Source: Candidatus Pacearchaeota archaeon (GTDB lineage Archaea > Nanobdellota > Nanobdellia > Pacearchaeales > GW2011-AR1). Taken from it: a stretch of 64,000 nt of DNA. Shown here one piece after another: positions 1 to 64,000 of the stretch. The notes below the pieces were generated by a model, which had not been told where the DNA came from, made no database searches, and saw only the letters and a list, made by a program, of their open reading frames with translations. Made by a program: the position numbers and the translations under genes. The stretch lies in contig JAGLWM010000004.1 of the NCBI GenBank assembly GCA_023133415.1, positions 3,574 to 67,573 of the forward strand. Reading direction: 5' to 3'. Each line of letters starts with the position of its first letter. Positions within the stretch are counted from its first letter, which is position 1.

Positions 1-704
1 TCGTAATTACATGAGCCATCTCCGAAACATTTTGATTTTATTTCTAACTCTATTGAGCCGAATGCTGGTGAGGATTCGGTTCCCTCTAGGACGTAGATTA
101 TTGGTGAATTTTTATTTCTGTAGATTAAATTTGCCATAAAGTCTTTGTTACATTCTATTATGAATTTTTTGTCATAACAGTTTTCGTTTACTTGTAGCCA
201 GAAGTTTGACTGGGCTCGAGTTAGGCAGGAGCCGGCGTCTTCATCAATTTTTTTGTCTGTGCCTATATTTATTGTGAAGTCTTTGCCGTCGTATCCGATG
301 TGGCATTCCGTTTCCTCATTGGAGTCTTGCTGAAGATACCATGTTAAATCTGTTGGTGTTTGGTTCTGTTTGATTAGCCATTCTTCTGCTCCCTCGGTAT
401 TTTTGCCCGCGTGTTTTAGTGCTAAGATTGCTAGTGCAGTATCACGAACGTTTCCCCAGTTATCTGAAGATTCTCTGTTTTGTAATTCGTCTACGCAGTC
501 GTCGAAAATGTTGTCTGGAGTTGCTAGGATTGTTAGGGCGACTTCTTGTGTTGTTAATCCAGAGCAGTCTTTGGCTTTTTCTTCTAGGCAATCGAATGCT
601 TGTTCAATTTTGGCTTGGTCTGTTGTTTCGTTGTCGGTAGCTAGAACTAGTGTTGATGCGAATAGTAGAAAGAATAATATTATTATTGTATACCTCTTTT
701 TCAT
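1..704 (-). CDS. secreted protein, partial (3' end beyond window), with prenyltransferase/terpene-cyclase-like alpha/alpha repeat motif
   Basis: Not in the ORF track because it runs off the edge. Reverse translation from ATG (rc of cat at 702-704) gives MKKRYTIIILFFLLFASTLVLATDNETT (signal peptide), then NWGNVRDTALAILALKHAG. The plus-strand ORFs 370..714 and 419..640 are shadows. Confidence 0.55.
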   Translation of the reverse strand, partial: MKKRYTIIILFFLLFASTLVLATDNETTDQAKIEQAFDCLEEKAKDCSGLTTQEVALTILATPDNIFDDCVDELQNRESSDNWGNVRDTALAILALKHAGKNTEGAEEWLIKQNQTPTDLTWYLQQDSNEETECHIGYDGKDFTINIGTDKKIDEDAGSCLTRAQSNFWLQVNENCYDKKFIIECNKDFMANLIYRNKNSPIIYVLEGTESSPAFGSIELEIKSKCFGDGSCNY

Positions 705-789
705 GTTAAGATGAGGAGTGGGATGTTTATAAAAGTTTAGAAAGATTTGGATTTTCTAGTTTACGGTTGGTAGGAGAGATAGGAGTGGG

Positions 790-2430
790 TTAAATTTCGT
801 TTTTGTTCTTTTGTTTTATGTGGAACTTTTCTGATGATTTAGTTTTAATTTGGAATGCTTTTCTTATTGTGTAGTTGATTGGATTTTTGATGCCTGAGGC
901 TGGGGGTGAGGTGATTCCAAATTCTTTGTAGATCGGTTTATCATAATTTGGTGGGAGGCGTTTGTTTTTGATTGACCATGCGATTTGGGATTTGATGTAG
1001 CCTTGTTTTAGTGGGGCGTAGTTTTTGCTGTTCCATATTTCTATTTTTTCTTCTATATAATCTTGGGGAAATTCGAGAGAGGTGAAAAATGCGAGCGATA
1101 GAGATAGGGCTCGTTTCCGGCCGTCGTTTGGGATTCCTTTGAGGAGTTTTTTGATGATTGGTGGGAACATGTCTTCTGTGATTGTTAGGCCTTTCAGATC
1201 AACTCCTTTACCGTCGTATTTTTTTGGGGCTTGCTCTGGTTTGTTTTGCTGGGCTTCTTCTAGTGCTTGGGTTAGAAGTTGGGATGCTTCGCCTTCGATT
1301 GAGTTTGGCATAAATGATTTGATTTTTGTTATTTTGAGTGGGTCTGCATCTGATGGTTTGAAGTCTTGGACTTGGGATTTGTCTAGGGGAATTGAAGCAT
1401 ATGCGGTTTTTTCGTGGAGGGAGTATGGAGCTCGGAATAGGTGACGTGGGGAAACTAGGACTATATCTACTGCATCTTGAGTTGATTTGATTGTGATTTC
1501 TTCTTTGAATTTTTGCTTGGTGTTTTCTTGTTGGATGCCTCCGAATGAACTCGTGGCTTCGAGTTTTGCGGTGTTGATTTTGCAGGTTTTGCAGTATTGG
1601 ATTTCTCTTTGGGAAGCTCTTTGCATTTTGCCGTTGCACGATGGGCAGAGCATTTCTTTTCTGTTTGATTTCATGGATTCTACTTCTGTCTTGCATTTGA
1701 TGTCGGGACAAATGTATTTGCCGATTGTTTTGGTTTTTGTTGGTTGGTTACATTTTGGGCAGAGATGTTCAGAGACTAGTTCACCTTGTTCTTTGAGTTT
1801 TTCTTTGCTTGAGAGTTTTAGGATTTCGTTATTCATTTTGTCTTTGATTTTTTTGAAAAGGTACTCGGCGATTGCTCGGGGCCAATCTGGAAATTGATCT
1901 TTTGTCAATTTGTCGCCAATTTTTTTAGGGAAGGCTTTGAATGGGACGATTATGTGGAATCCCTTTGAGCCTGAGAATTTGATGCCGACATTTTTTATAC
2001 CGTGGCGTTCGAATTGTTCGATGAGGAGTTTTGCTGCGATTTTTCCGTAGTCAAGGAAGGGGGAATCTATGTCGATTAGGAGATCCCAGCCTGTTTTGAT
2101 TTGGTTGTATTGTTCTGGTGTCATGTCTGTATTGATGTCAAGTGGGTTTTGCCAGATTTCTTCGGAGGTGTGGAAGGATGTTGCGCCTTGTTTTGCTTGG
2201 TTTAGGATGTCGGATGGGTAGTCGAATGTGTCAGGACGTTTGGCGAAGAAGCGGTTGTTGAAGTTGGCGACTGTTTCGCGGTCTTTGCAGAAGTCGAACA
2301 TGGCTTGTTGGATGTCGGCGCGAGCGTAATATGAAACTGCTATGTTTTCTGTTCGCGAGGGATTCGTATTTTGTGGGTTGGTGGTAGTTTTTGCGCTCTT
2401 CTTTCGCGCTTGTGGGTTGGCTTTATCCAT
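790..2430 (-). CDS. priS: archaeo-eukaryotic DNA primase catalytic subunit (PriS-like) with Zn-ribbon inserts and a C-terminal helical domain
   Basis: AEP motifs DLLIDIDS, FSGSKGFHIIVPF and RAPYSLHEKT. CxxC pairs CPKC..CPDIKC and CPSC..CKTC. TATA-like tttattaataaaa just upstream on the minus strand. Confidence 0.75.
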   Translation of the reverse strand: MDKANPQARKKSAKTTTNPQNTNPSRTENIAVSYYARADIQQAMFDFCKDRETVANFNNRFFAKRPDTFDYPSDILNQAKQGATSFHTSEEIWQNPLDINTDMTPEQYNQIKTGWDLLIDIDSPFLDYGKIAAKLLIEQFERHGIKNVGIKFSGSKGFHIIVPFKAFPKKIGDKLTKDQFPDWPRAIAEYLFKKIKDKMNNEILKLSSKEKLKEQGELVSEHLCPKCNQPTKTKTIGKYICPDIKCKTEVESMKSNRKEMLCPSCNGKMQRASQREIQYCKTCKINTAKLEATSSFGGIQQENTKQKFKEEITIKSTQDAVDIVLVSPRHLFRAPYSLHEKTAYASIPLDKSQVQDFKPSDADPLKITKIKSFMPNSIEGEASQLLTQALEEAQQNKPEQAPKKYDGKGVDLKGLTITEDMFPPIIKKLLKGIPNDGRKRALSLSLAFFTSLEFPQDYIEEKIEIWNSKNYAPLKQGYIKSQIAWSIKNKRLPPNYDKPIYKEFGITSPPASGIKNPINYTIRKAFQIKTKSSEKFHIKQKNKNEI

Positions 2431-2484
2431 GATGAAAATAGGGGTTTTTTATTAATAAATGATGTGTTACTCTGGTGCAATAAT

Positions 2485-2494
2485 GTTTAAATAA
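2485..2494 (+). promoter_or_regulatory. TATA box for pcn, centre about 26 nt upstream of ATG 2515
   Basis: gtttaaataa. The spacing matches the pattern seen at many other genes in the window. Confidence 0.45.
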
Positions 2495-2514
2495 GAAGTT
2501 GGGGTTTTTTGAAT

Positions 2515-3237
2515 ATGATATTAAAGTTGGATGAGCCGAAGTTATTAGGGGGTGCTATCGATATTATTTCAAATGTTGTTGTGGAGGTTCGGATTAAGTT
2601 GTTGGAAGATGGGTTGAGTATTATTGCGGTCGATCCGGCGAATGTTGCGTTGGTGATTTTTAGGTTGCCGAAGGAGAGTTTTGTTGAGTATGATGCTGGA
2701 AATGAGGTTTGGGGTGTGAATCTTGGGGATTTGAAGAAGATTTTGAAGAGAGCTAGTGGGGCTGCTAGTGTGACATTGGAGGAGGTTGAGGGGAAGCTGA
2801 AGATTAGCGTTTTTGATAAGGTGAAGCGGACTTTTAGTTTGGCGTTAATTGAGATAAGGAGTGAGGATAAGGATATTCCGGAGTTGAATTTTGGGGCGCG
2901 GGTTGAAATGGGATCTAGGGATTTTGCACAGGCTGTTGAGGATGCTAGTATTGTTGCTGACTCTTGCACGTTTGTTTTGAAGGATGATGTTTTTACGATT
3001 GAAGGAAACGGGAGCTTGAATTCGGCTAGGGCTGAGTTTGAAGGTGGAGAGCTTGAAATTTTTGGAAAGGGCAAGAGTAAGTACTCTCTTGATTATTTGA
3101 TGAAGTTTGTGAAGGGTGTGAATATCTCTGCGAATGTTGTTGTGAGTTTTTCTGACGATTATCCGTTGAGGTTGGATTTTCCTGGGGAAAGAATGGGGAT
3201 TGGTTTTGTGTTAGCACCGCGGGTTGAAAACGATTAA
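2515..3237 (+). CDS. pcn: DNA polymerase sliding clamp PCNA
   Basis: MILKLDEPKLLGGAIDIISNVVVEVRIKLLEDGLSIIAVDPANVALV.. has typical archaeal PCNA length and N-terminus. The track start 2509 is TTG; the ATG at 2515 fits the TATA spacing. Confidence 0.85.
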   Translation: MILKLDEPKLLGGAIDIISNVVVEVRIKLLEDGLSIIAVDPANVALVIFRLPKESFVEYDAGNEVWGVNLGDLKKILKRASGAASVTLEEVEGKLKISVFDKVKRTFSLALIEIRSEDKDIPELNFGARVEMGSRDFAQAVEDASIVADSCTFVLKDDVFTIEGNGSLNSARAEFEGGELEIFGKGKSKYSLDYLMKFVKGVNISANVVVSFSDDYPLRLDFPGERMGIGFVLAPRVEND

Positions 3238-3370
3238 TTGCTTGATGATTAGCTTCGTCTGTGGTAAAGTTGTATGTTTCTGCGTATGAGACGCAAAGTT
3301 TAGGTTTTAGCAACTTTTATATATGTGTATTCATAGTTGATTTTGTAGTGATATTAAACATTGTATTGTT

Positions 3371-3580
3371 ATGAATATCACTATTGGTATTGTTATGAAT
3401 ATTCATAGTAAAAAAATAATCGGGTTGATAAAAAAAGAGAAAGTGGTAACGAGTTCTGAGGTTGCGGATGTGCTTGGGTTGTCGTGGAATACGGCAGATA
3501 AATATTTGATGGAACTCCTTATTGAAGGAAAAATCGATAGAATAAAAAAAGCAGGAGTGAATTTATGGGCGCTGAAATGA
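3371..3580 (+). CDS. small winged-helix DNA-binding protein
   Basis: VTSSEVADVLGLSWNTADKYLMELLIEGKIDRIKK is a wHTH-like pattern. It is the first gene of the surface island. Confidence 0.5.
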   Translation: MNITIGIVMNIHSKKIIGLIKKEKVVTSSEVADVLGLSWNTADKYLMELLIEGKIDRIKKAGVNLWALK

Positions 3581-4395
3581 GTGCTTCGCACAGTAATGGG
3601 CAATGGGCAATGGGCAATGGGCATGTTGCGCTCTGTAGAGCGCTTGGAAGAAAGAGAGGACAGGTAACGATTTTTATTATTGTGGGGATTGTGATTGTTG
3701 TGGGGATTATTGCTTTTGCTTTTCTAATGCGGGATGTTGATATTGGACCAAAGCCTGATATTGATCCAAAGAATATTGTTCGAAGTTGTGTTAATGATTT
3801 GGTTAAAGATTCTATTGATAAGATGCTTATGAATGGTGGGGAAATTTTGCCGACGAGGGCTATTTCTTATGAGGGAGCTGAATGGAATTATTTATGTTAT
3901 CAGGCAGATTTTTATCAAGGATGTTATAATATTCATCCTATGTTAGAGATACAGATTGAGAAGGAAATTGAAAAGGATAGTTTGAGTGGAGTGCAGAATT
4001 GTTTTGATGTTATGAGGCAGGATCTTGAAAATCGTGGATTTAGTGTTGGGGGTGGAGCGACTGATTATTCCATTGATTTGCTGCCTGGATATGTTGATGT
4101 CAAGCTAGAAAAAAGGGTTGAAATTTCTAAGGAGGGGAGTTCGCAGGTTTTTGATGATTTTGGGTTTGAGGTGGTTTCGCCGATTTATGATTTGGTTCGG
4201 GTGGCTCGGCTTATTGTGAATGATGAGTCGCAGTTTTGTAATTTTGAGTATAATGGTTATATGCTTTTATATCCGAAATATGATATTAGGAGAATTGATT
4301 ATCGAGATAGTAAGATTTATCGGTTGATTGATCGGAGGAGTGGGGATGAGTTTCGATTTGCTATAAGGAGCTGTGCATTTGCGCCTGGAATATGA
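3565..4395 (+). CDS. pilin-like protein with class III signal peptide (RKRGQ + hydrophobic helix)
   Basis: ..GRKRGQVTIFIIVGIVIVVGIIAFAFL. Paralog of 8687..9430. The real start may be ATG 3610. The 5' end overlaps hairpin and aatgggc x3 repeat modules. Confidence 0.65.
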   Translation: MGAEMSASHSNGQWAMGNGHVALCRALGRKRGQVTIFIIVGIVIVVGIIAFAFLMRDVDIGPKPDIDPKNIVRSCVNDLVKDSIDKMLMNGGEILPTRAISYEGAEWNYLCYQADFYQGCYNIHPMLEIQIEKEIEKDSLSGVQNCFDVMRQDLENRGFSVGGGATDYSIDLLPGYVDVKLEKRVEISKEGSSQVFDDFGFEVVSPIYDLVRVARLIVNDESQFCNFEYNGYMLLYPKYDIRRIDYRDSKIYRLIDRRSGDEFRFAIRSCAFAPGI

Positions 4396-7300
4396 TGAGA
4401 GAAAAAATAGTTGCGAGTTTTGAATTGATTTTGATGGTTATGTCATTGTTTGCGTTTGCACATGGGGTTTATTTGAGTGATGAGGTATTTGAAAAACTTG
4501 ATGAAAAATATAAGGAAGCAAGGGATTCCAGACTTACTGAGATTGTTGAACTGAGTGAAAGAATTCAGCCTGAAAAATCGAAAATTGGACTCATTGGTGC
4601 TATTTTTAGGAGGTTGAGGGAGCCAATGATTCAGGTTGTTTCAGCGGCGGAAACTTCGTCTGGTATTGATGAACTGGGATGTTGTTTCATGGCTAAAGAT
4701 GGGTCGAAGTGTGGAACTTCGGAGCCTGGAAATTGTGTTGCGGATTCGCCTTTTGCTGAAGGAGTTTTGTGCGCTTATGCCTCATTTTGCCAAAAGGGTT
4801 GCTGTTTTGATGAGAAGTTGGGGATTTATGATAAAAATGTTTTGGAGGCGGATTGTTCGGCGAGTTGGGTGGGGGATCCTAATTGCAATATGCCCGAGGC
4901 GAAGCTTGGATGTTGTATTTTGGGAACAAGTTCGATTTTTGAGACATTGGGGCAATGTGAGATTGATACTTTAGCGAGGGCAATGGGAGATAGTCCAATT
5001 GTTGATTGGAGGAGTGATTTGGATGAAGGACAGTGTTTTTTAATGTCGGCGACACAGGATGAAGGGGCTTGCATTCTCGATGGAGGAGTTTGCACGTTTG
5101 GGAGTGGGGTTGATTGTTATGATTATGGGGGACAGTTTAGCGAAGGTTTTCTTTGCACTTCTTCTTTGTTGAATAGTAATTGTGAGATGACTGAACAAAC
5201 AACCTGTGTTGATGGTAAGGATGGTGTTTATTTTGTGGATTCTTGTGGGAATTATGCGAATATTTATGATTCGGCGAGGGTGAATGACCAGAGTTATTGG
5301 GAGAGAGTTATCGATCCGGAAAATGCCTGCGGAAATGACGATATTGAGGGAAATGCAGATTCTAAAGATTGTGGGAATTGTAATAGATTTTTTGGTGGAA
5401 TTTGTGGTTCGGCAACGGAGGATAATTTTGATGTTGATATTGGGAGTTTCTATTGTAAAGGGACGTCGTGCATGTTTGATGGAGTGAGTTATAAAAATGG
5501 AGAATCGTGGTGTGTTTATGATGGGGCGATTGGCAATGGGGATGATGTTGTAGGATCGAGGCATTGGAAATATGTGTGTTCACAAGGAGTGGTGCAAATA
5601 GAGCCTTGCGCGGATTATCGTAATCAGATTTGCATTCAGACGAATACTTTTGATGTTGAAGGGGAAGAGGTTGAGTTTCGAAATGCTGCTTGTATTGCTA
5701 ATAATTGGAGGGAGTGTATTGATTTGAATGGTGAGGAAGATGGGATAGACCAGTGTGTTGATGCTTTGAATTGTCGAGTTGAAAATGTTGATATTGCGGA
5801 CAAATTTAAGTTTGATGTGTGTCTTCCAAGGTATCCGGGGGGATTTAGTTTAATAGATGAGAGATATATGGTGACGGCGGAGAGCATTTGTGGGATGGCT
5901 GACCAGATATGTACGGTTGTGCGAGAACCGAAGACATGGGGAGGGTGTAAATATGTTGCGAATAAGGCGTGTCTGAGCGAGGGTTTTGCGCAAGAGATGA
6001 ATGATTTTTGCAGGGGACTTGGAGATTGTGGGGGGTCGGTTAATATTTTGGGGGAGTATTCTGAAAATTATAAAGTTACAAAATCTCCCATGTTGAGTCA
6101 GAGTTGGATTAATAAACTGAAAGCATTGGCTGAACCTGTGCCAGGGCAGTTTGCAGAGGTTGAGGATTATTCGGAGTATTTGGAAGCAGCTGGAGTCTGG
6201 GCGAATCCAGAAGAGGCGGCTGAGAGTGGGGATGCTAGGGGAATGGCTGACTTTCAGAATATAGGAATGGGACTTGCGGGAATTGGATATACCGCTGGGC
6301 TTTGGGCTACTGGTGGAAAACTTGCTCTTACTGGACTTATGGAAATAGCGGGGGGATCGTGGTCGGCGACTGTAGCAAGTTTCGCAGGTGTTGCGATTGG
6401 TGCGGGAATTGGTATGATTGCTGGAGCATATCTTGCTGAATATCTTGAATTGAGTCCGGGCGGAAGTATGTTGATGGCGGTAGGTGGGGCGATGGTCGGC
6501 GGGGCTGTTGTATATTTTAGTTTAACTCCAGCACTTTTAGCAAGTCCTTTCTTTTGGGTTGGTATTGCTCTTATTGTTGTATCTCTTTTTTTTGGTGGCG
6601 ATGATTGTCCTCCGATAGAAGTTATTTTTGAGTGTAAACCGTGGAAAGCTCCTTTGGGTGGGAGTGATTGTGAAAAGTGTAATGAAGATTTGTTGAAACC
6701 GTGCTCGGAGTATCGTTGCAATAGTTTGGGATCGGCATGCGAGTTGGTGAATAAGGGAACTGTCCAAGAGATGTGCGCGTCCTCAAGTGATGATGGAATT
6801 CCTCCTGTTTTAAGTCCGCAGTTTGGGACTATTTCCGCGGATGAAATTTATGGTGACATTAGTGATAGTAGATTTAGTTTGACATCCATAGATGGGGGAT
6901 GCATTGATGCTTATACCCCTTTAATGTTTGGCATTGTTACAAACGAGTTGGCATATTGTAGATTTGATATGGAGACAAAAGAGTTTGAGGAGATGGATTT
7001 CGATTTTGGGGGGAATTCTTATTTATATAATCATACGACTGTATTTAGTCTGCCAGACCCGAGTCATGGGCAGAGTCAAGGAGCGGATTGGAATGGAGAC
7101 TTGACTTTGTATATTAAGTGTGTTGATGTTCACGGGCATGAAAGTCCAGGTTTTTACACGATTGATATGTGTGTGAATCAGGGACCAGATAAAACAGCTC
7201 CGCGGATTGTTGCGACTGATCCTGTGAATAATGCGATTGTTGGATTTGATGTTTCGGAGAAGAGTGTTAGTATTTTCACGAATGAGCTTTCGACTTGTAG

Positions 7301-8621
7301 GTGGGACTTGTCTGATGTTGATTATTCTTCTATGTCTGATAATATGATTTGTGATGACATTTTTGGATCGCCTTCTTCGTCTCAGGGATATCTATGTGAA
7401 ACTGTTGTTCCTCTGGCGGGTGGAGATAGCGTTTATTATATTAAGTGTATGGATCAACCGTGGCTTGATAACATGTATGACCGGAATGTAGTGAGCATGA
7501 TTTACAAACTGCGGAAGCCGGAGAAGAAGATTGAGATTGACTGGATTGAGCCAAGTCAAGATTTTGAGAGTGTGACTGATATGACGACGATTGAGTTGCA
7601 GGTTCAGACTTCGGGTGGGGGAGGATTGCATTATTGTTCGTTTTCGTTTTCGGGATATGATAAAATGATTAAGATGTTTGAAACTGGAGCGGATAGAATA
7701 CATGTTCAACCATTAGAGCGACCTATCGGGACTAGTAAGATTTATGTTGAGTGTACTGATGAGACTGGAGATAGTGTTCAATCATGGACTGAGTTTGAGA
7801 TTATTAAAAGGGGAATTGAAATGGAAATTGAGCCGATTGAGGATTCCGTGAGTGCATTTGAAGAGGTGATTGTTGATTTATTGGTTCGAACTTCGGGTGG
7901 AGGTAACGAGCATAATTGTTCTTATTCGCTTAGTGAGGATGGTGTGGGTATTGAGTTTGAGAAGCAGGGAAATGTTGGTGTTCATGAGCAGGGGGTTACC
8001 GTGGCTGTTGGTAGTCGAACGATTTATGTCGAATGTTGGGACGAGGCAGGAAATTCGGCAAAGGATGATGTTTCGTTTGAGATTATTAGAAAAGGGATGG
8101 AGATTGAGATTGAGCCGATTGAGGATTTCGTGAGTGGATTCAAAGAGGTGGTTGTTTATTTACTGGTTCGAACTTCGGGTGGAGGTAACGAGCATAATTG
8201 TTCTTATTCGCTTAGTGAGGATGGTGTGGGTATTGAGTTTGAGAAGCAGGGAAATGTCGGTGTTCATGAGCAGGGGGTTACCGTGGCTGTTGGTAGTCGA
8301 ACGATTTATGTCGAATGTTGGGACGAGGCAGGAAATTCGGCAAAGGATGATGTTTCGTTTGAGATTGCTTATGATACTTCGGTGCCACAGGTTGCCAGAG
8401 TTTGGCAATCTGACAAAAGGCTTTATGTTGTTACAATCGGGGAAACTAATTGTGAGTATTCGACAGTAAGCTGTAAGTTTAATTGGGGTGATGGTGAGTC
8501 TGCTGGAAGTGGACAGGAGCATGTCATTAATGTTATTCGTGGTAAGACATATTATATCAAGTGTGAGGATGAATTCGGGAATGTGCCTTCGGGGTGTTCG
8601 ATAATAGCGCATACGTTATAA
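4392..8621 (+). CDS. giant cysteine-rich membrane/surface protein (N-terminal Cys-rich ectodomain, Gly-rich multi-TM segment, Cys knot, Ig-like repeats)
   Basis: 1409-aa ORF whose ATGA overlaps the upstream stop. Signal/TM at the N-terminus, dozens of Cys (CGNC, GESWCV, EPCADYRNQIC). TM block GMGLAGIGYTAGLWATGG..FFWVGIALIVVSLFFGG. C-terminal repeated beta-rich modules begin D-x-T-A-P. Confidence 0.85.
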   Translation: MMREKIVASFELILMVMSLFAFAHGVYLSDEVFEKLDEKYKEARDSRLTEIVELSERIQPEKSKIGLIGAIFRRLREPMIQVVSAAETSSGIDELGCCFMAKDGSKCGTSEPGNCVADSPFAEGVLCAYASFCQKGCCFDEKLGIYDKNVLEADCSASWVGDPNCNMPEAKLGCCILGTSSIFETLGQCEIDTLARAMGDSPIVDWRSDLDEGQCFLMSATQDEGACILDGGVCTFGSGVDCYDYGGQFSEGFLCTSSLLNSNCEMTEQTTCVDGKDGVYFVDSCGNYANIYDSARVNDQSYWERVIDPENACGNDDIEGNADSKDCGNCNRFFGGICGSATEDNFDVDIGSFYCKGTSCMFDGVSYKNGESWCVYDGAIGNGDDVVGSRHWKYVCSQGVVQIEPCADYRNQICIQTNTFDVEGEEVEFRNAACIANNWRECIDLNGEEDGIDQCVDALNCRVENVDIADKFKFDVCLPRYPGGFSLIDERYMVTAESICGMADQICTVVREPKTWGGCKYVANKACLSEGFAQEMNDFCRGLGDCGGSVNILGEYSENYKVTKSPMLSQSWINKLKALAEPVPGQFAEVEDYSEYLEAAGVWANPEEAAESGDARGMADFQNIGMGLAGIGYTAGLWATGGKLALTGLMEIAGGSWSATVASFAGVAIGAGIGMIAGAYLAEYLELSPGGSMLMAVGGAMVGGAVVYFSLTPALLASPFFWVGIALIVVSLFFGGDDCPPIEVIFECKPWKAPLGGSDCEKCNEDLLKPCSEYRCNSLGSACELVNKGTVQEMCASSSDDGIPPVLSPQFGTISADEIYGDISDSRFSLTSIDGGCIDAYTPLMFGIVTNELAYCRFDMETKEFEEMDFDFGGNSYLYNHTTVFSLPDPSHGQSQGADWNGDLTLYIKCVDVHGHESPGFYTIDMCVNQGPDKTAPRIVATDPVNNAIVGFDVSEKSVSIFTNELSTCRWDLSDVDYSSMSDNMICDDIFGSPSSSQGYLCETVVPLAGGDSVYYIKCMDQPWLDNMYDRNVVSMIYKLRKPEKKIEIDWIEPSQDFESVTDMTTIELQVQTSGGGGLHYCSFSFSGYDKMIKMFETGADRIHVQPLERPIGTSKIYVECTDETGDSVQSWTEFEIIKRGIEMEIEPIEDSVSAFEEVIVDLLVRTSGGGNEHNCSYSLSEDGVGIEFEKQGNVGVHEQGVTVAVGSRTIYVECWDEAGNSAKDDVSFEIIRKGMEIEIEPIEDFVSGFKEVVVYLLVRTSGGGNEHNCSYSLSEDGVGIEFEKQGNVGVHEQGVTVAVGSRTIYVECWDEAGNSAKDDVSFEIAYDTSVPQVARVWQSDKRLYVVTIGETNCEYSTVSCKFNWGDGESAGSGQEHVINVIRGKTYYIKCEDEFGNVPSGCSIIAHTL
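7797..8360 (+). repeat. in-frame tandem duplication, 2 x 282 bp (94 aa module) inside the giant protein
   Basis: EII(K/R)..IEPIED..LLVRTSGGGNEHNCSYSLSEDGVGIEFEKQGNVGVHEQGVTVAVGSRTIYVECWDEAGNSAKDDVSF occurs twice. The 3' roughly 195 nt of each copy differ at one position by eye. An older diverged copy lies just upstream. Confidence 0.9.
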
Positions 8622-8686
8622 GTTAAAGATACTATAATTTATAAATAAAAGATGATTAAAATACGCATGAAAAAGGTTGTGAAAAA

Positions 8687-9430
8687 ATGAATAAAAAAAA
8701 AGGGCAGGTAGCGATTTTTATTATTGTTGCGATAGTTGTGGTTTCGGCGATTTTAGTTTTTTTTCTGTGGGCACGACCGATTTATCTTGAAGAGAGAGAT
8801 GTGAGGTTTGGATTCGAGGGTTGTGTTGGAGATGCGTTGGAGCAGGGGATTGGAGAACTTGAGAAAAATGCTGGATTTGTAAACACTGATTTTAGTTACC
8901 CCTATGATGGTGAGGATTTTGTTTATCTTTGTTATACGAATGAATATTATAAGACTTGCACTGTGCAGGTTCCGTTCTTGAAGAATAATTTTGACGAGGA
9001 GTTGGAGATTTTTATGAGGGATAAAATTGATAGTTGTTATGATAATTCTCTTGAGAATTTGAGGGAACAGGGTTATGATGTGATTGCGGGAGAGGTTGAT
9101 TATAATGTTGAGATTGAGCCTGGTGTTGTTAGGATTGAGATTGAGGCGCCAACTAGCATTGGTGCGCAGAGATTTGTGAGGTTTAATGTCGAGGTGAATA
9201 GTCCGGTTTATGAAATGGTTATGATTGCGACTTCGCTTTTGCAGTTTGAGTCTAAGTATGGTGATTCGGATATTTCTGCGATTAATTTGCTTTATCCTGA
9301 TTATTATATTGATAAGATTAAAAGGGGAGATGGAACGACAGTTTATATTCTGGAACACAAGACTATGGGGAATAGATTTCTGTTTGCTAGTCGGAGTTTG
9401 GTCTGGCCGGCTGGATACGTGTTTGAATAG
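8687..9430 (+). CDS. pilin-like protein with class III signal peptide (KKKGQ)
   Basis: MNKKKGQVAIFIIVAIVVVSAILVFF. Alignable along its length with 3565..4395 (LCY..C, YP.Y motifs). Confidence 0.7.
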   Translation: MNKKKGQVAIFIIVAIVVVSAILVFFLWARPIYLEERDVRFGFEGCVGDALEQGIGELEKNAGFVNTDFSYPYDGEDFVYLCYTNEYYKTCTVQVPFLKNNFDEELEIFMRDKIDSCYDNSLENLREQGYDVIAGEVDYNVEIEPGVVRIEIEAPTSIGAQRFVRFNVEVNSPVYEMVMIATSLLQFESKYGDSDISAINLLYPDYYIDKIKRGDGTTVYILEHKTMGNRFLFASRSLVWPAGYVFE

Positions 9431-9621
9431 ATTGGGCGAGCGTAGAGCCTGAGTAGTATTTGCCGTGCCTGTTTTTTGATTGGGATAATTCTGTTGTTGC
9501 TTTGGAATGGTGACAAAGGAAAGTTTTTTAAAGTATTATGTGTGAGATTTTGTATAATATAATATACAAACCTAAATTGAACATTGACTACTCGCGTTTC
9601 TTGCGTGGTGACTACCAGAAA

Positions 9622-9903
9622 TTTGTATTAGAAAGATGATTTAGACATTGTTGTTTGTACCCGGAATATCTGGAAAGATGTTTTGAAGGTGGACGGAATA
9701 TGTTTGAAATTGGATTGTTTATGTAGTGGAATTTGTGTGTTTTTGTTTTTTAACTTTTTTAGAGGAGGAAAACGTTATGAAGATTGTTGTTTGTATTAGA
9801 AAACTGATTTAGACATTGTTGTTTGTGGACGGAATATGTTTGAAATTGGATTGTTTATGTAGTGGTGTGTTTTTGTTTTTTAACTTTTTTAGAGGAGGTT
9901 TTT
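9622..9903 (+). repeat. tandem duplicated non-coding block ending in a T-rich/Shine-Dalgarno leader cassette
   Basis: tttgtattagaaa..tgatttagacattgttgtttgt..ggacggaatatgtttgaaattggattgtttatgtagtgg + gtgtgtttttgttttttaacttttttagaggagg occurs twice. The first copy precedes only an 11-codon remnant (ATG 9777). Confidence 0.7.
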
Positions 9904-10173
9904 ATGTTTGGATTTGGAAATGAAATATTTATTCTTGTAATGGTTTTGGTTTCTGCGGGTTTGATAATTGGAATCGCGGACAATATTCCTAAATTAGGAA
10001 TAATCTTTTTTACCATCCTCGCTTTGGCTGCTTGTCCTATTGTGACCATTCTTGTTGAGATTTATAGTGATCTCAGTATGGCGTTACTCTTTTTGCCATA
10101 TGTTCTTATGGTATCAACAGTGGGAATTGTGAAATGTGCAGGTAACTTGTTGGGCAAGAAGAAAGATTACTAG
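9904..10173 (+). CDS. small integral membrane protein
   Basis: MFGFGNEIFILVMVLVSAGLIIG.. has 3 predicted TM helices. GGAGG lies 6 nt upstream of the ATG. Confidence 0.55.
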   Translation: MFGFGNEIFILVMVLVSAGLIIGIADNIPKLGIIFFTILALAACPIVTILVEIYSDLSMALLFLPYVLMVSTVGIVKCAGNLLGKKKDY

Positions 10174-10228
10174 GAGGAGGGTTTGTGTGTGTTTTTGTTT
10201 TTTTAACTTTTTTAGAGGAGGAAATATT

Positions 10229-11131
10229 ATGAAGAAGATGATTGTTGTTGGGATAGTTATTATGATGTTTGGAATGGCTGAGATTGTTTTTGCTGGAGGG
10301 ATTACTGGAGGTACAACTCGGAATACCACAAATCGGCAGAGGCAGCAGGCACAGCAAAGAATGGATAACCAGCAGTGCAAGGATCCTGGTGTTTCTCAGG
10401 AGACTCTTAACATGGGAAAGAAGATTCTTAATAAGGTTTATCCTGTAACTGAAACTATGGAGAGGTTGATTAGGGGAATGAAGTGGGCGGCTGATAAACA
10501 GAGAGATGGTGGAGGCGTTCCGCCTACTGGTTCTACGGTGAAGGGGAATCCTGAGCTTGTTGGGATAAAAAGCTCGAATTTTTATAACGAAACTAAAAGA
10601 TATGTGGAATCTGGGGCGCTATTTCGGGCCATGTGGAACAACTTAAATAAAGTTATTGGAGTAAAGGACATTTGCCCGGGCGGTTTTCTTGTAGCTGTGG
10701 ATTTTAATAGAGGCGGGAGACAATATTATGAAATCCGCTCTTTTGAATTTCCTCTTCCTGAAGAAGTTATTTCTAAAATTGAAGAAGTTAATAATACATA
10801 TTGGAATGTTAGAACGATTAGGGATAACAATCTTCAATCGCTTGGCTTTATTACCGTTAATCAGCTCCGTAAGCATGGAAGGCGGGGTCGTGACTTCAGG
10901 ACTGGTGCTCTTTATAAATGGGATCTGTGGAAATTTTCTTATAAAAGAAATAGTGGATACTGGTTTCTGGCTATAGATATAGCTAGTAAAATTTATATTC
11001 CATCTGCTGATTTTCAGGAAAAATTTCTTCGAGAAGAAACAATAGAATTTTTAAAGGATACCCAGCGATTTTCTGGATCTGAACATAAAGCTATCATGTA
11101 TAAAAAAATTCCAGATACTTGGAAAAAATAG
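10229..11131 (+). CDS. secreted hypothetical protein
   Basis: MKKMIVVGIVIMMFGMAEIVFAGG signal peptide. A third copy of the leader cassette with GGAGG precedes ATG 10229. The track start 10136 runs through the cassette. Confidence 0.6.
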   Translation: MKKMIVVGIVIMMFGMAEIVFAGGITGGTTRNTTNRQRQQAQQRMDNQQCKDPGVSQETLNMGKKILNKVYPVTETMERLIRGMKWAADKQRDGGGVPPTGSTVKGNPELVGIKSSNFYNETKRYVESGALFRAMWNNLNKVIGVKDICPGGFLVAVDFNRGGRQYYEIRSFEFPLPEEVISKIEEVNNTYWNVRTIRDNNLQSLGFITVNQLRKHGRRGRDFRTGALYKWDLWKFSYKRNSGYWFLAIDIASKIYIPSADFQEKFLREETIEFLKDTQRFSGSEHKAIMYKKIPDTWKK

Positions 11132-11340
11132 TAGCTTGCGTAAAGTTCCTGACATTGTTCTATTGTGAAGATTAAAATCCTTAATTCAAAAATAATCCTA
11201 TAAAATTTATGTGTGGAATATTAATACATTCCACACATAAATTTTTTTTGCTTATGTGGTTACCATTGATTACCACTAAAAGTTTTGCTTTCAGAGAAAC
11301 TAGAAAATAGATAGTGAGGGTGGATGATGGGAATAATAGA

Positions 11341-11350
11341 ATTTATAAAT
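11341..11350 (+). promoter_or_regulatory. TATA box, part of a roughly 40-nt block conserved with 14121-14160
   Basis: atagaatttataaataagggaatgctgtattgtttATG. TATA centre is about 26 nt from ATG 11371. Confidence 0.55.
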
Positions 11351-11370
11351 AAGGGAATGCTGTATTGTTT

Positions 11371-13182
11371 ATGGAGACTATTAGAGGTGTTGGGTTATTG
11401 CGGATTTGGTTGTTGGTTTTTGGAGTGTTTGGGTTTATGTTTGTGCTTACGGGGATGACGTCTGTTGTTGCGCAATCTGCAGTGTCGGAACCAAGTTTTT
11501 GTTGTGAGAAGACGGTAGATGGGGCTTGGTGTGTAAATGAGAAGGAAAGTGTTTGTGATGCTTCTTATAATGCTGCGCCTACCTCGTGTGAGACGACTTC
11601 ATATTGTAGGCTTGGGACTTGTTATGATTCGGTTGAGGGAATTTGTATGGAGAATACGCCGCAGAGAGTTTGTAACGATAATGGTGGGACTTGGGATGCT
11701 CGGGAGATTGAGGAGGTGGCACAGTGTCAGCTTGGATGTTGTGTGATTGCGGATCAGGCAGCATTTGTTTCGCTGGTTCGATGTAAGAGGTTGTCGACTT
11801 TGTATGGGGTTGAAAGTGATTATAGGACGGATGTTTTTAATGAGATTGATTGTATCGCTGAAGCACAGGCGCAAGATATTGGGGCGTGTGTTTATGAAAA
11901 GGAGTTTGAGAGAATTTGTGAGTTCACGACTCGGGGAGAATGTGGAGCTGGAGAGAGGGTTGAGACTTTGGATCAGACGAATATTAGTTTGGGTAGTGAG
12001 AGGACTTTTTATGAGGATTTTCTTTGTTCGGCGGAGGAGTTGAATACGGCTTGTGCGCGGCAGACTGGGACGACTTGTTATCAGGGGGATGTTTATTGGT
12101 TGGATTCTTGTGGGAATCGGGAGAATGTTTATTCGAGTGATAGAGTGAGGAGTTGGAATAATGGTCGAGTTGCGGAGGCGGATAAGGTTTGTAATAGGAA
12201 TGACGGGACGAATATGAATTGTGGGAATTGTGATTATTTGCTTGGGAGTCGGTGTGCGGAGTTTGAGGGCATAATTGGTGGACCTGCTGGGAGTGATCAT
12301 TATTGCCAGAAAACTGAGTGTGTGGATCGGGATGGAAACAAAAGGATGAATGGGGAGTCGTGGTGTGTGAGGGGCGCTTCGTTGATGGGTGACGGGTTGG
12401 ATGCTGTTGGATCAAGATATTTTAAGGAAGTTTGTATTGATGGCAATGTAAGGGTTGAACCATGCGCTGATTTTAGAAATGAGATCTGTTTAGAAGGGAG
12501 TATAGAAACAAGTGATGGTGATTTTGGGACGGCGGCTTGTCGTGTGAATAGATGGCAGGATTGTGTTTTGCAGGAAGAAGAGGAGGATTGTTTAAATATT
12601 GATCAGAGAGATTGTTTGTGGTTGCCTAGTGTTATGGGAATGATTTTGGGAGGTGGGCAGAGTGGAGAGGGGGTTAGTTATAGTAATCCGACAGCCAGTG
12701 AGCCGGCGTTTAGTAATCCTACGGCAACTGGGAGTGTTATTGCTTCGATAACTGGGTATTCGATTTTTGGGGATGATGAGGAAGAAGGGGAAGAGGGGAC
12801 TACGACGAATAGACCGGATGGAGTTTGTGTTGCGAATTTTCCTCCGGGTTTAGAGTTTTGGGAAGAGAGTAGTGCGCGGCAGATTTGTGGGCAGGCGAAT
12901 GCTAGGTGTGTTGTTGTTTATGAGAAAGGTTTGATTGGAGGGAGTAAAATTGTTGAGGGGAGAGAATGTTTGGAGGAGGTTTGGGCTTTGGGTGCGAATC
13001 GGGTTTGTGCTGGACTTGGGGATTGTGGCGGTTATGTGAATTATGGGGGTGTTTATAGCGATGACGGATATAAGTGGGTTGTTGATGGAGAAGATAAGGA
13101 GTTTAGTCCGAATGCAGTGAATATTGTGAGTGGTGGGTTTACGGGTCGGGTTATTAGTTTGGTCAGTGGATGGTTGGAATAG
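11371..13182 (+). CDS. secreted cysteine-rich protein, paralog of the N-terminal half of 4392..8621
   Basis: Shared blocks: Y(F/W)(V/L)DSCGN..N(I/V)Y, CGNC, NGESWCV, VGSR(H/Y)(W/F)K(Y/E)VC, EPCAD(Y/F)RN(Q/E)IC, GLGDCGG(S/Y)VN. Ends before any TM block. Confidence 0.8.
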   Translation: METIRGVGLLRIWLLVFGVFGFMFVLTGMTSVVAQSAVSEPSFCCEKTVDGAWCVNEKESVCDASYNAAPTSCETTSYCRLGTCYDSVEGICMENTPQRVCNDNGGTWDAREIEEVAQCQLGCCVIADQAAFVSLVRCKRLSTLYGVESDYRTDVFNEIDCIAEAQAQDIGACVYEKEFERICEFTTRGECGAGERVETLDQTNISLGSERTFYEDFLCSAEELNTACARQTGTTCYQGDVYWLDSCGNRENVYSSDRVRSWNNGRVAEADKVCNRNDGTNMNCGNCDYLLGSRCAEFEGIIGGPAGSDHYCQKTECVDRDGNKRMNGESWCVRGASLMGDGLDAVGSRYFKEVCIDGNVRVEPCADFRNEICLEGSIETSDGDFGTAACRVNRWQDCVLQEEEEDCLNIDQRDCLWLPSVMGMILGGGQSGEGVSYSNPTASEPAFSNPTATGSVIASITGYSIFGDDEEEGEEGTTTNRPDGVCVANFPPGLEFWEESSARQICGQANARCVVVYEKGLIGGSKIVEGRECLEEVWALGANRVCAGLGDCGGYVNYGGVYSDDGYKWVVDGEDKEFSPNAVNIVSGGFTGRVISLVSGWLE

Positions 13183-13289
13183 GGGATTTTTGTTTCTTTG
13201 GGTTGGGTAGATAATGTGAATGACCTTGTTGTTGCTTTGGAATGACAACTTATGGAAAGATTTATAAAATATTTTATCTTGGATATTGT

Positions 13290-14120
13290 ATGAGTCTTGT
13301 GGATTATGTCTCGAAAACTGGAGAAAAGGTTGGGGAATTTGGTAGTCGAATTTATGATGTTGCTTCTGCTTCAAAGAAGGCGGTGAATACGGGATTGGTT
13401 GGGTTGGCTATGTGTGGACTTGTTGCGACTTCTGGATGCTTGAGCACTTATGGGAAAATGGCTGCCAGGGATTTGGCTTATACTGGAATGCAACAGGCAG
13501 TTGTGAGTGGAGTTCGGAGTGAGCTTGAAGGAAGAAGGGATGGTCAGAGGGTGGTGGAGAGGAGTAGCAATACAAGAAGAAGGGATAACCAGAGGGAAGT
13601 GGGGAATAATCGTGGAGATGTGGCGAATGGGAATAGGGGGGTGCAATATGTGAGAGAGCGAGAATTAGTTGTGCAATATTATAAAGATTTTAATGGAAAT
13701 AGAATATTAGATACTGGGGAAATTTTAGGGGATGTTGAAGAATCAGTTAATTTGGATAGGTATGGATTGTTGGTTGGATTAGGGACGTCGTCTCCTTTAC
13801 CAATAATTTATTTTGTTTTGGATTCTAATGAAAACAAAGTTTCACAGGGAAGGAGTGAAGGAGAGAGAGTTGGGTGGGGATATATTACTTCTTCAAATGT
13901 TTTTGCAGGAGATTGGATAGATAACTTGAATGGAGCAAGTAAAGAAAGGCCTGGGGAATATACTATTTATGTTCAGCAAGATGGATGTTCTAAAATTTTT
14001 AAGAAAAAAATTAATATCACGAGGGATTCGATGGGGTCTTCTTCTGAGCAATCTTTTAATGAGTCTTTTATTAGGGATAATCCTGTTGAATCTTTTATTA
14101 ATGAATCTTCTATTTGGTGA
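13290..14120 (+). CDS. membrane-anchored hypothetical protein
   Basis: TATA gatttataaaat at 13259-13270 lies about 27 nt upstream of ATG 13290. Single hydrophobic segment GLVGLAMCGLVATSGC. Sits between the two halves of the split paralog. Confidence 0.55.
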   Translation: MSLVDYVSKTGEKVGEFGSRIYDVASASKKAVNTGLVGLAMCGLVATSGCLSTYGKMAARDLAYTGMQQAVVSGVRSELEGRRDGQRVVERSSNTRRRDNQREVGNNRGDVANGNRGVQYVRERELVVQYYKDFNGNRILDTGEILGDVEESVNLDRYGLLVGLGTSSPLPIIYFVLDSNENKVSQGRSEGERVGWGYITSSNVFAGDWIDNLNGASKERPGEYTIYVQQDGCSKIFKKKINITRDSMGSSSEQSFNESFIRDNPVESFINESSIW

Positions 14121-14127
14121 TGATAGA

Positions 14128-14137
14128 ATTTATAAAT
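14128..14137 (+). promoter_or_regulatory. TATA box, duplicate of the 11341 promoter block
   Basis: atagaatttataaataagggaatgttgtattgtttATG. Confidence 0.55.
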
Positions 14138-14157
14138 AAGGGAATGTTGTATTGTTT

Positions 14158-16242
14158 ATGAAGATTGGCATTAGAGGTATTGCATTGTTGCAAGTTTGGT
14201 TGTTGGTTTTTGGAGTTGTTGGATTTGTATTTATGATGGGGAGTGTGAGTGGGGTTAAGCATGGTCCATATATTGGGACTGTTGATATTACTCCTTATGA
14301 CATAATTGATTATTCCTCTGACCCTAAACCCTCTTCTCTTAATACCCCTGTTCCAGGGGAGACTGTTGTAAAGGAGACTGTTATAGAGGAGACTGTTGTA
14401 GAGGGGGCTGTTTCTGGTTCTGATTCTTATCTTTCTAAATTATTCGGATTACAAAAAGGTGGTGGACCGAGTGCTCTTGCTACTGGTTTGCAGTGGGCGG
14501 TAGTTGCTTATTTTGCTGGGACGATGATTGGAGATCTTGTCGGGTTGAATGAGGATAACAGTAAGGCTTTGGGTGCGGCGATGGCGGCTGGTGTTGGGAC
14601 TTATGTTTTTTTAGATACTTATACGAGTAGTGCTTTGCTTGGGGAAGGTGGTCAGCTTGCGTTTTTGGGAGCTAATCCTCCTTTGGTTGGCTTGGGTGTT
14701 GGAGTTGTTGTTTTTGCTTTGATGTATAAGGATGTTGATACGGAGGTTGTGACATTTAATTGTATGCCGTGGCAGGCGCCGATTGGTGGGGATGATTGTG
14801 AGATTTGTAATGATGAGGAGTTGCCTTGTAGTGAGTATAGATGTAGATCTTTAGGGCAGAATTGTGAGATTGTGAATGTGGGAACTACCGACGAGAAATG
14901 TGTGAATGTGAATCCTGGGGATGTTAATCCTCCGGTGATTGCGCCTAAGTATGATGCTTTGACTGCTGGATATGAATATCGGAATGTGAAGCTTTCGCCA
15001 CCGGGGCCTGGTTTTGAAATTGTGAATGTTGCATCCGCAGATGGTTGCTTGAAGGCTTTTACTCCGTTGGAATTTGGTTTGACTTTGAATGAGCCGGGAC
15101 AGTGTAAGATTGATTTTAATCATACGGAAAAGTTTGACGATATGGTTGCGTTTGTTGGGGGGAGTAATTTGTTTTCTTATAATCATAGTGAGGCATTTAG
15201 TTTGCCTGGGGCGAAGGATTTGAGTGATAATGGTTTTGTTTTGGAGAATGGGAAGGATTTGACTTTCTTTGTGAGGTGTCGAGATAAGAATGGGAATGAG
15301 AATTCGGCTGAGTATGCTATTAATTTTTGTATTGACCCTAGTCCTGATAATACGGCTCCAAAGATTGAGGCGACTTCGATTGTGAATGGTGGGTGTGTTG
15401 CGGAGGAGCAAGATACCGCGAATGTTGTGTTTTATACTAACGAGCCGGCGAATTGTAGATGGGATTTTCAGGATCAGGATTATGATTTGATGGCTAATGG
15501 CATGGATTGTGAGAATCAGTTTTGGCAGGCTAATGCGGCGCAGTTGTTTGGGTGTTCTGCGGAGTTGACTGGGATTGCGAGAGATGGCACGACTTTTTAT
15601 GTGAGATGTAAGGATCAGCCTGGGAAAGATGAGGCGGATAGGAATGAAAATAGGGAAAGTTTTGAGTTTAATTTGAGAGGAAGTGTGGGCTTGGTTTTGA
15701 GGAACTTGAAGCCGAATGAGACTATTTTTAGTGGGGTGAGTCCTAGTCCGATTGAGCTTTATGCCGAGACATTGTTTGGTTGTAATAATGGGAGAGCTAT
15801 TTGTGCGTGGTCTGATGATGGAACGAATTATATTCAGTTTTTTGATACGGATAATGAGGATGGGATTCATACTCAGAGATTAGATTTGGTGGGTGGTGAG
15901 CATAAATATTTTGTGAGATGTGTTGACGCTGGAGGAAATTTGGTTGAGGATGTTGCAAGTTTTAGGTTGGATATTGATGTGGATGCTCCGGTGATTGCGA
16001 GAGTTTATGAGGAAGGGCAGATGTTGAAGATTGTGACTGTTCGGAATAGTGAGTGTTCTTATAGTCATGATAATTGTGACTTTATGTTTGGTGAGGGGAT
16101 AGAGATGCCTTATGGGAATACGACTGTTCATGTTGCGGAGTGGGATGAGAAGAAGACTTATTATATCAAATGTCGAGATGAGTTTAGGAATGAGGACGCT
16201 GATTGTTCTATAGTGGTGCGGCCTACTAGTGATTTTATTTGA
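14158..16242 (+). CDS. membrane/surface protein, paralog of the C-terminal half of 4392..8621
   Basis: Gly-rich TM block, then F(N/E)C(M/K)PW(Q/K)AP(I/L)GG(D/S)DCE.CN..(L)PCSEYRC.SLG..CE(I/L)VN, and Ig-like modules with the ..CRWD.. motif. The signal peptide is almost identical to that of 11371..13182. Confidence 0.8.
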   Translation: MKIGIRGIALLQVWLLVFGVVGFVFMMGSVSGVKHGPYIGTVDITPYDIIDYSSDPKPSSLNTPVPGETVVKETVIEETVVEGAVSGSDSYLSKLFGLQKGGGPSALATGLQWAVVAYFAGTMIGDLVGLNEDNSKALGAAMAAGVGTYVFLDTYTSSALLGEGGQLAFLGANPPLVGLGVGVVVFALMYKDVDTEVVTFNCMPWQAPIGGDDCEICNDEELPCSEYRCRSLGQNCEIVNVGTTDEKCVNVNPGDVNPPVIAPKYDALTAGYEYRNVKLSPPGPGFEIVNVASADGCLKAFTPLEFGLTLNEPGQCKIDFNHTEKFDDMVAFVGGSNLFSYNHSEAFSLPGAKDLSDNGFVLENGKDLTFFVRCRDKNGNENSAEYAINFCIDPSPDNTAPKIEATSIVNGGCVAEEQDTANVVFYTNEPANCRWDFQDQDYDLMANGMDCENQFWQANAAQLFGCSAELTGIARDGTTFYVRCKDQPGKDEADRNENRESFEFNLRGSVGLVLRNLKPNETIFSGVSPSPIELYAETLFGCNNGRAICAWSDDGTNYIQFFDTDNEDGIHTQRLDLVGGEHKYFVRCVDAGGNLVEDVASFRLDIDVDAPVIARVYEEGQMLKIVTVRNSECSYSHDNCDFMFGEGIEMPYGNTTVHVAEWDEKKTYYIKCRDEFRNEDADCSIVVRPTSDFI

Positions 16243-16246
16243 AAAT

Positions 16247-16346
16247 CACTGGGGGTTCATAAAAGCTTTGCTTTTATGGAGGGGTTCAGCTTTGCTGGAG
16301 GGGTTCAATCACTTCGTGATTGGGGAGTTCATGCTTCGCATGGAGA
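16247..16346 (+). repeat. array of four GGTTCA-[variable stem]-CTT(T/C)G-[stem']-TGGAG hairpin units
   Basis: ttcataaaagctttgcttttatgga, ttcagctttgctgga, ttcaatcacttcgtgattgg, ttcatgcttcgcatgga. Confidence 0.8.
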
Positions 16347-16388
16347 TTTGGCGGAGGGTTTTTAACTTTGTGAGTTTTTTGTTTTCTT

Positions 16389-16751
16389 ATGTGGAATATT
16401 GAGGGGTTAGATGTTTATAGAAAAATTTGTGATTTAATAAAGAAAGTTTATGGGTTAATTGGGATGCTGCCTAGCGAGGAGAAGTTTGCACTTGGTGATC
16501 AGATGCGGCGAGCTGTTACGAGTGTTAAATTGAATATTATTGAGGGGTCGGGGAAGAGGACGAGCAAAGAATTTATTTCTTATTTGAATAATGCAATGGG
16601 GAGTTTGCGTGAGGTTCGTGGGTGCGTTGAAGTTGGGGTTGATTTGGGATATTTTGTAAAGAGTGGGAGAAAAGAGACTAATGAGATTAAACGGATTGAA
16701 AGATTGTTGGCTGGATACATCAAATATGTTGAAAAGAAAAATGTTAAGTGA
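16389..16751 (+). CDS. four-helix-bundle protein (23S rRNA intervening-sequence protein / Avd-like family)
   Basis: DVYRKICDLIKKVYGLIGMLPSEEKFALGDQMRRAVTSVKLNIIEGSGKRTSKEFISYLNNAMGSLREV is the family hallmark pattern. Confidence 0.8.
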   Translation: MWNIEGLDVYRKICDLIKKVYGLIGMLPSEEKFALGDQMRRAVTSVKLNIIEGSGKRTSKEFISYLNNAMGSLREVRGCVEVGVDLGYFVKSGRKETNEIKRIERLLAGYIKYVEKKNVK

Positions 16752-16868
16752 GTTACAAAAGCTTTGCTTTTGTGGAGGGGTTCAATCACTTCGTGATTGG
16801 AGAGGTTCAGCTTTGCTGGAGGGGTTCAATCACTTCGTGATTGGGAAGGTTCATGCTTCGCATGGAGA
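16752..16868 (+). repeat. second array (five units) of the same hairpin family, flanking the four-helix-bundle gene
   Basis: Units as at 16247-16346 in a different order. ORF 16663..16881 is an artefact of it. Confidence 0.8.
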
Positions 16869-16886
16869 CTTGGTGGATTAAGTAGT

Positions 16887-16896
16887 TTTATAAAAT
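16887..16896 (+). promoter_or_regulatory. TATA box about 25 nt upstream of ATG 16916
   Basis: ttttataaaa. Confidence 0.5.
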
Positions 16897-16915
16897 GTGT
16901 GTGCTTTTGTTTTAG

Positions 16916-17413
16916 ATGGAGATGATAAATAAGAGGGGACAGCAGACTATGGGGATGCCGTTTGGGATGATTTTTGCGATTTTTTTGATTGTGGTTTTTG
17001 TTGTTATTGCTTTTGTTGCGGTTGGGTATTTTTTGGATATTGGGAGGAGTGCGAGTGTTGGGTTGTTTTATGATGAGTTGCAGACGGCGGTTGATGATGC
17101 AGTGAGGGGACAATCAAGTGAGAGAAGCTTTGATGTGGATTTGCCTTCGGGAATTGAGAAGGTTTGTTTTGCGAATTTGAGTGGGATGATTACGAATCCC
17201 GGGGCTGATTATGATGCGATTCGGAATTATGATGTTTATGATGCGAATGTTTTTTTGGTGCCGCCGGAGTATGCTCAGAATATGCAGTGGAAAAGGATTG
17301 ACCGGATTAATGTAACGCGGATTACACAGGTTGAGAATCCTTATTGTGTTGAGGTCGAGGATGGGTTGAAGATTAAGAAGGGGTTTTATGATCGATTGGT
17401 TTTTATTGAATAA
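16916..17413 (+). CDS. pilin-like protein with class III signal peptide (NKRGQQ)
   Basis: MEMINKRGQQTMGMPFGMIFAIFLIVVFVVIAFVAVGYF. Confidence 0.7.
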   Translation: MEMINKRGQQTMGMPFGMIFAIFLIVVFVVIAFVAVGYFLDIGRSASVGLFYDELQTAVDDAVRGQSSERSFDVDLPSGIEKVCFANLSGMITNPGADYDAIRNYDVYDANVFLVPPEYAQNMQWKRIDRINVTRITQVENPYCVEVEDGLKIKKGFYDRLVFIE

Positions 17414-17422
17414 AACTAATGT

Positions 17423-17530
17423 TGGCGAGAAGCGAGACTTCTCGGGGATTTGGGATTAGGTATTTGGTATTTGCGGGAAGGGGAATTGTTGCGCTCTGTG
17501 TTCGCGCTTTTGGAGACATTTTGGAAACTG
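17423..17530 (+). repeat. intergenic hairpin/GT-rich modular repeat
   Basis: gcgagaagcgagacttctcg hairpin, gatttgggattaggtatttggtatttg and ttgcgctctgtgttcgcgc modules. The last two are shared with 26590-26650. Confidence 0.65.
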
Positions 17531-17579
17531 GGAAGTAGAAAGATTTAAAATAACTATTATTGTGGTTATTATAACCTTT

Positions 17580-18098
17580 ATGGTGATTATTATGGAATTT
17601 AAGATTTTTATTGAGAAGAGCCCATTGGCTCGAAAAGTTTTTGGGAAACGGGAGATTGTGATTATTCGTAAACAGATTGCTGGGATTAATTTGACGCAGT
17701 CGGAGAAAAATAGGCTTTCCAGGGATATTCGACCGAAGTTAAGATTTATTCTGGAGGCTTCAAAATTTAGAGATGAGTTTGATTTGAAGAAGGGAAGTGA
17801 GAATAGAAAAATTGTTGAGAACGTTTTGGAGGTAATTAGGAAAGATGAGGATTTTGGGAAAATTTTGGAGATTTGGTTGTTTGGCTCGATGGTAGAGAAC
17901 AAGATGACGATTCGTTCTGATGTCGATGTTTGTGTTTTATTTGATAGGATTGGTCAAGTTGGTGCTGATAAGTTTAGATTGAGGATTTTGGGATGGCTTA
18001 GTGATAAGGCTGATGTTCAAGTGTTTAATATTTTGCCTAATAAGATTAAAAAGTCAATATTAAAAAGTCATAGGGTATTGTATAAGAGAAATGGGTGA
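17580..18098 (+). CDS. mntA: nucleotidyltransferase-domain protein (MNT-type antitoxin candidate) with N-terminal extension
   Basis: LFGSMVENKMTIRSDVDVCVLF (GS..SDxD) motif. Start uncertain (17562, 17580 or 17592). Confidence 0.7.
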   Translation: MVIIMEFKIFIEKSPLARKVFGKREIVIIRKQIAGINLTQSEKNRLSRDIRPKLRFILEASKFRDEFDLKKGSENRKIVENVLEVIRKDEDFGKILEIWLFGSMVENKMTIRSDVDVCVLFDRIGQVGADKFRLRILGWLSDKADVQVFNILPNKIKKSILKSHRVLYKRNG

Positions 18099-18492
18099 TA
18101 GAAAAGGTGATAAGATTGTTGAGATAGAAGAGTATTCGGATAAGTTGACTGAATTTTTTCCTTCTGATTTTAAAAATTATACTTCTGACGAGAAAACCAA
18201 AGCGGCATGTGAGAGATATTTTGAGAAGATTGTCGAGAGTGTTGTTGATTTGGCATTCTTTACTATTAAAGAAGAAAATTTTAGGGCGCCAGAATTTGAT
18301 AGGGAGGCATTTGAAATTTTAGCTGGGAAAAATCTAATTTCTGAGAAACTTTCTTTGAATCTTGGCAATGCGAAATCTATGCGAAATTGGTTGGCACACA
18401 GATATGGGAAAGTTGACGATAAAAAGGTGTTTGAGGCTATTCGTGATAAGTTGTTTTATGATGTTAGAGATTTTTTGGAGGCAATAAAATGA
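18091..18492 (+). CDS. hepT: HEPN/DUF86-domain protein (HepT-type toxin candidate)
   Basis: RNWLAHRYG (R-x4-H-x-Y) motif. Overlaps the MNT gene by 8 nt. Confidence 0.75.
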   Translation: MGDRKGDKIVEIEEYSDKLTEFFPSDFKNYTSDEKTKAACERYFEKIVESVVDLAFFTIKEENFRAPEFDREAFEILAGKNLISEKLSLNLGNAKSMRNWLAHRYGKVDDKKVFEAIRDKLFYDVRDFLEAIK

Positions 18493-19424
18493 AAAGGGGG
18501 CAGTTTAGTTTTGTCTGGTTGTTTGCGATTTTGGCGGGTGGGGCGATTTTGGCTTTGGCGATTTGGGGTGCGATGCAAGCTGGAGGCACATTGAGATTTC
18601 AAAGTGAGACCGAGGCTGCCAAGAGTATTTCGATTTTGACTGATCCTTTGCAGACTGGTTTTGCCGAAGGGTCTTTTGGGAAGATTTCTTTTCGGCAGAA
18701 AGCTCGATTAAATAATATTTGTTTGGATTCTGGATTTGGGAAGAATGATATTTCGGTCGCAATACGAAGCAGTGTTGGGAAAGAATGGAATTTGGCTGGA
18801 GGTGCGACATCTGTTCACAATAAATATATCTTTTCTGAAGAGGTGAATGAGGGTTTTGATTTTTTTGTTTTTTCTAAGTCTTTTAATTTTCCGTATGAGG
18901 TTAGTGATTTGATTTTTTTGAGTTCTGGAAATTATTGTTTTTTGAATTCGCCCGAAAGTGTTGAGGAGGATGTTTTGGGATTGGGAATTGATAATGTTGT
19001 TCTTGATAATTGCAGTATTGGGGATATTCGAGTTTGTTTTGGAGGCGGTGTTGATTGTGATATTTTTGTTTATGGGTCGTGTTCGGGAAATTGTGATTCA
19101 ATTTATGATGAGGGGACTGTTGCGAAGGAGGGTGGGGATTCTGATTATGTTGGGAATTTGATGTATGCTGCGATTTTTTCTGATAAGGAAGTTTATGATT
19201 GTAATGTTAGACGGTTGTTGTACCGAGCGAAAAGTATTGCAGATATTTTTGTGGAGAAGAGTGATTTGATGAATGCTCGGAATTGTAATACTAATTTGAA
19301 GGGTGATTTGATTGTTTGGAGTGCGATGCTGGAGGGTGCTGGTTCTGAGGATTTGGTTTTGTTGAAGGGGTTTGCTAAGAATTTAGGAAGGAAGGAAGAC
19401 AGGGAGTTGTGTAGGGTATGGTAA
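18489..19424 (+). CDS. pilin-like protein with class III signal peptide (MKRGQF)
   Basis: MKRGQFSFVWLFAILAGGAILALAIWG. ATGA overlap with hepT. Confidence 0.7.
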   Translation: MKRGQFSFVWLFAILAGGAILALAIWGAMQAGGTLRFQSETEAAKSISILTDPLQTGFAEGSFGKISFRQKARLNNICLDSGFGKNDISVAIRSSVGKEWNLAGGATSVHNKYIFSEEVNEGFDFFVFSKSFNFPYEVSDLIFLSSGNYCFLNSPESVEEDVLGLGIDNVVLDNCSIGDIRVCFGGGVDCDIFVYGSCSGNCDSIYDEGTVAKEGGDSDYVGNLMYAAIFSDKEVYDCNVRRLLYRAKSIADIFVEKSDLMNARNCNTNLKGDLIVWSAMLEGAGSEDLVLLKGFAKNLGRKEDRELCRVW

Positions 19425-19588
19425 AAAAGCTTTGCTTTTTTACCGGTGGTCGGGGGTCGGTGGTCGGTAGTCGGGATGACTTGGGCAACTTGCGGGGGTC
19501 GGGAGTTGGGGGTCGTGAGTCGTGGGTCGTGAGTCGTGGGTTGGGGGTCGTGAGTCGTGGGTTGGGGGTCGGGGGGAAGGGGGGGCAG
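19425..19588 (+). repeat. G-rich GGTCGG-type modular repeat (hairpin aaaaagctttgcttttt, 26-nt core, gacttgggcaacttg module, gtcgtgagtcgtgg subrepeats, G runs)
   Basis: Core ggtcgggggtcggtggtcggtagtcgg at 19448-19473 is identical to 57612-57637. Open in frame with the downstream CDS (track ORF 19418..20074). Confidence 0.85.
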
Positions 19589-20074
19589 ATGAAGATTATG
19601 CAGATGTCGTTTATGATTATTGCTGTGTTTTTCTTTTTTATTTTGGTTGGTTTGTTTTTTTTGGGAATTGCATTTAAAGATATTCGGAGTGGGGCTGAGC
19701 AGCTGCAAAGGGAGCAGGCTATTTCTTCTTTGGAGGTTATTGCTGGGATGAATGAGCTTGCTTATTATTCGGGTGAGTCGATGAGTGTTGATGAGGATAA
19801 GTTGCGGATTATGTCGGGGAGCTTGAGCGTGGATTATGGAGAATTTTGGCCGATTGCTTCGTTGGAATTTCATAAGGTTTATCCGGCTTTTGATGAAGTT
19901 GTGAAATGTCCTGCTGTGGGGTGTAATTATTACGAGATTTTTGATTCTGGGCAGAGGGATGTTGAGAAGTTTTCTTCTTATGTTTCTATTTGTAAAAGGG
20001 TTAGGGAGTTTGATAGTGTTTATAATCGGTGTGAGATTGGGAAAATTGTTGTGGGCATGAGGATTTTAGAATGA
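19589..20074 (+). CDS. membrane-anchored pilin-like protein; possibly translated from 19418 with a repeat-encoded leader ending KGGQ
   Basis: MKIMQMSFMIIAVFFFFILVGLFFLGIAF. The alternative ATG 19418 overlaps the upstream stop by 7 nt. Confidence 0.6.
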   Translation: MKIMQMSFMIIAVFFFFILVGLFFLGIAFKDIRSGAEQLQREQAISSLEVIAGMNELAYYSGESMSVDEDKLRIMSGSLSVDYGEFWPIASLEFHKVYPAFDEVVKCPAVGCNYYEIFDSGQRDVEKFSSYVSICKRVREFDSVYNRCEIGKIVVGMRILE

Positions 20075-20604
20075 AATTGAGAAATGAAATAAATAATATG
20101 AAAAATAAAATAAATAGAAAGGGGCAGCAGGAGATTGTGGGGTTTGTTTTGATTGTGGTCTTGGTGATGGTTGGGCTGATGGTTTTTTTGGTGATTTCGG
20201 TTCGGGATGTTACGGAGACGGAAGATAGTCTTGAGGTTTTGAATATGATTGGTGTTTTGATGAGGACGACTAGTGAGTGCGCGATTGTTTATGAGCCGGA
20301 TTATGATGATTTTGAGGATTTGTTTAAGAGTTGTCATAAAAATGATCGGTGTAGTAATTTGGATAGGTCTGCTTGTGATTATTTGAACGAGAGTTTTGGT
20401 GATGTTGTTGATGCTCTGATGAGAAGTGAGGCGGATGTTGAGGCTTGGGATGTTGAGTTTTTTGTTAAGGATGGAGGTGAGATGCTTGGTTTTTGGGATT
20501 CGGAATCTGGTAATTGCACGGGACGAGTTGAGGGGGCGCAGAGGAGTATAGTTTCTGGAGGAGAGAGTTTGGTTGTTAGAATGAGGGTCTGTCGTGGGAG
20601 TTAG
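20071..20604 (+). CDS. pilin-like protein with class III signal peptide (NRKGQQ)
   Basis: ..KINRKGQQEIVGFVLIVVLVMVGLMVFLVI. ATGA overlap with the upstream gene. Confidence 0.7.
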   Translation: MKLRNEINNMKNKINRKGQQEIVGFVLIVVLVMVGLMVFLVISVRDVTETEDSLEVLNMIGVLMRTTSECAIVYEPDYDDFEDLFKSCHKNDRCSNLDRSACDYLNESFGDVVDALMRSEADVEAWDVEFFVKDGGEMLGFWDSESGNCTGRVEGAQRSIVSGGESLVVRMRVCRGS

Positions 20605-20658
20605 GGGTCGGTAGTTGGGGGTGGGTAGTCGGTAGTCGGTGACTTGTTCGGCTTTGCT
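20604..20658 (+). repeat. G-rich GGTCGG repeat + gacttgttcggctttgct module
   Basis: aggggtcggtagttgggggtgggtagtcggtagtcggtgacttgttcggctttgct. Confidence 0.75.
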
Positions 20659-21013
20659 ATATTTCTATTATGATTTGTAGTTTATCAATTATTAGGACTG
20701 GTTTTAGGGATTCTCGTTTGCCTGTTTTTTCTGCGTGGAATTCTATGAATCCGAATCTTTCCAGTACTTTGATATCTTCTCTAACTGACTTAAAATCTCT
20801 TCCTAGGATTTTGGCTAAGGCGTATATTGACTTGGGGTTTTTGTGTTTTAGGGCGTAGAGGATTCTGGATTTTTCGTTTGTCAGGAGATTACGAAGGAGT
20901 TTGACATCTGAGAAGTCGTGAGGTTTTTTTTCTCCGATTAGTTTTGAGACGAAGTTTTCTTTGCTTACATTCACATCGACATATCGTGTTTTGGTTCGTT
21001 TTTTATTTGCCAT
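20657..21013 (-). CDS. winged-helix transcriptional regulator
   Basis: LLTNEKSRILYALKHKNPKSIYALAKILGRDFKSVREDIKVLERFGFIEF is an ArsR/MarR-like wHTH. Confidence 0.6.
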   Translation of the reverse strand: MANKKRTKTRYVDVNVSKENFVSKLIGEKKPHDFSDVKLLRNLLTNEKSRILYALKHKNPKSIYALAKILGRDFKSVREDIKVLERFGFIEFHAEKTGKRESLKPVLIIDKLQIIIEI

Positions 21014-21160
21014 GGGGGAGGGAGCGAAGCTTATGCTTCGCGTTTTTGGTTTTTGGTTGTTGGTTTTTGGTGGGGGGGAGCGAAGCTTTGCTTCGCGTTT
21101 TTGGTGGTAATTGTTGCGCGCTGTGGCGCGCTGTGGGCAGGGGAGGTCTTGGGATTTGGA
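21014..21160 (+). repeat. hairpin + T/GGT-tract modular repeat (two gcgaagc-ttt-gcttcgc units, ttgcgcgctgtggcgcgc module)
   Basis: Same modules as at 24788, 26514, 27226 and 30801. Plus-strand orientation although it lies upstream of a minus-strand gene. Confidence 0.75.
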
Positions 21161-21373
21161 TATTTCATATGTATGGTAAGTTTACTTAGATATATAAATC
21201 TTATGTTTTATTGATATATGTTATTTTGTGCCATATATATCGGTTTTAGAAAATCTGTTAACAATACTCATCTTGAAAATTTGTTGTGTTTTTTTGTGAT
21301 AACGGAAGCTTTATAAGTAAACTATTAAAAATGGGTTATTTTTGGGAATTATCGCCGTTGGGTGGATGGCAAG

Positions 21374-21383
21374 CTTTATATAG
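21374..21383 (+). promoter_or_regulatory. TATA box of the S-layer gene (second similar box at 21309-21318), implying a roughly 180-nt 5' UTR; GGAGG at 21574-21578
   Basis: aagctttatataga and aagctttataagta duplicated boxes. aaaggaggtttaaaaaataATG. Confidence 0.45.
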
Positions 21384-21589
21384 AGAAAATGGATAGTATG
21401 TTTAGCGTTGTTGTTAATCAATAATGTTGACTAGTCAGTGTTCATATAGGGACCCCTAGTGATGACACTTATAACGCTCCCTAAGTTATAAGACCTGCCA
21501 GACTGTTAGAAACGTTGAACTCGGGTTGATTCTCGAGGCCTTGAATAAGGCGGCTAAACTAATAGTGCTGAAAGGAGGTTTAAAAAATA

Positions 21590-23878
21590 ATGAAAAAAAT
21601 ATTTAGAAAAGCTGTTACAGTTTTGGGAAGCACTGCTTTGATTGGTGCTACAGTTGGTATGGCTGCTGCTGCATCCTACCCTGAGCCTTTCACAAGTAAT
21701 ACTGCTATCGTTGTTGGTGCTAATGCTGCTCCTTCCGATAACATTGCTGCTGCTTCCATTGCTTCTAACCTAGACGCTAGTGCGGTAGGCGTAGGAGTTA
21801 TAACTGTTACAGATGGCGATTCTTACAAGTTTGAGAAGACATCCACTAAGTATCACTTAGGTGATGCTATTACTACGGTTGTTTCTTCAGATTTAGACGA
21901 AGACCAGATGCCTGTTCTTTTGAACGATGGAACTTTTACTGATGATGATAATGATGAATTTGATTACACTCAGAAAATTAACTTATCTTCTGGTTTAACA
22001 TTATCTATGTTTGATGATAATGACTATAGGACAGATGATCCTAGTATTGGTTTTAAGATTAATTCAGGTGCTGATGTTTTAACATATACACTTGAATTTA
22101 GCGATGAGCCTTTATTTACTGATTTGCCTACTGCAGATATGACTATCATGGGTAAGACATACTATGTTCTTGCTTCTACTGCTACCAAGTTAACTTTGCT
22201 TGACTCTGCTGCTGACGCAATTGTTGCGGAAGGAGAGACTGCAACTATTACTGCCGGCGGAAAGACATATACTGTTAGTATTGAATTTGTAGATTCTGAT
22301 TCGGCTAAATTGAATGTTAATGGTGAAATTACTAATGACATTGCATCTACTGAAACATACAAGCTTGATGACGGATCTTATTTGGGTATGAAAGAAATTT
22401 TATATTCGGCTAAGGATACTGGAATCAGTAAGGTTGAATTTAGTATTGGTAGTGGAAAGTTGGTTTTGGAGAATGGAAATGAGATCAAGATGAATGAAGA
22501 TTCTATTGATGGAATGACATCTACTATTACTAACACAACTGATGCTACACATCTAACTAGTGTAATTATCGATTGGGCTGCTGACGATGAACTTTTCATC
22601 GCAGAAGATTCTGTTGTTACTATGCCTGGATTTGAGGCTGTTTCTTTAGTTTTCGGAGGATTAGATTATCCTGCTGAAGAGGCTATTGAAGTTGGTTACG
22701 ATGGATCCGATAGTGCTGTTTTAAACAACTTCCCATTAAAAGATTCTGTAGAAGATATTAATCTTCTATATAGCGACGGAACTAGCTTTACGCTTCTTGG
22801 AAAAGATAGTGATGAGAGATTAGTTACGCATGCTACAAATCTTACTTTCGATGGTGATACAGATAGTTACTTTGTAGCTTCTTGGACTGACGGAAGAGAT
22901 GCTGAATCTTACTTAATGAGAGCGACTAACTTTAAGGTTGATAATAATGTTAACAAGACTACTTTCCAATATAGGAAAGATGGTTCTTGGACTGACGCTA
23001 AAGTAGACCGAAAAGATACAGATACATTCTCTGTTGGAAATGTTGAATTAGATATTGGCTATATTGATAAGTTAGGAAAGTCCGTTGTTGTTCAAAACAA
23101 TAGCGCACAGACTAGCTTCAATACTCTTTACTCTAATGAGGGCATGAAGGTGTTTCTGCCTGTTGTTAGTGCTACTGAAACCGGTAATGGTTATATCAAT
23201 TCAACTGATGGTACACCATCCAGTTGGAACTTAACTATGGTTGAGGAAGACAAAGATGGCGATATTGCACAAGGTGATACTATCTATACAACTCTTGGAT
23301 TAAATAGTCAAACTCCTGCGGAGGTTACTGTTACGACTATTACAACTTCGAATGCAGATGCAACTAGCTCTGAAATCGGAGATACTGATGTATACAGAGA
23401 TTTCACATATTCTGCTCTTGCTACTGAGATCTTATTCGATCAAGGTGGAGATCAGGACTTTGTGACTTTAGTTTATCATGGTGATGAAGTTGCTGCTGAT
23501 GTGTATATCACATCCGCTGAAGCTGTTATTACAACTACAGACGCTGGTGTTATGACAGTTATGGACGATGCTGTGTCGACTGTTGCTGGAAAGAACTTGA
23601 TTGTTGTTGGTGGTTCTGCTATCAACTCTGTTGCTGCTGATTTACTAGGTGGTGCTTTCAGTGAAGGTGCATTTACATCCGCTACGGGTGTTGGCGCTGG
23701 TGAGTTTTTGATCCAATCCTTTGATAGGGCTGGAAAGACTGCTCTATTGGTTGCTGGTTACAATGCTGCTGATACTGAAAAGGCTGCTACTTACTTGTTG
23801 AATTACGATGTTGATACAACTATCGGAAATAAGTACAAGGGTACATCTGCCAGTGAAGCTAGTTTAGTTGTTGCTTAA
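21590..23878 (+). CDS. S-layer protein (Methanococcales-type N- and C-terminal signatures)
   Basis: Signal peptide MKKIFRKAVTVLGSTALIGATVGMAAAASYPEPF. Also IVVGANAAPSDNIAAASIASNL and C-terminal GKNLIVVGGSAINSVAADLLGG..LLVAGYNAADTEKAA. Codon usage is distinct from its neighbours. Confidence 0.7.
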   Translation: MKKIFRKAVTVLGSTALIGATVGMAAAASYPEPFTSNTAIVVGANAAPSDNIAAASIASNLDASAVGVGVITVTDGDSYKFEKTSTKYHLGDAITTVVSSDLDEDQMPVLLNDGTFTDDDNDEFDYTQKINLSSGLTLSMFDDNDYRTDDPSIGFKINSGADVLTYTLEFSDEPLFTDLPTADMTIMGKTYYVLASTATKLTLLDSAADAIVAEGETATITAGGKTYTVSIEFVDSDSAKLNVNGEITNDIASTETYKLDDGSYLGMKEILYSAKDTGISKVEFSIGSGKLVLENGNEIKMNEDSIDGMTSTITNTTDATHLTSVIIDWAADDELFIAEDSVVTMPGFEAVSLVFGGLDYPAEEAIEVGYDGSDSAVLNNFPLKDSVEDINLLYSDGTSFTLLGKDSDERLVTHATNLTFDGDTDSYFVASWTDGRDAESYLMRATNFKVDNNVNKTTFQYRKDGSWTDAKVDRKDTDTFSVGNVELDIGYIDKLGKSVVVQNNSAQTSFNTLYSNEGMKVFLPVVSATETGNGYINSTDGTPSSWNLTMVEEDKDGDIAQGDTIYTTLGLNSQTPAEVTVTTITTSNADATSSEIGDTDVYRDFTYSALATEILFDQGGDQDFVTLVYHGDEVAADVYITSAEAVITTTDAGVMTVMDDAVSTVAGKNLIVVGGSAINSVAADLLGGAFSEGAFTSATGVGAGEFLIQSFDRAGKTALLVAGYNAADTEKAATYLLNYDVDTTIGNKYKGTSASEASLVVA

Positions 23879-23998
23879 GATACAAAAATTATGGGGATTT
23901 TCCCCTTTTTTCTTTTTTTCTTTTTTTCTTTTCTTAAAATGGAACGAGAGTTTCGAATTTTTAGAAATGTTTTTTAATTGGTCTGTTTTGTTGTAATT

Positions 23999-24787
23999 AT
24001 GACTATTAAGAAAAGCCCTAAGGTACTCGTCGCTGGTCCTACATTCGATGGGATGGAATACTGTCATGAGAAATTTATTAATAGGCTAAAAAATTTATCT
24101 TATGATAATTACGATGTTCTCTTGGTTGATAATTCGGAAAGTAATGAATTTTTTAAGAAGTTGAAGAAGGAGTCTGGGATTAAGGCTATTAGATTGCAGT
24201 TGGAAAATATTTCGAATATTAATAGAATTGTTAGAAGTCGGAATAGGATTTTGAATTATGCTATTATGAATTTTTATGATTATGTTTTAATGATGGATGT
24301 TGATGTTATTCCTCCTGTGGATGTTGTCGAGAGGCTTTTGGCTCATAAAAAAGATATTGTGAGTGGGATTTATTACAACGTTTTTATGGTTGACCGAAAA
24401 AAGAAAATTTGTCCGGTGGCATGGAAGGGTTTTAGTGATGAGGAGTTTGAGGAGATTCGGTCTCAGGTGTCTTCGGAGTTTGTGACTTCGCCTGATCATC
24501 TTAGGCGTCATTTAAGTCCTGAGGAGGCTAATGGAGGAGAGTTGCAAGAAGTCCTTATCCCTTCGTGTGGGTGCATGTTGCTTAATCGGGATGTTTTCAA
24601 GAAAATTCAGTATGGTGTGTTGGATGTACCTGATGGGTTTAGTACGACGGATGATATTTATTTTTGCAGGAAGGCTCGTGAGGCTGGGTTTAAACTGTAT
24701 TGTGATACTGGTTTACAGTGTGAGCATTTGTTGAATGGTAAGTTTCAGAGGAATGGTGATGAGTGGGTGCATCCGTTGCATCGGTAG
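23999..24787 (+). CDS. family 2 glycosyltransferase (GT-A fold)
   Basis: VLVAGPTFDGMEYC..YDVLLVDNSESNEF..MMDVDVIPP (DxD). TATA gttttttaattgg lies about 24 nt upstream of ATG 23999. Confidence 0.7.
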   Translation: MTIKKSPKVLVAGPTFDGMEYCHEKFINRLKNLSYDNYDVLLVDNSESNEFFKKLKKESGIKAIRLQLENISNINRIVRSRNRILNYAIMNFYDYVLMMDVDVIPPVDVVERLLAHKKDIVSGIYYNVFMVDRKKKICPVAWKGFSDEEFEEIRSQVSSEFVTSPDHLRRHLSPEEANGGELQEVLIPSCGCMLLNRDVFKKIQYGVLDVPDGFSTTDDIYFCRKAREAGFKLYCDTGLQCEHLLNGKFQRNGDEWVHPLHR

Positions 24788-24790
24788 GGA

Positions 24791-24830
24791 GTGAAGCTTT
24801 GCTTCGCGTTTTTGGTTTTTGGTTTTTGGT
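24791..24830 (+). terminator. hairpin + T-tract terminator-like module
   Basis: gtgaagc-ttt-gcttcgc followed by gtttttggtttttggtttttgg, directly after the GT2 stop. Confidence 0.45.
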
Positions 24831-25075
24831 TAAGGCATCAAAGATGCCCAACTTGTTCGGCTTTGTTATTTTGTGACTTGTAAAAATATTATGTTTATGG
24901 AAATTGTTTTAAAATTTGATTTTGGGAATTGGGTAATTTTTAGCCATGGATTTCACGGACGAGCACGGATTTTTTGTGGGACATGCGACTTTTATTAATA
25001 AATCTATTAGACTATTTTCGCTTAGGCATTTTAATTTGAATCCGTCAGTTATGGTCTTTTTGTTTTAGGGTAAGG

Positions 25076-25083
25076 TTTATATT
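25076..25083 (+). promoter_or_regulatory. TATA box 26 nt upstream of the first (ancestral) ATG copy at 25106
   Basis: tttatatt. Confidence 0.45.
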
Positions 25084-25098
25084 CAGTGGATTGTTTTT

Positions 25099-25189
25099 TT
25101 TTAGGATGAGAAGGATAGAATCGGGGGTCGGTGCTCGGTAGTCGGAGGTCGGGAGACTTGGGCAACTAATTTTTAGGATGAGAAGGATA
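25099..25189 (+). mobile_element. 53-bp G-rich GGTCGG element flanked by a 19-bp direct duplication that contains the start codon
   Basis: ttttaggatgagaaggata at 25099-25117 and 25171-25189. Between them: gaatcgggggtcggtgctcggtagtcggaggtcgggagacttgggcaactaat. Confidence 0.7.
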
Positions 25190-25807
25190 AAGAGTGTTGT
25201 GGATAAGGAAAGCGTTCAGCGGCGGAATAGTATGATTATGGGAGTTGTGATGGTTGGTATTTTGGTTTTTGCGAGTTTGGGATATTCTTTGATGAGTGCG
25301 GATGGGGAGGATGAGAATGTTGTTAGGGAGTTGGGTTTTGATTTTGTTCGGGATGGTGGACTTTGGAAGGTTGAGATTGCTGGGGGAATTTTTGGTTTTC
25401 AGTATTTGCCTTCGGAGGTTGATGATATTGATGTTAATTTGACGAAAGAGTTGGGTGAATATTCTGGGGAAGTTTTGTATTTTGTGAATCCGAATGAGGG
25501 CGTGGGTGAGGTTTTGAACAATCTTGGACGCTATATTTTGAGGTACCAGGAATCTTGCTTGCAGCAAGATTCTGGGGAGTCGAGGGTCGGGGGTCGGGGG
25601 TCGGATGACTTGGGCAACTTGACTAGTAAGGGGAGTGAATATGTTTGTGAGGGGGATTTGCCGGTGAAAGATTGTAGTAGTAATTTGATTATTTTTGAAA
25701 GTGGGAATGAGACGAGGGTTTATGGAGATGGGGGTTGTGTTCATATTGTTGGGGATAGTATTCGGGGCGTCGATGCTTTTTTATATGAGGTTTTGAATGT
25801 AAAGTGA
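25178..25807 (+). CDS. membrane-anchored hypothetical protein carrying an in-frame G-rich repeat insertion
   Basis: N-terminal TM MIMGVVMVGILVFASLGY. Nucleotides 25575-25625 (ESRVGGRGSDDLGNLT) are a copy of the GGTCGG/gacttgggcaacttg element. Confidence 0.6.
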   Translation: MRRIKSVVDKESVQRRNSMIMGVVMVGILVFASLGYSLMSADGEDENVVRELGFDFVRDGGLWKVEIAGGIFGFQYLPSEVDDIDVNLTKELGEYSGEVLYFVNPNEGVGEVLNNLGRYILRYQESCLQQDSGESRVGGRGSDDLGNLTSKGSEYVCEGDLPVKDCSSNLIIFESGNETRVYGDGGCVHIVGDSIRGVDAFLYEVLNVK

Positions 25808-25811
25808 GAAG

Positions 25812-26513
25812 ATGGCTAAGAGAAAAAATAAAATAGAAAAGAATAAAATAGTGAAGGAAAAAGAGGGGGAGGTTGAGAAAGAAGTTGGGGTTGGGAAGGT
25901 GACGATTGAGAGAGAGAATCGACAGATGGGTTGGTTTATTTTTACTGTCATTGCTGTCTTTGCTTTGGTTTTGATTCCGTATTTTTGGGTTGAGAGCTCT
26001 AAGAGTTTTGAATTTGGTAATATTGATTGGGTGATCGAGGATTATGAGAATCTGAGAATTTTTCATGGAAGGTTCTTGTCTTTTACTAATTCGAACTTGT
26101 ATTACAATGTTTTTTTAAGAGGGGATCCGAGGAAGAATGATATTTATACGGAGGGGAATTTTGATAGTTTTAAGTATGGTGGGATTATCTCGGTAAGTCC
26201 TGAGGTTGATTCTTGTCGTGGAGAATTATCGAGAGTTATGCTTGATTTGGGAGCTTTCTTGAAACGAGGGGCTGGGGTTGGTGTTTTGGAAAGTGGTTCG
26301 ACTGACGAGGGTGTTGCTAATGAGAGTGGTCGGAGATTTGTGACTTGTGGGAATGTTTTTGATAGGACTGTTGTTATTGTTGAGATTGGAGAGGCTAGAG
26401 TTTTGCAGGACGATGATAATTCTTTTTGTTATACTGTTTATGCTGAAGATTGTAATGATGTTCGTGGTGTTGAGAGGTTTATGGTGAAGGCTGTTGAGGA
26501 TTTCAGGGATTAG
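25812..26513 (+). CDS. membrane-anchored hypothetical protein
   Basis: Lys/Glu-rich N-terminus, then TM GWFIFTVIAVFALVLIPYFWV. Confidence 0.6.
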   Translation: MAKRKNKIEKNKIVKEKEGEVEKEVGVGKVTIERENRQMGWFIFTVIAVFALVLIPYFWVESSKSFEFGNIDWVIEDYENLRIFHGRFLSFTNSNLYYNVFLRGDPRKNDIYTEGNFDSFKYGGIISVSPEVDSCRGELSRVMLDLGAFLKRGAGVGVLESGSTDEGVANESGRRFVTCGNVFDRTVVIVEIGEARVLQDDDNSFCYTVYAEDCNDVRGVERFMVKAVEDFRD

Positions 26514-26655
26514 GGGGAGAGCGAGGTTTTGCTTCGCGTTGTTGGTTTTTAGTTTTTGGTTTTTGGTAGAATGTTGCGCTCTTGGTTCGTGCTTGGTATT
26601 TGGTATTTGTGGGAATAGAATTGCTACGCTCTGTGTTCGCGTTTGGGATTAGAAA
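26514..26655 (+). repeat. hairpin + T-tract + ttgcgctc..gttcg(t/c)gc + tatttggtatttg modular repeat
   Basis: Sits in the convergent intergenic spacer. Modules are shared with 17423-17530 and 27226-27375. Confidence 0.7.
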
Positions 26656-26675
26656 ATGTTGTACTGTCTGTGTTT

Positions 26676-27194
26676 TTATTTGGTTAGAGATCTGAGATAT
26701 TTTAGGTCTGAATGTATTGGGATTGATTTTATTTTGTGAATTTTCATTGTTGCGAACCAGGTTGCTAGGACGAATATTGTTGATACTAGGTGCCAGAATA
26801 TCCAGTGTACTGTGGTGAAATAGGGTGTTGTAGCGATGGGAATTAGGATTAGAATTCTTGTTATGTTTAAGACGAAGAATATTGCGACGGCTGTGAGTGT
26901 TGCGTTGAGTCTGGTTTTGGGTTTTATGTTTGAAGTTGAAAAGATGAGGAAGAGGAGGAGGTAGAATGCTGATGTGGCGACGCAAGATGGGACGATTTGA
27001 ATTGTGAGGAAACTTGTGTAGATTGTGTCTATTACTAGGATTGTGTTTGTGAAGATTTTGAGGATTATGTTTGTCGTATGAATTGTTAATGGGTTTAAGA
27101 TTTTTTGTAGAATGTAAAAGTTTCCTAAGCCTAGTATTAGAATTGATAGATATCTTATACCAAGTCCTATGAGTCTTTTGTGCTGTTTGTTCAT
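26676..27194 (-). CDS. exosortase/archaeosortase-family protein, short form
   Basis: Polytopic 172-aa protein with IVPSCVATSAF (Cys), NITRILILI (Arg) and VHWIFWH (His) in the order expected for the family. Confidence 0.55.
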   Translation of the reverse strand: MNKQHKRLIGLGIRYLSILILGLGNFYILQKILNPLTIHTTNIILKIFTNTILVIDTIYTSFLTIQIVPSCVATSAFYLLLFLIFSTSNIKPKTRLNATLTAVAIFFVLNITRILILIPIATTPYFTTVHWIFWHLVSTIFVLATWFATMKIHKIKSIPIHSDLKYLRSLTK

Positions 27195-27225
27195 ATTGTA
27201 TTGTGATTTCTGAATTTAAAAAGCT

Positions 27226-27375
27226 TGGGGGAGCGAAGCTTTGTGTTGTTGGTTTTTGGTTAGGGGGAGCGAAGCTTTGCTTCGCGTTTTTGGTTGTTGG
27301 TTGTTGGTTTTTGGTTTTTGGTTTTTGGTAGTGTGTTGCGCTCTTAGTTCGCGCGATTTGTTCGGCTTTGCTATT
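27226..27375 (+). repeat. hairpin + (tggtt)n + gttgcgctcttagttcgcgc + gatttgttcggctttgct modular repeat
   Basis: Plus-strand orientation between two minus-strand genes. Nearly identical 3' modules at 30850-30891. Confidence 0.75.
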
Positions 27376-27416
27376 TTTTATTATTATTTGATTATTGGGA
27401 CTGAATGATTTTAGAA

Positions 27417-29072
27417 TTATGCGGATGGCGTTCTTTTGGAAATTTTTACTATTAACACCAGGAAGATTAAAACCAGAAGTGCCACTATTCCGATGACTGT
27501 GTAGAATATCACATTGTTCATTTCTGAGGCAAATCCGAAGATTCCTGGTTTCTCTGTGATGTTTACGGAGATTGTTTGCTCATGCGAGGAGCCGTCTACT
27601 ATTGTGTTAATTTTGAATGATTGTGATCCTGCTTCCATAGGAGATAGTGTGATTAAGACTTCTTGAAATTCTCCTTTTTCAATCGAAGTAGTTTGCGGGT
27701 TGATGCTTACCATGCTTGCCCATGAGTCGAAATCAGAAGCCGATATTATGAAGTCATTGGTTTTTCCGTTGTTCGTTATCTTGGCTTTTACTACTAAGTC
27801 TTGACCTACTTGAGCCGAGGATTCTAAGTTTGCTGTAATTGTCGGGGTTGGAGCTTTGCATCCTAATATATTTAGTCTGATTGATGTGTCGGAAGTTTCT
27901 TCGTCGTATGACAATGGGTCTTCGTCGTCTTCGTCGTCATCCCAGTCAAAACTTACTATTACATCTAGAGTGTATTTTTCTTTGCTTAGTTCTGATGGAA
28001 TATTTATGAAGAATGTTATCACTTCTCTGTCGCCGTTATCTAGGTCGTCGATTATTATGTATTCATCAATTCCCATTTCTGAATCATAAAGATTTACTAG
28101 GATTTTTTCTTCGTCATCTTCTCCTAGATTGTAGACTGGTATTACAATTTCTAGGTTTTGTTGACCGCAGTATGTGTTGATTATGTTTTCGAATTCCGAG
28201 CCTCTTACTACTATTGATTCTTCGTAATCTACTGATTCAACTGTGAACTCAAAGTAGTAGTCTCCGCTGTCTATTTCAGATGCGCATTGGTTTGCTTCAT
28301 TACCATCTTCATAGGCCATTATGTACATATAGTATGTTCCGTCGTCTAGGTCTGAAGGTAATTCATCAATTATGAATGTTACTGTTTCTTGATCTCCGTC
28401 TTTTAATTTTCCTATGTCATCTAGCACTTCGTCGTCTATATCGAAGTCATTTGTTATATCGTTTCCGTCGTCTTCTATTTTATTGTCTAGTATCATTATC
28501 ATCACTTCTACATCTTCGATGTCGTCATCATTGTCTGTATTTTCTACTTCTACTTGGATTTCGATTTGGTCTAGGTATTGCCATTCGTCGTCTTTGCCTT
28601 CTCCGTTATTGTTTACATCGAAGTCTGTGATTTCTAGTTTGCCTTTTTCAGTATAGCCTTCTAGTTCGCAGAGGGTGTCGGATGTTGGAGTTACCTGAAA
28701 GTTAACCTGTTCTGATATGACATACAGTTCAGTTAAAGTTGAGGCATCATATACATGTGCTTTTATTGTGACAGAAGTCCCACTTGTGGGAATTGTAAGG
28801 TTGAATCCTGAAACTGTATGACTATTCCCTGCGGTATAATTATTCGCCTCGGCAAGACTTGTGATTCTTTCGGGATTTGTAGTAGTCCAGTTAACATAAA
28901 CTTCATTAGTTTCGTTAGATGTAAGATTAACTGTAAATGGAATAATGTCTCCAGCTTCACCAATTAATGTTCCTCCAATAATATCGAGTTGGAACTCTGT
29001 TGCACTTGTAATTCCAAAGCTTAATAATAAAACTACAAGAATTCCTAAGGATGCAAACATCTTTTTTGCCAT
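27417..29072 (-). CDS. acidic cell-surface protein with signal peptide and C-terminal TM + basic tail (candidate archaeosortase substrate)
   Basis: MAKKMFASLGILVVLLLSFGITSA. D/E-rich beta-rich modules and many N-x-T/S sites. C-terminus KPGIFGFASEMNNVIFYTVIGIVALLVLIFLVLIVKISKR. Confidence 0.7.
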   Translation of the reverse strand: MAKKMFASLGILVVLLLSFGITSATEFQLDIIGGTLIGEAGDIIPFTVNLTSNETNEVYVNWTTTNPERITSLAEANNYTAGNSHTVSGFNLTIPTSGTSVTIKAHVYDASTLTELYVISEQVNFQVTPTSDTLCELEGYTEKGKLEITDFDVNNNGEGKDDEWQYLDQIEIQVEVENTDNDDDIEDVEVMIMILDNKIEDDGNDITNDFDIDDEVLDDIGKLKDGDQETVTFIIDELPSDLDDGTYYMYIMAYEDGNEANQCASEIDSGDYYFEFTVESVDYEESIVVRGSEFENIINTYCGQQNLEIVIPVYNLGEDDEEKILVNLYDSEMGIDEYIIIDDLDNGDREVITFFINIPSELSKEKYTLDVIVSFDWDDDEDDEDPLSYDEETSDTSIRLNILGCKAPTPTITANLESSAQVGQDLVVKAKITNNGKTNDFIISASDFDSWASMVSINPQTTSIEKGEFQEVLITLSPMEAGSQSFKINTIVDGSSHEQTISVNITEKPGIFGFASEMNNVIFYTVIGIVALLVLIFLVLIVKISKRTPSA

Positions 29073-29140
29073 GTTGTAATTTTAGGATTACTACACTTTA
29101 TAAAGATTTCTATGATTGTTAGATAATTGGGCTTTTGTAA

Positions 29141-29786
29141 TTAAAGAGTTGCATTCCTGTTTCCCAATAAGACTTGGCCAGAATAGTTGTTCCAAAGAAT
29201 TTCTGCAATTGCTTGAGAATCTTTGTCTCCTCGAATTAATGCCTTTTTGATGCCTTTTAATATAGCTCTTTTGGAATTATCGTTTGCTTGCTTGGCGGTA
29301 TGACCTTTTATTATTCCTATGGGTAGCTGATTTGAAGTCTTAAAGAAAATTTCTGCGATTTTATCTTTTATTGGATTCGTCGCTCTTGTTGTGTCCATTA
29401 AGAACATGAATGGAATATTGTATCCTATGAAGCAACTTTTTTCGTCTTCATTATAGCAATTTCCCAGTCCTGCAGCAGCCCAGCAAGACCTTGCATAAGT
29501 TATTCTATTATTTAAGATACTGTCATTTTCTCCTTTTTTTTATTATTGTTTTATTTTGATGTCCTGTAACACGATTTTCTTCGCCATGTCCATTGAGGAT
29601 AATAAAATTATAATCATAACTTTTTATCGAGGATTCAAATTCTGTTTTATTAGCTTTTTCTTTTTTTAGTTCGTGAAAATTTATAGACCTTTTCTTGCAT
29701 TCATTGATTATAGGTTTGGAAAAAACTGCAAGATATTCTGTGACATCATCAGATTGTGGGAGAGTTATGATTAGACCTTTTTTCAT
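29141..29786 (-). pseudogene. clan CD (caspase/gingipain-like) cysteine peptidase-like gene interrupted by a frameshift at an A8 run
   Basis: ORF 29523..29786 ends ..ILNGHGEENRVTGHQNKTIIKKRRK*. The next frame continues KKGENDSILNNRITYARSCWAAAGLG.. into ORF 29141..29407. Deleting one A in the run at 29534-29541 joins them. Confidence 0.5.
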
Positions 29787-30040
29787 TATACTGTATTTAG
29801 GGCGGTTGTTAATTGACCTGTTGCTTGGGCTCTCATGAAATTAAGATGAGTTTGGATAATCCTTTTACCTATATTATCTCCTCCCATAACGTGTTCTATC
29901 ATTTGATTCTTGGTTAGGCTTCCATCTGAACCGATAGAGAGTTTTAGTGTTGATGACATACTTGCCTCAATTCTAGCAACAACTAATTTTTTCAATGTTT
30001 CATTTAGCTCTTTTTCTTTAGAAATAATATTTTTGTTCAT
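29786..30040 (-). CDS. hypothetical small protein
   Basis: 84-aa ORF overlapping both neighbours by 1-4 nt. AT-rich cassette. Confidence 0.45.
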   Translation of the reverse strand: MNKNIISKEKELNETLKKLVVARIEASMSSTLKLSIGSDGSLTKNQMIEHVMGGDNIGKRIIQTHLNFMRAQATGQLTTALNTV

Positions 30041-30222
30041 ATTATTTTTAGTTCTGAAAGAGTATTTAAAAGTTTTTCTGAGAGTTTGGTATTATTTTTA
30101 ACTTCAAAATAGGTTGAGTCCCATGTGTAAGTCTTTTCGTCTGCAATAATAATGATTTCTTTTCGCAATGAGTTTGGAATATCTGCGTAGGCACTAAGAA
30201 ATTTTTCCCTTAATTGTTCCAT
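30037..30222 (-). CDS. hypothetical small protein
   Basis: 61-aa ORF, first gene of the 3-gene cassette. Confidence 0.4.
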   Translation of the reverse strand: MEQLREKFLSAYADIPNSLRKEIIIIADEKTYTWDSTYFEVKNNTKLSEKLLNTLSELKII

Positions 30223-30345
30223 GTAATACGGATGCTATCAATCTTTAAAACTCTTCGCATATTTGTTTTTTTAGATTTTATGAAGATTTAATAATTGGGC
30301 TTTTGTTATCGTTAAGTTTAAATATTATATTCTCGTCGGAAAATT

Positions 30346-30432
30346 ATGGTAAATAAAATTTTGGAGGCAGGTTTTTTAGATTATGCAATGACATCCATTC
30401 TTGCGGATCAAAAAACTAAAGTTTTTTGCTAA
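30346..30432 (+). CDS. 28-codon leaderless small ORF/uORF ending in TAATG overlap with the next gene
   Basis: TATA gtttaaatatta at 30316-30327 lies about 25 nt upstream of ATG 30346. MVNKILEAGFLDYAMTSILADQKTKVFC*. Confidence 0.35.
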   Translation: MVNKILEAGFLDYAMTSILADQKTKVFC

Positions 30433-30800
30433 TGGTAAGGTCGAAGGAGAATCTGGTTGGGGCGTATGCGTTTTTGATTGGTGTGGTTTTGGCTGTTATA
30501 TTTGGGTTGTTCAATGAGTCATTGGAGCAAGCTGGAGGGTTATTTTATTCGGCACTTGTTTTGATTGGTTTGGTTGTTGGTTTTATGAATACTAGTGATC
30601 GTGACTCGGGGACTTTTTTGTTGGCAAGTGTTTCTTTGGTAATTGTTGCTGCACTTGGGATGGAGCCTTTGAAATATATTGCTTTGAATAATCTTGTTGT
30701 TGATTCGTTGCGGAATGTTTTGGGTAGTCTATTGTTGTTGTTTGTTCCGGCGACGATTATTGTTGCATTGAAAAGTGTTTTTGCTATGGCGAAGATTTAG
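30432..30800 (+). CDS. small integral membrane protein
   Basis: MVRSKENLVGAYAFLIGVVLAVIFGLF.. has 4 hydrophobic helices. Confidence 0.65.
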   Translation: MVRSKENLVGAYAFLIGVVLAVIFGLFNESLEQAGGLFYSALVLIGLVVGFMNTSDRDSGTFLLASVSLVIVAALGMEPLKYIALNNLVVDSLRNVLGSLLLLFVPATIIVALKSVFAMAKI

Positions 30801-30804
30801 GGGA

Positions 30805-30835
30805 GCGAAGCAAAGCTTCGCGTTGTCGGTTTTTA
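30805..30835 (+). terminator. hairpin + T-tract terminator-like module
   Basis: gcgaagc-aaa-gcttcgc, then gttgtcggttttt. The loop differs from other copies but the stem is kept. Confidence 0.45.
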
Positions 30836-30846
30836 GTAGTTGGTTT

Positions 30847-31095
30847 TTAGTAGTGTGTTGCACTCTTAGTTCGCGCGATTTGTTCGGCTTTTTGAGTTAT
30901 TGAGAATGAGGATGTTTCTAAGGAGGATGTTTCTAAAAGATGGAGGGAAGTTTTGAGAGGATCTGGTATAAATCTTATTGATGTCCATTCTCCTCTTTGG
31001 TTTTGGAGTCGTAATGGATTCTTGTTTGAGTTATAAAAATAGAGCATACTGATTCCATAATAGACCGTAGTTTTTTCAATACCACATCTTCTCAT
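30847..31095 (-). CDS. doubtful small ORF
   Basis: 82-aa ORF whose C-terminal third is encoded by repeat modules. Confidence 0.2.
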   Translation of the reverse strand: MRRCGIEKTTVYYGISMLYFYNSNKNPLRLQNQRGEWTSIRFIPDPLKTSLHLLETSSLETSSFSITQKAEQIARTKSATHY

Positions 31096-31125
31096 GGATG
31101 TTTAGATTAATTATAGGTGTTATAT

Positions 31126-31779
31126 TTATTTTAGAAATTGTTGGATGTCTGCCAAATTTATGATTCGCATATCATCCCTTGCTAGGCCGAAACAGGCCGT
31201 ATTCACCCAGATTTGGATTTGTGGGAAGTTTTCAAATTCTGATATGTTGATATTATTGGATTCGAAGACGTAGACCTTTTTATTTAGTGCTTCGATTTTC
31301 TTTTTTATTTTGTGAGCTTGTTTATAGTGTTGGCCGTATTTTGTTGAGAGGATGATTCCTACGGTGTCTGCCATGAGAAATTTTTTTTGTTTGGTGAGGG
31401 TTTTTTTATTGTGGATGTCGATTTCTTTTTGAGTGATTTTGCCTAGGGTTTTGCCCGAGAAGATGTAGATTGGTTTTTGGATTTGGATTGCGTTGTTGAT
31501 TGCGTGGAATTTTCCATCGGTTATTATTAGGATGGTGTCTGCTGTTTTGTCTAGGGCGGAGGAGTTGCAGCCTAGGATGTGGGCTTTGTAATAAGCGCCT
31601 TGTTTGATGATGACTTTTTTATTTTTGGATTCTAGATAAGATTTGATTTTTGGGATGAGGTCGATGTATTGGATTGTTGCGGCAAGGGAGACTGTTCTGC
31701 CTGAAAGAGAATTTAAGAGGGAAAGGTCTATATCGGAATTTTTGAATTTGCGTTTTGCTTCTATAAATAGTCTTTTCAT
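31126..31779 (-). CDS. dph2: diphthamide synthesis protein Dph2-like (short form)
   Basis: AATIQYIDL.., HILGCNS, ITDGKFHA and IWVNTACFGLA resemble Dph2 motifs. At 217 aa it is shorter than typical archaeal Dph2. Confidence 0.5.
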   Translation of the reverse strand: MKRLFIEAKRKFKNSDIDLSLLNSLSGRTVSLAATIQYIDLIPKIKSYLESKNKKVIIKQGAYYKAHILGCNSSALDKTADTILIITDGKFHAINNAIQIQKPIYIFSGKTLGKITQKEIDIHNKKTLTKQKKFLMADTVGIILSTKYGQHYKQAHKIKKKIEALNKKVYVFESNNINISEFENFPQIQIWVNTACFGLARDDMRIINLADIQQFLK

Positions 31780-31822
31780 AAAATAATATAGGGGAAGTGG
31801 TTTTTAAGTTTTTAAGAATTTG

Positions 31823-32062
31823 GAATCGTTCGATTTCGTCAGGCTCTTTCTTTTTTAGAAAAAAAGAAATTCCCTGGAAGTAGAAAAAACTATAATTCCA
31901 ATGCTTCGCATTGGTTTTGACGAAATCTTTTTAGAATCGTTCGATTTCGTCAGGCTTTTTCTTTTTTAGAAAAAAAGAAATTCCCTGGAAGTAGAAAAAA
32001 CTATAATTCCAATGCTTCGCATTGGTTTTGACGAAATCTTTTTAGAATCGTTCGATTTCGTC
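31823..32062 (-). repeat. 111-bp tandem repeat (2 full copies + partial) that includes the last about 20 nt and stop codon of sepF
   Basis: gaatcgttcgatttcgtc recurs at 31823, 31934 and 32045. The unit contains tttctttttt-aga-aaaaaagaaa and ccaatgc-ttc-gcattgg hairpins, closed by tttcgtca/tgacgaaa. Confidence 0.9.
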
Positions 32063-32434
32063 GGATCTGGGTTTTGGGACTTCTGTTACGCCTTTTTGGA
32101 TGTCGAAAACCTTTGATGGTGTAGCGATGATGGTATTCTCTCCGAAGCCTGCGATTTTTCCTTCTAACGCTTCGACTGTTTTCTTGATTTTGGAGATTGC
32201 TCTTTTTAATTCGATTACGTCTTTAGATTTTAGGGTTCTGATGTCTATTACTGCGATTGTGTAGCCTTCTCGCAAAGAGTTTAAGATTGGGTTGATGTCT
32301 TCGTAAACTTTTAGGGTGAATGTTTTGATTAGGATTTTGGAATCGGATTTTTCTTGCTCTAAGTCAATTTCGATGAAATCTGGGGAGATTTCTTCGTTGT
32401 TTCCCATCATTTTTTTGAATATGTCGAAAGCCAT
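32042..32434 (-). CDS. sepF: cell division protein SepF
   Basis: ..LIKTFTLKVYEDINPILNSLREGYTIAVIDIRTLKSKDVIELKRAISKIKKTVEALEGKIAGFGENTIIATP is a DUF552/SepF pattern. Confidence 0.75.
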   Translation of the reverse strand: MAFDIFKKMMGNNEEISPDFIEIDLEQEKSDSKILIKTFTLKVYEDINPILNSLREGYTIAVIDIRTLKSKDVIELKRAISKIKKTVEALEGKIAGFGENTIIATPSKVFDIQKGVTEVPKPRSDEIERF

Positions 32435-32529
32435 AATGTAGTTTCATAATTTCAGTATTTAAATATTTATGTGACGGAGTATATTCTGAGATAAATATTG
32501 AATATTTTTTATCATATTTATAATGGAAA

Positions 32530-33084
32530 CTATTTCCAAACTTCGTAGATTTTACCCTGATATATTTTATGAATCGCTTTGTCTAATCTTTCTGAGCTAA
32601 TATCTGAAATTAAAATTTTGTCTTGTGATAATTTGTCTGATTGAAATGGACCGGCCCAAAATGGATTATAATTCTTTGTGAGATGTTCTATTATAGCATC
32701 TTTTTCTGCCCCATTTCCTTGGTGGGACATTTCTAAGGTGTATAGTGTTTCTTTATTAGAAAGAATGGATATTGGTTCATTATAATTAAATCTGGCAAAC
32801 CATTGACTCTTCAGCAGTAAATCATTAAAAGGATCAGGAAAGTTATTGAATCTTAATCCCTTATGAAATTTTCCTTGTTGTATTATTCTGCACATATTCT
32901 CAAGAGATAAATTGTAAGATAATTCTCTGCCGGTTATGTCTTTATTACAAACAATAAGAAAAGACTTATTATGATTTTCAATTTTTCCTCGAAGGAGATA
33001 GTTCTCCATCATTGTTTCGGGAACAAAGGTTTGTTCTTTAAAATCAAAAAGATATTCTTTCTGATTATTTTCTTTTCTAGCCAT
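32530..33084 (-). CDS. hypothetical protein
   Basis: 184-aa ORF, AT-rich, no recognisable motif. Confidence 0.5.
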   Translation of the reverse strand: MARKENNQKEYLFDFKEQTFVPETMMENYLLRGKIENHNKSFLIVCNKDITGRELSYNLSLENMCRIIQQGKFHKGLRFNNFPDPFNDLLLKSQWFARFNYNEPISILSNKETLYTLEMSHQGNGAEKDAIIEHLTKNYNPFWAGPFQSDKLSQDKILISDISSERLDKAIHKIYQGKIYEVWK

Positions 33085-33143
33085 TAGATAAAAAATAATA
33101 GAATATTTATAAATTTATATAATAAATAAATTTCAACTCAAAT

Positions 33144-33509
33144 TTATCCCTGAATCTTCTTCATTACTTCTTCTCGGATGGATTCTATTTTTGTGGAGAA
33201 TTCTTTTTCTTGTTCATCGATTGTCTTCATTCTCGTATCGATTAATTTCTTTTTCTTTTCCATGTCTTCAAGAATTGCTTCTTTTGTCGTTTTGATTACG
33301 ACTTGGTTTCCGATGATTCTGGAGACTTCGCCTGAAGTTTTTTCGACTTCTTTGATTATGAGGCTTGTTTCATTGGCTTCCATTGAAAAGGCATTTTTTT
33401 GCATTAGGAGTTGCTGAAAACTCTGCTCCATCATTTGAAGTTCCTGGATTTTCCTCTGAGTTTCTTCGTCCAAATTCGCTAGTGGGTTTAGTGGTGCTTC
33501 TTCTGTCAT
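33144..33509 (-). CDS. pfdB: prefoldin beta subunit
   Basis: Coiled coil - beta hairpin - coiled coil: QELQMMEQSFQQLLMQKN..IIGNQVVIKTTKEAILEDMEKKKKLIDTRMKTIDEQEK. Confidence 0.75.
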   Translation of the reverse strand: MTEEAPLNPLANLDEETQRKIQELQMMEQSFQQLLMQKNAFSMEANETSLIIKEVEKTSGEVSRIIGNQVVIKTTKEAILEDMEKKKKLIDTRMKTIDEQEKEFSTKIESIREEVMKKIQG

Positions 33510-33510
33510 T

Positions 33511-33648
33511 TTAATCTGAGCTTACGGTTTTCATTTTAGTTCGTGGTTTGTAAAAAATTCTTGAGCCACATTCTGGACAGACAAATCGTTTTTTTAAGTC
33601 TTTCGACTTTAGTTTATTCCCACAGTGAAAACATTTGTATTCTGCCAT
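33511..33648 (-). CDS. rpoP: DNA-directed RNA polymerase subunit P (Rpo12)
   Basis: Below the track cut-off. MAEYKCFHCGNKLKSKDLKKRFVCPECGSRIFYKPRTKMKTVSSD with CxxC..CxxC..IFYK. Confidence 0.7.
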   Translation of the reverse strand: MAEYKCFHCGNKLKSKDLKKRFVCPECGSRIFYKPRTKMKTVSSD

Positions 33649-33649
33649 T

Positions 33650-33880
33650 TTATTTCTTAGTTTTTTGGTTTTTTAAATGATACGCTCCGGATGCGAATTC
33701 TCTTTTGCATTTTACGCAGTTCCAGATGGATTTGACTTTTCGTTTTACATGACCTTTGCAGAATGGACATTCCTGTTTGACTCGCTGCTTTCTTTCTACG
33801 GCTATGAGTTTTTGCTTTATCTTACCATAACCTGCGCCTAATCTTCCTGCGCTTCCGATTTTTTTTCTTTTTACTGCCAT
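33650..33880 (-). CDS. rpl37ae: 50S ribosomal protein L37Ae (eL43)
   Basis: KKIGSAGRLGAGYG..CPFCKG..WNCVKCKREFASGAY. Confidence 0.85.
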   Translation of the reverse strand: MAVKRKKIGSAGRLGAGYGKIKQKLIAVERKQRVKQECPFCKGHVKRKVKSIWNCVKCKREFASGAYHLKNQKTKK

Positions 33881-33892
33881 TTTATTTTTGTT

Positions 33893-34014
33893 TTTGAATG
33901 GGGCTTATCTCATAATTTGCATCTCGAAACGGTATTTAACCTTTTGTGTTTCTCGAAGCGAATTACTCGCCACAGACTTGAACTCCGTTCAAATCTCCGT
34001 GTCCTTTTGAATTT
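33893..34014 (-). repeat. 110-bp element downstream of tRNA-Pro, bounded by a 12-bp direct repeat of the tRNA 3' end
   Basis: tttgaatggggc at 33893-33904 and 34003-34014. The interior has a tRNA 3'-half-like segment (ACGGAGTTCAAGTCTGTGGCGAGTA) and aattcgcttcgag..gcaaatt motifs shared with the tRNA-Ser elements. Confidence 0.6.
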
Positions 34015-34081
34015 GAATGGGGCCACGCAGATTTGAACTGCGGTCGCGAAGTCCCAAACCTCGAATCATACCAGGCTAGAC
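34009..34081 (-). tRNA. tRNA-Pro (anticodon UGG)
   Basis: GGGGCCA/TGGCCCC acceptor stem, CGAGG-TTTGGGA-CTTCG anticodon arm, CGCAG-TTCAAAT-CTGCG T arm. 73 nt, no encoded CCA. Confidence 0.85.
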
Positions 34082-34122
34082 CATGGCCCCATGAGTTTGA
34101 GGTGATTTGTTGATTAATAAAG

Positions 34123-34755
34123 TTATTTCTTTTCTGTTTCTACTTCGGCTTCGACTTTCTTTTCTTCTTCGGCTGCCTTTTCTGCGTCTTCAGCCTTCTT
34201 GATTTCTTCTTGTTTTGCGGTAATCGTTGCAAAGTAATCGTCTAATATTTTTCGTTTTTCTGGATCAATTTCTGTTTTTTTGGCTGAAATTTCTTCTGCA
34301 AATTTTCCTTCGTTAATCTCTTGCATAATTTCTCTTGTTTCCTTGTTCTCGATTAATATGCCTAAAGCTTGACATGTTCCAATTACGGATTTTAGCGTTG
34401 CCATAAAATCGTTTGAAAGCATTGAATCGTGTTTCGCTTTTGCTACTGCAATTACTTGTTCAATTGCAAAGTTTCCGACTCGTTGTTTTAATCTTGCGCT
34501 GGATGCTTTTTCTATTCCGAGTTCTTTTTTGATTAATTCTGAAGTTGGTGGGGACAATACCTTGATTGAAACTTCTTTTGTGTCAGGGTCAATTGTTAGA
34601 TGAACCGGAAGTGTTACGCCTTTGAATTCTTGTGTTGCCGCATTTATGTCGGAGATTACCTGTCCTATGTTGATTCCCATTGGTCCGAGTTGTTGTGCCA
34701 CGGCTGGACCTGGTGTCATGTTTCCGCCTTCGACTAATAATTTAATAATTGCCAT
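34123..34755 (-). CDS. rpl11: 50S ribosomal protein L11 (uL11) with Lys/Glu/Ala-rich C-terminal extension
   Basis: KLLVEGGNMTPGPAVAQQLGPMGINIGQVISDINAAT..; tail ..KKAEDAEKAAEEEKKVEAEVETEKK. Confidence 0.85.
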   Translation of the reverse strand: MAIIKLLVEGGNMTPGPAVAQQLGPMGINIGQVISDINAATQEFKGVTLPVHLTIDPDTKEVSIKVLSPPTSELIKKELGIEKASSARLKQRVGNFAIEQVIAVAKAKHDSMLSNDFMATLKSVIGTCQALGILIENKETREIMQEINEGKFAEEISAKKTEIDPEKRKILDDYFATITAKQEEIKKAEDAEKAAEEEKKVEAEVETEKK

Positions 34756-34756
34756 G

Positions 34757-34838
34757 ATTTCTTTCTTTTTAGAAAAAATAAATTTCTCGCAAGTAGAAAA
34801 ACTTTTCTTCCAAAACTTCGTTTTGATTTAATTCCATG
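34757..34838 (-). mobile_element. 82-bp hairpin element between duplicated CATG sites at the rpl11 start; encodes a 22-codon uORF
   Basis: CATG at 34753-34756 and 34835-34838. TATA (rc of gtttaaaaga, 34858-34867) lies about 25 nt upstream of the distal ATG. uORF MELNQNEVLEEKFFYLREIYFF*, with its stop 13 nt before the rpl11 ATG. Confidence 0.7.
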
Positions 34839-34871
34839 CTAAATTTTTGAGGAGTTAGTTTAAAAGATTAA

Positions 34872-35546
34872 CTACTCTTCGTCTTCGAGTTCCTCCCTTC
34901 TGATTACTCTGATGTTATCTAATTTTACTGTAACTGGAATTGGTACTGCTGCTCCCAAAAGAGATACAACACATTCGTTCTTTGGCTTGTCGACTCGAAC
35001 GACCTTTGCCTTTTCGTTTTTGAATGGTTCGGAAATAATTTCTATGATGTCATTCTTTTCAATTTTGATATCGGCTGCCACTGGCTCTAGCATTTGTTTG
35101 ACTTTGTCATATGTTACAGTTTCGCCGATGATTCCTTTAACATATGGTAGATTGAATACTGCGTCTTCTGCACATTTGTGATCTGGGGATTCTAGGAAAA
35201 TGTAGCCTCGTAGTCCGTGAGGTCGTGCGATTGCGTAGATTTCGATATTCTTTTTCTTAACTTTGTCTGCAATCATTTCTATGGCCTTGTCTTCTTTATT
35301 TGTTGTAACTTTTACGATGTAGATTTGTGAGTCGAATTTTCTTTTTGGTTTTTCTTCTATTCCAGCTTCTTTTTCAATCTCTTTTTCTTCTTCTTCTAGT
35401 TCTACTGCTGGTTCTGTATCGACTTTTTCTTCAGGGATTAGAGATGGTGAAATTGCTCCTTTGATTTTTGGAGCGAAGGTTTCTTCGGTTGCGAGGCTAT
35501 CGTCCTCTTCGAGGTAGTCGAATTCATCGTCATATCCAATTGCCAT
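34872..35546 (-). CDS. spt5: transcription elongation factor Spt5 (NusG) with acidic N-terminal extension
   Basis: NGN + KOW: IYIVKVTTNKEDKAIEMIADK..LRGYIFLES..KNDIIEIISEPFKNEKAKVVRVD. The first roughly 70 aa are D/E-rich. Confidence 0.8.
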   Translation of the reverse strand: MAIGYDDEFDYLEEDDSLATEETFAPKIKGAISPSLIPEEKVDTEPAVELEEEEKEIEKEAGIEEKPKRKFDSQIYIVKVTTNKEDKAIEMIADKVKKKNIEIYAIARPHGLRGYIFLESPDHKCAEDAVFNLPYVKGIIGETVTYDKVKQMLEPVAADIKIEKNDIIEIISEPFKNEKAKVVRVDKPKNECVVSLLGAAVPIPVTVKLDNIRVIRREELEDEE

Positions 35547-35547
35547 G

Positions 35548-35629
35548 ATTTCTTTCTTTTTAGAAAAAAGAAATTTCTCGCAAGTAGAAAAACTTTTCTT
35601 CCAAAACTTCGTTTTGATTTAATTCCATG
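35548..35629 (-). mobile_element. second copy of the start-codon element (spt5)
   Basis: CATG at 35544-35547 and 35626-35629. TATA-like tcataaaaat at 35646-35655. uORF MELNQNEVLEEKFFYLREISFF*. Confidence 0.7.
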
Positions 35630-35716
35630 ATTTGTTTGCACTAGTTCATAAAAATCTAAGAACTAGATATAATTTATTGAAAGTTTGGGTTTAAAAAAGT
35701 TTTGGTGTTCGAAATT

Positions 35717-35899
35717 TTAGAAGGCTAGTTTCATTACAATGGAAATTGCGAAGCCGACTGCGCCTATCACGAGGAGTCCGATAGCAGAGACTTTTGAGAT
35801 TGTTTTGAATTCTTCCATTGTCGGTTTTTTTAGAAGACGCCAGACTCGGAGATACTTGTGATATTGGGACGAGATTTTTCGGGATAGTTTTTTTATCAT
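35717..35899 (-). CDS. secE: protein translocase subunit SecE (Sec61 gamma)
   Basis: 60 aa, LKKPTMEEFKTISKVSAIGLLVIGAVGFAISIVMKL. Conserved ftsZ-secE-spt5-rpl11 order. Confidence 0.75.
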   Translation of the reverse strand: MIKKLSRKISSQYHKYLRVWRLLKKPTMEEFKTISKVSAIGLLVIGAVGFAISIVMKLAF

Positions 35900-35928
35900 A
35901 TAATTAGATAAATTGTTGGTTTTTAAAA

Positions 35929-37041
35929 TTATTCCTCGAAGAATTCGATTCCGAGTTCTCCTTCTATGTCTTTTCTTCGGGCTTCTTCGATTGGGAGTCT
36001 CTCGCCTGAAATTTGCGGGGATTTTACTCCTGTTATTATAACCATTACTTTTAGAGATTTTTCTAGATCTTTTGAAATTTGTGCTCCTGAGATTAGCTTT
36101 GCGTCTGGGGAAAGTTGTTCGCCTATTTTTTGGATGACCTGTTTGTATTCGTCGAGAGCCAGGTCTGTTCCGCCGATTACGTTTACTAGAGCGCCTTGAG
36201 CATTTTTTATATCGACGTCTAAAAGTGGGTTGTTTAGCGCCTTGTCGACTGCTTCTGCGGCTCGGTCGTTTGAATCGGATTCGCCCATGCCGATTAGTGA
36301 GACTCCACCATTTGCCATGATTGCTTTGATGTCTGCAAAGTCTAGGTTGACTAGTCCCGAGGATGTTACTAATTCGGTGATTCCTTTGACTGCATTTGTT
36401 AGGATTTCGTCAGCGACTTTGAATGCTGTTGGTAGAGGTAGATCTGGTGCGAGGTCTAGGAGTTTGTCGTTTGGGATTACGATTAGTGTGTCGACGATTC
36501 CTTCCATTCTTTCGAGTCCTTCCATCGCGTTTTCAATTCGTTTTGCGCCTTCAACGGTGAAGGGTAGGGTTACGACTCCGATTACTAGGGATCCTTGTTT
36601 TTTTGCCATTTCGGCTACTACTGGGGCTGCTCCTGTTCCGGTTCCGCCTCCGAGTCCACATGTTACAAAGATTAAATCTGAATTGGAAAGTTTTTTCTTG
36701 ATGTCTTGTGCCTGTTCTTTTGCGGCTTCGGCTCCGATTCGTGGATTTGATCCAGCACCTAGACCTTTTGAGATTTCTCGTCCGATTAGAATTTTTTGGT
36801 CAGCATTTGCATATAGAAGATCTTGTGCGTCGGTGTTTATTGCGATTATTTCTCCTCCCTTAATTCCAATTTCGCGCATTCGGGATGTTGTGTTTCCGCC
36901 TCCTCCGCCGACTCCGATGACTTTGATTCTTGCGGATTGTTTTTTGAGAATTTGCTCCAGTTCTTTGTCTATCTCGGCGTTTGTATTGGGCTGTGAGATT
37001 GATTGCATCTCTGGGATATCATCTCTTAGTATGTCTTCCAT
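35929..37041 (-). CDS. ftsZ: cell division GTPase FtsZ
   Basis: VIGVGGGGGNTTSRM and GLGGGTGTGAAPVVA tubulin signature. Confidence 0.95.
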   Translation of the reverse strand: MEDILRDDIPEMQSISQPNTNAEIDKELEQILKKQSARIKVIGVGGGGGNTTSRMREIGIKGGEIIAINTDAQDLLYANADQKILIGREISKGLGAGSNPRIGAEAAKEQAQDIKKKLSNSDLIFVTCGLGGGTGTGAAPVVAEMAKKQGSLVIGVVTLPFTVEGAKRIENAMEGLERMEGIVDTLIVIPNDKLLDLAPDLPLPTAFKVADEILTNAVKGITELVTSSGLVNLDFADIKAIMANGGVSLIGMGESDSNDRAAEAVDKALNNPLLDVDIKNAQGALVNVIGGTDLALDEYKQVIQKIGEQLSPDAKLISGAQISKDLEKSLKVMVIITGVKSPQISGERLPIEEARRKDIEGELGIEFFEE

Positions 37042-37042
37042 G

Positions 37043-37125
37043 GATTTCTTTCTCTTTAGAAAAGAGAAATTTCTCGCAAGTAGAGAAACTTAAATTCCAA
37101 AACTGCGTTTTGATTTAATTCCATG
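37043..37125 (-). mobile_element. third copy of the start-codon element (ftsZ), with compensatory change in the TAGA-loop hairpin
   Basis: CATG at 37039-37042 and 37122-37125. TATA tttataatta at 37146-37155 lies 26 nt upstream of the distal ATG. uORF MELNQNAVLEFKFLYLREISLF*. Confidence 0.7.
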
Positions 37126-37175
37126 AGATAAAAGGTGGATTTGGGTTTATAATTATTTGTGGGATTGGGTGGATA

Positions 37176-38096
37176 TTAAAGGTGTTTTGCAATGTCCTCT
37201 AATATTTCATGACCAGCCCTAACTCTTGCCTCTGACGTTTTTTGCCCTGTAATTGTTCTTCCTATAACTTCTATATCCGAACCATCTTGGGCAGCATTTC
37301 CTGGAGTAAAGACTCTTTTTTGATCTTCTCCTGCGGGGGTATTCGGTCCTTTTATTCCTGGAGTTACAAACATAAAATTACTAGGCATTTTGTCTTTTAC
37401 TGCGTATAAATCTGCTGCAGAACAAACAATCCCATCGAGACCTGCGTTGTGAGCCATTTTTGCATAATTTAAAACGGAGTCAGGAACTATATCGTCTAAA
37501 TTCAATCTCTTTAGCAGGGAGTCGAACGGGTTTCCATATACTTCCAAAAAAAGTTTTTGAAGTTTAAGTTTTTCATATTCATTTTTTTCTTCTCTAATTC
37601 TTATATCGGCATTAATCGCTTGTGAAAATGGGAAATTGCATAATTCCGTTCTTGTCTTTTCATATAGTGACCCTACCGGCAATTTTTCTATTATTGGAAG
37701 TGTATTTTGTATGTATCTTAGATTATCAAGACTAGTAAGAATAGTAACTGCTGTTATTTTTGGAGTCACTGTTCCATATTGTTTTGTTCCTTCCATTGCA
37801 CCTTTAACTGCTGCCTGCATCATCTCTTGACCTCCCGAGGCATGAACATTAAACATATAGACTCCTAATTGAGCTGCGGCATTTGCAGCCCCCCTTACAG
37901 TATTTGGGATATCGTGATATTTTAAGTCCAAAAAAACATCCGCCCCATATTCTTGAACCATTTTTATTGCATCTGGTCCAAATCTAGTATAAGTTTCTTT
38001 GCCAACTTTAAATAATCCAACTACCGGACTTAATTCCTTAACTCTATTTTCTGCGGCATTCATAGTTGACAAACCATCAAGTGGCATGCAAACCAT
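37176..38096 (-). CDS. pyrF: orotidine 5'-phosphate decarboxylase
   Basis: FLDLKYHDIPNT, FNVHASGG. Start uncertain (38096, 38132 or 38159). Confidence 0.8.
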   Translation of the reverse strand: MVCMPLDGLSTMNAAENRVKELSPVVGLFKVGKETYTRFGPDAIKMVQEYGADVFLDLKYHDIPNTVRGAANAAAQLGVYMFNVHASGGQEMMQAAVKGAMEGTKQYGTVTPKITAVTILTSLDNLRYIQNTLPIIEKLPVGSLYEKTRTELCNFPFSQAINADIRIREEKNEYEKLKLQKLFLEVYGNPFDSLLKRLNLDDIVPDSVLNYAKMAHNAGLDGIVCSAADLYAVKDKMPSNFMFVTPGIKGPNTPAGEDQKRVFTPGNAAQDGSDIEVIGRTITGQKTSEARVRAGHEILEDIAKHL

Positions 38097-38100
38097 TTTT

Positions 38101-38949
38101 CTAGCTTGTTGTTGTTTTGCTGTTAATTTCATTTTGAGATAGAAGCTCTTTGGGTACATTTAATTTTTGTAATCTATCCGTAAGCTCTTCTTTTAAATAG
38201 GGATAGCCTACTCTTAAAATCTTTTGACCCTTTCTTAAAGTTTTTTTATCCATTAATATTTTTTTTAGTTTTTGGACTCCCGCGTCACTTCTTAACATTT
38301 TTTCTGCCCAAGAATCTTTATCTTCCATTCTCGCTTTAAGATTCCAATAACAATCATTATTAACCGCACCCTTGGCGTATAAGTAATCCCATGCATGTCC
38401 ATCCAATTTGACAACTGCATGACCTTTGAGACCAAGATTTTCTACCACTTGAACTCCATTTTCCATTCTTTCTACATAAAAGAAAACATCTGATATTTCG
38501 CCTCCAGCTTTTTTTATTATTGGTATCCAATAATCTCTAACGGATGACCCTTCATTATTTAAATCTGCAACATGCAAAATTCTTTTTCCAGCCATAGAAG
38601 CCCCTACAGTCTTTTCGTTTTTATATAACATAACATGAGCTTTTGAAATGTCGTGGTCTCTTACAAGATTATTGACCACTAAATTTGAAAATATCCAATC
38701 CCTCGTTTCGCCTCCAGATATAATATCTATTTTATCCAAGGAAACTGTATCATGAATTAAGTCTGTCATATCTCTTGCAGCTGATGCATAATTTCTTCCG
38801 TTATTCATAACCGCTCCACTTTGAACAAAATATGGACCTATTTTCCCGGAAGTGTATGGAAAAAAAGTATCCGTAAAGTCGAATCCGTCATTCGTTACGA
38901 GAATATTAAGATTTTTCTCTTGTAATTTTTTTTTATTGGCCATAGGCAA
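38101..38949 (-). CDS. phosphoribosyltransferase-fold protein, PyrE-like paralog
   Basis: FPYTSGKIGPYFVQSG.., ISGGETRDW, RILHVADLNNEGSS (PRPP-loop-like). Confidence 0.55.
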   Translation of the reverse strand: MPMANKKKLQEKNLNILVTNDGFDFTDTFFPYTSGKIGPYFVQSGAVMNNGRNYASAARDMTDLIHDTVSLDKIDIISGGETRDWIFSNLVVNNLVRDHDISKAHVMLYKNEKTVGASMAGKRILHVADLNNEGSSVRDYWIPIIKKAGGEISDVFFYVERMENGVQVVENLGLKGHAVVKLDGHAWDYLYAKGAVNNDCYWNLKARMEDKDSWAEKMLRSDAGVQKLKKILMDKKTLRKGQKILRVGYPYLKEELTDRLQKLNVPKELLSQNEINSKTTTS

Positions 38950-39004
38950 ATTTTAGGAAATCAAGTTTTTAAGAATTTATATATTAAATTAATAGAGTTA
39001 TTTT

Positions 39005-39251
39005 TTCTTTTCTTCAACAACTTCGCTCTCTACTTTCAATCCTAATATTTCCTCGAATTTTGGTGAGAACATTTTTATGAATTGCTCGGCTTCTTTTGGT
39101 ACTTTGAATGTGATTGTTTTTTCTTTGACTTCGTAGTCAAATATCTGTTGGAATAAAAAATCTTGAAGTGCGTTGATTTTTTCTTTTTGGTCGGTTATGA
39201 TTTTATTGATTTTGAATGAACATGCATATGGAGATAATCTTTGTGACCACT
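39005..39251 (-). pseudogene. chimeric gene fragment: FKBP C-terminal tail fused to a pyrF N-terminal scrap
   Basis: 39005-39214 is identical by eye to 43805-44014 (3' end of the FKBP gene). 39215-39251 matches 42755-42791. Confidence 0.8.
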
Positions 39252-39413
39252 AAGCTAAAACTTTGTTTGAAAGGTGTGCAAGTTTACGCAAGAATTATTC
39301 TTCACAATAATTAAGTTATTTTGAGAGACTAAAGAATTAATTTATGCACAATGTCTATCACATAACAATCTTTATAAACTATTGACGATATAAACCATTA
39401 TTAAAATTAAAAA

Positions 39414-42362
39414 ATGGTGAGTAAAAAAAGATTTTTTGTTTTAGGCATAATGTTTTTGTTTGCTTTGAGTTTTATTTCTTCTTCATCAACAGGTCTTAAA
39501 ATCCTCCCGCCTGATAATGGTATTTATTTAGGGTCTTATGATTTTGATAATGGTCTTGATGTATTTGAACAGGCAATTGGAAAAAAAGTGGCGATTGCTC
39601 CAAATGTCTGTTTTAATGCAGAAGCTACTATTCCTAAATTTGATATCAATTGCTATGAAAAATTATATCAGAAGGGCTATGTAAGTGTCTTTGGTTTTGA
39701 GGGTACTCCAGATCCTAAAAATCCAAATCCAAACAAGGGAGACTTTACTTCTCAACAAATAATTGATGGGGATGCAGATTATATTTTTCAAGATATGGCA
39801 AAAGATATTAAACAATTTGGCAAACCAATTTTTTGGGATTATCCAAGGGAGCCAAGGGTTCAACCAGGTTTTGGTTATGATGGTGGGGGTTATGGACATA
39901 AAGCTGATGAAACTTATAGTGAAGTTTTAGAAAGAGGGGGCAATCCTAAAGCAGAATACGGTAATACTAATGCACTTGATGGACCAGAACGCTACAGAGA
40001 TATGTGTAGGCATATTCATGATGTGGTTGAAGCAGAATGTTCTGGCTGTGTAACTTGGATTATGGGAGCCATAATAAACGACGTGCAGGTATTTGGAGTA
40101 AATAGCAAGTCTCAACTTCCTCCTCCACTTAATGAATTGACTTATATTGATTTTTATCCTGGTGATAATTATGTAGACTGGCATGCTATTGATATCTACA
40201 GTTCGAGTCTGGAAACAGGTGTTAATATGGATTTTGATTCATCTGCTGGTGAATCATTTCAGGAAATTATTGCTGTAAGTTCCAATAAGCCAATTATGAT
40301 ACTGGAGTTTGGAGTATTTGATTCAGTTAATGATAGATCAAATTGGTTTAAAGATTTTTTTAATCATGTGAAAAATGATCCTAAAAAGAAAGGTTATGAC
40401 AAAATAGGTGCATTTAATTATTGGCAAATGGGTGTAAATGTATTTGATGATATGATATTCAATATGTATACTAGAATTAATTCAACATACCCCTCCGCCC
40501 AAGCATGGCAAACGGAAATTCAGGCAAATTCTAATTTTTGGATTTCAAATGTGAATACTGGAACGCCACCAACAAAAACCTGCTCCCAACAAAACGGCTA
40601 CATCTGTTCGGCTTCTGAAACTTGTTCCGGAAATTGGCTGACAGCTTCGGATACAAGTAGGTGTTGTGATGTGGAGTGCAGTTCTTCGTCGAGCATAACC
40701 AAAACTTCAGGAACATACACCTGTCTCACTTGCGCCAAAGCGCATCACTGGGAGATTGATGAAAATCATATGCTTTGGTGGGACAACCAGCCATATATCC
40801 CTTATGGAGGATTTGGAGTGCAGAGCATTAATAATCAATTTGGTATCACTGATTTCAACAATTGGATTGATAGGGAGAATAACAATGATCCAGCATATAT
40901 CCAGCAACATATTAAAGATTTTGATAAATGGACTACAGAGATTTCTGATGGTGGTGGGACTTATATTATTCAGTGGTCTATAAATAGCCCTCCAAATAAT
41001 GATGCTTCAAAACTTGCAGACCCAAGTGTTAAGCAGCAGATAGTTGATGAATGGAAACTTTATGTTCCAGCAGTGGCAAAAGAGGGGCTTAGAGGAATGG
41101 TAATCTGGAACGAAATTGATGTTGATTTTAGCTGGCCAAATACTTTTACTAATGATGAATATGGAAACATTTTGGGGGAATACGCCAAAGAATTAAAAAA
41201 TATGGTTGGTGATGTGCCAATTTCGCTTAAGGCGACAGGGAGTTTTATTTACGGATACGGGAAAGTGAATCCGGTTGTTGCAGGAGCAACAAATGAATAT
41301 GCCGGAGGGTTGGGATTTGATATATTCCCAACAACATGTAGTAGTTCAAATTTTGATTCAGTAAGTCAAATCAAAACAAAAATAGAACAAAATCAGAAAA
41401 AAACAACATGGTTTTGGATTGCTGAATTTGGAGTTGGAAGAGAGGAAGGTGAAATAGAGGGAGAATTAGGGTGTTATTGGGATAGTTTCCCACCGTTTCA
41501 GTCTAAACAGGATATGAAGTGTTATTTGGAAAATTTAGTTAATGCTGGTGCCAAAGGATTTATTTACAATGGTCCAAATAGTGTTCAAAACCCTGCTGGT
41601 TGCGAGCAAAGTTATTATCAAAGTTATGTCTGGTATTCAGAATTAAAGAATGAGATTATTCAAAAAACGATCTCAACGAATAATAAAGAGACCTGCAACA
41701 ACAACGGAATTTGCGAAGCTCATCTGGGAGAAACTCAACAGAATTGCCAGAGTGATTGCGAAGAAATAAATGAACACGAAGGAGAAACGGGAGAGATAAC
41801 AAGTTCTCAATGCTACACTGATTGTATGGCAGAAGCAGGAAATACAGATGCTGGTTGCAAGAGTTGGTGTAGTGGTCAAGGCACAGAAGAACAAGAAGGA
41901 GAAGTTAGCAATAGTGAAAGTGAGAATGGAGAAAAAGATAAAAGTTTTTTTGGAAAAATTATTGATTGGATAAAAAGAATTTTATTTGGAGAAAGTAATA
42001 AAGATGTTGAGAAAATAGAATACGAAATTCAAGAAAACGAAGATCAAACAGGTGAGAATGAAGATCAGCTTAATGGAATAAGAGAAAGTGATGAGTTAGT
42101 TTCTGAAAGCGGTAGAGTAATTTCTAATCAATGCTACACTGATTGTATGGCAGAAGCAGGAAATACAGCAGATTCATGTCGTGCTTGGTGTGATAGAGAA
42201 GAAGTTAGTGAAGAAGGCGAAGAAGAACCTGGCAAGGAAGAAGATATTACTCAAACACAATGCTACACTGGTTGTATGGCAGAAGTAGGAAATACCGATG
42301 CTGGATGCAGAAACTGGTGCAATAGTCAAAGTGATGAAGATTTTGCTGAAGAGATAGGATAA
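39414..42362 (+). CDS. secreted two-domain glycoside-hydrolase-like (TIM-barrel) protein with three C-terminal 4-Cys repeats
   Basis: Signal peptide MVSKKRFFVLGIMFLFALSFISSSS. PIMILEFGV and WFWIAEFGV nucleophile-like motifs. (S/N/T)QCYT(D/G)CMAE(A/V)GNT..(G/S)C(K/R).WC occurs three times. Base composition differs from the flanks. Confidence 0.6.
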   Translation: MVSKKRFFVLGIMFLFALSFISSSSTGLKILPPDNGIYLGSYDFDNGLDVFEQAIGKKVAIAPNVCFNAEATIPKFDINCYEKLYQKGYVSVFGFEGTPDPKNPNPNKGDFTSQQIIDGDADYIFQDMAKDIKQFGKPIFWDYPREPRVQPGFGYDGGGYGHKADETYSEVLERGGNPKAEYGNTNALDGPERYRDMCRHIHDVVEAECSGCVTWIMGAIINDVQVFGVNSKSQLPPPLNELTYIDFYPGDNYVDWHAIDIYSSSLETGVNMDFDSSAGESFQEIIAVSSNKPIMILEFGVFDSVNDRSNWFKDFFNHVKNDPKKKGYDKIGAFNYWQMGVNVFDDMIFNMYTRINSTYPSAQAWQTEIQANSNFWISNVNTGTPPTKTCSQQNGYICSASETCSGNWLTASDTSRCCDVECSSSSSITKTSGTYTCLTCAKAHHWEIDENHMLWWDNQPYIPYGGFGVQSINNQFGITDFNNWIDRENNNDPAYIQQHIKDFDKWTTEISDGGGTYIIQWSINSPPNNDASKLADPSVKQQIVDEWKLYVPAVAKEGLRGMVIWNEIDVDFSWPNTFTNDEYGNILGEYAKELKNMVGDVPISLKATGSFIYGYGKVNPVVAGATNEYAGGLGFDIFPTTCSSSNFDSVSQIKTKIEQNQKKTTWFWIAEFGVGREEGEIEGELGCYWDSFPPFQSKQDMKCYLENLVNAGAKGFIYNGPNSVQNPAGCEQSYYQSYVWYSELKNEIIQKTISTNNKETCNNNGICEAHLGETQQNCQSDCEEINEHEGETGEITSSQCYTDCMAEAGNTDAGCKSWCSGQGTEEQEGEVSNSESENGEKDKSFFGKIIDWIKRILFGESNKDVEKIEYEIQENEDQTGENEDQLNGIRESDELVSESGRVISNQCYTDCMAEAGNTADSCRAWCDREEVSEEGEEEPGKEEDITQTQCYTGCMAEVGNTDAGCRNWCNSQSDEDFAEEIG

Positions 42363-42514
42363 AAATAAAAAATAATTTTTTTAGAGAAATAACAACTAAC
42401 AAAAAACTTGACAAGGAGTTTTTAAGAGAAACATCGAGAAGGCAATTTGAACATATGAATAAAAATTTAAAACAAAATAAAAAAATTTAATTTCTGAAAC
42501 TTGCCAAAAAACAT

Positions 42515-42883
42515 TTGATTTTGCGATATTACTTTTTTGGCTTTTTCTTTTATTCGACTGCTTTTGTTTCGATTTTTAGATTAAGTATTTCTTCGAATTT
42601 TGGCGAGAACATTTTTATGAATTGCTCGGCTTCTTTTGGTACTTTGAATGTGATTGTCTTTTTTTCTATCTCGAAATTGAAAACTTGTTGGAATAAGAAA
42701 TCTTGGAGTGCGTTAATTTTTTCTTTTTGGTCGGTTACGATTTTATTAATTTTGAATGAACCTGTATATGGAGATAATCTTTGTGACCACTCTAGTGCTT
42801 GTTCTACACTATCGGTATCTAATGCTATACAGACCCTTTCTCTTGCTAGTTTTTCTTGTGGTGTTAGTCATCTTAGGTTAAAA
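42515..42883 (-). pseudogene. frameshifted pyrF-N-terminus / FKBP-C-terminus chimeric remnant
   Basis: ATG at 42883 gives MTNTTRKTSKRKGLYSIRYR*. The +1 frame reads ..VCIALDTDSVEQALEWSQRLSPYTGSFKINKIVTDQKEKINALQDFLFQQVF..FIKMFSPKFEEIL... The plus-strand track ORF 42515..42973 is a shadow. Confidence 0.7.
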
Positions 42884-42929
42884 GTGCAATTTTTTTCAAT
42901 TACTTCTAATGATTTATTTCTGAAATCCC

Positions 42930-43727
42930 TTATTTACTTTTCTCTCTTCCGTATAATTTCATATACTTATTAAATTCATTATATATTTTAGAGTTTAGTG
43001 GTTGTTTTTTATCATTAATCATTAAAGGATGTTTTAAATTAAAAAGATAGTCAATCACTTCTCTTATCCCTACTATTGAATCAACCGGGATTCCTGTTTT
43101 TTTAACAAAGTTGCCAATTGCATCTTCTCCCTTTACCCCGTGAATAACTCTTTCCTTATTTGATAATTCTTTTGACTTGGATTCATCATAGACGGGACCC
43201 ACTTGTTCTCTATCAACAGCTATTCCTACTTCTACTACTTTGGTTTTTATACCTAAGGATTTACTTTCATGTGCTATTTTTTCAAGACCTTCAAATTTTG
43301 TAGCCATTGATGTGCCAACATCATCAATTAGATAGATGTTGCAGCCGTCATAGAATTTTGCTCCTACAAACATACTATCCTTTAGAGAAGACTCTCCATG
43401 TGTTTTTGCCTCTTTCCTATCATAACAACATCCAATATCAATATTGTAATTTTTTAAAAGAGCGAGTGTTGTATCTCCTGCAATTAAACTTGCTTTATAT
43501 GATGGACCAAAAATAATATCTATCTTCATGCCATTATCCATTTTCTGTTTAATCATTCCTGCATAAGCATTTGCAAGCTCCCATCTAAGACTAGCTTTAT
43601 CCGCAAAATTGCCTATATTCACAAAGTAAGGTGTATTTCTTCCGTCTTTCAGAAAAAGGTTGTCTTTCAGAAAAAGCGCGCCTGAATCTGCTAAAATTTT
43701 TGAGAAATTTTCTTTATATTTTTCCAT
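42930..43727 (-). CDS. pyrE: orotate phosphoribosyltransferase
   Basis: FLKDGRNTPYFVNIGNF, IIFGPSYKASLIA, IYLIDDVGTSMATK. Confidence 0.75.
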   Translation of the reverse strand: MEKYKENFSKILADSGALFLKDNLFLKDGRNTPYFVNIGNFADKASLRWELANAYAGMIKQKMDNGMKIDIIFGPSYKASLIAGDTTLALLKNYNIDIGCCYDRKEAKTHGESSLKDSMFVGAKFYDGCNIYLIDDVGTSMATKFEGLEKIAHESKSLGIKTKVVEVGIAVDREQVGPVYDESKSKELSNKERVIHGVKGEDAIGNFVKKTGIPVDSIVGIREVIDYLFNLKHPLMINDKKQPLNSKIYNEFNKYMKLYGREKSK

Positions 43728-43788
43728 ATTCTATTAGTTTATCAGAAAAATTGGGTTTATAATAATTATTGGGATTGAGTTTGCGATA

Positions 43789-44442
43789 TCATTCTTCCGG
43801 CTTCTTCTTTTCTTCAACAACTTCGCTCTCTACTTTCAATCCTAATATTTCCTCGAATTTTGGTGAGAACATTTTTATGAATTGCTCGGCTTCTTTTGGT
43901 ACTTTGAATGTGATTGTTTTTTCTTTGACTTCGTAGTCAAATATCTGTTGGAATAAAAAATCTTGAAGTGCGTTGATTTTTTCTTTTTGGTCGGTTATGA
44001 TTTTATTGATTTTGTAGGTGTAGGTTATGGGTTTTCCGGCTAGTGGGTTATTGAAGTCGACAAGTGTTCGGCCTCTGTCTGATGATAGGATTTTTACGAT
44101 TTGCCCGTCGAGGTTTAGCTGCATGCCTCTAACTGGGTTGATTTTTTGTTCGTGGAAATGTTTTGTTGGGATCATTCTGACTAATTGGGGGTTTCTTTTT
44201 CCGAAGGCTTCTTCTGATTTTAGATTGACCTCATAATCTTTTCCGACTTCTTTTCCAGTTAGATTGTTGTCGAAACCTTTTGGGAGCATTTTGTGTCCGA
44301 CTGATAGAATGAGTGGTTTGATTCCTTCTGTTTTGAAGTTGGCGGATTTTGCGTCGGCTTTTATATTTGTGTCAAAGATTTCATTTGTATCTGTGATTTT
44401 TCCGGTGAATTCAATTTCTATGAAATCGTTTTTGTTTATCAT
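43789..44442 (-). CDS. FKBP-type peptidyl-prolyl cis-trans isomerase (long archaeal/SlyD-like type)
   Basis: DFIEIEFTGKITDTNEIFDTN.., LPKGFDNNLTGKEVGKDYEVNL..AFGKRNPQLV. Confidence 0.8.
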   Translation of the reverse strand: MINKNDFIEIEFTGKITDTNEIFDTNIKADAKSANFKTEGIKPLILSVGHKMLPKGFDNNLTGKEVGKDYEVNLKSEEAFGKRNPQLVRMIPTKHFHEQKINPVRGMQLNLDGQIVKILSSDRGRTLVDFNNPLAGKPITYTYKINKIITDQKEKINALQDFLFQQIFDYEVKEKTITFKVPKEAEQFIKMFSPKFEEILGLKVESEVVEEKKKPEE

Positions 44443-44501
44443 AGTTTAGGAAAATTGTTTGGGTTTTTAAAATTGGTGGTTTGGCTGAAATAGTAGCAAA
44501 G

Positions 44502-44511
44502 TTTTATAAAA
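44502..44511 (+). promoter_or_regulatory. TATA box about 25 nt upstream of the aIF5A ATG
   Basis: ttttataaaa. Confidence 0.5.
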
Positions 44512-44531
44512 GGATTGAATTTTAGTTGAAT

Positions 44532-44918
44532 ATGGTCGCTAGAGTTATTGACGCTACGGAGATGAGGGTTGGAACATTTTTATTGCTTGATGGTGTTGCG
44601 CATCAGGTGAAAAAGATGGATATTTCTAAGACAGGGAAGCATGGGCATGCGAAAGTTCGGTTTGAAGCGATTAATGTTTTTAGTGGAAAGAAAAAAGTTT
44701 CGGTTATTCCTGGACATGATAAGTTTGAGGTTCCTATGATTGATAAGAGGACTGCACAGGTTTTGTCGGTTTCTGGGAATACAGCAAGTTTGATGGATAG
44801 TGAGAATTTTGAGAATTTTGATTTGGAGATTGGAGAGGGAGTTGAAGGGGTTGTTGAGGGTGGAAATGTTGAGTATTGGGATATTGAGGGAGAGAAATTA
44901 TTAAAGCGTTCGCTTTAG
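44532..44918 (+). CDS. eif5a: translation initiation factor 5A
   Basis: ISKTGKHGHAKVRFEA hypusination loop. Confidence 0.9.
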   Translation: MVARVIDATEMRVGTFLLLDGVAHQVKKMDISKTGKHGHAKVRFEAINVFSGKKKVSVIPGHDKFEVPMIDKRTAQVLSVSGNTASLMDSENFENFDLEIGEGVEGVVEGGNVEYWDIEGEKLLKRSL

Positions 44919-44958
44919 TTATCGGTAACTTTTTAAAGTAAATTTTTTATGGTTGATT

Positions 44959-45123
44959 ATGGCGACTAAAATTCCGGCTGCACAGAATCGGTTATATAAG
45001 AATGCGTTTGTTTGCAAGGTTTGTAAACATAAGATGAAAGTTGAACCGTTGAAGATTGCGGACGGGAAGGTTAGATGTCGGAAATGTAAGGGGCAGGATT
45101 TTCGACCGGTTAGGAAGAAGTAG
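44959..45123 (+). CDS. rpl40e: 50S ribosomal protein L40e
   Basis: Below the track cut-off. MATKIPAAQNRLYKNAFVCKVCKHKMKVEPLKIADGKVRCRKCKGQDFRPVRKK. The minus-strand ORF 44919..45146 is a shadow. Confidence 0.75.
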   Translation: MATKIPAAQNRLYKNAFVCKVCKHKMKVEPLKIADGKVRCRKCKGQDFRPVRKK

Positions 45124-45206
45124 ATATTTTTGTAATAATTAGACATAAGTAGAATTTTGTTGAAAGGAGTGAATAGTTTTTTAAAGAGAATTTGTATTAT
45201 GTTTAG

Positions 45207-46589
45207 ATGGTGAGCTTTTGGGTTTATGACGTCGCGTTTTTGATTTTATTTAGCTTAGGTGTGTTTTGGTTTTTGCGGAATCGTCGGGAGGAGTTGTCGA
45301 GGGAAGGGATTATTTTTATGTGGCGGACGCGATTTGGAATAAATGCCATTAAATGGTTTGCTAAAAAATTTGCTAGGATTCTGAGGAAAATGAAGTGGGT
45401 TGTTATTGGGATTGGAGGTATCTTGATGGTGGGTATGATTTGGATGTTAGGGCAGACTGTTGCGATTTATTTGTTGCATCCTGAGATTACAAAAATAATA
45501 AAGGCGCCACCGATTGCTCCGTTGATTCCGTATTTTCCGAAGCTGTTTGGGATGGAGAGTTTTTTTCCGCCGTTTTATTTTACGTATTTTATTGTGGCGT
45601 TGGCGATTGTTGCAATTGTTCATGAGTTTTCGCACGGGATTTTTATGAGATTGTTTCGGATAAAAATTAAGTCGACGGGACTTGTTTTTTTGGGGCCGAT
45701 TTTGGGAGCGTTTGTTGAGGAGAAGAAGAGCACGTTTCATAAGAAGAAAAAGTCGGAGCAGATGACGGTTTTAGGAGCTGGTGTTTTCGCGAATATTTTG
45801 ATGGCGTTATTATTTTATGGGCTTTATGTTGGATTCTTTTTTAGTTCGTTTACGGCGTCAGGATATGAGTTTAATTCGTATGGAATTGCAGTAATTCCGT
45901 TAGAAAATATAACTGGGTTTTCTAATAATACTCAAGGATTGGTGAAGGTGACGACGACGAATGGAAATTATTATTTGGATGAGGTACTGGCTGTTCAGCA
46001 AACTCAAAATAATGGTGAGTATTTGATTGCCTATTCTGAGGCACCGGCGGTTTTGGCTGGGATGCGTGGGGCGATTATTCAGGCTGATGATGTGAAGATT
46101 ACTGGGCAAGATAGTTTGAGGGAATTTATGGAGAGTAAGGATCCTGGAGATGAGGCTAGGTTTGTTACTGAAGATAGTGAGGGGATAAATGAATACGATA
46201 TTGTTTTGGGTGAGCATCCTGAGATTGCGGGTCGCGCATATTTAGGAGTTGGGCATAATGTTATGGAACCAAGAGGTTTGATTCAGAAATTTTTGACGAA
46301 GTTTATGGGATTCAAAGAATCGTCGAGTTATTATAAACCGACGTGGGATGGGGATTTTGTTTATTTTGTTTATCATTTGCTCTGGTGGATTATGGTTATT
46401 AATTTGCTTGTGGCGTTGTTTAATATGATGCCGCTTGGTATGCTCGACGGTGGGAGGTTTTTTTACTTGGCTGTTTTAGGAATTTTTGGTTCGGAAAAAG
46501 TTGCGAAGGGTGCATATAAGGTCGCGACTTATTTGATTTTGTTAATGTTTGCTTTGATGATGTTTTTTTGGTTTGTTCGAATTATGTAA
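45207..46589 (+). CDS. site-2 protease family (M50) membrane metalloprotease with PDZ-like insert
   Basis: HEFSHG and NLLVALFNMMPLGMLDGG motifs. TATA ttttttaaag lies 26 nt upstream. Confidence 0.85.
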   Translation: MVSFWVYDVAFLILFSLGVFWFLRNRREELSREGIIFMWRTRFGINAIKWFAKKFARILRKMKWVVIGIGGILMVGMIWMLGQTVAIYLLHPEITKIIKAPPIAPLIPYFPKLFGMESFFPPFYFTYFIVALAIVAIVHEFSHGIFMRLFRIKIKSTGLVFLGPILGAFVEEKKSTFHKKKKSEQMTVLGAGVFANILMALLFYGLYVGFFFSSFTASGYEFNSYGIAVIPLENITGFSNNTQGLVKVTTTNGNYYLDEVLAVQQTQNNGEYLIAYSEAPAVLAGMRGAIIQADDVKITGQDSLREFMESKDPGDEARFVTEDSEGINEYDIVLGEHPEIAGRAYLGVGHNVMEPRGLIQKFLTKFMGFKESSSYYKPTWDGDFVYFVYHLLWWIMVINLLVALFNMMPLGMLDGGRFFYLAVLGIFGSEKVAKGAYKVATYLILLMFALMMFFWFVRIM

Positions 46590-46656
46590 TAAGATATTTA
46601 AAGGAAAGTGTCGTTATATTTTTGAGTTTCGGCTCTAACTAAATGAGGTGTATAAT

Positions 46657-46812
46657 ATGGTTTTACCAAAAACTCCAAAGCAATGTGACATTAAGATTAA
46701 GTCTCTTAAGAAGCAAGTAATTGTAATGGAACAAAGGAAAAAGAAACTTACTGAGGCAGCTAAGAAGAAGACAGTTGTTAAGAAGAAAGTTTCTCGAAAA
46801 AAGAAGAGATAA
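46657..46812 (+). CDS. small lysine-rich protein
   Basis: GAGGTG lies 8 nt upstream. MVLPKTPKQCDIKIKSLKKQVIVMEQRKKKLTEAAKKKTVVKKKVSRKKKR. Confidence 0.4.
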   Translation: MVLPKTPKQCDIKIKSLKKQVIVMEQRKKKLTEAAKKKTVVKKKVSRKKKR

Positions 46813-46907
46813 TCTTCTGAATTTTTATTTTATTTTTTGATTAATTAATTAAATCTACTGATGAGATTATTGGTTAATTTTATAAGTGACTGTTTGATTT
46901 CGTTTTT

Positions 46908-47936
46908 ATGGATAAGTGTAATTTAGAAAAGGTTCGTGAGAAACTGACGAAGATGAATTATGGGCTTGTTGGGGAAACGAGTGCGGTGCAGATTTGTCGG
47001 TGGACGAAGAATTCTTTACGTGGGGATAGTGGATGTTGGAAGGAGAAGTTTTATGGGATTTCGAGTGCAGGATGTTGTCAAATGACGCCGAGTGTGATGT
47101 GGTGTGAGAACAAATGTATTCATTGCTGGAGGCCAATTGAAATGAATCTTGGGACGGATTTACCGATGGTGGATGATCCGGTTGAGATTTTGGATGGGAT
47201 TATTGAGAAGAGGAAGGATATGCTGATGGGGATGAAAGGGAATAAGAAAGTTGATTTGGAGAAATTTGAGGAAGCGTTGACGCCGAAGCTTTTTACGATG
47301 AGCCTTAGTGGGGAGCCGACGCTTTATCCTCGGATTGGTGAGATGTTTAAAGAGATTCGTCGACGGGGAGCTGTAAGTTTTTTGGTGACGAATGGATTGA
47401 ATCCGGAGGTTTTGAGAAATTTGGATAAGAATGGCGGTGAGTTTCCGACGCAACTTGTTATTTCTACTAATGCTCCGAATGAGGAATTGTTTTTGAAGTG
47501 GCATCGGTCGAGTAGGAAGAATGCTTGGAAAACTTTTTTGGAGAGTTTGGATGTGATGCGGGAGTTGAGAGATCGAACTAGGAGGGTGGTACGTTTGACG
47601 GTTGCGAAGAGCGGTGAGGAGGGTGAGTTTGCGGCGATGACGAATATGAATGATGAAAATGTCGGGGAGTATTGTAATTTGATTAAGAGGGCTGAGCCTG
47701 ATTTTGTTCATGTTAAAGGGTATAAGGCTGTTGGATATGCGAAGGATAGGATGGGTTATGATAATCAGGTTTGGCATGATGAAGTTAGGAGTTATGCGGA
47801 GAGGATTTGTGAGGGGTTGTCCTCGAAGGATGACTCTGGTGACCCCGATGGGTATTCGATTAAGGCTGAAGATGAGAGGAGTTGTGTTGTGATGATTGCG
47901 AGAGATGGGGTTGAGATGAAGATTAAGAAAGTTTGA
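46908..47936 (+). CDS. taw1: tRNA 4-demethylwyosine synthase Taw1 (radical SAM)
   Basis: CQMTPSVMWCENKCIHCWR, SGEPTLYP. TATA attttataag lies 26 nt upstream. Confidence 0.8.
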   Translation: MDKCNLEKVREKLTKMNYGLVGETSAVQICRWTKNSLRGDSGCWKEKFYGISSAGCCQMTPSVMWCENKCIHCWRPIEMNLGTDLPMVDDPVEILDGIIEKRKDMLMGMKGNKKVDLEKFEEALTPKLFTMSLSGEPTLYPRIGEMFKEIRRRGAVSFLVTNGLNPEVLRNLDKNGGEFPTQLVISTNAPNEELFLKWHRSSRKNAWKTFLESLDVMRELRDRTRRVVRLTVAKSGEEGEFAAMTNMNDENVGEYCNLIKRAEPDFVHVKGYKAVGYAKDRMGYDNQVWHDEVRSYAERICEGLSSKDDSGDPDGYSIKAEDERSCVVMIARDGVEMKIKKV

Positions 47937-48213
47937 ACTCGAGACCATTTATCTTGCACAATGTTTCCTTGCACAATGTTAAATATTCAAAAGCATTTTC
48001 AAGTTCCCTCTTATTGTTACTATTATGATATCTCACCTTAATCTGGGTTTCGTATAAATGTTCTCCTGAAGGAATTTCTACAGAATGTCCCCAAATTGGA
48101 TGCCAGTGGAGTTTGTATCCCTCCTTTCTTAGTTCCTTTCCTCTGCTATTAATTTCGGCATCATTTGCGAATTTAATCATTACTTTTGATTTTAATATAG
48201 GGTGATTTGTCAT
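47923..48213 (-). CDS. hypothetical protein
   Basis: 96-aa ORF, AT-rich. Confidence 0.4.
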   Translation of the reverse strand: MTNHPILKSKVMIKFANDAEINSRGKELRKEGYKLHWHPIWGHSVEIPSGEHLYETQIKVRYHNSNNKRELENAFEYLTLCKETLCKINGLEFKLS

Positions 48214-48214
48214 C

Positions 48215-48568
48215 TTATAAAAATATTATTCCGTCTTTTGTCAAGGCGGTGAATCTGACTCCGACTGGGAGGTTTAGTAGTGCGGATTGGAGCGCCATAT
48301 GTTCTTTGCCGTTGCCTGATGCGATTGATAGTGCGACTTCTAGCCCATCGAATTTGCCTTTAAGTTTTGTTGAAAATTCTTTTTTGAGTTGAACTAGGGA
48401 TTTGTTGGGATCGAATTCTATGAAGTCGAAGGGTTCGTCGTGGACTGTGAATTCTTTTGCGAAGGGTGGACCGACTACGATGACTTTTTCCCATTCGCCT
48501 TTTTGGATTAGGCCGGAGATTTGTCCCCATGTTCCTTTGCCGGTCGATAGGAGTGCGATTAGTTCCAT
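48215..48568 (-). CDS. conserved hypothetical protein
   Basis: 117-aa ORF, MELIALLSTGKGTWGQISGL... TATA-like atttaataatt lies about 27 nt upstream. Confidence 0.55.
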   Translation of the reverse strand: MELIALLSTGKGTWGQISGLIQKGEWEKVIVVGPPFAKEFTVHDEPFDFIEFDPNKSLVQLKKEFSTKLKGKFDGLEVALSIASGNGKEHMALQSALLNLPVGVRFTALTKDGIIFL

Positions 48569-48680
48569 TATGGAAAATGATGAAGTGGGTATTTAATAAT
48601 TTGTGTGATAGGCTTGAATTTTTGAAGTAGTAAGTTTTATAAAGTAAAATTTTGATTGGTTAGTACTACTGTTAGTAGAA

Positions 48681-48768
48681 GGCAGGCTCCCTTTCTTTAG
48701 AAAAGAAAGGTTCCCTGGAATCAAAGAAACTAAGTTTCTGGAACTCCGTTCCAACATTGGAGCGCCGA
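48681..48768 (+). repeat. divergent copy of the TAGA-loop hairpin element (candidate small structured RNA)
   Basis: cctttcttt-aga-aaagaaagg, agaaac-taa-gtttct and ggaac-tcc-gttcc hairpins between complementary ggctcc / ggagc(g)cc. TATA gttttataaag lies at 48634-48644. Confidence 0.4.
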
Positions 48769-48794
48769 AAAATAATTCTAACAGTTTGATATAT

Positions 48795-49412
48795 ATGGAA
48801 ACGATAAAGGCTATACAAGAGTTAAGGAAAGAGAGGAAGCGGAAGTTTGACCAATCGGTGGACTTGATTGTGAATCTGAAGAATTTTGATGTTCGTCGTG
48901 AGGCTTTGAATACTTTTATTTTTGTTCCACATAAGTTGGAGAAGAAGTTTGCTGCGTTTTTTGCGAAGAGGAGTAAGTTTGTTGATACGATTACTCAGGA
49001 GGATTTTGTGAAGTATAAGGATTTGAAGGATTTTAAGAAGTTAGCGAAGAAATATGATGCGTTTTTGGCTGCTGCGCCGATGATGGGTAAGGTTGCGACT
49101 AAGTTTGGTCGAGTCTTCGGTCCGATGAATAAGATGCCGTCGCCTTTGGCTGGGATTGTTCCGAAGGAGGATGATGAAGTTGTTGAGGCTATGCTTGAGA
49201 AGATGGGCAAGGCTATTAGGGTGAAGAATAAGGAGATGTCGATTAAGATTTCGGTTGGGAAGGAGAACATGGATGATGATAGGTTGGTTGCGAATGTTGA
49301 GGCTGCAATTAAAGAGATTGAGAAGAAGTTGCCGAAGGGTCGGGATAATGTGAAGGATGTTTTGGTTAAATTTACGATGACCAAGCCGGTCGTTGTTGTG
49401 GAGAGAAAGTAA
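48795..49412 (+). CDS. rpl1: 50S ribosomal protein L1 (uL1)
   Basis: FDQSVDLIVNLKNFD.., VATKFGRVFGPMNKMPSP. Confidence 0.9.
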   Translation: METIKAIQELRKERKRKFDQSVDLIVNLKNFDVRREALNTFIFVPHKLEKKFAAFFAKRSKFVDTITQEDFVKYKDLKDFKKLAKKYDAFLAAAPMMGKVATKFGRVFGPMNKMPSPLAGIVPKEDDEVVEAMLEKMGKAIRVKNKEMSIKISVGKENMDDDRLVANVEAAIKEIEKKLPKGRDNVKDVLVKFTMTKPVVVVERK

Positions 49413-49413
49413 A

Positions 49414-50301
49414 ATGGTCGGTGGACAAAAGGTCGAAGCGCATGTCAGTGAAGTGAAGAAGTCGAAGGTTAAAGAGTTGGTGGAGTTAATGAAGAGGAAG
49501 ACTGTTATGGTTATTTCGATTAAGGGTTTGCCGTCTGCGCAGTTTCAGGACATTAAGAAAAAACTGAGGGATAAGGCTGGGGTTCAGGTTACGAAGAAGA
49601 ACTTGGTGAATCTTGCTTTTGAGGAATCTGGGATTGGCGGGTTGAAAGAGTTGGGATCTTATGTTGATGATTCGACTGCTATGTTATTTAGTGATGAGGA
49701 TGCTTTTGTTATTTCTGGAATTCTGGCTGATGAGAAGAGTCCGGCGAAGGCGAAGGCTGGGCAAATTGCTCCGTTTGATATTGAAGTTAAGGCTGGTCCA
49801 ACTGAGCTATTACCGGGTCCTGATATTTCGGCTTTGAGTGCCGTCGGTTTGGCGCCTAAGGTTGAGAGTGGGAAAATTGCAATTATGAAGGATAAAGTTA
49901 TTTTGGGAGGGGGAAAGGAAGTTACAGAAGCGATTGCTTCAATTATGGCTAAGTTGGATATCATTCCGTTTGAAGTTGGCGTTGAGCCTGTTGCTGCTTA
50001 TATGGATGGGAAGGTTTATGTTGATATTAAGATTGATAGGGAAAAGGCTATTTCGGATTTGGAGTATGATTTTGGGAGAGCTTTTGCTTTTGCTGTTGAT
50101 TTGGGGATTGTCAATTCAGAGACACTTAATTCTATATTAGGGAAGGCTTCTGTGCATGAAGGTGTGGTTAGCAGGATTATAAGCGGGGAGCCAGAGCCGG
50201 TAGTGGAAGTTGTTCAGCAAAAAAAGGTTGAAGTTAAGGAAGAAACTAAAAAGGAGAAGCCAGTAGAGGCCGCAGCGGGTCTTGCTAGTTTGTTTGGATA
50301 A
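49414..50301 (+). CDS. rpl10: 50S ribosomal protein L10 (uL10/P0)
   Basis: KSKVKELVELMKRKTVMVISIKGLPSAQFQDIKKKLR.. with C-terminal GLASLFG. Confidence 0.9.
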   Translation: MVGGQKVEAHVSEVKKSKVKELVELMKRKTVMVISIKGLPSAQFQDIKKKLRDKAGVQVTKKNLVNLAFEESGIGGLKELGSYVDDSTAMLFSDEDAFVISGILADEKSPAKAKAGQIAPFDIEVKAGPTELLPGPDISALSAVGLAPKVESGKIAIMKDKVILGGGKEVTEAIASIMAKLDIIPFEVGVEPVAAYMDGKVYVDIKIDREKAISDLEYDFGRAFAFAVDLGIVNSETLNSILGKASVHEGVVSRIISGEPEPVVEVVQQKKVEVKEETKKEKPVEAAAGLASLFG

Positions 50302-50352
50302 TGAAAATGTTTAATGCTGAAGGAATAAATACTTCGGAGGAAATGGAATAAA

Positions 50353-50643
50353 ATGGAATACACATATGCGGCTCTTTTGTTGCACAAGGTTGGCAAGGAT
50401 ATCAACGAAGATAACTTGAAGGCTGTTATTTCCGCGACTGGCGCTGAGGTTGACGAGGCGAAGGTTAAGGTTATGGTTGCGTCTTTGAGTGGTGTTGATA
50501 TCGCTGATAAGTTGGCGAATGCGTCTGTTGCTGCGGCTCCGGCTGCTGGAAGCACACCTGCTGAGGAAGCACCAAAAGAAGAGAAGAAGAAAGAAGAACC
50601 AAAAGCTGAAGCGGCTGAAGGTTTGGCTTCGTTGTTCGGATAA
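50353..50643 (+). CDS. rpl12: 50S ribosomal stalk protein P1 (L12)
   Basis: [26 protein letters not shown].. with C-terminal EGLASLFG. Confidence 0.9.
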
Positions 50644-50795
50644 AGTCTTAACTGATTTTTGAGGAGTGGTGGAGTCGGATGGCTTGGCTACTCTGTTAGG
50701 AAGGCGAGGTCGGTTTGGCTTGGCTTTTTGGGATGATGGGGTTAGTTTGGTTTGGAGTAGGAAATTTTATAAAAAGGATTTTATTAGTGAATTCA

Positions 50796-51299
50796 ATGAA
50801 AGGAAAAATTATTTTAGTTATTTCCATTATTGTCTTGGCAGTTTTGGCTACATTTGTTGTTTTGTATAAAGACACATTGGAAGAAACCCGTAGTGAAGAG
50901 TATTACAACACCCTTTCAGAAATTCAAAAAGGTAATAATTATATTTTAGAAAAGGGACTTTCTGATAATTGTTTTCCTTATCGCTACTTTCATAGGGGAT
51001 GTTATTATGGGGGAAAAGTACATTATGAGGGACTGGTAATTAGTCATCTTTTAGATAGAAACCTTACTCATGAGGAAAGAATTAATCTGTGTTATGAGTT
51101 TGCTTTTAATGGCTCTGTTGCTTATTGTTTGCAACAGAATAAGGAGATTGGGAAGTGTAATGAGTTTGCAAAAGATGATGAATATCTTGAAAGAATTTGC
51201 GGACTAAAAGAAAATGAAACAATTCCTACTGAAGGATTCTATAGTTCGGAATATAAAGACAATCCCATTCCTATAAAGACGGTTGCACCTCAACTTTAA
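50796..51299 (+). CDS. membrane-anchored Cys-containing hypothetical protein
   Basis: TATA ttttataaaa at 50765-50774 lies 26 nt upstream of ATG 50796. MKGKIILVISIIVLAVLATFVVLY. Confidence 0.55.
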   Translation: MKGKIILVISIIVLAVLATFVVLYKDTLEETRSEEYYNTLSEIQKGNNYILEKGLSDNCFPYRYFHRGCYYGGKVHYEGLVISHLLDRNLTHEERINLCYEFAFNGSVAYCLQQNKEIGKCNEFAKDDEYLERICGLKENETIPTEGFYSSEYKDNPIPIKTVAPQL

Positions 51300-51304
51300 T
51301 ATTA

Positions 51305-51581
51305 CGCTCACACCCTATTCGCACTTTGCATTTCGCAAAAATATTTATCTGAATTTTTATTTTTATTTTACTCAAAGCGAAGATCCTCAGAATCGAATTT
51401 CTGTCCCATTATTGATGAAAAATAAATGGTGTCTATGACACCATGAACGTTCACACCTTGCTCACACTTCACTCTAAAATTTTGTCAATTTTATTTTTTC
51501 TTTAGGCAAAATTCGAGCAAAGATGTTCGGAATCGAATTTCGGTTCTAATAAGAATTTATGGGATTTATAATCCCATTAAA
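51305..51581 (-). repeat. two tandem 134-143 bp elements downstream of tRNA-Ser(UGA), each ending in a copy of the tRNA 3' end
   Basis: cgctcacacc at 51582, cgttcacacc at 51448 and cgctcacacc at 51305. Internal ggaatcgaatttc(g/t)g and ttgcatttcgcaaa motifs. Confidence 0.6.
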
Positions 51582-51662
51582 CGCTCACACCAGGAATCGA
51601 ACCTGGAAGCCCCGAAGGGCCTGGTTTTCAAGACCAGTGCACTACCATTATGCGATGTGAGC
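51582..51662 (-). tRNA. tRNA-Ser (anticodon UGA)
   Basis: GCTCACA/TGTGAGC acceptor, CTGGT-CTTGAAA-ACCAG anticodon arm, long variable arm GCCCTTCGGGGCTT, CCAGG-TTCGATT-CCTGG T arm. Confidence 0.9.
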
Positions 51663-51784
51663 ATATCCTAATAATAGGACGCCCATACCCTAGCTCGCAA
51701 TTTGCATTTCGCAAACTATTTTTAATTTTCGTTTGCTCGAAGCGAATTGTTCGGAATCGAAACTTCGATTAGTGGTCTAGGCTA
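51663..51784 (-). repeat. 105-bp element downstream of tRNA-Ser(CGA), ending in an 11-bp copy of that tRNA's 3' end
   Basis: cgcccataccc at 51785-51795 and 51680-51690. The interior aligns with the tRNA-Pro element (aattcgcttcgag..aaa..gtttgcgaaatgcaaattgcgag). Confidence 0.6.
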
Positions 51785-51865
51785 CGCCCATACCCCGAAT
51801 CGAACGGGGATGCCCCGGGGGGCCGCGGGTTCGAGCCGCGTGCAATACCATTATGCGATATGGGC
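51785..51865 (-). tRNA. tRNA-Ser (anticodon CGA)
   Basis: GCCCATA/TATGGGC acceptor, CGCGG-CTCGAAC-CCGCG anticodon arm, variable arm GCCCCCCGGGGCAT, CCCCG-TTCGATT-CGGGG T arm. Confidence 0.9.
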
Positions 51866-51888
51866 TTGGTATTTTTGAGCAGGGAAGG

Positions 51889-51898
51889 TTTTTAAATT
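51889..51898. promoter_or_regulatory. shared A/T box about 25 nt from both the tRNA-Ser(CGA) 5' end and ATG 51918
   Basis: gtttttaaat. Confidence 0.35.
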
Positions 51899-51917
51899 TT
51901 GACAGTGTTGTGTTTTG

Positions 51918-52487
51918 ATGAATAAAGAGTTGATTCCTTCGGTGATTGTTGGTCTTGTGTCTTTAATGTCTTTGATTCGTTTCGCTTTAACAAAAAATTG
52001 GGAATTTATTTTTTATGTCCTTGCTGTTATGATTTTCTTTTATTCAGTAATTCGTAGCGATAAAATCTTTAATTATCCTAGAATTGCAATTTGGGGATTG
52101 GCTGCTTGGGTTGTTATGCATATGGCTGGTGGAGTTGTTTATATCAAGGGAATAAGGCTTTATGATTTTATACTAATTTCGTTAGTTGGAGAGCCTTATA
52201 ATATTTTGAAATATGATCAACTTGTTCACTTCTTTTGTTATATTGTGATTGGGTTGTTGGTTTGTTCGATAACTAAAAAATATTTTGGGAAAATGGATGG
52301 GGTGAAAATAATTATATTAATATTGATAGTTTTGGGAACTGGTACTTTTTACGAATTGCTTGAATTTGGTACGGTTGTGATGCTCGCGTCGACTGGCGTT
52401 GGCGGATATTATAATCTGATTTTGGATCTCTTTTTTGATTTAATAGGTGCAACTATTGGGGTGTTGATTGGGAAGAGGATTTCTTAG
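51918..52487 (+). CDS. integral membrane protein (5-6 TM)
   Basis: Hydrophobic 189-aa ORF. Confidence 0.6.
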   Translation: MNKELIPSVIVGLVSLMSLIRFALTKNWEFIFYVLAVMIFFYSVIRSDKIFNYPRIAIWGLAAWVVMHMAGGVVYIKGIRLYDFILISLVGEPYNILKYDQLVHFFCYIVIGLLVCSITKKYFGKMDGVKIIILILIVLGTGTFYELLEFGTVVMLASTGVGGYYNLILDLFFDLIGATIGVLIGKRIS

Positions 52488-52561
52488 AGATGTAATATTC
52501 GTGAGTTCTGTATTGTGGGAGGTTGGAATAATTTTATAAAGTTCCTGTGGTTTTGTTTCGG

Positions 52562-53149
52562 ATGAAGAGGAGAAGTATTTTGAAGAATAAGGTTGTCGCA
52601 ATCTTTTTAATAGTGGTTTTGTTGGTTTTGTTTACGCTGTTTGTGATGAAGATGGTTGATAATATTGATGGAAAGACGAGGGTGAAGTTGGAGACGAATC
52701 ATGGGGATATTGTGATTGAGTTGTATCGGGATATGCCGGTGACTGCTGGGAATTTTGAGAGGTTGGTTCGTGAGGGTATTTATGATGGTGTGATTTTTCA
52801 TCGGGTGATTTCTGGTTTTATGATTCAGGGTGGGGATCCGACTGGAACTGGGATGGGAGATCCAAAGATCCCTAAGATTAAGGATGAGTTTGTTGCTGGA
52901 CATTCTAATGTTCGTGGGACGATTTCGATGGCTAATGCTGGACCGAATACCGGGTCGAGTCAGTTTTTTATTAATTTGGCTGATAATAGTTTTTTGGATT
53001 ACGATAAGCAGCCTTTGGGCAGTAAGCATCCGGTGTTTGGTGAGGTTGTTAAGGGGATGGATGTTGTGGATGTGATTGCTGGTGTTGCAACGGGGGCTGG
53101 GGATCGGCCGATTGAGGATGTTGTGATTTTAAAGGCTGTAATTATTTAA
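52562..53149 (+). CDS. ppiB: cyclophilin-type peptidyl-prolyl isomerase with N-terminal membrane anchor
   Basis: TNHGDIVIELYRDMPVTAGNFERLVREGIYDGVIFHRVISGFMIQGGDP. TATA attttataaa lies 26 nt upstream of ATG 52562. Confidence 0.85.
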   Translation: MKRRSILKNKVVAIFLIVVLLVLFTLFVMKMVDNIDGKTRVKLETNHGDIVIELYRDMPVTAGNFERLVREGIYDGVIFHRVISGFMIQGGDPTGTGMGDPKIPKIKDEFVAGHSNVRGTISMANAGPNTGSSQFFINLADNSFLDYDKQPLGSKHPVFGEVVKGMDVVDVIAGVATGAGDRPIEDVVILKAVII

Positions 53150-54614
53150 TTTCAATCGGCTTGAATTCTTCTAGAAATCTTAGGGCGTCTTTCATTTTTG
53201 TTTTGGATTCTGTATAAAGCGTTAGGAGCGGTTCGCCTTTTTTGACTTTGCTAAGGTGTCTATGCAGATAAACTCCAGCGGAAATTGTTTCTGGAGTTCC
53301 GAGGATTCGACAAAGTGAATTGATTCCTTTATTGCTTATGTAAATTATCTCTCCTGATTTTTTTGCGGGAATGATTTTTTCGAATTTTGCTAGTTTCAAT
53401 TTTGATACTTTTTTGTCGAAGTTCTTTTTCCCGTTTTGCGCATTGATTATTTCTTTGAATTTTTCGTATGCTTTTCCTGAAAAAAAAGCATCCTCAACTT
53501 TTTTCTTTGCGTTTTTTATTCCGCAAAGTTTTGTTAGTTCTGTTGCAAGATAGAGTGATTTTTGTTTTAAGTCTTCGGGACCGTTTCCCTGTAAGACTGC
53601 TAAGACATCTAGCATTTCTAGAACTGGGCCGATTCCGTTTCCGACGGGTTGGTCTCCAGAGGTGTAAACAACTTTCATTTTAAGTTTGAAGCGTTTTGCT
53701 ATTTTGTAGAATTTTCTTCCTAATCGTTGCGCGCGCGCCAGATCTCTTACTTTTGCGCCATGTCCATATGGGATGTCGATTAAGATATGCTTTGCGCCAG
53801 TTGCTATTTTTTTGGACATAATTGAGGCTAGAAGTTGTGGTTCAATGTCGAGATTTAGGAGTCGTTCGACTTGGATAATCTTGTCGTCTGAGGGAGCCAG
53901 TCCTAGAGAGCCACCCCATGCTAAACAGGCGTTTTGTTTTTCAACCATTTTGGTTATTTTTTTTAGGGAGAGTTTTACGTCTGCAATTGTTTCTATTACG
54001 TCGGCTGTTCCGGAGGCTGAGGTTATTGCTCTCGAAGAGGTTTTTGGAAGTTTGATTCCGATACTTGCGCATATCGCTATTATGATTGGAGTGGTTCTGT
54101 TTCCGGCGACACCTCCAATACAATGTTTGTTTGCCACATATTTTCCTTTGAATTTTAGCTTCGATCCTGTTTTGACCATTGCTTTTGTTAGATTGATTGT
54201 TTCTTCGAATTCCATCCCGTTTAGTTTTTGTGCCGCTGTGAAGAATGCGATTTCGGCTTCAGTTAAATTATTGTGGACGATTTCCGAGATGAGGAAGTTT
54301 AGATCTTTTTGAGAGAGCGTCTTGCCATTTAGTTTTTTCTTGATTAGAAAGGATGCATCAGATATCTCGGAAGATGAGACTTCAACTAATGATCCACTTT
54401 TTAGTTTTATAATTCGGTTCAATTCGTGAGAAACCCCGATTTCGTTTTGTTTTACCATTTTTGAAAATATATCAACGATTGCATAGATTTTTTTACTATT
54501 TGTTATAGCTACTCTGTCGTCCACAAAAACATTCATCTTTATTGCAGTTTTTTCGTTTAGAAAGACTACAGGTTTGCCTGCATGCCAGTTAAAGTTTTTT
54601 ATTTTTAGTTTCAT
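53142..54614 (-). CDS. deoA: AMP phosphorylase / thymidine phosphorylase family (archaeal long form)
   Basis: N-terminal extra domain MKLKIKNFNWHAGKPVVFLNEKTA.., HCIGGVAGNRTTPII, GGSLGLAPSDD. Confidence 0.8.
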   Translation of the reverse strand: MKLKIKNFNWHAGKPVVFLNEKTAIKMNVFVDDRVAITNSKKIYAIVDIFSKMVKQNEIGVSHELNRIIKLKSGSLVEVSSSEISDASFLIKKKLNGKTLSQKDLNFLISEIVHNNLTEAEIAFFTAAQKLNGMEFEETINLTKAMVKTGSKLKFKGKYVANKHCIGGVAGNRTTPIIIAICASIGIKLPKTSSRAITSASGTADVIETIADVKLSLKKITKMVEKQNACLAWGGSLGLAPSDDKIIQVERLLNLDIEPQLLASIMSKKIATGAKHILIDIPYGHGAKVRDLARAQRLGRKFYKIAKRFKLKMKVVYTSGDQPVGNGIGPVLEMLDVLAVLQGNGPEDLKQKSLYLATELTKLCGIKNAKKKVEDAFFSGKAYEKFKEIINAQNGKKNFDKKVSKLKLAKFEKIIPAKKSGEIIYISNKGINSLCRILGTPETISAGVYLHRHLSKVKKGEPLLTLYTESKTKMKDALRFLEEFKPIEIK

Positions 54615-54615
54615 T

Positions 54616-54834
54616 GATTTCTTTCTTTTTTAGGCAGTTCTGCACACCTCAAATTGTTTGGCAGTTCTGCACACCTCAAATTGCGGAATGCTGGGGCGAG
54701 TATTGGGGCGAATTTTGGGGCGAATTTTGGGGCCAAAAAAGAAATTTCTCGCCGCCGCTCGACACACCCCTCTTGCTGGGGCGAGTAGAAAAAACTTCTT
54801 TTCCAAAACTATGTTTTGATTTAATTCTATCATT
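54616..54834 (-). mobile_element. expanded copy of the start-codon element with nested insertions (27-nt direct repeat x2, T4G4-like 12-mer repeats); flanked by CATT duplication
   Basis: CATT at 54612-54615 and 54831-54834. Element ends gatttctttcttttttag.. and ..ccaaaactatgttttgatttaattc. Track ORF 54630..54845 (MKKRMIELNQNIVLEKKFF..) stays open through the inserts and stops 15 nt before the deoA ATG. Confidence 0.65.
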
Positions 54835-54841
54835 CTTTTTT

Positions 54842-55861
54842 TCACTGTCTATTGAATAGATCTTTTAGTTTACCGTGTCGATAAAATTCTATTATGATTA
54901 ATGTATATGCAATAACAAGTGGACCTAGGACTATACCTGCGATTCCGAAGAAAAAGAGTCCTCCTATTGTTCCGATTAGACTTAGAGCGATTGGGAGAGT
55001 GGATTTTTTCGAGAGAATGTATGGTCGTAAAAGATTATCAATTGACGAAACGAATAGCATCCCGTAAAGTAAAAGAAATATCCCTGCGAATATTTGGTTT
55101 GTAATTAAGAGAAAGATGCTTATTGGAAGCCAGATGAGCCACGAGCCTAGAACTGGAATTATTGATATGATTGCTGCTATAAATGTTAGGACTAGTGCAT
55201 TTGGTATGCCTAGTAAAAATAGTCCTAGCCCTAAGGCTAAACCTTGGATTATTCCAATGAGGACTTGTCCAATGACGATTGCATCTGTTATTCTTCGGAA
55301 CTCTTGTAGAAATCTTGTTTCTGTTGCTTTGGAGAATGGTGAGAGGGATCTTATATAGGATGCTAGATCGTTGGCGTCCCGTGTCGCAAAATAGAATGTA
55401 AAGAGAAATACTACGAACTGGAAGGCTAGGGATGGGATATCTAGTAGAAGTTTTTTGAATTGATTTAGGAATATTAAAAAAGATTGTCCGATGATGTTAT
55501 CTATGTTTATTGCTAGGGTTGAAGCTATGTCAGTTTTGATGAAGTTGTTGATTATTTCTGTGAGATTTAGATTTTGAATTATGACGTAAATTTTGAATGC
55601 TTGATTGACTATGATTGGGACGAAATATATTATTGGAATTGCGACTATTAAGATAAGACCTAAGACTAGGATGAAGACTGCGAGATTTTTATTTTTGACG
55701 ATTTTTTGAATTGATTTGTAGACTGGAATGAAAACGTAGGCAAAAAGAAGACCTAAGATGATTGGCATAATAATCGGTTTTAGGATGAAGAATGTTAGAG
55801 TGAATATTCCAAGGATTAGAAATATTACTATCACTCTCTTTATGTCTTTTGACTCTATCAT
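54842..55861 (-). CDS. AI-2E family transporter (PerM/UPF0118)
   Basis: 339-aa polytopic protein with a typical AI-2E pattern: ..FLQEFRRITDAIVIGQVLIGIIQGLALGLGL.. Confidence 0.7.
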   Translation of the reverse strand: MIESKDIKRVIVIFLILGIFTLTFFILKPIIMPIILGLLFAYVFIPVYKSIQKIVKNKNLAVFILVLGLILIVAIPIIYFVPIIVNQAFKIYVIIQNLNLTEIINNFIKTDIASTLAINIDNIIGQSFLIFLNQFKKLLLDIPSLAFQFVVFLFTFYFATRDANDLASYIRSLSPFSKATETRFLQEFRRITDAIVIGQVLIGIIQGLALGLGLFLLGIPNALVLTFIAAIISIIPVLGSWLIWLPISIFLLITNQIFAGIFLLLYGMLFVSSIDNLLRPYILSKKSTLPIALSLIGTIGGLFFFGIAGIVLGPLVIAYTLIIIEFYRHGKLKDLFNRQ

Positions 55862-55931
55862 GGTATTATATGTTTAACTAGCTTATAAATTTAGTGGGAA
55901 ATTTTATAAAGAGAATTTGTTTAGCAAGGGA

Positions 55932-56636
55932 ATGATTATAAAAAAGATTTTTAATGGGGTGTTTGATGAGGAGGTGCATATTGCCTTTTTGAAGTTTGGT
56001 CGAGGGAGTTATAAGAACAAGTATTTAATTGAAGGGAAGAGGCAGGCTAAGAATTGGGCAGTGAAGACTGGGGCTGAGTACGCGAATTCTTTGGTGAGAT
56101 GGTGTTTAGGCACTTCGGAAAAGAGAGTGAAGATGAGTGGAGTGATTGTTTCGACATTGGATTTGAGGGATGATATTAATTTTGAATTGAAGAAAGTTGG
56201 TAATTTTCAGGGAGTTAGGAAGCATGTCGTTGATTGTGAAGTTGAAGGAAAGGAGATATTTAGGTTGATGGATAAATATCCGAAGGCTTTTTTTGCTCTT
56301 TCGTTTAAGGGGAATGATTTTGTTTTGAAGATTAAGCCCAAGACGCCGACGAGCGGGAAACCAGGAAAAGAGAAAGGTGCTGGACCTCTCGCTGATTTTT
56401 GTTCTTTGAAAACTTCAGATAAGACGATTATTGATGAATTGTTTTTTGATATTTCGAGTTTTGAGAGAGTGAGAGTTTCGCATGAGATTGAGATTAGTGA
56501 TATTGTTTATCCTTCTGATATGGAGAATTTGAAACCGGCGAAGATTCGGGAGTTGGCGAAGAGAAGAGGTGTTTTGAAGAGGGTGGCGGATGTTGACGGA
56601 GAAGAAAGGGCGAGTCAGGCAGAGTTTGTGGCGTGA
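55932..56636 (+). CDS. hypothetical protein
   Basis: TATA attttataaa at 55901-55910 lies 26 nt upstream of ATG 55932. Confidence 0.6.
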   Translation: MIIKKIFNGVFDEEVHIAFLKFGRGSYKNKYLIEGKRQAKNWAVKTGAEYANSLVRWCLGTSEKRVKMSGVIVSTLDLRDDINFELKKVGNFQGVRKHVVDCEVEGKEIFRLMDKYPKAFFALSFKGNDFVLKIKPKTPTSGKPGKEKGAGPLADFCSLKTSDKTIIDELFFDISSFERVRVSHEIEISDIVYPSDMENLKPAKIRELAKRRGVLKRVADVDGEERASQAEFVA

Positions 56637-56671
56637 ATAAGATTTATATAGTTTAGATATTTGGGTTTATT

Positions 56672-57043
56672 ATGAGAGTTGATTGGCTGGTTGTTCTTGG
56701 AATTTTTGTTGCGTTGCTTTTGCTTGGCGGTATTCTTTGGGCGATTCCGAATTATAAGGTTTATACTCGAGAGATGAATGGAAAGGCGCAGTTGAGGGAG
56801 GCTGAATGGAATAGGCAGATTGCGGTTGAGGAAGCTGCGGCAATGAAGGAGTCAGCGAAGTTGAAGGCGGATGCTGAGATTTTGAGAGCTGAGGGGATTG
56901 CTAAAGCGAATGAGATTATTGCGGGAAGTATTACGGATGAGTATATTAGATATAAGTTTGTCGAGGGATTGAATGATGGGAATACTGAAGTGATTTATGT
57001 GCCGACCGAGGCGAATTTGCCGATTTTAGAGGCTCGGGGATAA
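56672..57043 (+). CDS. membrane-anchored coiled-coil protein (band-7/SPFH-associated-like tail)
   Basis: N-terminal TM, then AEILRAEGIAKANEIIAGSIT... TATA gatttatata lies 26 nt upstream. Confidence 0.5.
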   Translation: MRVDWLVVLGIFVALLLLGGILWAIPNYKVYTREMNGKAQLREAEWNRQIAVEEAAAMKESAKLKADAEILRAEGIAKANEIIAGSITDEYIRYKFVEGLNDGNTEVIYVPTEANLPILEARG

Positions 57044-57253
57044 AGAGTAAAAACTTAATTCTAATTTATTGGTACTAACCTGAGAAAGTACTTCTTCTGA
57101 TTTTTTTTGACTGCAATATGGCACACACTGATTTCTCATTTTGTACGCATTCTCAATAACGGATTCTGGGTTTATTTCATTTAAGGAATCGTCTTTCCAT
57201 GATGGTCCAGAAAATACACATAAACCCATGTTATTATTTATATTAGAAACTAA

Positions 57254-57706
57254 TTAAAGTTTTGCTTTAGAATTAAACCAGTTTAATTTATCCCATTTGT
57301 ATAATGTTTTGATATGGCATTCTGCTTTTTGTGCGTCGGATTTTGATTCGCATTGTTTTGTTCGGAGTAGTTTTTTGAATTTTTTGTTTCGGACATATTT
57401 ACTACCTTTACCTTCGGCGTGTATTTTCATTCGTCTGTCTAGGTCGTTTGTGACGCCGGTATAGAAAGAGCCGTCTTGGCATTCAAGGATGTAGACGAAC
57501 CAAGGAGTTGGTGCTTGGTGGTTGGGAATTGGGACCGCTCGGCACACCCCAAATACTCTTGGTAGTTCTGCACACCCCAAATTGCAGGGTATTGGGGCGA
57601 GTTCTGGGGCGGGTCGGGGGTCGGTGGTCGGTAGTCGGTGATTTGTTCGGCACTTGTTAGTTTTAAAAATCATTAATTTCCTTTCTGATGTTGGAACTTC
57701 TACCAT
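57254..57706 (-). CDS. GIY-YIG nuclease-family protein whose N-terminal roughly 65 aa are encoded by repeat modules
   Basis: WFVYILECQDGSFYTGVTNDLDRRMKIHAEGKGSKYV. There is no ATG/GTG/TTG between the repeats and the domain. ATG 57706 overlaps the upstream stop (TAATG). Confidence 0.65.
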   Translation of the reverse strand: MVEVPTSERKLMIFKTNKCRTNHRLPTTDPRPAPELAPIPCNLGCAELPRVFGVCRAVPIPNHQAPTPWFVYILECQDGSFYTGVTNDLDRRMKIHAEGKGSKYVRNKKFKKLLRTKQCESKSDAQKAECHIKTLYKWDKLNWFNSKAKL

Positions 57707-58344
57707 TAGAGATTTAGATTTTTTTGTTTAGCGCAGGCGGCGCAGAGGAGGGCGGTGTCTTTTAGGGACATATAATATCGGTTGCCTTCTTCGAGGATGT
57801 TGTTGAATTTTTCCCATCCTTTTTCTATTGTTAGTTTTCCTGCAATGACTTCTTCTGGGACTTTTGCTGCTTTTTCTAGAAGATCTGTTCTGAATTTGAA
57901 CATGTTATAGTGATAGAGATTTGGTTTTGCGGATTTGGAAATTTTTTTTAAACAGAGGTAACATTGTTTTTGAGTCATTAGGAGCTCTTGTTCACGGATT
58001 GCCCATTGTAGTTGGAAATCGGCATCTTGGATTAAATGTTTAAAGTTTCCGATTCCTCCAAGACGTTTAAATGTAAGTGTGATTTTGTTTTCTGGAGTTA
58101 TTATGATTTCTCCTATTCTTTTTGAATATCTCCAGATTGGGTATTTTTGTTCTTTTCGTGGAGTTAGTGTTAATTTGCCTATTCGATAGCCTTTTGCGCC
58201 TGTTTTAATTTTGCCGATTATTTTGTCTTTTTTTCTTTGAATAGCTTTTTCTTTTTTTTCAGACTTTTTTTTGAGTGCGGTTTTTTCTTTTTTTGAGACA
58301 TAGCCTTTTTCGCCAGGGAGGAGTTGGGGAGTTTTTATGGTCAT
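57706..58344 (-). CDS. hypothetical basic protein with CxxC..CxxC (possible Zn-binding/HNH-like) C-terminal region
   Basis: CYLC..NLYHYN..CAAC. Confidence 0.5.
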   Translation of the reverse strand: MTIKTPQLLPGEKGYVSKKEKTALKKKSEKKEKAIQRKKDKIIGKIKTGAKGYRIGKLTLTPRKEQKYPIWRYSKRIGEIIITPENKITLTFKRLGGIGNFKHLIQDADFQLQWAIREQELLMTQKQCYLCLKKISKSAKPNLYHYNMFKFRTDLLEKAAKVPEEVIAGKLTIEKGWEKFNNILEEGNRYYMSLKDTALLCAACAKQKNLNL

Positions 58345-58509
58345 TATGTTATTGGAACGGAAAGAGGGTTTTTAAAATTTAGTGAAGATTTTTATAGATA
58401 GATATCGTCGATGTTGTATGGAAAAGAAAGTGTGGTTGCGTGAGATGGCTAGGGATATTGTTTCGTTGGGAGGCTTTCCGTTTTTTTTTTGGTTTTGGTT
58501 AGGGTTTGG

Positions 58510-58818
58510 ATGCTTGATAACCTTGTATATTTTTCGCAGTTTGTTGTTGCTGGGATTGTTGTTGGTTTGGTGTTTTTGATTTTGCGACAAAATATTTATT
58601 CTGGTTTGGGTTTGATTGTTTTGGTTTTTACTTCGCTTTATTATGATGATTTTAATTTTACCATATTTGGAATAGTTGCCTATGTCTTGCTTTTGGTGTC
58701 TCTTTTTTATTTAAAAGAAGATAAAAAGAAAATCTTGCTTGGAGTTGTTCTGGGAGCTCTTGGAGTTGCTGTTAGTTATGTGATTTTGGGCATAAGCTTT
58801 AAATACCCTAATTTCTGA
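58510..58818 (+). CDS. small membrane protein; possibly the 3' part of a gene split at a T10 run
   Basis: ORF 58418.. (MEKKVWLREMARDIVSLGGFPFFF) would join this frame if the T10 run at 58481-58490 were T11. Confidence 0.45.
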   Translation: MLDNLVYFSQFVVAGIVVGLVFLILRQNIYSGLGLIVLVFTSLYYDDFNFTIFGIVAYVLLLVSLFYLKEDKKKILLGVVLGALGVAVSYVILGISFKYPNF

Positions 58819-58950
58819 TAATTTCTAATGGTTCCATCCAAAACTTGACTGTTTGGATGAGGAGAATTTTGTGATTGGTTGGTCACGATAACGAACTCGA
58901 GTGCTATCGAGAAAATTATCAGATAGTTAGAGCTATCAGGAAAAACAAGC

Positions 58951-59895
58951 ATGACAGATAACAACGGAATACACAGTGGAAGTTTGCAGTTTTACCCGAG
59001 GGTTCGTGCAAAGAAGGTTGTGCCTAGTGTGAATTGGAAACCAGTAGATAAAGATGGCGTTGGATTTTTGGGTTTTGTTGGATATAAGGTTGGGATGGTT
59101 TCCGTTTGGACTAAGGATAATAGCGAGCATTCAATGACTAAGGGAAAGAGAATTGTGGTTCCTGCGACTTTGATTGAATGTCCTGCTATGAAGATTTATT
59201 CGGTTAGATTTTACAAGAATGGGAAGGCTTCTAAGGATGTTGTTGTTTCGAATGATAAGATTTTGAAGAAGTCTGTTGGGATTTCTAAAAAGATTGGTGA
59301 ACTGGGAGAGGATATTGATTTTGATGATGTAAGAGTGATTATGTATTCGGGTGTTGGGAAAACTGGTGTTGGGAAGAAGAAATGTGATTTGATTGAGATT
59401 GGTGTTTCGGGGGACAAGGATGAAAAGTTAGCTTTTATTAGGGATAATTTGGGTAAGGAGATTTCGGTTACAGATGTTTTTAGTGATGGGCTGGTTGATG
59501 TTCGTGGTGTGACTAAAGGATTTGGTACGCAGGGTCCTGTGAAGCGATTTGGGATTGCATTGAAGGATCATAAGAGTGAGAAGGGGCAGAGAAGGCCTGG
59601 TTCGTTGGCTCCATGGCATCCGGCGAGGGTAACTTTTAGGGCTCCGCAGGCTGGGCAGACTGGTTATCATAATAGGATTGGTTATAATAATTTGATTTTG
59701 GAAGTTGGGAAGGTGGCTGATAAGGATATTAATAGGAAGGGTGGATTTAAGCATTATGGAGTTGTGAAGACGGATTATTTGATTTTGAAGGGTTCGGTTC
59801 CTGGTCCTGCGAAGAGGGGTATTGTTGTTACATATGCCTTGAGACCGACTAAATATACTGCGAAGAAGAAGTTTGAGGTGCTTGAGTTGAGATGA
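58951..59895 (+). CDS. rpl3: 50S ribosomal protein L3 (uL3)
   Basis: GSLQFYPRVRAKK.., GVTKGFGTQGPVKRFG. Confidence 0.95.
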   Translation: MTDNNGIHSGSLQFYPRVRAKKVVPSVNWKPVDKDGVGFLGFVGYKVGMVSVWTKDNSEHSMTKGKRIVVPATLIECPAMKIYSVRFYKNGKASKDVVVSNDKILKKSVGISKKIGELGEDIDFDDVRVIMYSGVGKTGVGKKKCDLIEIGVSGDKDEKLAFIRDNLGKEISVTDVFSDGLVDVRGVTKGFGTQGPVKRFGIALKDHKSEKGQRRPGSLAPWHPARVTFRAPQAGQTGYHNRIGYNNLILEVGKVADKDINRKGGFKHYGVVKTDYLILKGSVPGPAKRGIVVTYALRPTKYTAKKKFEVLELR

Positions 59896-60677
59896 AGGTT
59901 AAATTTTATGATAAAAATGGGAAAGTGAAGGGGGACGTTAATTTGCCTAAGTGTTTTTCTGCTAAGATTCGAGCGGATATTCTGTTGAAGGTTTTTGAAG
60001 CACAAAAGAGTGTTTTTGCTCAGCCTTATGGTTCGATGGATGGAGCTGGTGCACAGTATTCGGCTTCGGGTATTTCGAAGAAGAAAAGGCATGATTGGAA
60101 GGGAACTTATGGGAAGGGAATTTCTAGGGTTCCTAGGAAGATTATGTCGAGGCATGGTGCGAGTTTTAATTGGATTGGTGCGACTGTTGCGTCGACTAGG
60201 GGCGGTAGAAGACCGCATGCTCCGAGAAGTGAGAAGAATTTATTTAAGAAAATTAATAAGAAGGAATTGTTGATTGCTTTGAAGTCGGCTTTGATTGGGA
60301 CGCTTGATGCTAATAGTTTGGAGAAGAAATTTGAAAGGAAGATGAATGTGGGCGGGGTTTTTGATTCTGGTATTTTGAATGTTAAGACGAAAGATTTTGT
60401 TTTGGCAATGAAGGCTATTTTTGGAGATTCGTTTGAGAGCGTTTTGAAGAAAAAATCAATTCGAGCCGGGATTGGGAAGATGAGGGGTCGAAAGTATAAG
60501 TCGAATGCTGGGTTATTGTTTGTTGTTGGGAGCGATGAGGAGATGAAGAGAAAGGGTGTTGAGATTGTGAAGGTTTCGGATTTGGCTATTAAGGATTTGG
60601 CGCCGAATGGGGTTGTGGGTCGATTGACTTGTTATAGTGAGAAAGCTATTGAGGAAATTGGAGGAAGGTTCGCATGA
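59892..60677 (+). CDS. rpl4: 50S ribosomal protein L4 (uL4)
   Basis: Operon position; ..QPYGSMDGAGAQYSASGISKKKRH.. Confidence 0.9.
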   Translation: MKVKFYDKNGKVKGDVNLPKCFSAKIRADILLKVFEAQKSVFAQPYGSMDGAGAQYSASGISKKKRHDWKGTYGKGISRVPRKIMSRHGASFNWIGATVASTRGGRRPHAPRSEKNLFKKINKKELLIALKSALIGTLDANSLEKKFERKMNVGGVFDSGILNVKTKDFVLAMKAIFGDSFESVLKKKSIRAGIGKMRGRKYKSNAGLLFVVGSDEEMKRKGVEIVKVSDLAIKDLAPNGVVGRLTCYSEKAIEEIGGRFA

Positions 60678-60928
60678 AGACGATAATTTTGGAGAAGGTG
60701 AAGTCGACGGAGAAGGTTGTTCGGCAGATTGAAATTGAGAATATTTTGGTTTTTGTTGTTGATAGGGCTGTGAACAAGTTTGAGATAAAGGCTGAGGTTG
60801 AGGACTTATTTGATGTTAAGGTTGAAAAGGTGAGGACACATACATTGAAGAATAAGAAGTTGGCTTATGTTAAATTGAAGTCGGAGTTTCCAGCTATGGA
60901 TCTTGCGACTAAGTTGGGGATGATGTAA
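60674..60928 (+). CDS. rpl23: 50S ribosomal protein L23 (uL23)
   Basis: Operon position; ILVFVVDRAVNKFEIKAEVEDLFDVKVEKV. Confidence 0.9.
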   Translation: MKTIILEKVKSTEKVVRQIEIENILVFVVDRAVNKFEIKAEVEDLFDVKVEKVRTHTLKNKKLAYVKLKSEFPAMDLATKLGMM

Positions 60929-61626
60929 TGGGAAAGAGAATTATTCAGCAGCGACGTGGAAGAGGCGGACATACTTACAAGGTTAGAGAGAAGGCGAGTG
61001 AGGTTCGACCTGGGTATTTGGTTGATTTGAGTGGGGATTTTGAATGTGTGAAATTGGTTTCGAGTATTGGGCATTCGGTTCCGATTGCAAAGTTTGTAAA
61101 CAATGAAGGGAAGGTTTTTTCTAATTTTGCGGTTGACTTGCTTTATGTTGGACAGAAGATTTCGGTTGGTGGTAATAGTAATGGGGATATTTCGAAACTT
61201 GGGGATTTGAAAAATGGGACGGAAATTTTTAACATTGAACATAATCCTGGGGACGGTGGGAAGTTTGTTCGGAGTGGTGGGAATGCTGCGACTATTATGG
61301 CGAAAGAGGGCGATATTGTTAAGGTTATGATGCCGTCGAAGAGGATCAAGAAGTTTAAGGTAAATTGTAGGGCAACAATTGGTAGGGCTGCTGGGGATGG
61401 TCGTGTTAGTAAGCCGATTTTGAAGGCAGGTAAGAAGTTTTATATAATGAAGATGAAATCTAAATTGTGGCCGAGAACTTCTGCTGTTAAGATGAATGCC
61501 ATTGACCATCCGTTTGGATCTGGACGAGGGAAGCGTATTAAGAGTAAGATTGCTAAGCGAAATGCTTCGCCTGGTAAGAAGGTTGGATTGTTGAGGCCGA
61601 GTCGGACTGGGAGGAAGAAAAGATAA
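60928..61626 (+). CDS. rpl2: 50S ribosomal protein L2 (uL2)
   Basis: MGKRIIQQRRGRGGHTYK.., DHPFGSGRGKRI. Confidence 0.95.
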   Translation: MGKRIIQQRRGRGGHTYKVREKASEVRPGYLVDLSGDFECVKLVSSIGHSVPIAKFVNNEGKVFSNFAVDLLYVGQKISVGGNSNGDISKLGDLKNGTEIFNIEHNPGDGGKFVRSGGNAATIMAKEGDIVKVMMPSKRIKKFKVNCRATIGRAAGDGRVSKPILKAGKKFYIMKMKSKLWPRTSAVKMNAIDHPFGSGRGKRIKSKIAKRNASPGKKVGLLRPSRTGRKKR

Positions 61627-61627
61627 G

Positions 61628-62014
61628 ATGGCAGAAGAATTAGTTAAGAAAAGTAAGGAAAAGTTTTTTCGAGGAAAGAATGTTGAGGACTTGAAAGCTG
61701 TTAATACGAGGGAGTTTGCCAAGTTGGTTAAATCTCGGGCTCGTAGGACGATTTTGAGGAATTATGATGTAATTGAAGCATTTGTTAGAAAGCTTGAGGA
61801 GAGGACTGCGAATGGGAAGATGGCGAAGACGCATGATAGGTCGCTTGTGATTGTTCCACGAATGGTCGGGAAAATAGTTGGAGTTCATAATGGGAAGGAA
61901 TTTGTGAAGGTTGCGATTACACACGATATGCTTGGTCATAGATTAGGAGAGTTTTCGATGACGAGGAAAATAGCTAAACATACATCTTTAGGGAAGAAGA
62001 AAGAAGTAAAATAA
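61628..62014 (+). CDS. rps19: 30S ribosomal protein S19 (uS19)
   Basis: VGVHNGKEFVKVAITHDMLGHRLGEFSMTRK. Confidence 0.95.
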   Translation: MAEELVKKSKEKFFRGKNVEDLKAVNTREFAKLVKSRARRTILRNYDVIEAFVRKLEERTANGKMAKTHDRSLVIVPRMVGKIVGVHNGKEFVKVAITHDMLGHRLGEFSMTRKIAKHTSLGKKKEVK

Positions 62015-62530
62015 ATGGTAGAGGAAAAGAAAATGGAAACTGAGAAAAAAATGAAGACTGAAGAGAAAGTGGAAGAGAAAGTGGAGAAGAAAGTTAAGAC
62101 TAAGAAGAAGGAAGTTGTCAAGAAAGATGTAGCGGTTGCTAATGGATTTAGTTTGAAGATTTCGCCGAGGCAGTCCAAATATACTTGTAGGGTAATTCGA
62201 GGAAAGAGTCCTGAGGGTGCAGTTGCGAGATTGCAGGCTGTGATTGATGAGAAGAGGCCGGTGCCTATGGCTGCGATGGAAGTTGGGCACAGGAAAGGAA
62301 AAGGTTTGGCTGGGGGTAGGTTTCCGAAAAATGCATGTATGGCGATTATGGAGATTGTAAAGCAGGCTGGTGCGAATGCAGTTGTTGCTGGAATTGAGAA
62401 TCCGGTGATTTCGATTGCTAGGAGCGATAGGGCTTCTGCTCCGTATAGAAAGGCAGGACGGAAAGCGAAGAGAGCGCACATTCATATTGAGATTCGAGAT
62501 AAAACTAAATTAATTGGGAAGGTAAAATAA
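62015..62530 (+). CDS. rpl22: 50S ribosomal protein L22 (uL22) with Lys/Glu-rich N-terminal extension
   Basis: ISPRQSKYTCRVIRGKSPEGAVARLQAVI..GHRKGKGLAGGRFPKNA. Confidence 0.9.
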   Translation: MVEEKKMETEKKMKTEEKVEEKVEKKVKTKKKEVVKKDVAVANGFSLKISPRQSKYTCRVIRGKSPEGAVARLQAVIDEKRPVPMAAMEVGHRKGKGLAGGRFPKNACMAIMEIVKQAGANAVVAGIENPVISIARSDRASAPYRKAGRKAKRAHIHIEIRDKTKLIGKVK

Positions 62531-63255
62531 TGGAAGAGAAGCAGTTTGTTGGTGTTAGGAAGGATGAGTATAATGTGAAGCAGTTTGTAAAGGGAATGTT
62601 CGGGAAAGGGAAGGTTTCGAGTGTGACGATTGAATATACGCCCGTTGGAGAGCGAATTGTTGTTGCGACACATAGACCTGGTTGGATTATTGGGCGGAAG
62701 GGTGAAAAGATTGCTGAGTTAACTGAGATTTTGAAGAGACGGTTTAAGATGGAGAATCCGCATGTTGATATTGAAGAGATTAGCCGACCTGAGTTTGATG
62801 CACAATTGGTTGCTGATGATATTGCTTTGACTCTTGAAAGGTTCGGTTCGCAGAAGTATAAGGCTTCAAGTTATCGGGCACTTGGAAGGATTAAGAATGG
62901 TGGAGCTTTGGGAGCTGAGATTAGGGTTGCTGGGAAGTTGCCTAGTGATAGGGCTCGTGTTTGGAGATTTGCATTTGGTTATTTGAAGAAGACTGGAGAT
63001 GCGGCGAAGCTGGTTGATAGGGCGGAGACTGTTGCTCAGACGAAACAGGGTATTGTTGGAATCAAGGTTGCGATTTTGGCGCCTGGTGTTAAAATGTGTG
63101 ATCAGATTAGTGTGGATGAAGAGTTGCTTGAGGCTGTTAGAAAGAATGCGACTTTTGAGAAAGTTGAGGAGACTGTGAAGAAGGTTAAGAAGAAGCGCAA
63201 GTCGGGAGTCAAGGCTAAACCAACTAAGAAGAAGGCTAAGGAGGAAGGGAAGTAA
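62530..63255 (+). CDS. rps3: 30S ribosomal protein S3 (uS3)
   Basis: KH domain PGWIIGRKGEKIAELTEILKRRF. Confidence 0.95.
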   Translation: MEEKQFVGVRKDEYNVKQFVKGMFGKGKVSSVTIEYTPVGERIVVATHRPGWIIGRKGEKIAELTEILKRRFKMENPHVDIEEISRPEFDAQLVADDIALTLERFGSQKYKASSYRALGRIKNGGALGAEIRVAGKLPSDRARVWRFAFGYLKKTGDAAKLVDRAETVAQTKQGIVGIKVAILAPGVKMCDQISVDEELLEAVRKNATFEKVEETVKKVKKKRKSGVKAKPTKKKAKEEGK

Positions 63256-63449
63256 TGGCAGAGAAAAAATTAACAGAGAAGGAAGTTAAGAAGAAGATTC
63301 GAGATTTGAAGATTGAGTTGTTGAGGAGTCCAACGAAGAAGGGAAGGGTTAAAAAGGAAATTGCGCGACTTTTAACTGTGAGAAATGAAGAGTCAAGAGT
63401 CAGTGGAAAAAAGCAAACTGAGACTAAATTAGCGGAGGATAAGGAGTAA
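63255..63449 (+). CDS. rpl29: 50S ribosomal protein L29 (uL29)
   Basis: LTEKEVKKKIRDLKIELLR; operon position. Confidence 0.85.
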   Translation: MAEKKLTEKEVKKKIRDLKIELLRSPTKKGRVKKEIARLLTVRNEESRVSGKKQTETKLAEDKE

Positions 63450-63749
63450 GTGGAAATTTGTCCAAAGTGTGGTTTACCCGAGGCTGCTTGTGTTTGTGGC
63501 GAGATTGCTAAGACGCAGCAGAATATCGAGGTTAAAACTGAGAAAAGGCGCTTTGGAAAAGTTAACACGATAATTTCGGGATTTGACGACGGAGTTGACA
63601 TCAAGGCTATCGCGAAGAAGCTCAAAGCAAAACGGGCTTGTGGTGGTACGATTAAAAACAAAGTAGTTGAATTGCAAGGAAATCATAAGGGCTTCATTAA
63701 ACCAATCTTGGTGAGCGAGGGTTTTAGCGAGGATCAAATTAAAGATTAA
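63450..63749 (+). CDS. sui1: translation initiation factor SUI1 (aIF1)
   Basis: GTG start; KRRFGKVNTIISGFDD..IKAIAKKLKAKRACGGTIKNKVVELQGNH. Confidence 0.85.
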   Translation: MEICPKCGLPEAACVCGEIAKTQQNIEVKTEKRRFGKVNTIISGFDDGVDIKAIAKKLKAKRACGGTIKNKVVELQGNHKGFIKPILVSEGFSEDQIKD

Positions 63750-63750
63750 A

Positions 63751-64000
63751 ATGGAAGAAAAGAAAAAAATGGAAAATAGTATTGAATGTAAGGACAGGTT
63801 TTGCCCTGTGCATGGAGATAAGAAATTAAAGATGCGTGGGCGGACATTTCAAGGAAAGGTTATAAAGAAGTTGGCTGGACGTGTGACGATTCAGTTTGAT
63901 CGGATGTTGAAGCTACCTAAATATGAGCGGTACGAGAAAAGGCGGACGAAGATTCATGCGAGATTACCTGATTGTATGAGTGGGGATGTCAGTGTTGGGG
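63751..64000 (+). CDS. rps17: 30S ribosomal protein S17 (uS17), partial (runs off window)
   Basis: CKDRFCPVHGDKKLKMRGRTFQGKVIKKLAGRVTIQFDRMLKLPKYERYEKRRTKIHA. Confidence 0.85.
   Translation, partial: MEEKKKMENSIECKDRFCPVHGDKKLKMRGRTFQGKVIKKLAGRVTIQFDRMLKLPKYERYEKRRTKIHARLPDCMSGDVSVG

What the first reader, a model, noticed from the sequence alone, without database searches (positions are those of the whole stretch)
3371..20604. Accessory island of six or more KRGQ-type pilin-like proteins around giant cysteine-rich membrane proteins: candidate uncharacterised surface/attachment apparatus
Pilin-like ORFs start at 3565, 8687, 16916, 18489 and 20071, and probably 19418/19589. Each begins with a short basic stretch ending (K/R)(K/R)GQ, followed by a roughly 20-aa hydrophobic helix. 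This is the archaeal class III signal-peptide pattern, with Gln at +1 as in euryarchaeal EppA-type pilins. The pilin-like genes are interleaved with a 1409-aa protein and its split paralogs. Those proteins combine a very Cys-rich ectodomain, a Gly-rich multi-TM block, a Cys knot and Ig-like modules. Two pilin paralogs (3565 and 8687) directly bracket the giant gene with overlapping stop/start codons. No assembly ATPase, PilC/ArlJ-like platform protein or prepilin peptidase is in the window. Cys-rich extracellular proteins of this size are unusual for archaea. For a small-genome symbiont-like archaeon this is a plausible host-contact machine, but that is inference only.
Basis: partly seen in the sequence, partly recalled or inferred. 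Interest (0 to 1): 0.8.

Follow-up and report, generated by a model that had tools for sequence, protein, structure and literature searches.

The report
Conserved pilin-like envelope gene cluster, Pacearchaeota
This is not an accessory island but a deeply conserved, uncharacterised cell-envelope gene cluster of Pace-/Woesearchaeota: six families of pilin-like proteins sharing one cleavage-type signal, plus cysteine-rich membrane proteins, next to the S-layer genes.

Summary
The 64-kb window has exactly six [KR][KR/G]GQ + hydrophobic-helix N-termini, all on the + strand between 3.6 and 20.2 kb. They are interleaved with a 1409-aa protein (4.8% Cys) and its split paralogs of 605 and 696 aa.

The "accessory island" reading does not hold. 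The gene order primase(-)/PCNA/[wHTH]/pilA/giant/pilB/N-half/C-half/pilC/pilD/pilE/pilF/HTH(-)/S-layer recurs in 80 species-representative genomes named Pace-, Woese- or Nanoarchaeota. At least 296 genomes carry a pilB relative. The cluster proteins diverge almost as slowly as PCNA and primase.

Over 274 sequences the shared motif is K(-3) 76%, K/R(-2) 87%, G/A/S(-1) 100% and Q(+1) 92%. The six families are otherwise alike only near the N-terminus. That is the pattern expected of class III (prepilin-type) signal peptides of the Q+1, EppA/Epd kind.

No Pfam, NCBIfam, PHROGs or PDB-sequence match, and no specific structural match, explains any component. No assembly ATPase, platform protein or prepilin peptidase lies in the window or within ±10 kb in 80 genomes.

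Best reading: a lineage-wide, pilin-derived envelope complex docked to disulfide-rich Ig-domain membrane proteins. A role in host contact is untested.

The parts
3371..3580 (+). Small winged-helix protein (69 aa). It overlaps the start of pilA and may be the cluster's regulator.
   Evidence: Pfam DUF977 5e-8, FaeA 8e-6, HTH_24. Found at the same position, 58-69% identical, in 16 related loci.
3565..4395 (+). pilA: class III-signal (pilin-like) protein, paralog of pilB. The RKRGQ|VTIFII motif starts at nt 3649. Its stop overlaps the giant gene's start.
   Evidence: It lies immediately upstream of a Cys-rich N-domain gene in related genomes.
4392..8621 (+). Giant 1409-aa membrane protein. Layout: N-terminal hydrophobic helix, Cys-rich beta-rich ectodomain (about aa 95-590), disordered Gly-rich linker, three strong hydrophobic 'glycine-zipper' helices (aa 658-742), CxxC...CxxxxC knot, then tandem Ig-like modules.
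   Evidence: 359 homologs, none with a Pfam domain. About 60 invariant Cys. AF2 model pLDDT 76. Foldseek gives only generic tandem-Ig hits. Hydropathy and Cys counts.
7793..8366 (+). Recent 282-bp tandem duplication (2.0 copies, 94% matches) that adds one 94-aa Ig-like module to the giant.
   Evidence: Orthologs are mostly 1160-1290 aa.
8687..9430 (+). pilB: class III-signal (pilin-like) protein, KKKGQ|VAIFII, and a universal core member.
   Evidence: 285 homologs at 60-82% identity. Invariant G6 and Q7. AF2 pLDDT 84: helix 4-37 followed by an alpha/beta domain. No PDB structural match at E<=1e-3. At least 296 genomes carry a relative.
11365..13182 (+). N-half: 605-aa protein (probable start ATG 11371) with a Sec-type signal and the Cys-rich ectodomain only (41 Cys, 6.8%). 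It is an orthologous core family, not a fragment.
   Evidence: phmmer finds 1490 50%-identity clusters at E<=1e-3, falling in two length classes, about 500-650 and about 1200-1350 aa.
14152..16242 (+). C-half: 696-aa protein (probable start ATG 14158) with a signal-like N-terminus, Gly-rich hydrophobic block, Cys knot and Ig-like modules. Core family.
   Evidence: Only weak Big_13 hits.
16916..17413 (+). pilC: 165-aa class III-signal protein, NKRGQ|QTMGMPFGMIF.
   Evidence: Found in 41 loci directly after C-half. hhalign similarity to pilD and pilB is confined to the N-terminal ~80 residues.
18489..19424 (+). pilD: 311-aa class III-signal protein, MKRGQ|FSFVWLFAIL, 10 Cys.
   Evidence: 473 homologs at 57-77% identity, all unnamed. 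Distant orthologs have G|F/Y-LQISFAWLFA.
19418..20074 (+). pilE: class III-signal protein, KGGQ|MKIMQMSFMII. The true start is probably TTG 19562 or GTG 19550, after a G-rich repeat.
20071..20604 (+). pilF: 177-aa class III-signal protein, NRKGQ|QEIVGFVLIVV, with invariant E at +3.
20657..21013 (-). Highly conserved HTH regulator (HVO_A0114 family), divergent from the S-layer gene. It closes the cluster in nearly all genomes.
   Evidence: Pfam PF25212 3e-18. 71-88% identical in close relatives. Present in 10 of 11 loci that have at least 3.5 kb downstream of pilD.
21590..23878 (+). S-layer-like protein with a Sec signal peptide. It is the conserved downstream neighbour. This entry is context, not shown to be part of the complex.
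   Evidence: Pfam S_layer_C 8.6e-11. Synteny. N-terminus MKKIFRKAVTVLGSTALIGATVGMAAAAS.
9862..11131 (+). Two non-conserved ORFs (103 aa, multi-TM; 331 aa, Sec signal) inserted between pilB and N-half. They form the variable filler and are not part of the conserved set.
   Evidence: No tblastn match in any of 84 related loci.
17562..18492 (+). MNT/HepT toxin-antitoxin pair inserted between pilC and pilD. This is a sporadic insert.
   Evidence: Pfam NTP_transf_2/Polbeta and HepT-like. Present in only a few related loci.

Best explanation
The region encodes a vertically inherited cell-envelope complex that is a hallmark of Pace- and Woesearchaeota-type Nanoarchaeota.

**Composition**
- The core is seven genes: pilB, a secreted Cys-rich protein (N-half), a membrane-embedded glycine-zipper + Ig-array protein (C-half), and four pilin-like proteins (pilC-F).
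- This genome also carries a duplicated copy, pilA + giant, in which the N and C halves are fused.

**Proposed mechanism (inferred)**
- The six pilin-like families carry the same class III-type signal, consensus N-K-[KR]-[GA]|Q. I infer that a Q+1-tolerant prepilin peptidase of the EppA kind, encoded elsewhere, cleaves it.
- After cleavage, the N-terminal hydrophobic helices would pack together, as in type IV filament subunits.
- The most likely product is a short pilus or pseudopilus-like stalk. pilC-F would play the part of a minor-pilin set. pilA and pilB would each dock the Cys-rich ectodomain encoded by the next gene.
- The glycine-zipper/Ig-array proteins would hold the assembly in the membrane beneath the S-layer, which is encoded immediately downstream.

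**Shown:** the anatomy, the motif, the conservation, the gene pairing and the absence of known homologs.
**Inferred:** cleavage, helix-mediated assembly, docking and extracellular location.
For: **Shared signal**
- Exactly six motif-bearing ORFs occur in 64 kb, and all are in this cluster.
- Over 274 sequences from six families, -1 is G/A/S in 100%, +1 is Q in 92% and -2 is K/R in 87%, while leader length varies.
- The six families resemble each other only near the N-terminus in profile-profile comparison, as pilins do.
- The S-layer neighbour uses an ordinary Sec signal, so KRGQ is not this organism's generic signal.

**Conservation**
- The same gene order is kept in 80 species representatives at protein identities down to 25-35%.
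- Divergence is close to that of PCNA and primase.
- A pilA/B gene is directly followed by a Cys-rich N-domain gene in 117 of 121 cases.

**Extracellular character**
- About 60 Cys are invariant in the giant, with paired Cys in the Ig-like modules.
- N-half and C-half have Sec-like N-termini.

**Envelope context**
- Neighbours are an S_layer_C protein, a GT2 glycosyltransferase, and a pacearchaeosortase with its PACE-CTERM putative S-layer protein.

**Literature**
- An Epd-like (system 1) type IV filament machinery with a dedicated peptidase is reported in DPANN archaea (preprint 10.64898/2026.04.22.720090).
- EppA-cleaved pilins are described in PMC4858521.
Against: - No ATPase, platform protein or prepilin peptidase lies in the window or within ±10 kb of the cluster in 80 genomes.
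- One groundwater study states that type IV pilus components are missing in DPANN genomes (10.1101/2020.05.14.094862).
- No pilin model in Pfam or NCBIfam matches any of the six proteins, even at E<=1.
- The pilB model is a helix, a flexible linker and a novel alpha/beta domain. It has no structural match to any solved pilin.
- No small major-pilin candidate was found in the loci.
- The giant and C-half have their own membrane segments, so they cannot sit at the tip of a long fibre.
- The topology of the Gly-rich block (2, 3 or 4 spans) is unresolved.
Confidence: 0.45

Rival explanations
1. A motor-independent envelope scaffold. The pilin-like proteins are processed, or simply inserted, and remain membrane-anchored by their N-terminal helices, as ArlF/ArlG of the archaellum or the Sulfolobus bindosome binding proteins do. 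Together with the Cys-rich and Ig-array proteins they form a pseudo-periplasmic or S-layer-anchoring lattice rather than a filament.
For: - No ATPase or platform gene is nearby in 80 genomes.
- The S-layer gene is the conserved neighbour, and the pacearchaeosortase/PACE-CTERM pair lies close by.
- Housekeeping-level conservation fits a structural envelope role.
- Among Foldseek hits to the Ig-array are S-layer proteins (SbsB, Haloferax csg, EA1), at generic level only.
- The pilB model has a flexible linker after the helix rather than a pilin lollipop.
- Class III-signal proteins that are not filament subunits are documented.
Against: - Four small pilin-like genes in one operon (pilC-F) is the typical layout of minor-pilin sets.
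- Nothing directly links any component to the S-layer protein.
- The same lack of data on motor genes elsewhere in the genome applies here.
Confidence: 0.3
2. A host-contact machine. The complex mediates attachment to, or exchange of lipids, nucleotides or DNA with, a host cell. The glycine-zipper block would act as a membrane-active or pore element and the Cys-rich ectodomain as the host-binding part.
For: [quoted passage not shown]
- The proteins are large, disulfide-rich and carry Ig arrays.
- Glycine-zipper helices have no positively charged loops.
- The cluster is restricted to, and near-universal in, Pace-/Woese-type genomes.
Against: - There is no similarity to known adhesins beyond generic Ig folds, and none to fusogens or translocators. 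The AopB and Syncytin sequence hits (E=0.6-0.8) are not significant.
- Conservation close to that of PCNA is unlike host-specific adhesins.
- No experimental system exists for these lineages.
Confidence: 0.15
3. The KRGQ N-termini are plain uncleaved signal-anchors of type II membrane proteins. The shared motif reflects a lineage-specific insertion or topology signal with no relation to type IV filaments.
For: - No pilin profile matches.
- pilB has no pilin fold.
- No peptidase was found locally.
- One paper states that DPANN genomes lack type IV pilus components.
Against: - Invariant small residue at -1 and Q at +1 across six unrelated families with variable leaders is what a protease recognition site looks like. 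A positive-inside anchor needs neither.
- The motif matches the EppA/Epd type known from methanococci (the motif itself is from my own knowledge).
Confidence: 0.1
4. An accessory, mobile or viral island.
For: - An MNT/HepT toxin-antitoxin pair and non-conserved ORFs sit inside the region.
- Paralog copy number varies between genomes.
Against: - The position next to PCNA/primase is fixed in 80 genomes.
- Divergence rate is at housekeeping level.
- No relatives occur in 50,697 phage records or in IMG/VR.
- No integrase or tRNA lies at the borders.
Confidence: 0.02

Closest known systems
EppA-dependent Epd pilins of Methanococcus maripaludis (archaeal type IV filament 'system 1')
   Same: - A short basic leader ends in K/R-G, followed by Gln at +1 and a roughly 20-aa hydrophobic helix.
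- Several pilin-like genes of different sizes sit in one operon.
- System 1 is reported in some DPANN archaea.
   Different: - None of the six proteins matches the Class_IIIsignal/DUF361 or other pilin profiles.
- No ATPase, double platform gene or EppA lies in the locus.
- The globular domains are unrelated, and the one modelled is a new alpha/beta fold.
- The partners are Cys-rich membrane proteins unknown from Epd loci.
Bacterial minor-pilin/minor-pseudopilin sets with a large partner (FimU-PilVWX + PilY1; GspH-I-J-K)
   Same: - Four co-operonic pilin-like genes, one of them markedly larger (pilD, 311 aa), are encoded beside large non-pilin surface proteins.
- Similarity among the members is limited to the N-terminal helix.
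   Different: - There is no sequence or structural homology. The large partners carry their own signal peptides and membrane spans, and no secretin or motor is present. This is an analogy only.
Class III-signal proteins that are not fibre subunits (ArlF/ArlG archaellum stator; Sulfolobus bindosome sugar-binding proteins)
   Same: - A pilin-type N-terminus serves to anchor or array a functional ectodomain at the envelope.
- These genes can lie away from the motor genes.
   Different: - The ectodomains are unrelated, and no ABC transporter or archaellum genes are nearby.
Predicted archaeal secretion or envelope system with Ig-like 'S-layer-like' membrane proteins (arCOG02487/02884; Makarova 2015), and the DPANN-specific dark-matter family cls.004306/NEQ255 (Makarova 2019)
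   Same: - Membrane or secreted proteins with Ig-like ectodomains and 2-4 TM spans are encoded beside S-layer genes.
- A DPANN-specific secreted protein is described as 'often next to' such genes.
   Different: - That system is defined by arCOG01314, a MoxR ATPase and vWA proteins, none of which is here.
- PF07760 does not match.
- Identity with cls.004306 could not be tested because no sequence was at hand.

Membership tests
Class III signal peptide / type IV pilin-like proteins (TFF superfamily subunits) | Short, positively charged leader ending in a small residue (G/A/S) at -1 with K/R at -2, directly followed by a hydrophobic helix of about 20 aa | tested here: met
   All six window proteins meet it. 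In 274 orthologs, -1 is G/A/S in 100%, -2 is K/R in 87%, and leader length is variable.
Class III signal peptide / type IV pilin-like proteins (TFF superfamily subunits) | Match to curated pilin N-terminal or pilin models (e.g. PF04021 Class_IIIsignal, PF07790 Pilin_N, archaellin and NCBIfam pilin models) | tested here: not met
   No such family appears at E<=1 for window proteins or for divergent orthologs. The best is DUF7289 N-terminus at E=0.09 for one pilF ortholog.
Class III signal peptide / type IV pilin-like proteins (TFF superfamily subunits) | Pilin architecture: N-terminal helix carrying a globular, usually beta-rich, head that resembles solved pilins | tested here: inconclusive
   The pilB AF2 model (pLDDT 84) has helix 4-37, a low-confidence linker and an alpha/beta domain. 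Foldseek against PDB gives 0 hits at E<=1e-3.
Class III signal peptide / type IV pilin-like proteins (TFF superfamily subunits) | Cleavage by a prepilin peptidase (Peptidase_A24: PibD/FlaK/EppA) present in the same genome | not testable with these tools
   None is in the window, in about 9 kb of further contig, or in the ±10-kb flanks of 80 loci. Whole genomes could not be scanned.
Type IV filament system (complete machinery) | Secretion ATPase (T2SSE) plus TadC/PilC/ArlJ platform encoded with the subunits | tested here: not met
   No such Pfam hit in the window. No recurrent ATPase-sized family and no Walker-A protein of 350 aa or more occurs in 80 loci.
Epd / system-1 (EppA-type) pilins | Gln at +1 of the mature protein | tested here: met
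   Q at +1 in 92% of 257 aligned sequences. Some distant pilD orthologs show F/Y after the Gly in unaligned N-termini.
Archaeal S-layer proteins (S_layer_C / PACE-CTERM) | Match to the S-layer family models | tested here: not met
   The giant, N-half and C-half have no S-layer model hit. The neighbours 21590-23878 (S_layer_C) and 27417-29072 (PACE-CTERM-PROT) do.
Class II fusogens / fusexins, adhesins, T3SS-type translocators | Structural or sequence similarity of the ectodomain or membrane block | tested here: not met
   The top 50 Foldseek hits in PDB and in BFVD are generic tandem Ig/FN3 proteins (TM<=0.13). Sequence hits to AopB and Syncytin-1 are at E=0.6-0.8, which is not significant.

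The most novel reading that the evidence does not exclude
The cluster may encode a previously unrecognised envelope nanomachine that is universal to Pace- and Woesearchaeota. It would be built from pilin-derived subunits but work without a type IV filament motor. Its disulfide-rich ectodomains and glycine-zipper membrane block would form the physical interface, for attachment, bridging or uptake, through which these ultra-small archaea live on other cells.
Probability: 0.2. Interest if true: 0.88.

Novelty: new variant of a known kind. Interest (0 to 1): 0.7.

Why it matters
- **The organisms are poorly understood.** Pace- and Woesearchaeota are among the most abundant uncultivated archaea in groundwater, lakes and sediments. 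How they build their envelope or contact other cells is unknown.
- **The target is concrete.** This analysis defines a nine-family gene cluster that is near-universal in the lineage, evolves about as slowly as replication proteins, sits beside the S-layer genes and has no known homologs.
- **It gives handles for experiment.** These are a shared cleavage-type motif (N-K-[KR]-[GA]|Q), an obligatory pilB/N-domain gene pair, and a fused versus split architecture.
- **It bears on two open questions.** One is whether these DPANN lineages, said to lack type IV pili, nonetheless use pilin-type proteins. The other is what their conserved 'dark matter' does.

Tried and rejected
**Sequence-family searches**
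- Pfam, NCBIfam and PHROGs on all cluster proteins gave nothing above threshold.
- Pfam on 34 family members and on divergent pilC-F orthologs gave only weak Big_13 Ig-like hits.
- PDB sequence-profile searches with the giant and pilA/B families gave nothing significant.

**Structure searches**
- Foldseek of the giant model against PDB and BFVD returned only generic tandem Ig/FN3 hits. Because these fill the top 50, any match to the Cys-rich domain weaker than about 1e-6 would be hidden.
- Foldseek of the pilB model against PDB gave no hit at E<=1e-3.

**Mobile or viral origin**
- Rejected: no relatives in phage records or in IMG/VR.

**Search for the missing machinery**
- Pfam on nearly all other large ORFs in the window found no ATPase, platform or peptidase.
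- Regex and hydropathy screens of 1,029 ORFs from 80 loci found only a presenilin/SPP-like GxGD protease in L040, not an A24 peptidase, and no large Walker-A proteins.
- Extending the contig downstream gave only the ribosomal operon and SecY.
- The upstream look-up failed because the primase product is not on record with that start.

**Other checks**
- A scan for an additional small major pilin with the motif found only divergent members of the same six families.
- Eight literature searches found no description of this cluster. The nearest is a one-line table entry for DPANN family cls.004306/NEQ255, which could not be linked because no sequence was at hand.
- The topology of the Gly-rich block could not be settled from hydropathy alone.

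Full report
**1. What is in the sequence**

The window comes from a Pacearchaeota-type DPANN archaeon.
- It encodes an archaeal primase, PCNA, FtsZ and an S_layer_C protein.
- It encodes a pacearchaeosortase and its PACE-CTERM target.
- Identical proteins are deposited as 'Candidatus Pacearchaeota archaeon'.

A six-frame scan of the whole 64 kb for [KR]G[Q/A/S/F] followed by a hydrophobic 20-mer finds six KRGQ-type sites. All six lie on the + strand between 3.6 and 20.2 kb. Nothing comparable occurs elsewhere.

- The 276-aa and 247-aa proteins (here pilA and pilB) are 30% identical, E=1e-30.
- The 1409-aa giant aligns over its Cys-rich half with the 605-aa protein (33% identity, E=2e-45).
- The giant aligns over its Gly-rich/Cys-knot/Ig half with the 696-aa protein (31% identity, E=3e-74).

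Cysteine makes up 4.8% of the giant and 6.8% of the 605-aa protein, against about 1% in neighbouring proteins.

Minor corrections:
- Only pilA overlaps the giant gene. pilB starts 65 nt after the giant's stop.
- pilE must start upstream of the ATG at 19589, because the family-wide GQ motif precedes it.
- A 282-bp tandem duplication at 7793-8366 adds one Ig-like module to this particular giant.

**2. It is a conserved core locus, not an accessory island**

Homologs are many and all unnamed:
- The giant has 359 homologs, all 'hypothetical' and none with a Pfam domain. Most are about 1,200 aa and 40-66% identical.
- pilB has 285 homologs and pilD has 473, mostly 57-82% identical.
- Locus tags in several assemblies place the giant or pilB gene 5-17 genes from pilD.

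Gene maps of four homolog contigs and of 80 GTDB species-representative loci retrieved with the pilA/B profile show one recurring order: primase(-) | PCNA | [wHTH] | pilA | giant | pilB | N-half | C-half | pilC | pilD | pilE | pilF | HTH(-) | S-layer protein.

- The records are titled Pacearchaeota, Woesearchaeota, Nanoarchaeota or Nanoarchaeia.
- At least 296 genomes encode a pilB relative.
- Nine lineages lack pilA + giant and keep only PCNA-pilB-N-half-C-half-pilC/D/E(/F)-HTH-S-layer. Others have two or three pilA-giant-type units.
- The split proteins are therefore the ancestral-looking core. pilA + giant is a duplicated module in which the N and C halves are fused.
- A full-library phmmer search with the N-half finds 1,490 50%-identity clusters in two length classes, about 500-650 and about 1,200-1,350 aa.

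The rate of divergence is close to that of housekeeping genes:

| Comparison set | PCNA | Primase | Cluster proteins |
|---|---|---|---|
| Close relatives | 70% | 71% | 55-66% |
| Distant relatives | 48% | 40% | 26-37% |

No relative exists in 50,697 phage records or in IMG/VR contigs. The non-conserved items in the window are the two ORFs at 9862-11131, the MNT/HepT pair, the 23S-IVP-type protein and the 292-aa ORF.

**3. The N-terminal signal**

I aligned each of the six families from the about 80 genomes. The positions around the motif are strikingly uniform even though the leaders vary from 3 to more than 30 residues:

| Position | Residue | Frequency |
|---|---|---|
| -3 | K | 76% |
| -2 | K/R | 87% |
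| -1 | G/A/S | 100% |
| +1 | Q | 92% |

The sequences after the site are specific to each family:
- pilA/B: VTIFII
- pilC: QTMGMPFGMIF or MKLSFGMIF
- pilD: FNFVWLFAI or (F/Y)LQISFAWLFAI
- pilE: MKIQQMAFM
- pilF: QEIVGF

Profile-profile comparison finds similarity between families only near the N-terminus. Examples are pilC-pilD at 94% probability and pilB-pilC at 80%, each over about 80 residues. pilA and pilB are the exception, being full-length paralogs.

An invariant small residue followed by an almost invariant Gln, shared by unrelated ectodomains, is what a common protease site looks like. It is not what a generic signal-anchor requires. The S-layer neighbour uses a normal Sec signal.

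From my own knowledge, KKGQ at the cleavage site is the pattern of the EppA-processed Epd pilins of Methanococcus. The literature at hand confirms that EppA is a dedicated peptidase for those pilins (PMC4858521). It also reports that the Epd-like 'system 1' occurs in DPANN archaea (preprint 10.64898/2026.04.22.720090).

Against membership, no curated pilin model matches, even at E<=1.

**4. Structures**

The AF2 model of giant residues 1-1200 (57-sequence alignment, mean pLDDT 76) shows, in order:
- an N-terminal long helix;
- a confidently modelled beta-rich Cys-rich ectodomain (about aa 95-590, with many blocks above pLDDT 85);
- a disordered Gly-rich stretch (aa 601-663);
- three helices (aa 658-731);
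- a small Cys knot;
- a string of beta-sandwich modules.

About 60 Cys are invariant in 57 homologs. Foldseek against PDB and BFVD returns only generic tandem Ig/FN3 proteins at TM<=0.13. These include axonemal proteins, cell-adhesion molecules, S-layer proteins and phage Ig-domain proteins. PDB sequence profiles and Pfam give nothing beyond weak Big_13 hits.

The pilB model (pLDDT 84) has a helix at residues 4-37, a low-confidence linker and a two-lobed alpha/beta domain. It has no PDB match at E<=1e-3. The one globular head I could model is therefore a new fold, not a recognisable pilin head.

The topology of the Gly-rich block is unresolved. Hydropathy shows three strong segments plus a weak one in the giant. 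The acidic residues after the last segment, the paired Cys in the Ig modules, and the Sec-like N-termini of N-half and C-half make an extracellular location of both halves the more likely reading. This is an inference.

**5. Context and gene pairing**

A pilA/B-family gene is directly followed by a gene for the Cys-rich N-domain in 117 of 121 cases. The remaining four have small insertions. That is the signature of an obligatory pair.

pilC-D-E-F follow C-half, with overlapping or closely spaced genes.

Among loci with enough downstream sequence, 10 of 11 continue with the divergent HVO_A0114-type HTH gene and the S-layer gene. In the window the envelope theme continues with a GT2 glycosyltransferase and the pacearchaeosortase/PACE-CTERM pair.

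None of the following carries a secretion ATPase, a TadC/ArlJ platform or an A24 peptidase:
- the window;
- about 9 kb of additional contig downstream;
- the ±10-kb flanks of 80 loci.

One groundwater study states that type IV pilus components are missing in DPANN genomes. The 2026 TFF census finds systems in some DPANN. I could not scan whole genomes.

**6. Most likely mechanism**

Shown:
- a lineage-wide, vertically inherited set of six families with a common class III-like site;
- two or three families of disulfide-rich membrane or secreted proteins;
- strict pilB/N-domain pairing;
- envelope context.

Inferred:
- The six proteins are cleaved at [KR][GA]|Q by a Q+1-type prepilin peptidase encoded elsewhere.
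- Their hydrophobic helices then associate as in type IV filament subunits.
- pilC-F act like a minor-pilin set and form a short stalk or pseudopilus.
- pilA and pilB each dock the Cys-rich ectodomain encoded by the next gene.
- The glycine-zipper/Ig-array proteins fix the assembly in the membrane under the S-layer.

I put 0.45 on this reading. The main rival, at 0.3, is the same set of parts acting as a motor-independent anchored scaffold, in the manner of ArlF/ArlG or the bindosome. A host-contact or uptake role (0.15) is compatible with either architecture but has no direct support. The slow divergence argues against a host-specific adhesin. Plain signal-anchors (0.1) and a mobile island (0.02) are unlikely.

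**7. Comparison with what is known, and novelty**

The N-termini work like EppA/Epd-type class III signals.
- Features met: the motif, and Gln at +1.
- Features failed: matches to curated pilin models, and locus composition.
- Inconclusive: the pilin fold.
- Untestable here: cleavage.

I therefore do not file the proteins as Epd pilins. I call them pilin-like, meaning they carry a class III-type signal. The four-gene pilC-F set beside large partners is analogous to, not homologous with, bacterial minor-pilin/PilY1 arrangements.

The closest published mention I found is a table entry in PMC6393860. It describes a DPANN-specific secreted family (cls.004306, NEQ255) as 'often encoded next to' a predicted Ig-like S-layer or secretion component. 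I could not test whether that family is one of these. No paper in the searchable library describes the cluster.

I rate it a new variant of a known kind. It has a pilin-type signal on novel proteins, joined to large protein families without known relatives, in an arrangement not described before.

**8. Verdict**

- Observation: confirmed.
- Interpretation: partly supported. It is an uncharacterised surface apparatus, but not an accessory island, and the host-contact role is untested.
- Interest: 0.7.

The finding gives a concrete, widely conserved and experimentally approachable target in a major uncultivated archaeal lineage. Its function, however, remains inferred.

Noticed in passing
window 1-64000 (strongest at 2000-28000 and 44000-64000): GC skew on the + strand is extreme, (G-C)/(G+C) = +0.4 to +0.6, with T>A. 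Most of the genes identified in these stretches are on the + strand, and the skew creates many long spurious antisense ORFs. The skew drops to about 0 at 28-44 kb, where genes are on the - strand.
   Followed up: partly
window 19493-19575: A G-rich repeat, (CGGGGGT) x12 with a 21-nt super-period, lies between the pilD stop and the pilE GQ motif. If read from ATG 19418 it translates to a Gly/Arg/Val low-complexity leader. It could form a G-quadruplex. Orthologs have short leaders here.
   Followed up: partly
window 26676-27194 (-) and 27417-29072 (-): A pacearchaeosortase (NF033505, E=6e-39) sits next to its PACE-CTERM putative S-layer protein (NF033506, E=7.5e-82, C-terminal TM). Together with the S_layer_C protein (21590-23878) and a GT2 glycosyltransferase (23978-24787), this makes 3.4-29 kb one long envelope neighbourhood.
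   Followed up: partly
window 17562-18492 (also L003 14567-15167, L084 16845-17697, L057 10635-10886): An MNT/HepT toxin-antitoxin pair is inserted inside the pilin-like operon, and similar pairs occur at comparable positions in other genomes. Makarova et al. 2019 noted unusually conserved MNT-HEPN genes in housekeeping contexts in DPANN.
   Followed up: no
window 16389-16751; L005 1706-2071 and 11808-12161: Proteins of the 23S_rRNA_IVP four-helix-bundle family (PF05635) recur between cluster genes in several genomes. Their role is unknown.
   Followed up: no
window 7793-8366: A 282-bp tandem duplication (94% matches) of one Ig-like module lies inside the giant gene. It indicates recent module gain.
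   Followed up: yes
window 16765-16867: A 44-bp tandem repeat (2.3 copies, 86% matches) lies in the intergenic region just upstream of pilC. It may be a regulatory element.
   Followed up: no
window 39414-42362 (+): A 982-aa protein with an N-terminal signal-like helix has no Pfam or NCBIfam match. It is another large uncharacterised secreted protein.
   Followed up: no
L040 15128-16066 (-): A 312-aa, 8-TM protein carries YD...GGGD...PAM motifs and so looks like a presenilin/signal-peptide-peptidase-type GxGD protease. It lies 5 kb from the cluster in one Woesearchaeota genome and is not a prepilin (A24) peptidase.
   Followed up: partly
L002/L010 8526-9227, L003 8530-9240: In some close relatives an extra gene of about 235 aa, with no Pfam hit, sits between the wHTH gene and pilA. 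It is absent from the window.
   Followed up: no

Follow-up and report, generated by a model that had tools for sequence, protein, structure and literature searches.

The closest described parallel to a surface protein divided over two genes comes from Geobacter, where the type IV pilin has undergone fission into PilA-N (GSU1496) and PilA-C (GSU1497) and the C-terminal part has its own signal peptide (PMC5174107). That paper, which also summarises the general fission mechanisms of Leonard & Richards 2012, points out that halves kept in one operon need no new promoter. The family analysed here resembles PilA in that some lineages encode a presumed surface-structure protein in one gene while others use two neighbouring genes, and in that the halves match the N- and C-terminal parts of the full-length form; the no-new-promoter principle likewise fits the overlapping arrangement found among the 21 species in which the two genes are adjacent or overlapping. 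Unlike PilA, to which they are related neither in sequence nor in fold, the proteins here are giants (600 + 700 aa), every genome has a fused paralog beside the split pair, at least six changes of state have taken place, and a particular N-terminal anchor accompanies the membrane module, with a promoter-plus-signal cassette copied between the halves in the window (the whole 64-kb stretch of DNA that was analysed). Fusion and fission are commonly inferred from two end states, whereas this family offers a fused control paralog in every genome and a sister copy that is fused, overlapping or separated over dozens of species. Together with the anchor rule and the copied cassette, this makes constraints on the splitting of membrane proteins (e.g., topology and co-expression) directly testable.

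Two paralogous modules in a DPANN envelope locus

The source is a tiny, symbiotic-type archaeon of the DPANN group, and the window is part of a Pacearchaeota-type DPANN chromosome. Matches to the giant and half proteins are named Pacearchaeota, Nanoarchaeota or simply 'archaeon', and the gene cluster is conserved across DPANN archaea labelled Pacearchaeota, Woesearchaeota or Nanoarchaeota; to our knowledge, none of these organisms has been cultivated. Two tandem paralogous modules make up the locus, one consisting of the pilin-like gene p1 and a single fused giant (F-type) and the other of the pilin-like gene p2, an N gene and a C gene, with an S-layer gene and further pilin-like genes downstream. 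The same layout is seen again in 80 species-level relatives, deepest branches included (synteny was compared over L001-L007 plus 80 loci, each from another GTDB species; species-level matches number 263 in all). The features referred to below are as follows.

3565..4395, +: p1, 276 aa, called pilin-like by its KGQ motif alone (…KRGQ and a hydrophobic helix); stop/start overlap of 4 nt with the fused giant
4392..8621, +: F-type fused giant, 1409 aa (open reading frame, BLASTP)
7793..8356, +: internal tandem duplication in the fused giant, 2 x 282 nt, 94% identity, which gives the protein one more Ig-like repeat
8635..8648, +: TATA-type promoter element of p2 (TAATTTATAAATAA), of the same family as the element in the duplicated block
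8687..9430, +: p2, pilin-like, 247 aa, a paralog of p1 (…KKKGQVAIFIIVAIVVV…); most relatives have it in translational coupling with the N gene
9492..9555, +: decayed promoter/5' copy of the intervening-gene family, with a degenerate TATA box and the ATG lost
10226..11131, +: ins1, inserted gene encoding 301 aa with an ordinary signal peptide, GGAGG in front
11202..11255, +: hairpin (18-bp stem) and T run, putatively terminator-like, between ins1 and the promoter copy of the N gene
11336..11445, +: block copy on the N gene, promoter and codons 1-25 (METIRGVGLLRIWLLVFGVFGFMFV)
11371..13182, +: N-type half, 603 aa from ATG, made up of a chimeric signal and a disulfide-rich head (41 Cys)
13227..13291, +: promoter/5' region of the intervening gene (GGAAAGATTTATAAAA…ATG)
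13290..14120, +: ins2, 276-aa membrane-anchored accessory protein between N and C (alternative open reading frame start at 13242)
14123..14235, +: block copy on the C gene, promoter and codons 1-26 (MKIGIRGIALLQVWLLVFGVVGFVFM)
14158..16242, +: C-type half, 694 aa from ATG, with anchor, hairpin and Ig-like stalk

From its N-terminus, the F-type giant comprises an anchor (MMREKIVASFELILMVMSLFAFAH; consensus N-K-K-x-(V/I)-A-(G/S)-F-(E/Q)-L-x-L-M-I-V-S-x-F-A-F, hereafter the anchor motif), a Cys-rich head (residues ~97-561), a hydrophobic glycine-zipper block (about 657-742), a Cys-rich segment and Ig-like repeats. It has 359 homologs with a usual length of about 1230 aa, and the window's protein owes its place as the longest among 60 upstream giants to the tandem duplication, which is visible in the protein as a repeated EIEPIED…FEII segment. 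N-type halves (920 homologs of about 600 aa) and C-type halves (more than 242 homologs of 700-800 aa) co-occur with F-type homologs on the same contigs. Of 63 loci whose 5' DNA extends far enough, 60 have a p1 homolog right before the fused giant. Scans of seven proteins, including p1, p2, F, N and C, against Pfam and NCBIfam returned no model match at E up to 0.1, only sub-threshold noise, and no description of the family was found in the literature; the proteins are a conserved, wholly unannotated part of an envelope locus of Pacearchaeota/Woesearchaeota-type DPANN archaea, beside the S-layer gene.

The sequence-only reading had aligned 11371..13182 with the N-terminal part and 14158..16242 with the C-terminal part of the 1409-aa protein, and BLASTP with composition-based statistics bears this out. 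Residues 97-461 of the fused protein correspond to 44-415 of the N-half (33% identity, E 2e-45), residues 476-561 to 485-568 of the N-half (44%, E 7e-14), and residues 636-1247 to 97-694 of the C-half (31%, E 2e-74), with an alternative C-half alignment (fused 1204-1407) running via the duplicated Ig-like repeat to the common C-terminus. The halves are therefore collinear, non-overlapping parts of the fused protein (residues 97-561 and 636-1409) that jointly rebuild its architecture, and the similarity is extensive rather than limited to Cys/Gly patches without collinearity.

Distribution and age of the split

The second module was scored in 63 informative species, being fused in 13, adjacent or overlapping in 21 and separated in 29. 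Thirteen species thus have an unbroken N-C reading frame of 1215-1442 aa and 50 have two genes; one protein, P0319 (1210 aa), is called as a single gene by the source annotation too. A fused giant lies upstream of the N/C module in 60 of 63 loci, basal lineages included, and no single-copy lineage was found. In neighbour-joining trees built on protein distances, without species-tree reconciliation, the N/C clade is monophyletic and its root is split in 100/100 bootstrap replicates, and the number of state changes ranges from 6 to 10, being at least 6 in all 100.

On this sequence evidence, the split has the same age as the sampled clade and its states are labile: fused, overlapping and separated forms alternate, and splitting has been undone or redone several times. 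Its age also follows from the recurrence of the two-module layout in the 80 relatives, which include the deepest branches. The crown-group ancestor could instead have been fused if fission is much easier than fusion. When the ancestral arrangement was checked, the root of the N/C clade was split, yet the outgroup paralog is fused, which leaves the state of the common ancestor of both paralogs ambiguous. Hence the earlier idea of a natural fission or fusion experiment defining two autonomous modules stands in so far as the modules are separable, as the census of the three states demonstrates, and has to be given up in so far as it meant a fresh fission, since a fused paralog and a split pair are present in all sampled lineages, the deepest included.

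A 5' block common to the N and C genes

Both split genes had been described as opening with a nearly identical block of roughly 100 nt, and we find such a block of about 110 nt. The 38 nt through the ATG are identical at 37 positions and codons 1-26 at 60 of 75 nt (16 of 25 aa, one 3-nt indel), whereas the 36 nt 5' of the block agree at 13 positions, i.e., are unrelated. The copies are 85% identical, with ~16 differing positions, and the 24-mer ATAGAATTTATAAATAAGGGAATG occurs exactly twice in 64 kb, against 0.00 expected from shuffles. In the N-gene copy a predicted BRE/TATA-like promoter, TTTATAAATA, is located at 11342-11351, 29 nt 5' of the ATG, and the N-gene mRNA is probably leaderless. 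Promoters of this family (RAWTTTATAAATAA) lie upstream of p2, N and C, with just one further plausible site in 64 kb; the block promoter is also found upstream of the C gene in L002, L007, L014, L016, L019 and L031, and the p2 element has counterparts upstream of p2 in L004, L007, L001 and L003. A sigma-70 promoter scan gave 21 sites against 17.9 expected, the bacterial-type model being uninformative for an archaeon; of its output, just the hairpin and T run at 11202..11255 are taken into account here.

Among 48 species with separate N and C genes, similarity between the two 5' regions is confined to this window; the other 47 yield local scores of 15 or less, compared with 63.5 here. Convergence or common constraint acting on a strong promoter and a hydrophobic signal could be considered given that the TATA element belongs to a conserved family that several species have 5' of both p2 and separated C genes. 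However, the near-identity spans non-consensus spacer bases up to the ATG, the exact 24-mer is repeated against an expectation of nil, the similarity goes on for 25 aligned codons, several of them nucleotide-identical, and none of the 47 other species shares it, so that an origin without copying has hardly any probability. A repeat-induced chimera is conceivable in a metagenome-assembled contig such as this one. Yet the copies are not 100% identical, gene order is otherwise syntenic with 80 other genomes, and an independent assembly from another sample (L006, whose C-half is 98% identical) has the same order of accessory gene, block and C gene; the ~16 differences and the same junction in L006 therefore exclude an assembly or binning artefact for practical purposes.

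The sequence-only reading held that the C-half had taken the promoter and export signal of the N-half. In favour of this, both genes have the block, and on topological grounds a C-half split off a fused gene does need a new start and membrane-insertion signal, but the distribution of the block points in the opposite direction. The start G(V/I)ALLQVWLLVFG is conserved on C-type orthologs elsewhere (12 of 120 C-type cluster representatives), LLQVW-type starts also open the C genes of L001, L003 and L031, and no N-type protein has one except the window's own. The C copy, promoter included, is identical at 98 of 115 positions to the C-gene 5' region of L031, while the N-gene 5' regions of seven other species show no similarity to either copy (scores 16 or less). 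Furthermore, the signal of the N protein is chimeric, joining a C-type start to a native end (…GMTSVVAQS/AVSEPS), and this end is the native N-type motif …GMTSVVAQSAVSEPSFCCEKT that also occurs in the ortholog P0122. We infer that the block was copied from C to N, the N copy being derived and the C copy ancestral, and regard transfer from N to C as very improbable. The block codons of N and C differ by nine nonsynonymous and three synonymous changes, and the conserved Gln is now Arg in the N copy.

Alternatively, a duplicated promoter-plus-anchor cassette may have landed recently in the linker between head and hairpin of a fused gene, ended the upstream frame and begun a new one, which would leave both halves with one and the same cassette. 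The cassette does hold a promoter, a start codon and an anchor, with stop codons in two of three frames (stops in all three frames were looked for and rejected). All fused N-C proteins begin with the anchor motif, hence both halves would keep it, some of the distance-closest relatives have N signals resembling it (17.8 bits for L004 and 7.7 bits for L008), and fused genes occur in a neighbouring clade (L010, probably also L009 and L021). Against these points, the C region groups the window with the split species L003 and L001 in 200/200 bootstraps, and their C genes have the orthologous LLQVW start; the 3' part of the chimeric N signal is that of native stand-alone N signals; the odd cassette is that of N rather than that of C; and the root of the N/C clade is split throughout the bootstraps. 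A recent fission is thus unlikely, though it is less improbable than the other alternatives to copying from C to N. The window's N gene is nearest by distance to L004, but a taxon subset joins it to the L003 clade in 176/200 bootstraps. We do not claim that the locus is recombinant (N L004-like, C L003-like), the C placement being constant (200/200) and the N placement unstable in that subset (24/200 versus 176/200).

The surroundings of the N gene suggest an occasion for copying from C to N. The distance from p2 to N is -4 nt in most of the 80 loci compared with 1940 nt in the window. This spacer holds ins1, which has no homolog among 86 related loci, and is thus lineage-specific, no Pfam or NCBIfam match, and a 5' region present three times (9734, 9864 and 10186). 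The gene between N and C, which had been taken as unrelated to the pair, turns out to be no random insert, as its family is found directly 5' of the C gene in at least five other species. Its homologs are in L031 (43% identity, E 4e-59), L014, L016, L019 and L078, plus L015 and L020, and in some species ins2 is thus a conserved occupant of the slot immediately 5' of the C gene. It has no Pfam match, shares just ~30 N-terminal residues (E 3e-4) with the L002 gene in the same slot, and is not related to ins1 (best E 0.36). The p2-N and N-C intergenic regions have a second segment in common, ordered as the main block is; this segment, 9492..9555, is 77% identical to 13227-13291 over 65 nt (E 2e-8) and also matches the orthologous promoters in L014, L020 and L002.

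We consider it likely that an old, labile split, a rule tying the anchor motif to the membrane module, a break of the operon, a copy of the cassette from C to N and a surface head-plus-stalk complex together account for this locus. The p2-N-C operon, normally overlapping, would have been broken in the window's lineage, with p2 and N now ~1.9 kb apart across the lineage-specific gene and the hairpin/T run, and with the accessory gene parting N from C. A cassette of ~110 nt, comprising the C gene's BRE/TATA promoter, leaderless start and first ~25 anchor codons, would have been copied onto the 5' end of N, replacing N's own start and leaving its signal-peptidase site in place, and the N copy would since have drifted toward an ordinary signal. 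The copy probably gave N a promoter of its own after the 1.9-kb lineage-specific insertion had separated it from p2; with its own copy of an operon-type promoter, the head would presumably still be co-expressed with the stalk. The cassette may have arrived by a single tandem duplication, its breakpoints lying in both signal-coding regions, after which the upstream N copy was lost; this would also account for the second shared segment. Neither N nor the accessory gene has left a remnant that tblastn could find within the p2-N spacer; the single-duplication route therefore needs a later replacement, and two separate short copies are equally possible.

Anchor, architecture and possible role

With a hidden Markov model built from F-type sequences, the anchor motif scores at least 10 bits in 104/105 F-type, 59/105 C-type and 10/109 N-type proteins. 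Within the loci it opens 13/13 fused N-C proteins and 1/49 split N genes (Fisher p 1.7e-12), and no internal copy is present in fused proteins. The anchor motif thus opens the polypeptide that holds the hairpin and the stalk, and stand-alone heads have an ordinary Sec signal. The rule is not absolute, 26/105 C-type proteins scoring below 3 bits with this F-derived model; among those with low scores are the LLQVW variant of the window and a group whose N-terminal domain is a different one. If the first hairpin helix has to enter the membrane from outside, a preceding in-to-out anchor would be needed, which would explain the rule.

The head of the giant is a disulfide-rich region of ~460 aa, followed by the hydrophobic glycine-zipper hairpin and an Ig-like stalk. 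AlphaFold2 models the N-half with a mean pLDDT of 74.5 (>90 for residues ~210-430, mostly >80 for ~480-590), and Foldseek finds no significant match to this fold in the PDB (best E 0.75) or the BFVD viral library (best E 0.14). PDB sequence-profile searches with 120-sequence alignments of both halves also found nothing (best E for the N module 0.31). As modelled, the cysteine-rich head is without known fold, and the family includes a confidently predicted disulfide-rich domain of this kind. The predicted C-half (mean pLDDT 84.6) consists of an anchor helix (6-26), a disordered linker (28-87), three helices forming a glycine-zipper membrane hairpin (103-127, 132-155 and 168-189), a small Cys-rich domain and then about five Ig-like beta-sandwich domains. 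It has 472 PDB matches at E up to 1e-3, the best being Ig/FN3 arrays (E 5e-16), and Big_13 (PF19077) stays below threshold in the window proteins (13.7-13.8 bits, cutoff 27 bits) and is precomputed on several of their orthologs. The likeness to tandem Ig/FN3-like adhesins lies in the run of beta-sandwich domains, a high-confidence prediction, with matches (E 5e-16 to 1e-9) to the PTP-delta and NCAM ectodomains, the Aureispira grappling-hook protein GhpA and the 'large adhesion protein' repeat 6xi3. These matches are generic, however, with 10-13% identity and TM-scores of 0.1-0.3, and anchoring by an N-terminal helix and glycine-zipper hairpin, like the pairing with a disulfide-rich head, has no counterpart among them.

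Six genes of the locus (3565, 8687, 16916, 18489, 19418 and 20071) encode products beginning with (K/R)G-Q and a hydrophobic helix, a motif-level layout that we take to match EppA-type archaeal pilins. Gene clusters for archaeal type IV filaments are reportedly the subject of Makarova et al. 2016. In DPANN archaea, system 1 or Epd-type TFF loci hold varied pilins and adhesin-like accessory proteins, and as far as the accessible part of that preprint goes, the giants and the cysteine-rich head are not among the proteins it covers (bioRxiv 10.64898/2026.04.22.720090). The window resembles such clusters in its many small proteins with class III-signal-like starts and differs from them in having no Pfam pilin match and no assembly genes (secretion ATPase, platform protein or prepilin/class III peptidase) among the 20 larger open reading frames scanned, so that the link of the locus to pili is weak. 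A cell-surface role of the family is indicated, and the products may form an extracellular head-plus-stalk envelope or attachment complex, possibly tied to the neighbouring pilin-like proteins.

The C-type anchor motif reads K-K-(G/A/S)-(V/I)-A-(G/S)-F-(Q/E), which at the level of the motif would place E/Q at position +5 if it were cut C-terminal to the small residue; in F-type proteins this position is mostly I/V. A further and rather improbable proposal is that the giants are pilin-like components of a DPANN-specific surface organelle serving, e.g., host attachment. In such an organelle the anchor motif would be a class III signal or anchor in the style of type IV pilins, with their hallmark acidic/amide residue at +5, p1 and F as well as p2 and N would be coupled 1:1 through their 4-nt overlaps, the disulfide-rich head would be the binding end, and the cassette would be a portable unit by which a membrane-protein gene could be split or re-joined in a very small number of steps. 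A portable cassette, if real, would explain at least six flips of this one junction beside a sister paralog that has remained fused in all genomes.

Fused and split paralogs in the window and in related genomes

All open reading frames (ORFs) named in the sequence-only reading were found in the window. The genes discussed here are the following (L-numbers denote homologous loci or species, and P-numbers homologous proteins).

3565..4395, p1, small pilin-like gene
4392..8621, fused giant (F-type), ORF of 1409 aa
8687..9430, p2, small pilin-like gene
10226..11131, spacer gene between p2 and the N-half
11371..13182, N-half (N-type), ORF of 603 aa
13290..14120, accessory gene between the halves, ORF of 276 aa
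14158..16242, C-half (C-type), ORF of 694 aa

BLASTP with composition correction shows that the N-half aligns with fused residues 97-461 and 476-561 (33-44% identity; E 2e-45 and 7e-14), and that residues 97-694 of the C-half align with fused residues 636-1409 (31% identity, E 2e-74). The halves are collinear and non-overlapping along the fused protein, rather than alike only in Cys/Gly patches. The small genes p1 and p2 are paralogs of each other, and the cluster looks like a tandem duplication of one unit of small protein plus giant. A 282-nt tandem duplication inside the fused giant (7793-8356, 94% identical) adds one extra Ig-like repeat, which makes this giant the longest of 60 orthologs (1409 aa vs a median of 1241).

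Homologs are labelled Candidatus Pacearchaeota, Nanoarchaeota or 'archaeon', and the N-half itself is NCBI protein KAT36_01640 of a Pacearchaeota MAG. The window is chromosomal, since it encodes primase, FtsZ and ribosomal protein L3. The homologs fall into length classes of ~1230 aa (fused F-type, 359 matches, often on the same contigs as N- and C-types), ~600 aa (N-type, 920 matches) and ~700-800 aa (C-type, >242 matches). Seven contigs retrieved around N-type orthologs have the common order primase … PCNA … p1 (~250-276 aa), F, p2 (~245-250 aa), N, C, with a ~315-aa gene, other small genes, an S-layer protein (PF05124) and a glycosyltransferase 3' of C. An N-type relative turned up in 263 species when a single genome per GTDB species was surveyed, and 80 loci were kept. 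Of the 63 loci with sufficient upstream sequence, 60 have p1 and a fused giant (1040-1409 aa) 5' of p2. This is also seen in the deepest-branching lineages, and therefore the paralogy between the fused and the second copy predates the sampled clade.

In some genomes a further, third paralog is found, also fused but shorter (~1040-1100 aa), that begins with an ordinary signal peptide in place of the sig* anchor described below (L002 5278-8481; L029 5589-8732; L035 1202-4456; L034 14635-17919, minus strand; P0103, P0104, P0107). Contigs with this DPANN cluster have also been deposited as Methanococcoides sp. SA1, Pseudomonadota bacterium and Patescibacteria group bacterium (P0068/P0142/P0245, P0243, P0225/P0354, L037), which are probably binning or labelling errors.

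The N/C junction and the N-terminal anchor

Junction state was scored in the 63 loci where both N and C parts could be placed. The two parts form a single uninterrupted ORF (1215-1442 aa) in 13 species, are adjacent or overlapping in 21, typically with ATGA overlaps, and lie 176-6579 nt apart in 29, including the window. In a neighbour-joining tree of N regions rooted with F-type N regions, fused N-C forms are dispersed among split forms, with 6-10 fused/split changes required across 100 bootstrap replicates; changes between adjacent and separated states number at least 13. The N/C clade is monophyletic and its root state split, each in 100/100 replicates, so the arrangement in the window, which had been read as a 'natural fission or fusion experiment', is not a recent one. 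The F-type copy, which serves as the outgroup, is fused at every locus where it was found, and this leaves it ambiguous whether the ancestor common to the two paralogs was fused or split. The proposal that the halves define two autonomous modules draws far stronger support from this interspecies comparison than from the window taken by itself.

F-type proteins start with a special anchor, sig*, whose consensus, anchored on E/Q, is N-K-K-(I/V/A)-(I/V)-A-(G/S)-F-E-L-x-L-M-I-V-S-x-F-A-F. An HMM trained on F-type N-termini detected it (>=10 bits) in 104/105 F-type, 59/105 C-type and 10/109 N-type proteins. In the loci, sig* is at the start of all 13 fused N-C proteins, compared with 1 of 49 stand-alone N genes (Fisher p 1.7e-12), and no fused N-C protein has an internal copy. 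The other stand-alone N proteins carry an ordinary signal peptide that ends just before S-x-P-S-x-C-C-E-(K/R)-T. As a rule, then, the N-terminal anchor accompanies the membrane/stalk module. An exception is a C-type subgroup lacking sig* (P0258, P0260, P0320, P0325, P0326, P0328, P0331, P0332, P0333, P0336; e.g., L004 7793-10144), in which an additional N-terminal domain (…L(K/V)KVSDL(K/Q)PGD(V/I)I(I/V)D…) comes after an ordinary signal.

An AlphaFold2 model of the C-half (120-sequence alignment, mean pLDDT 84.6) predicts, in order, helix 6-26, a disordered linker (28-87), helices 103-127, 132-155 and 168-189, a small Cys-rich domain and about five beta-sandwich domains. By hydropathy, C has three membrane-grade segments (~8-26, 106-124 and 166-195), and F has an equivalent set. 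This suggests that the N-terminal head and the stalk are both extracellular and linked via a membrane hairpin. Because the first hairpin helix would have to enter from outside, a polypeptide with the hairpin would need a preceding in-to-out anchor, and such a topology would explain both the anchor rule and the separate 'signal' of split C genes. Among C-type proteins, 69% have G, A or S directly behind K-K, with E/Q five residues on, and at the motif level C-type sig* seems to mimic type IV pilin signals.

Origin of the duplicated 5' block

The block common to both split genes (promoter, start and first ~25 codons) is real. Between 11336..11445 and 14123..14235, 37/38 nt are identical through the ATG, and 60/75 nt across the initial 25 aligned codons, where a single codon is inserted or deleted. 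The adjoining 36 nt on the 5' side show no relationship (13/36 identical). Its core 24-mer occurs exactly twice in the window vs 0.00 expected by chance.

The sequence-only reading had the block pass from N to C, and comparison with other species reverses this direction. The C-half starts with MKIGIRGIALLQVWLLVFGVVGFVFMMG, an LLQVW variant shared with 12 of 120 representatives of C-type clusters and with three C genes, those of L001, L003 and L031; it was sought on F-type and N-type proteins and found on no F-type and on no N-type beyond that of the window. Including the promoter, the C copy is 98/115 identical to the L031 C gene, a similarity equal to that between the window's own two copies (99/118). 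Scored against either copy, the 5' regions of N genes from seven further species reach <=16, and the window is the only one of 48 species with separate N and C genes to show N/C 5' similarity (local score 63.5 vs <=15), which makes its N start the odd one out. Just 3' of the block, the N protein runs …FMFVLTGMTSVVAQSAVSEPSFCCEKT, matching the way in which the native signal of its ortholog P0122 ends (…FMFVGMTQVVVAETAMSEASFCCERT). The LLQVW distribution, the L031 match and this native signal end indicate that the C promoter and first ~25 codons went to the N gene and were joined within its signal. The codons of the two copies differ by 9 nonsynonymous and 3 synonymous changes, including conserved Gln -> Arg, and the promoter part is almost unchanged; this divergence fits selection on the promoter, with the N copy drifting to an ordinary cleavable signal.

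A TATA-type element, RAWTTTATAAATAA, lies 5' of p2 (8635), N (11339) and C (14126); only one further plausible site occurs in the 64 kb. In relatives this type of element heads the p2-N-C operon, and it is also found 5' of C where C is separated from N (L002, L007, L014, L016, L019, L031). Each ATG lies 29 nt past the start of a TATA box, with no Shine-Dalgarno-like sequence in between, so the mRNAs are probably leaderless.

Most of the 80 loci have a 4-nt overlap between N and the end of p2, where the window has a gap of 1940 nt. No homolog of the spacer gene was found in related loci. The spacer holds three copies of that gene's 5' region (T-rich stretch, GGAGG, ATGAAGA; at 9734, 9864 and 10186 within 9622-10235) and, at about 11202-11245, an 18-bp-stem hairpin with a T run. 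Repeats of ~136 nt flank a small multi-membrane-helix ORF (9905..10173). On the simplest reading, an insertion would have severed N from the operon promoter, and a copy of the neighbouring cassette would then have given N expression from the same promoter type again.

The accessory gene is not a random insert, since its homologs lie directly 5' of C in L031 (43% identity, E 4e-59), L014, L016, L019 and L078. The two intergenic regions share a further, weaker segment: just 3' of p2, 9492-9555 is a decayed copy of the accessory-gene promoter region 13227-13291 (77% over 65 nt, E 2e-8) that also resembles the orthologous promoters of L014, L020 and L002. Together with the main block, this gives the two spacers related sequences at either end, arranged in one order. 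Such matching ends would result if a single tandem duplication had its breakpoints within both signal-coding regions and the upstream N copy was later lost; we offer this route as a hypothesis, because no remnant of N or of the accessory gene was found in the p2-N spacer.

The sequence-only reading thus stands in its observations (the halves and the block) and is partly supported as an interpretation: the modules hold, and the direction is reversed. The nearest documented analogue of the N/C split is the type IV pilin of Geobacter, split into PilA-N and PilA-C. There, likewise, the C-part carries a signal of its own, and as long as both halves stay in one operon a promoter is unnecessary (PMC5174107). 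Unlike Geobacter, the DPANN family has fused and split paralogs coexisting in every genome, a junction that flipped repeatedly, an N-terminal anchor that follows the membrane module, and a copied promoter-plus-signal cassette directly visible in the window.

Head, stalk and other features of the window

These are uncharacterised but widespread DPANN envelope proteins, for which no relatives were found in Pfam, NCBIfam or PDB sequences. The predicted stalk fold matches tandem Ig/FN3 ectodomains and bacterial adhesin repeats (E 5e-16 to 1e-9), including PTP-delta, NCAM and the Aureispira grappling-hook protein. Of the 41 Cys in the head, ~25 are invariant across 120 orthologs and a dozen others nearly so. 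Searches with the head model (pLDDT >90 over much of 210-430 and mostly >80 over 480-590) gave no significant hit, the best E being 0.75 against the PDB and 0.14 against predicted viral structures.

Six small neighbouring proteins start with (K/R)G-Q followed by a hydrophobic helix, as EppA-type archaeal pilins do. A preprint survey reports type IV filament loci of 'system 1', rich in pilins, from DPANN (bioRxiv 10.64898/2026.04.22.720090). No assembly ATPase, platform protein or prepilin peptidase was found among the window ORFs scanned, and for this reason we propose only an envelope complex with an extracellular head and stalk, which may be associated with pilin-like proteins. The close coupling of p1 to F and of p2 to N is a hint of 1:1 complexes.

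A 23S-rRNA-IVP/bAvd-like gene (16389..16751) lies between direct repeats of ~51 nt (78-96% identical) with a small hairpin, AATCACTTCGTGATT, and the whole (16277-16848) looks like a cassette insertion; copies and fragments of this family are dispersed in the homologous loci L001 and L002. MNT/HepT toxin-antitoxin pairs occur at 17562..18492 and are dispersed in L002, L004 and L007. An intergenic repeat, the hairpin GCGAAGC-TTT-GCTTCGC followed by TTTTTGGTT(G/T)TTGGTT repeats, is present in 4-5 copies 3' of envelope-cluster genes (21028-21108, 24762-24874, 26492-26604, 27240-27366) and may be a lineage-specific terminator element. G-rich GGTCGGGGGTCG-type repeats lie 5' of, or within the 5' ends of, pilin-like genes (19445-19580, 20596-20640, 25123-25167, 25575-25619; L004 ~990-1030; L002 ~5210-5250) and account for the odd N-terminal extension of ORF 19418..20074 (…GSVVGSRDDLGNLRGSGVGGRESWVVSRGLGVVSRGLGVGGKGGQ…); similar repeats are found upstream of giants in other species.

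Across most of the window (1-64000), the plus strand has a GC skew of +0.4 to +0.6. At third codon positions it is +0.645 for plus-strand genes and -0.505 on the coding strand of minus-strand genes, so that the plus strand is G- and T-rich whatever the gene orientation. Such an unusually strong skew suggests that mutation in this lineage has a very large bias linked to replication or repair.
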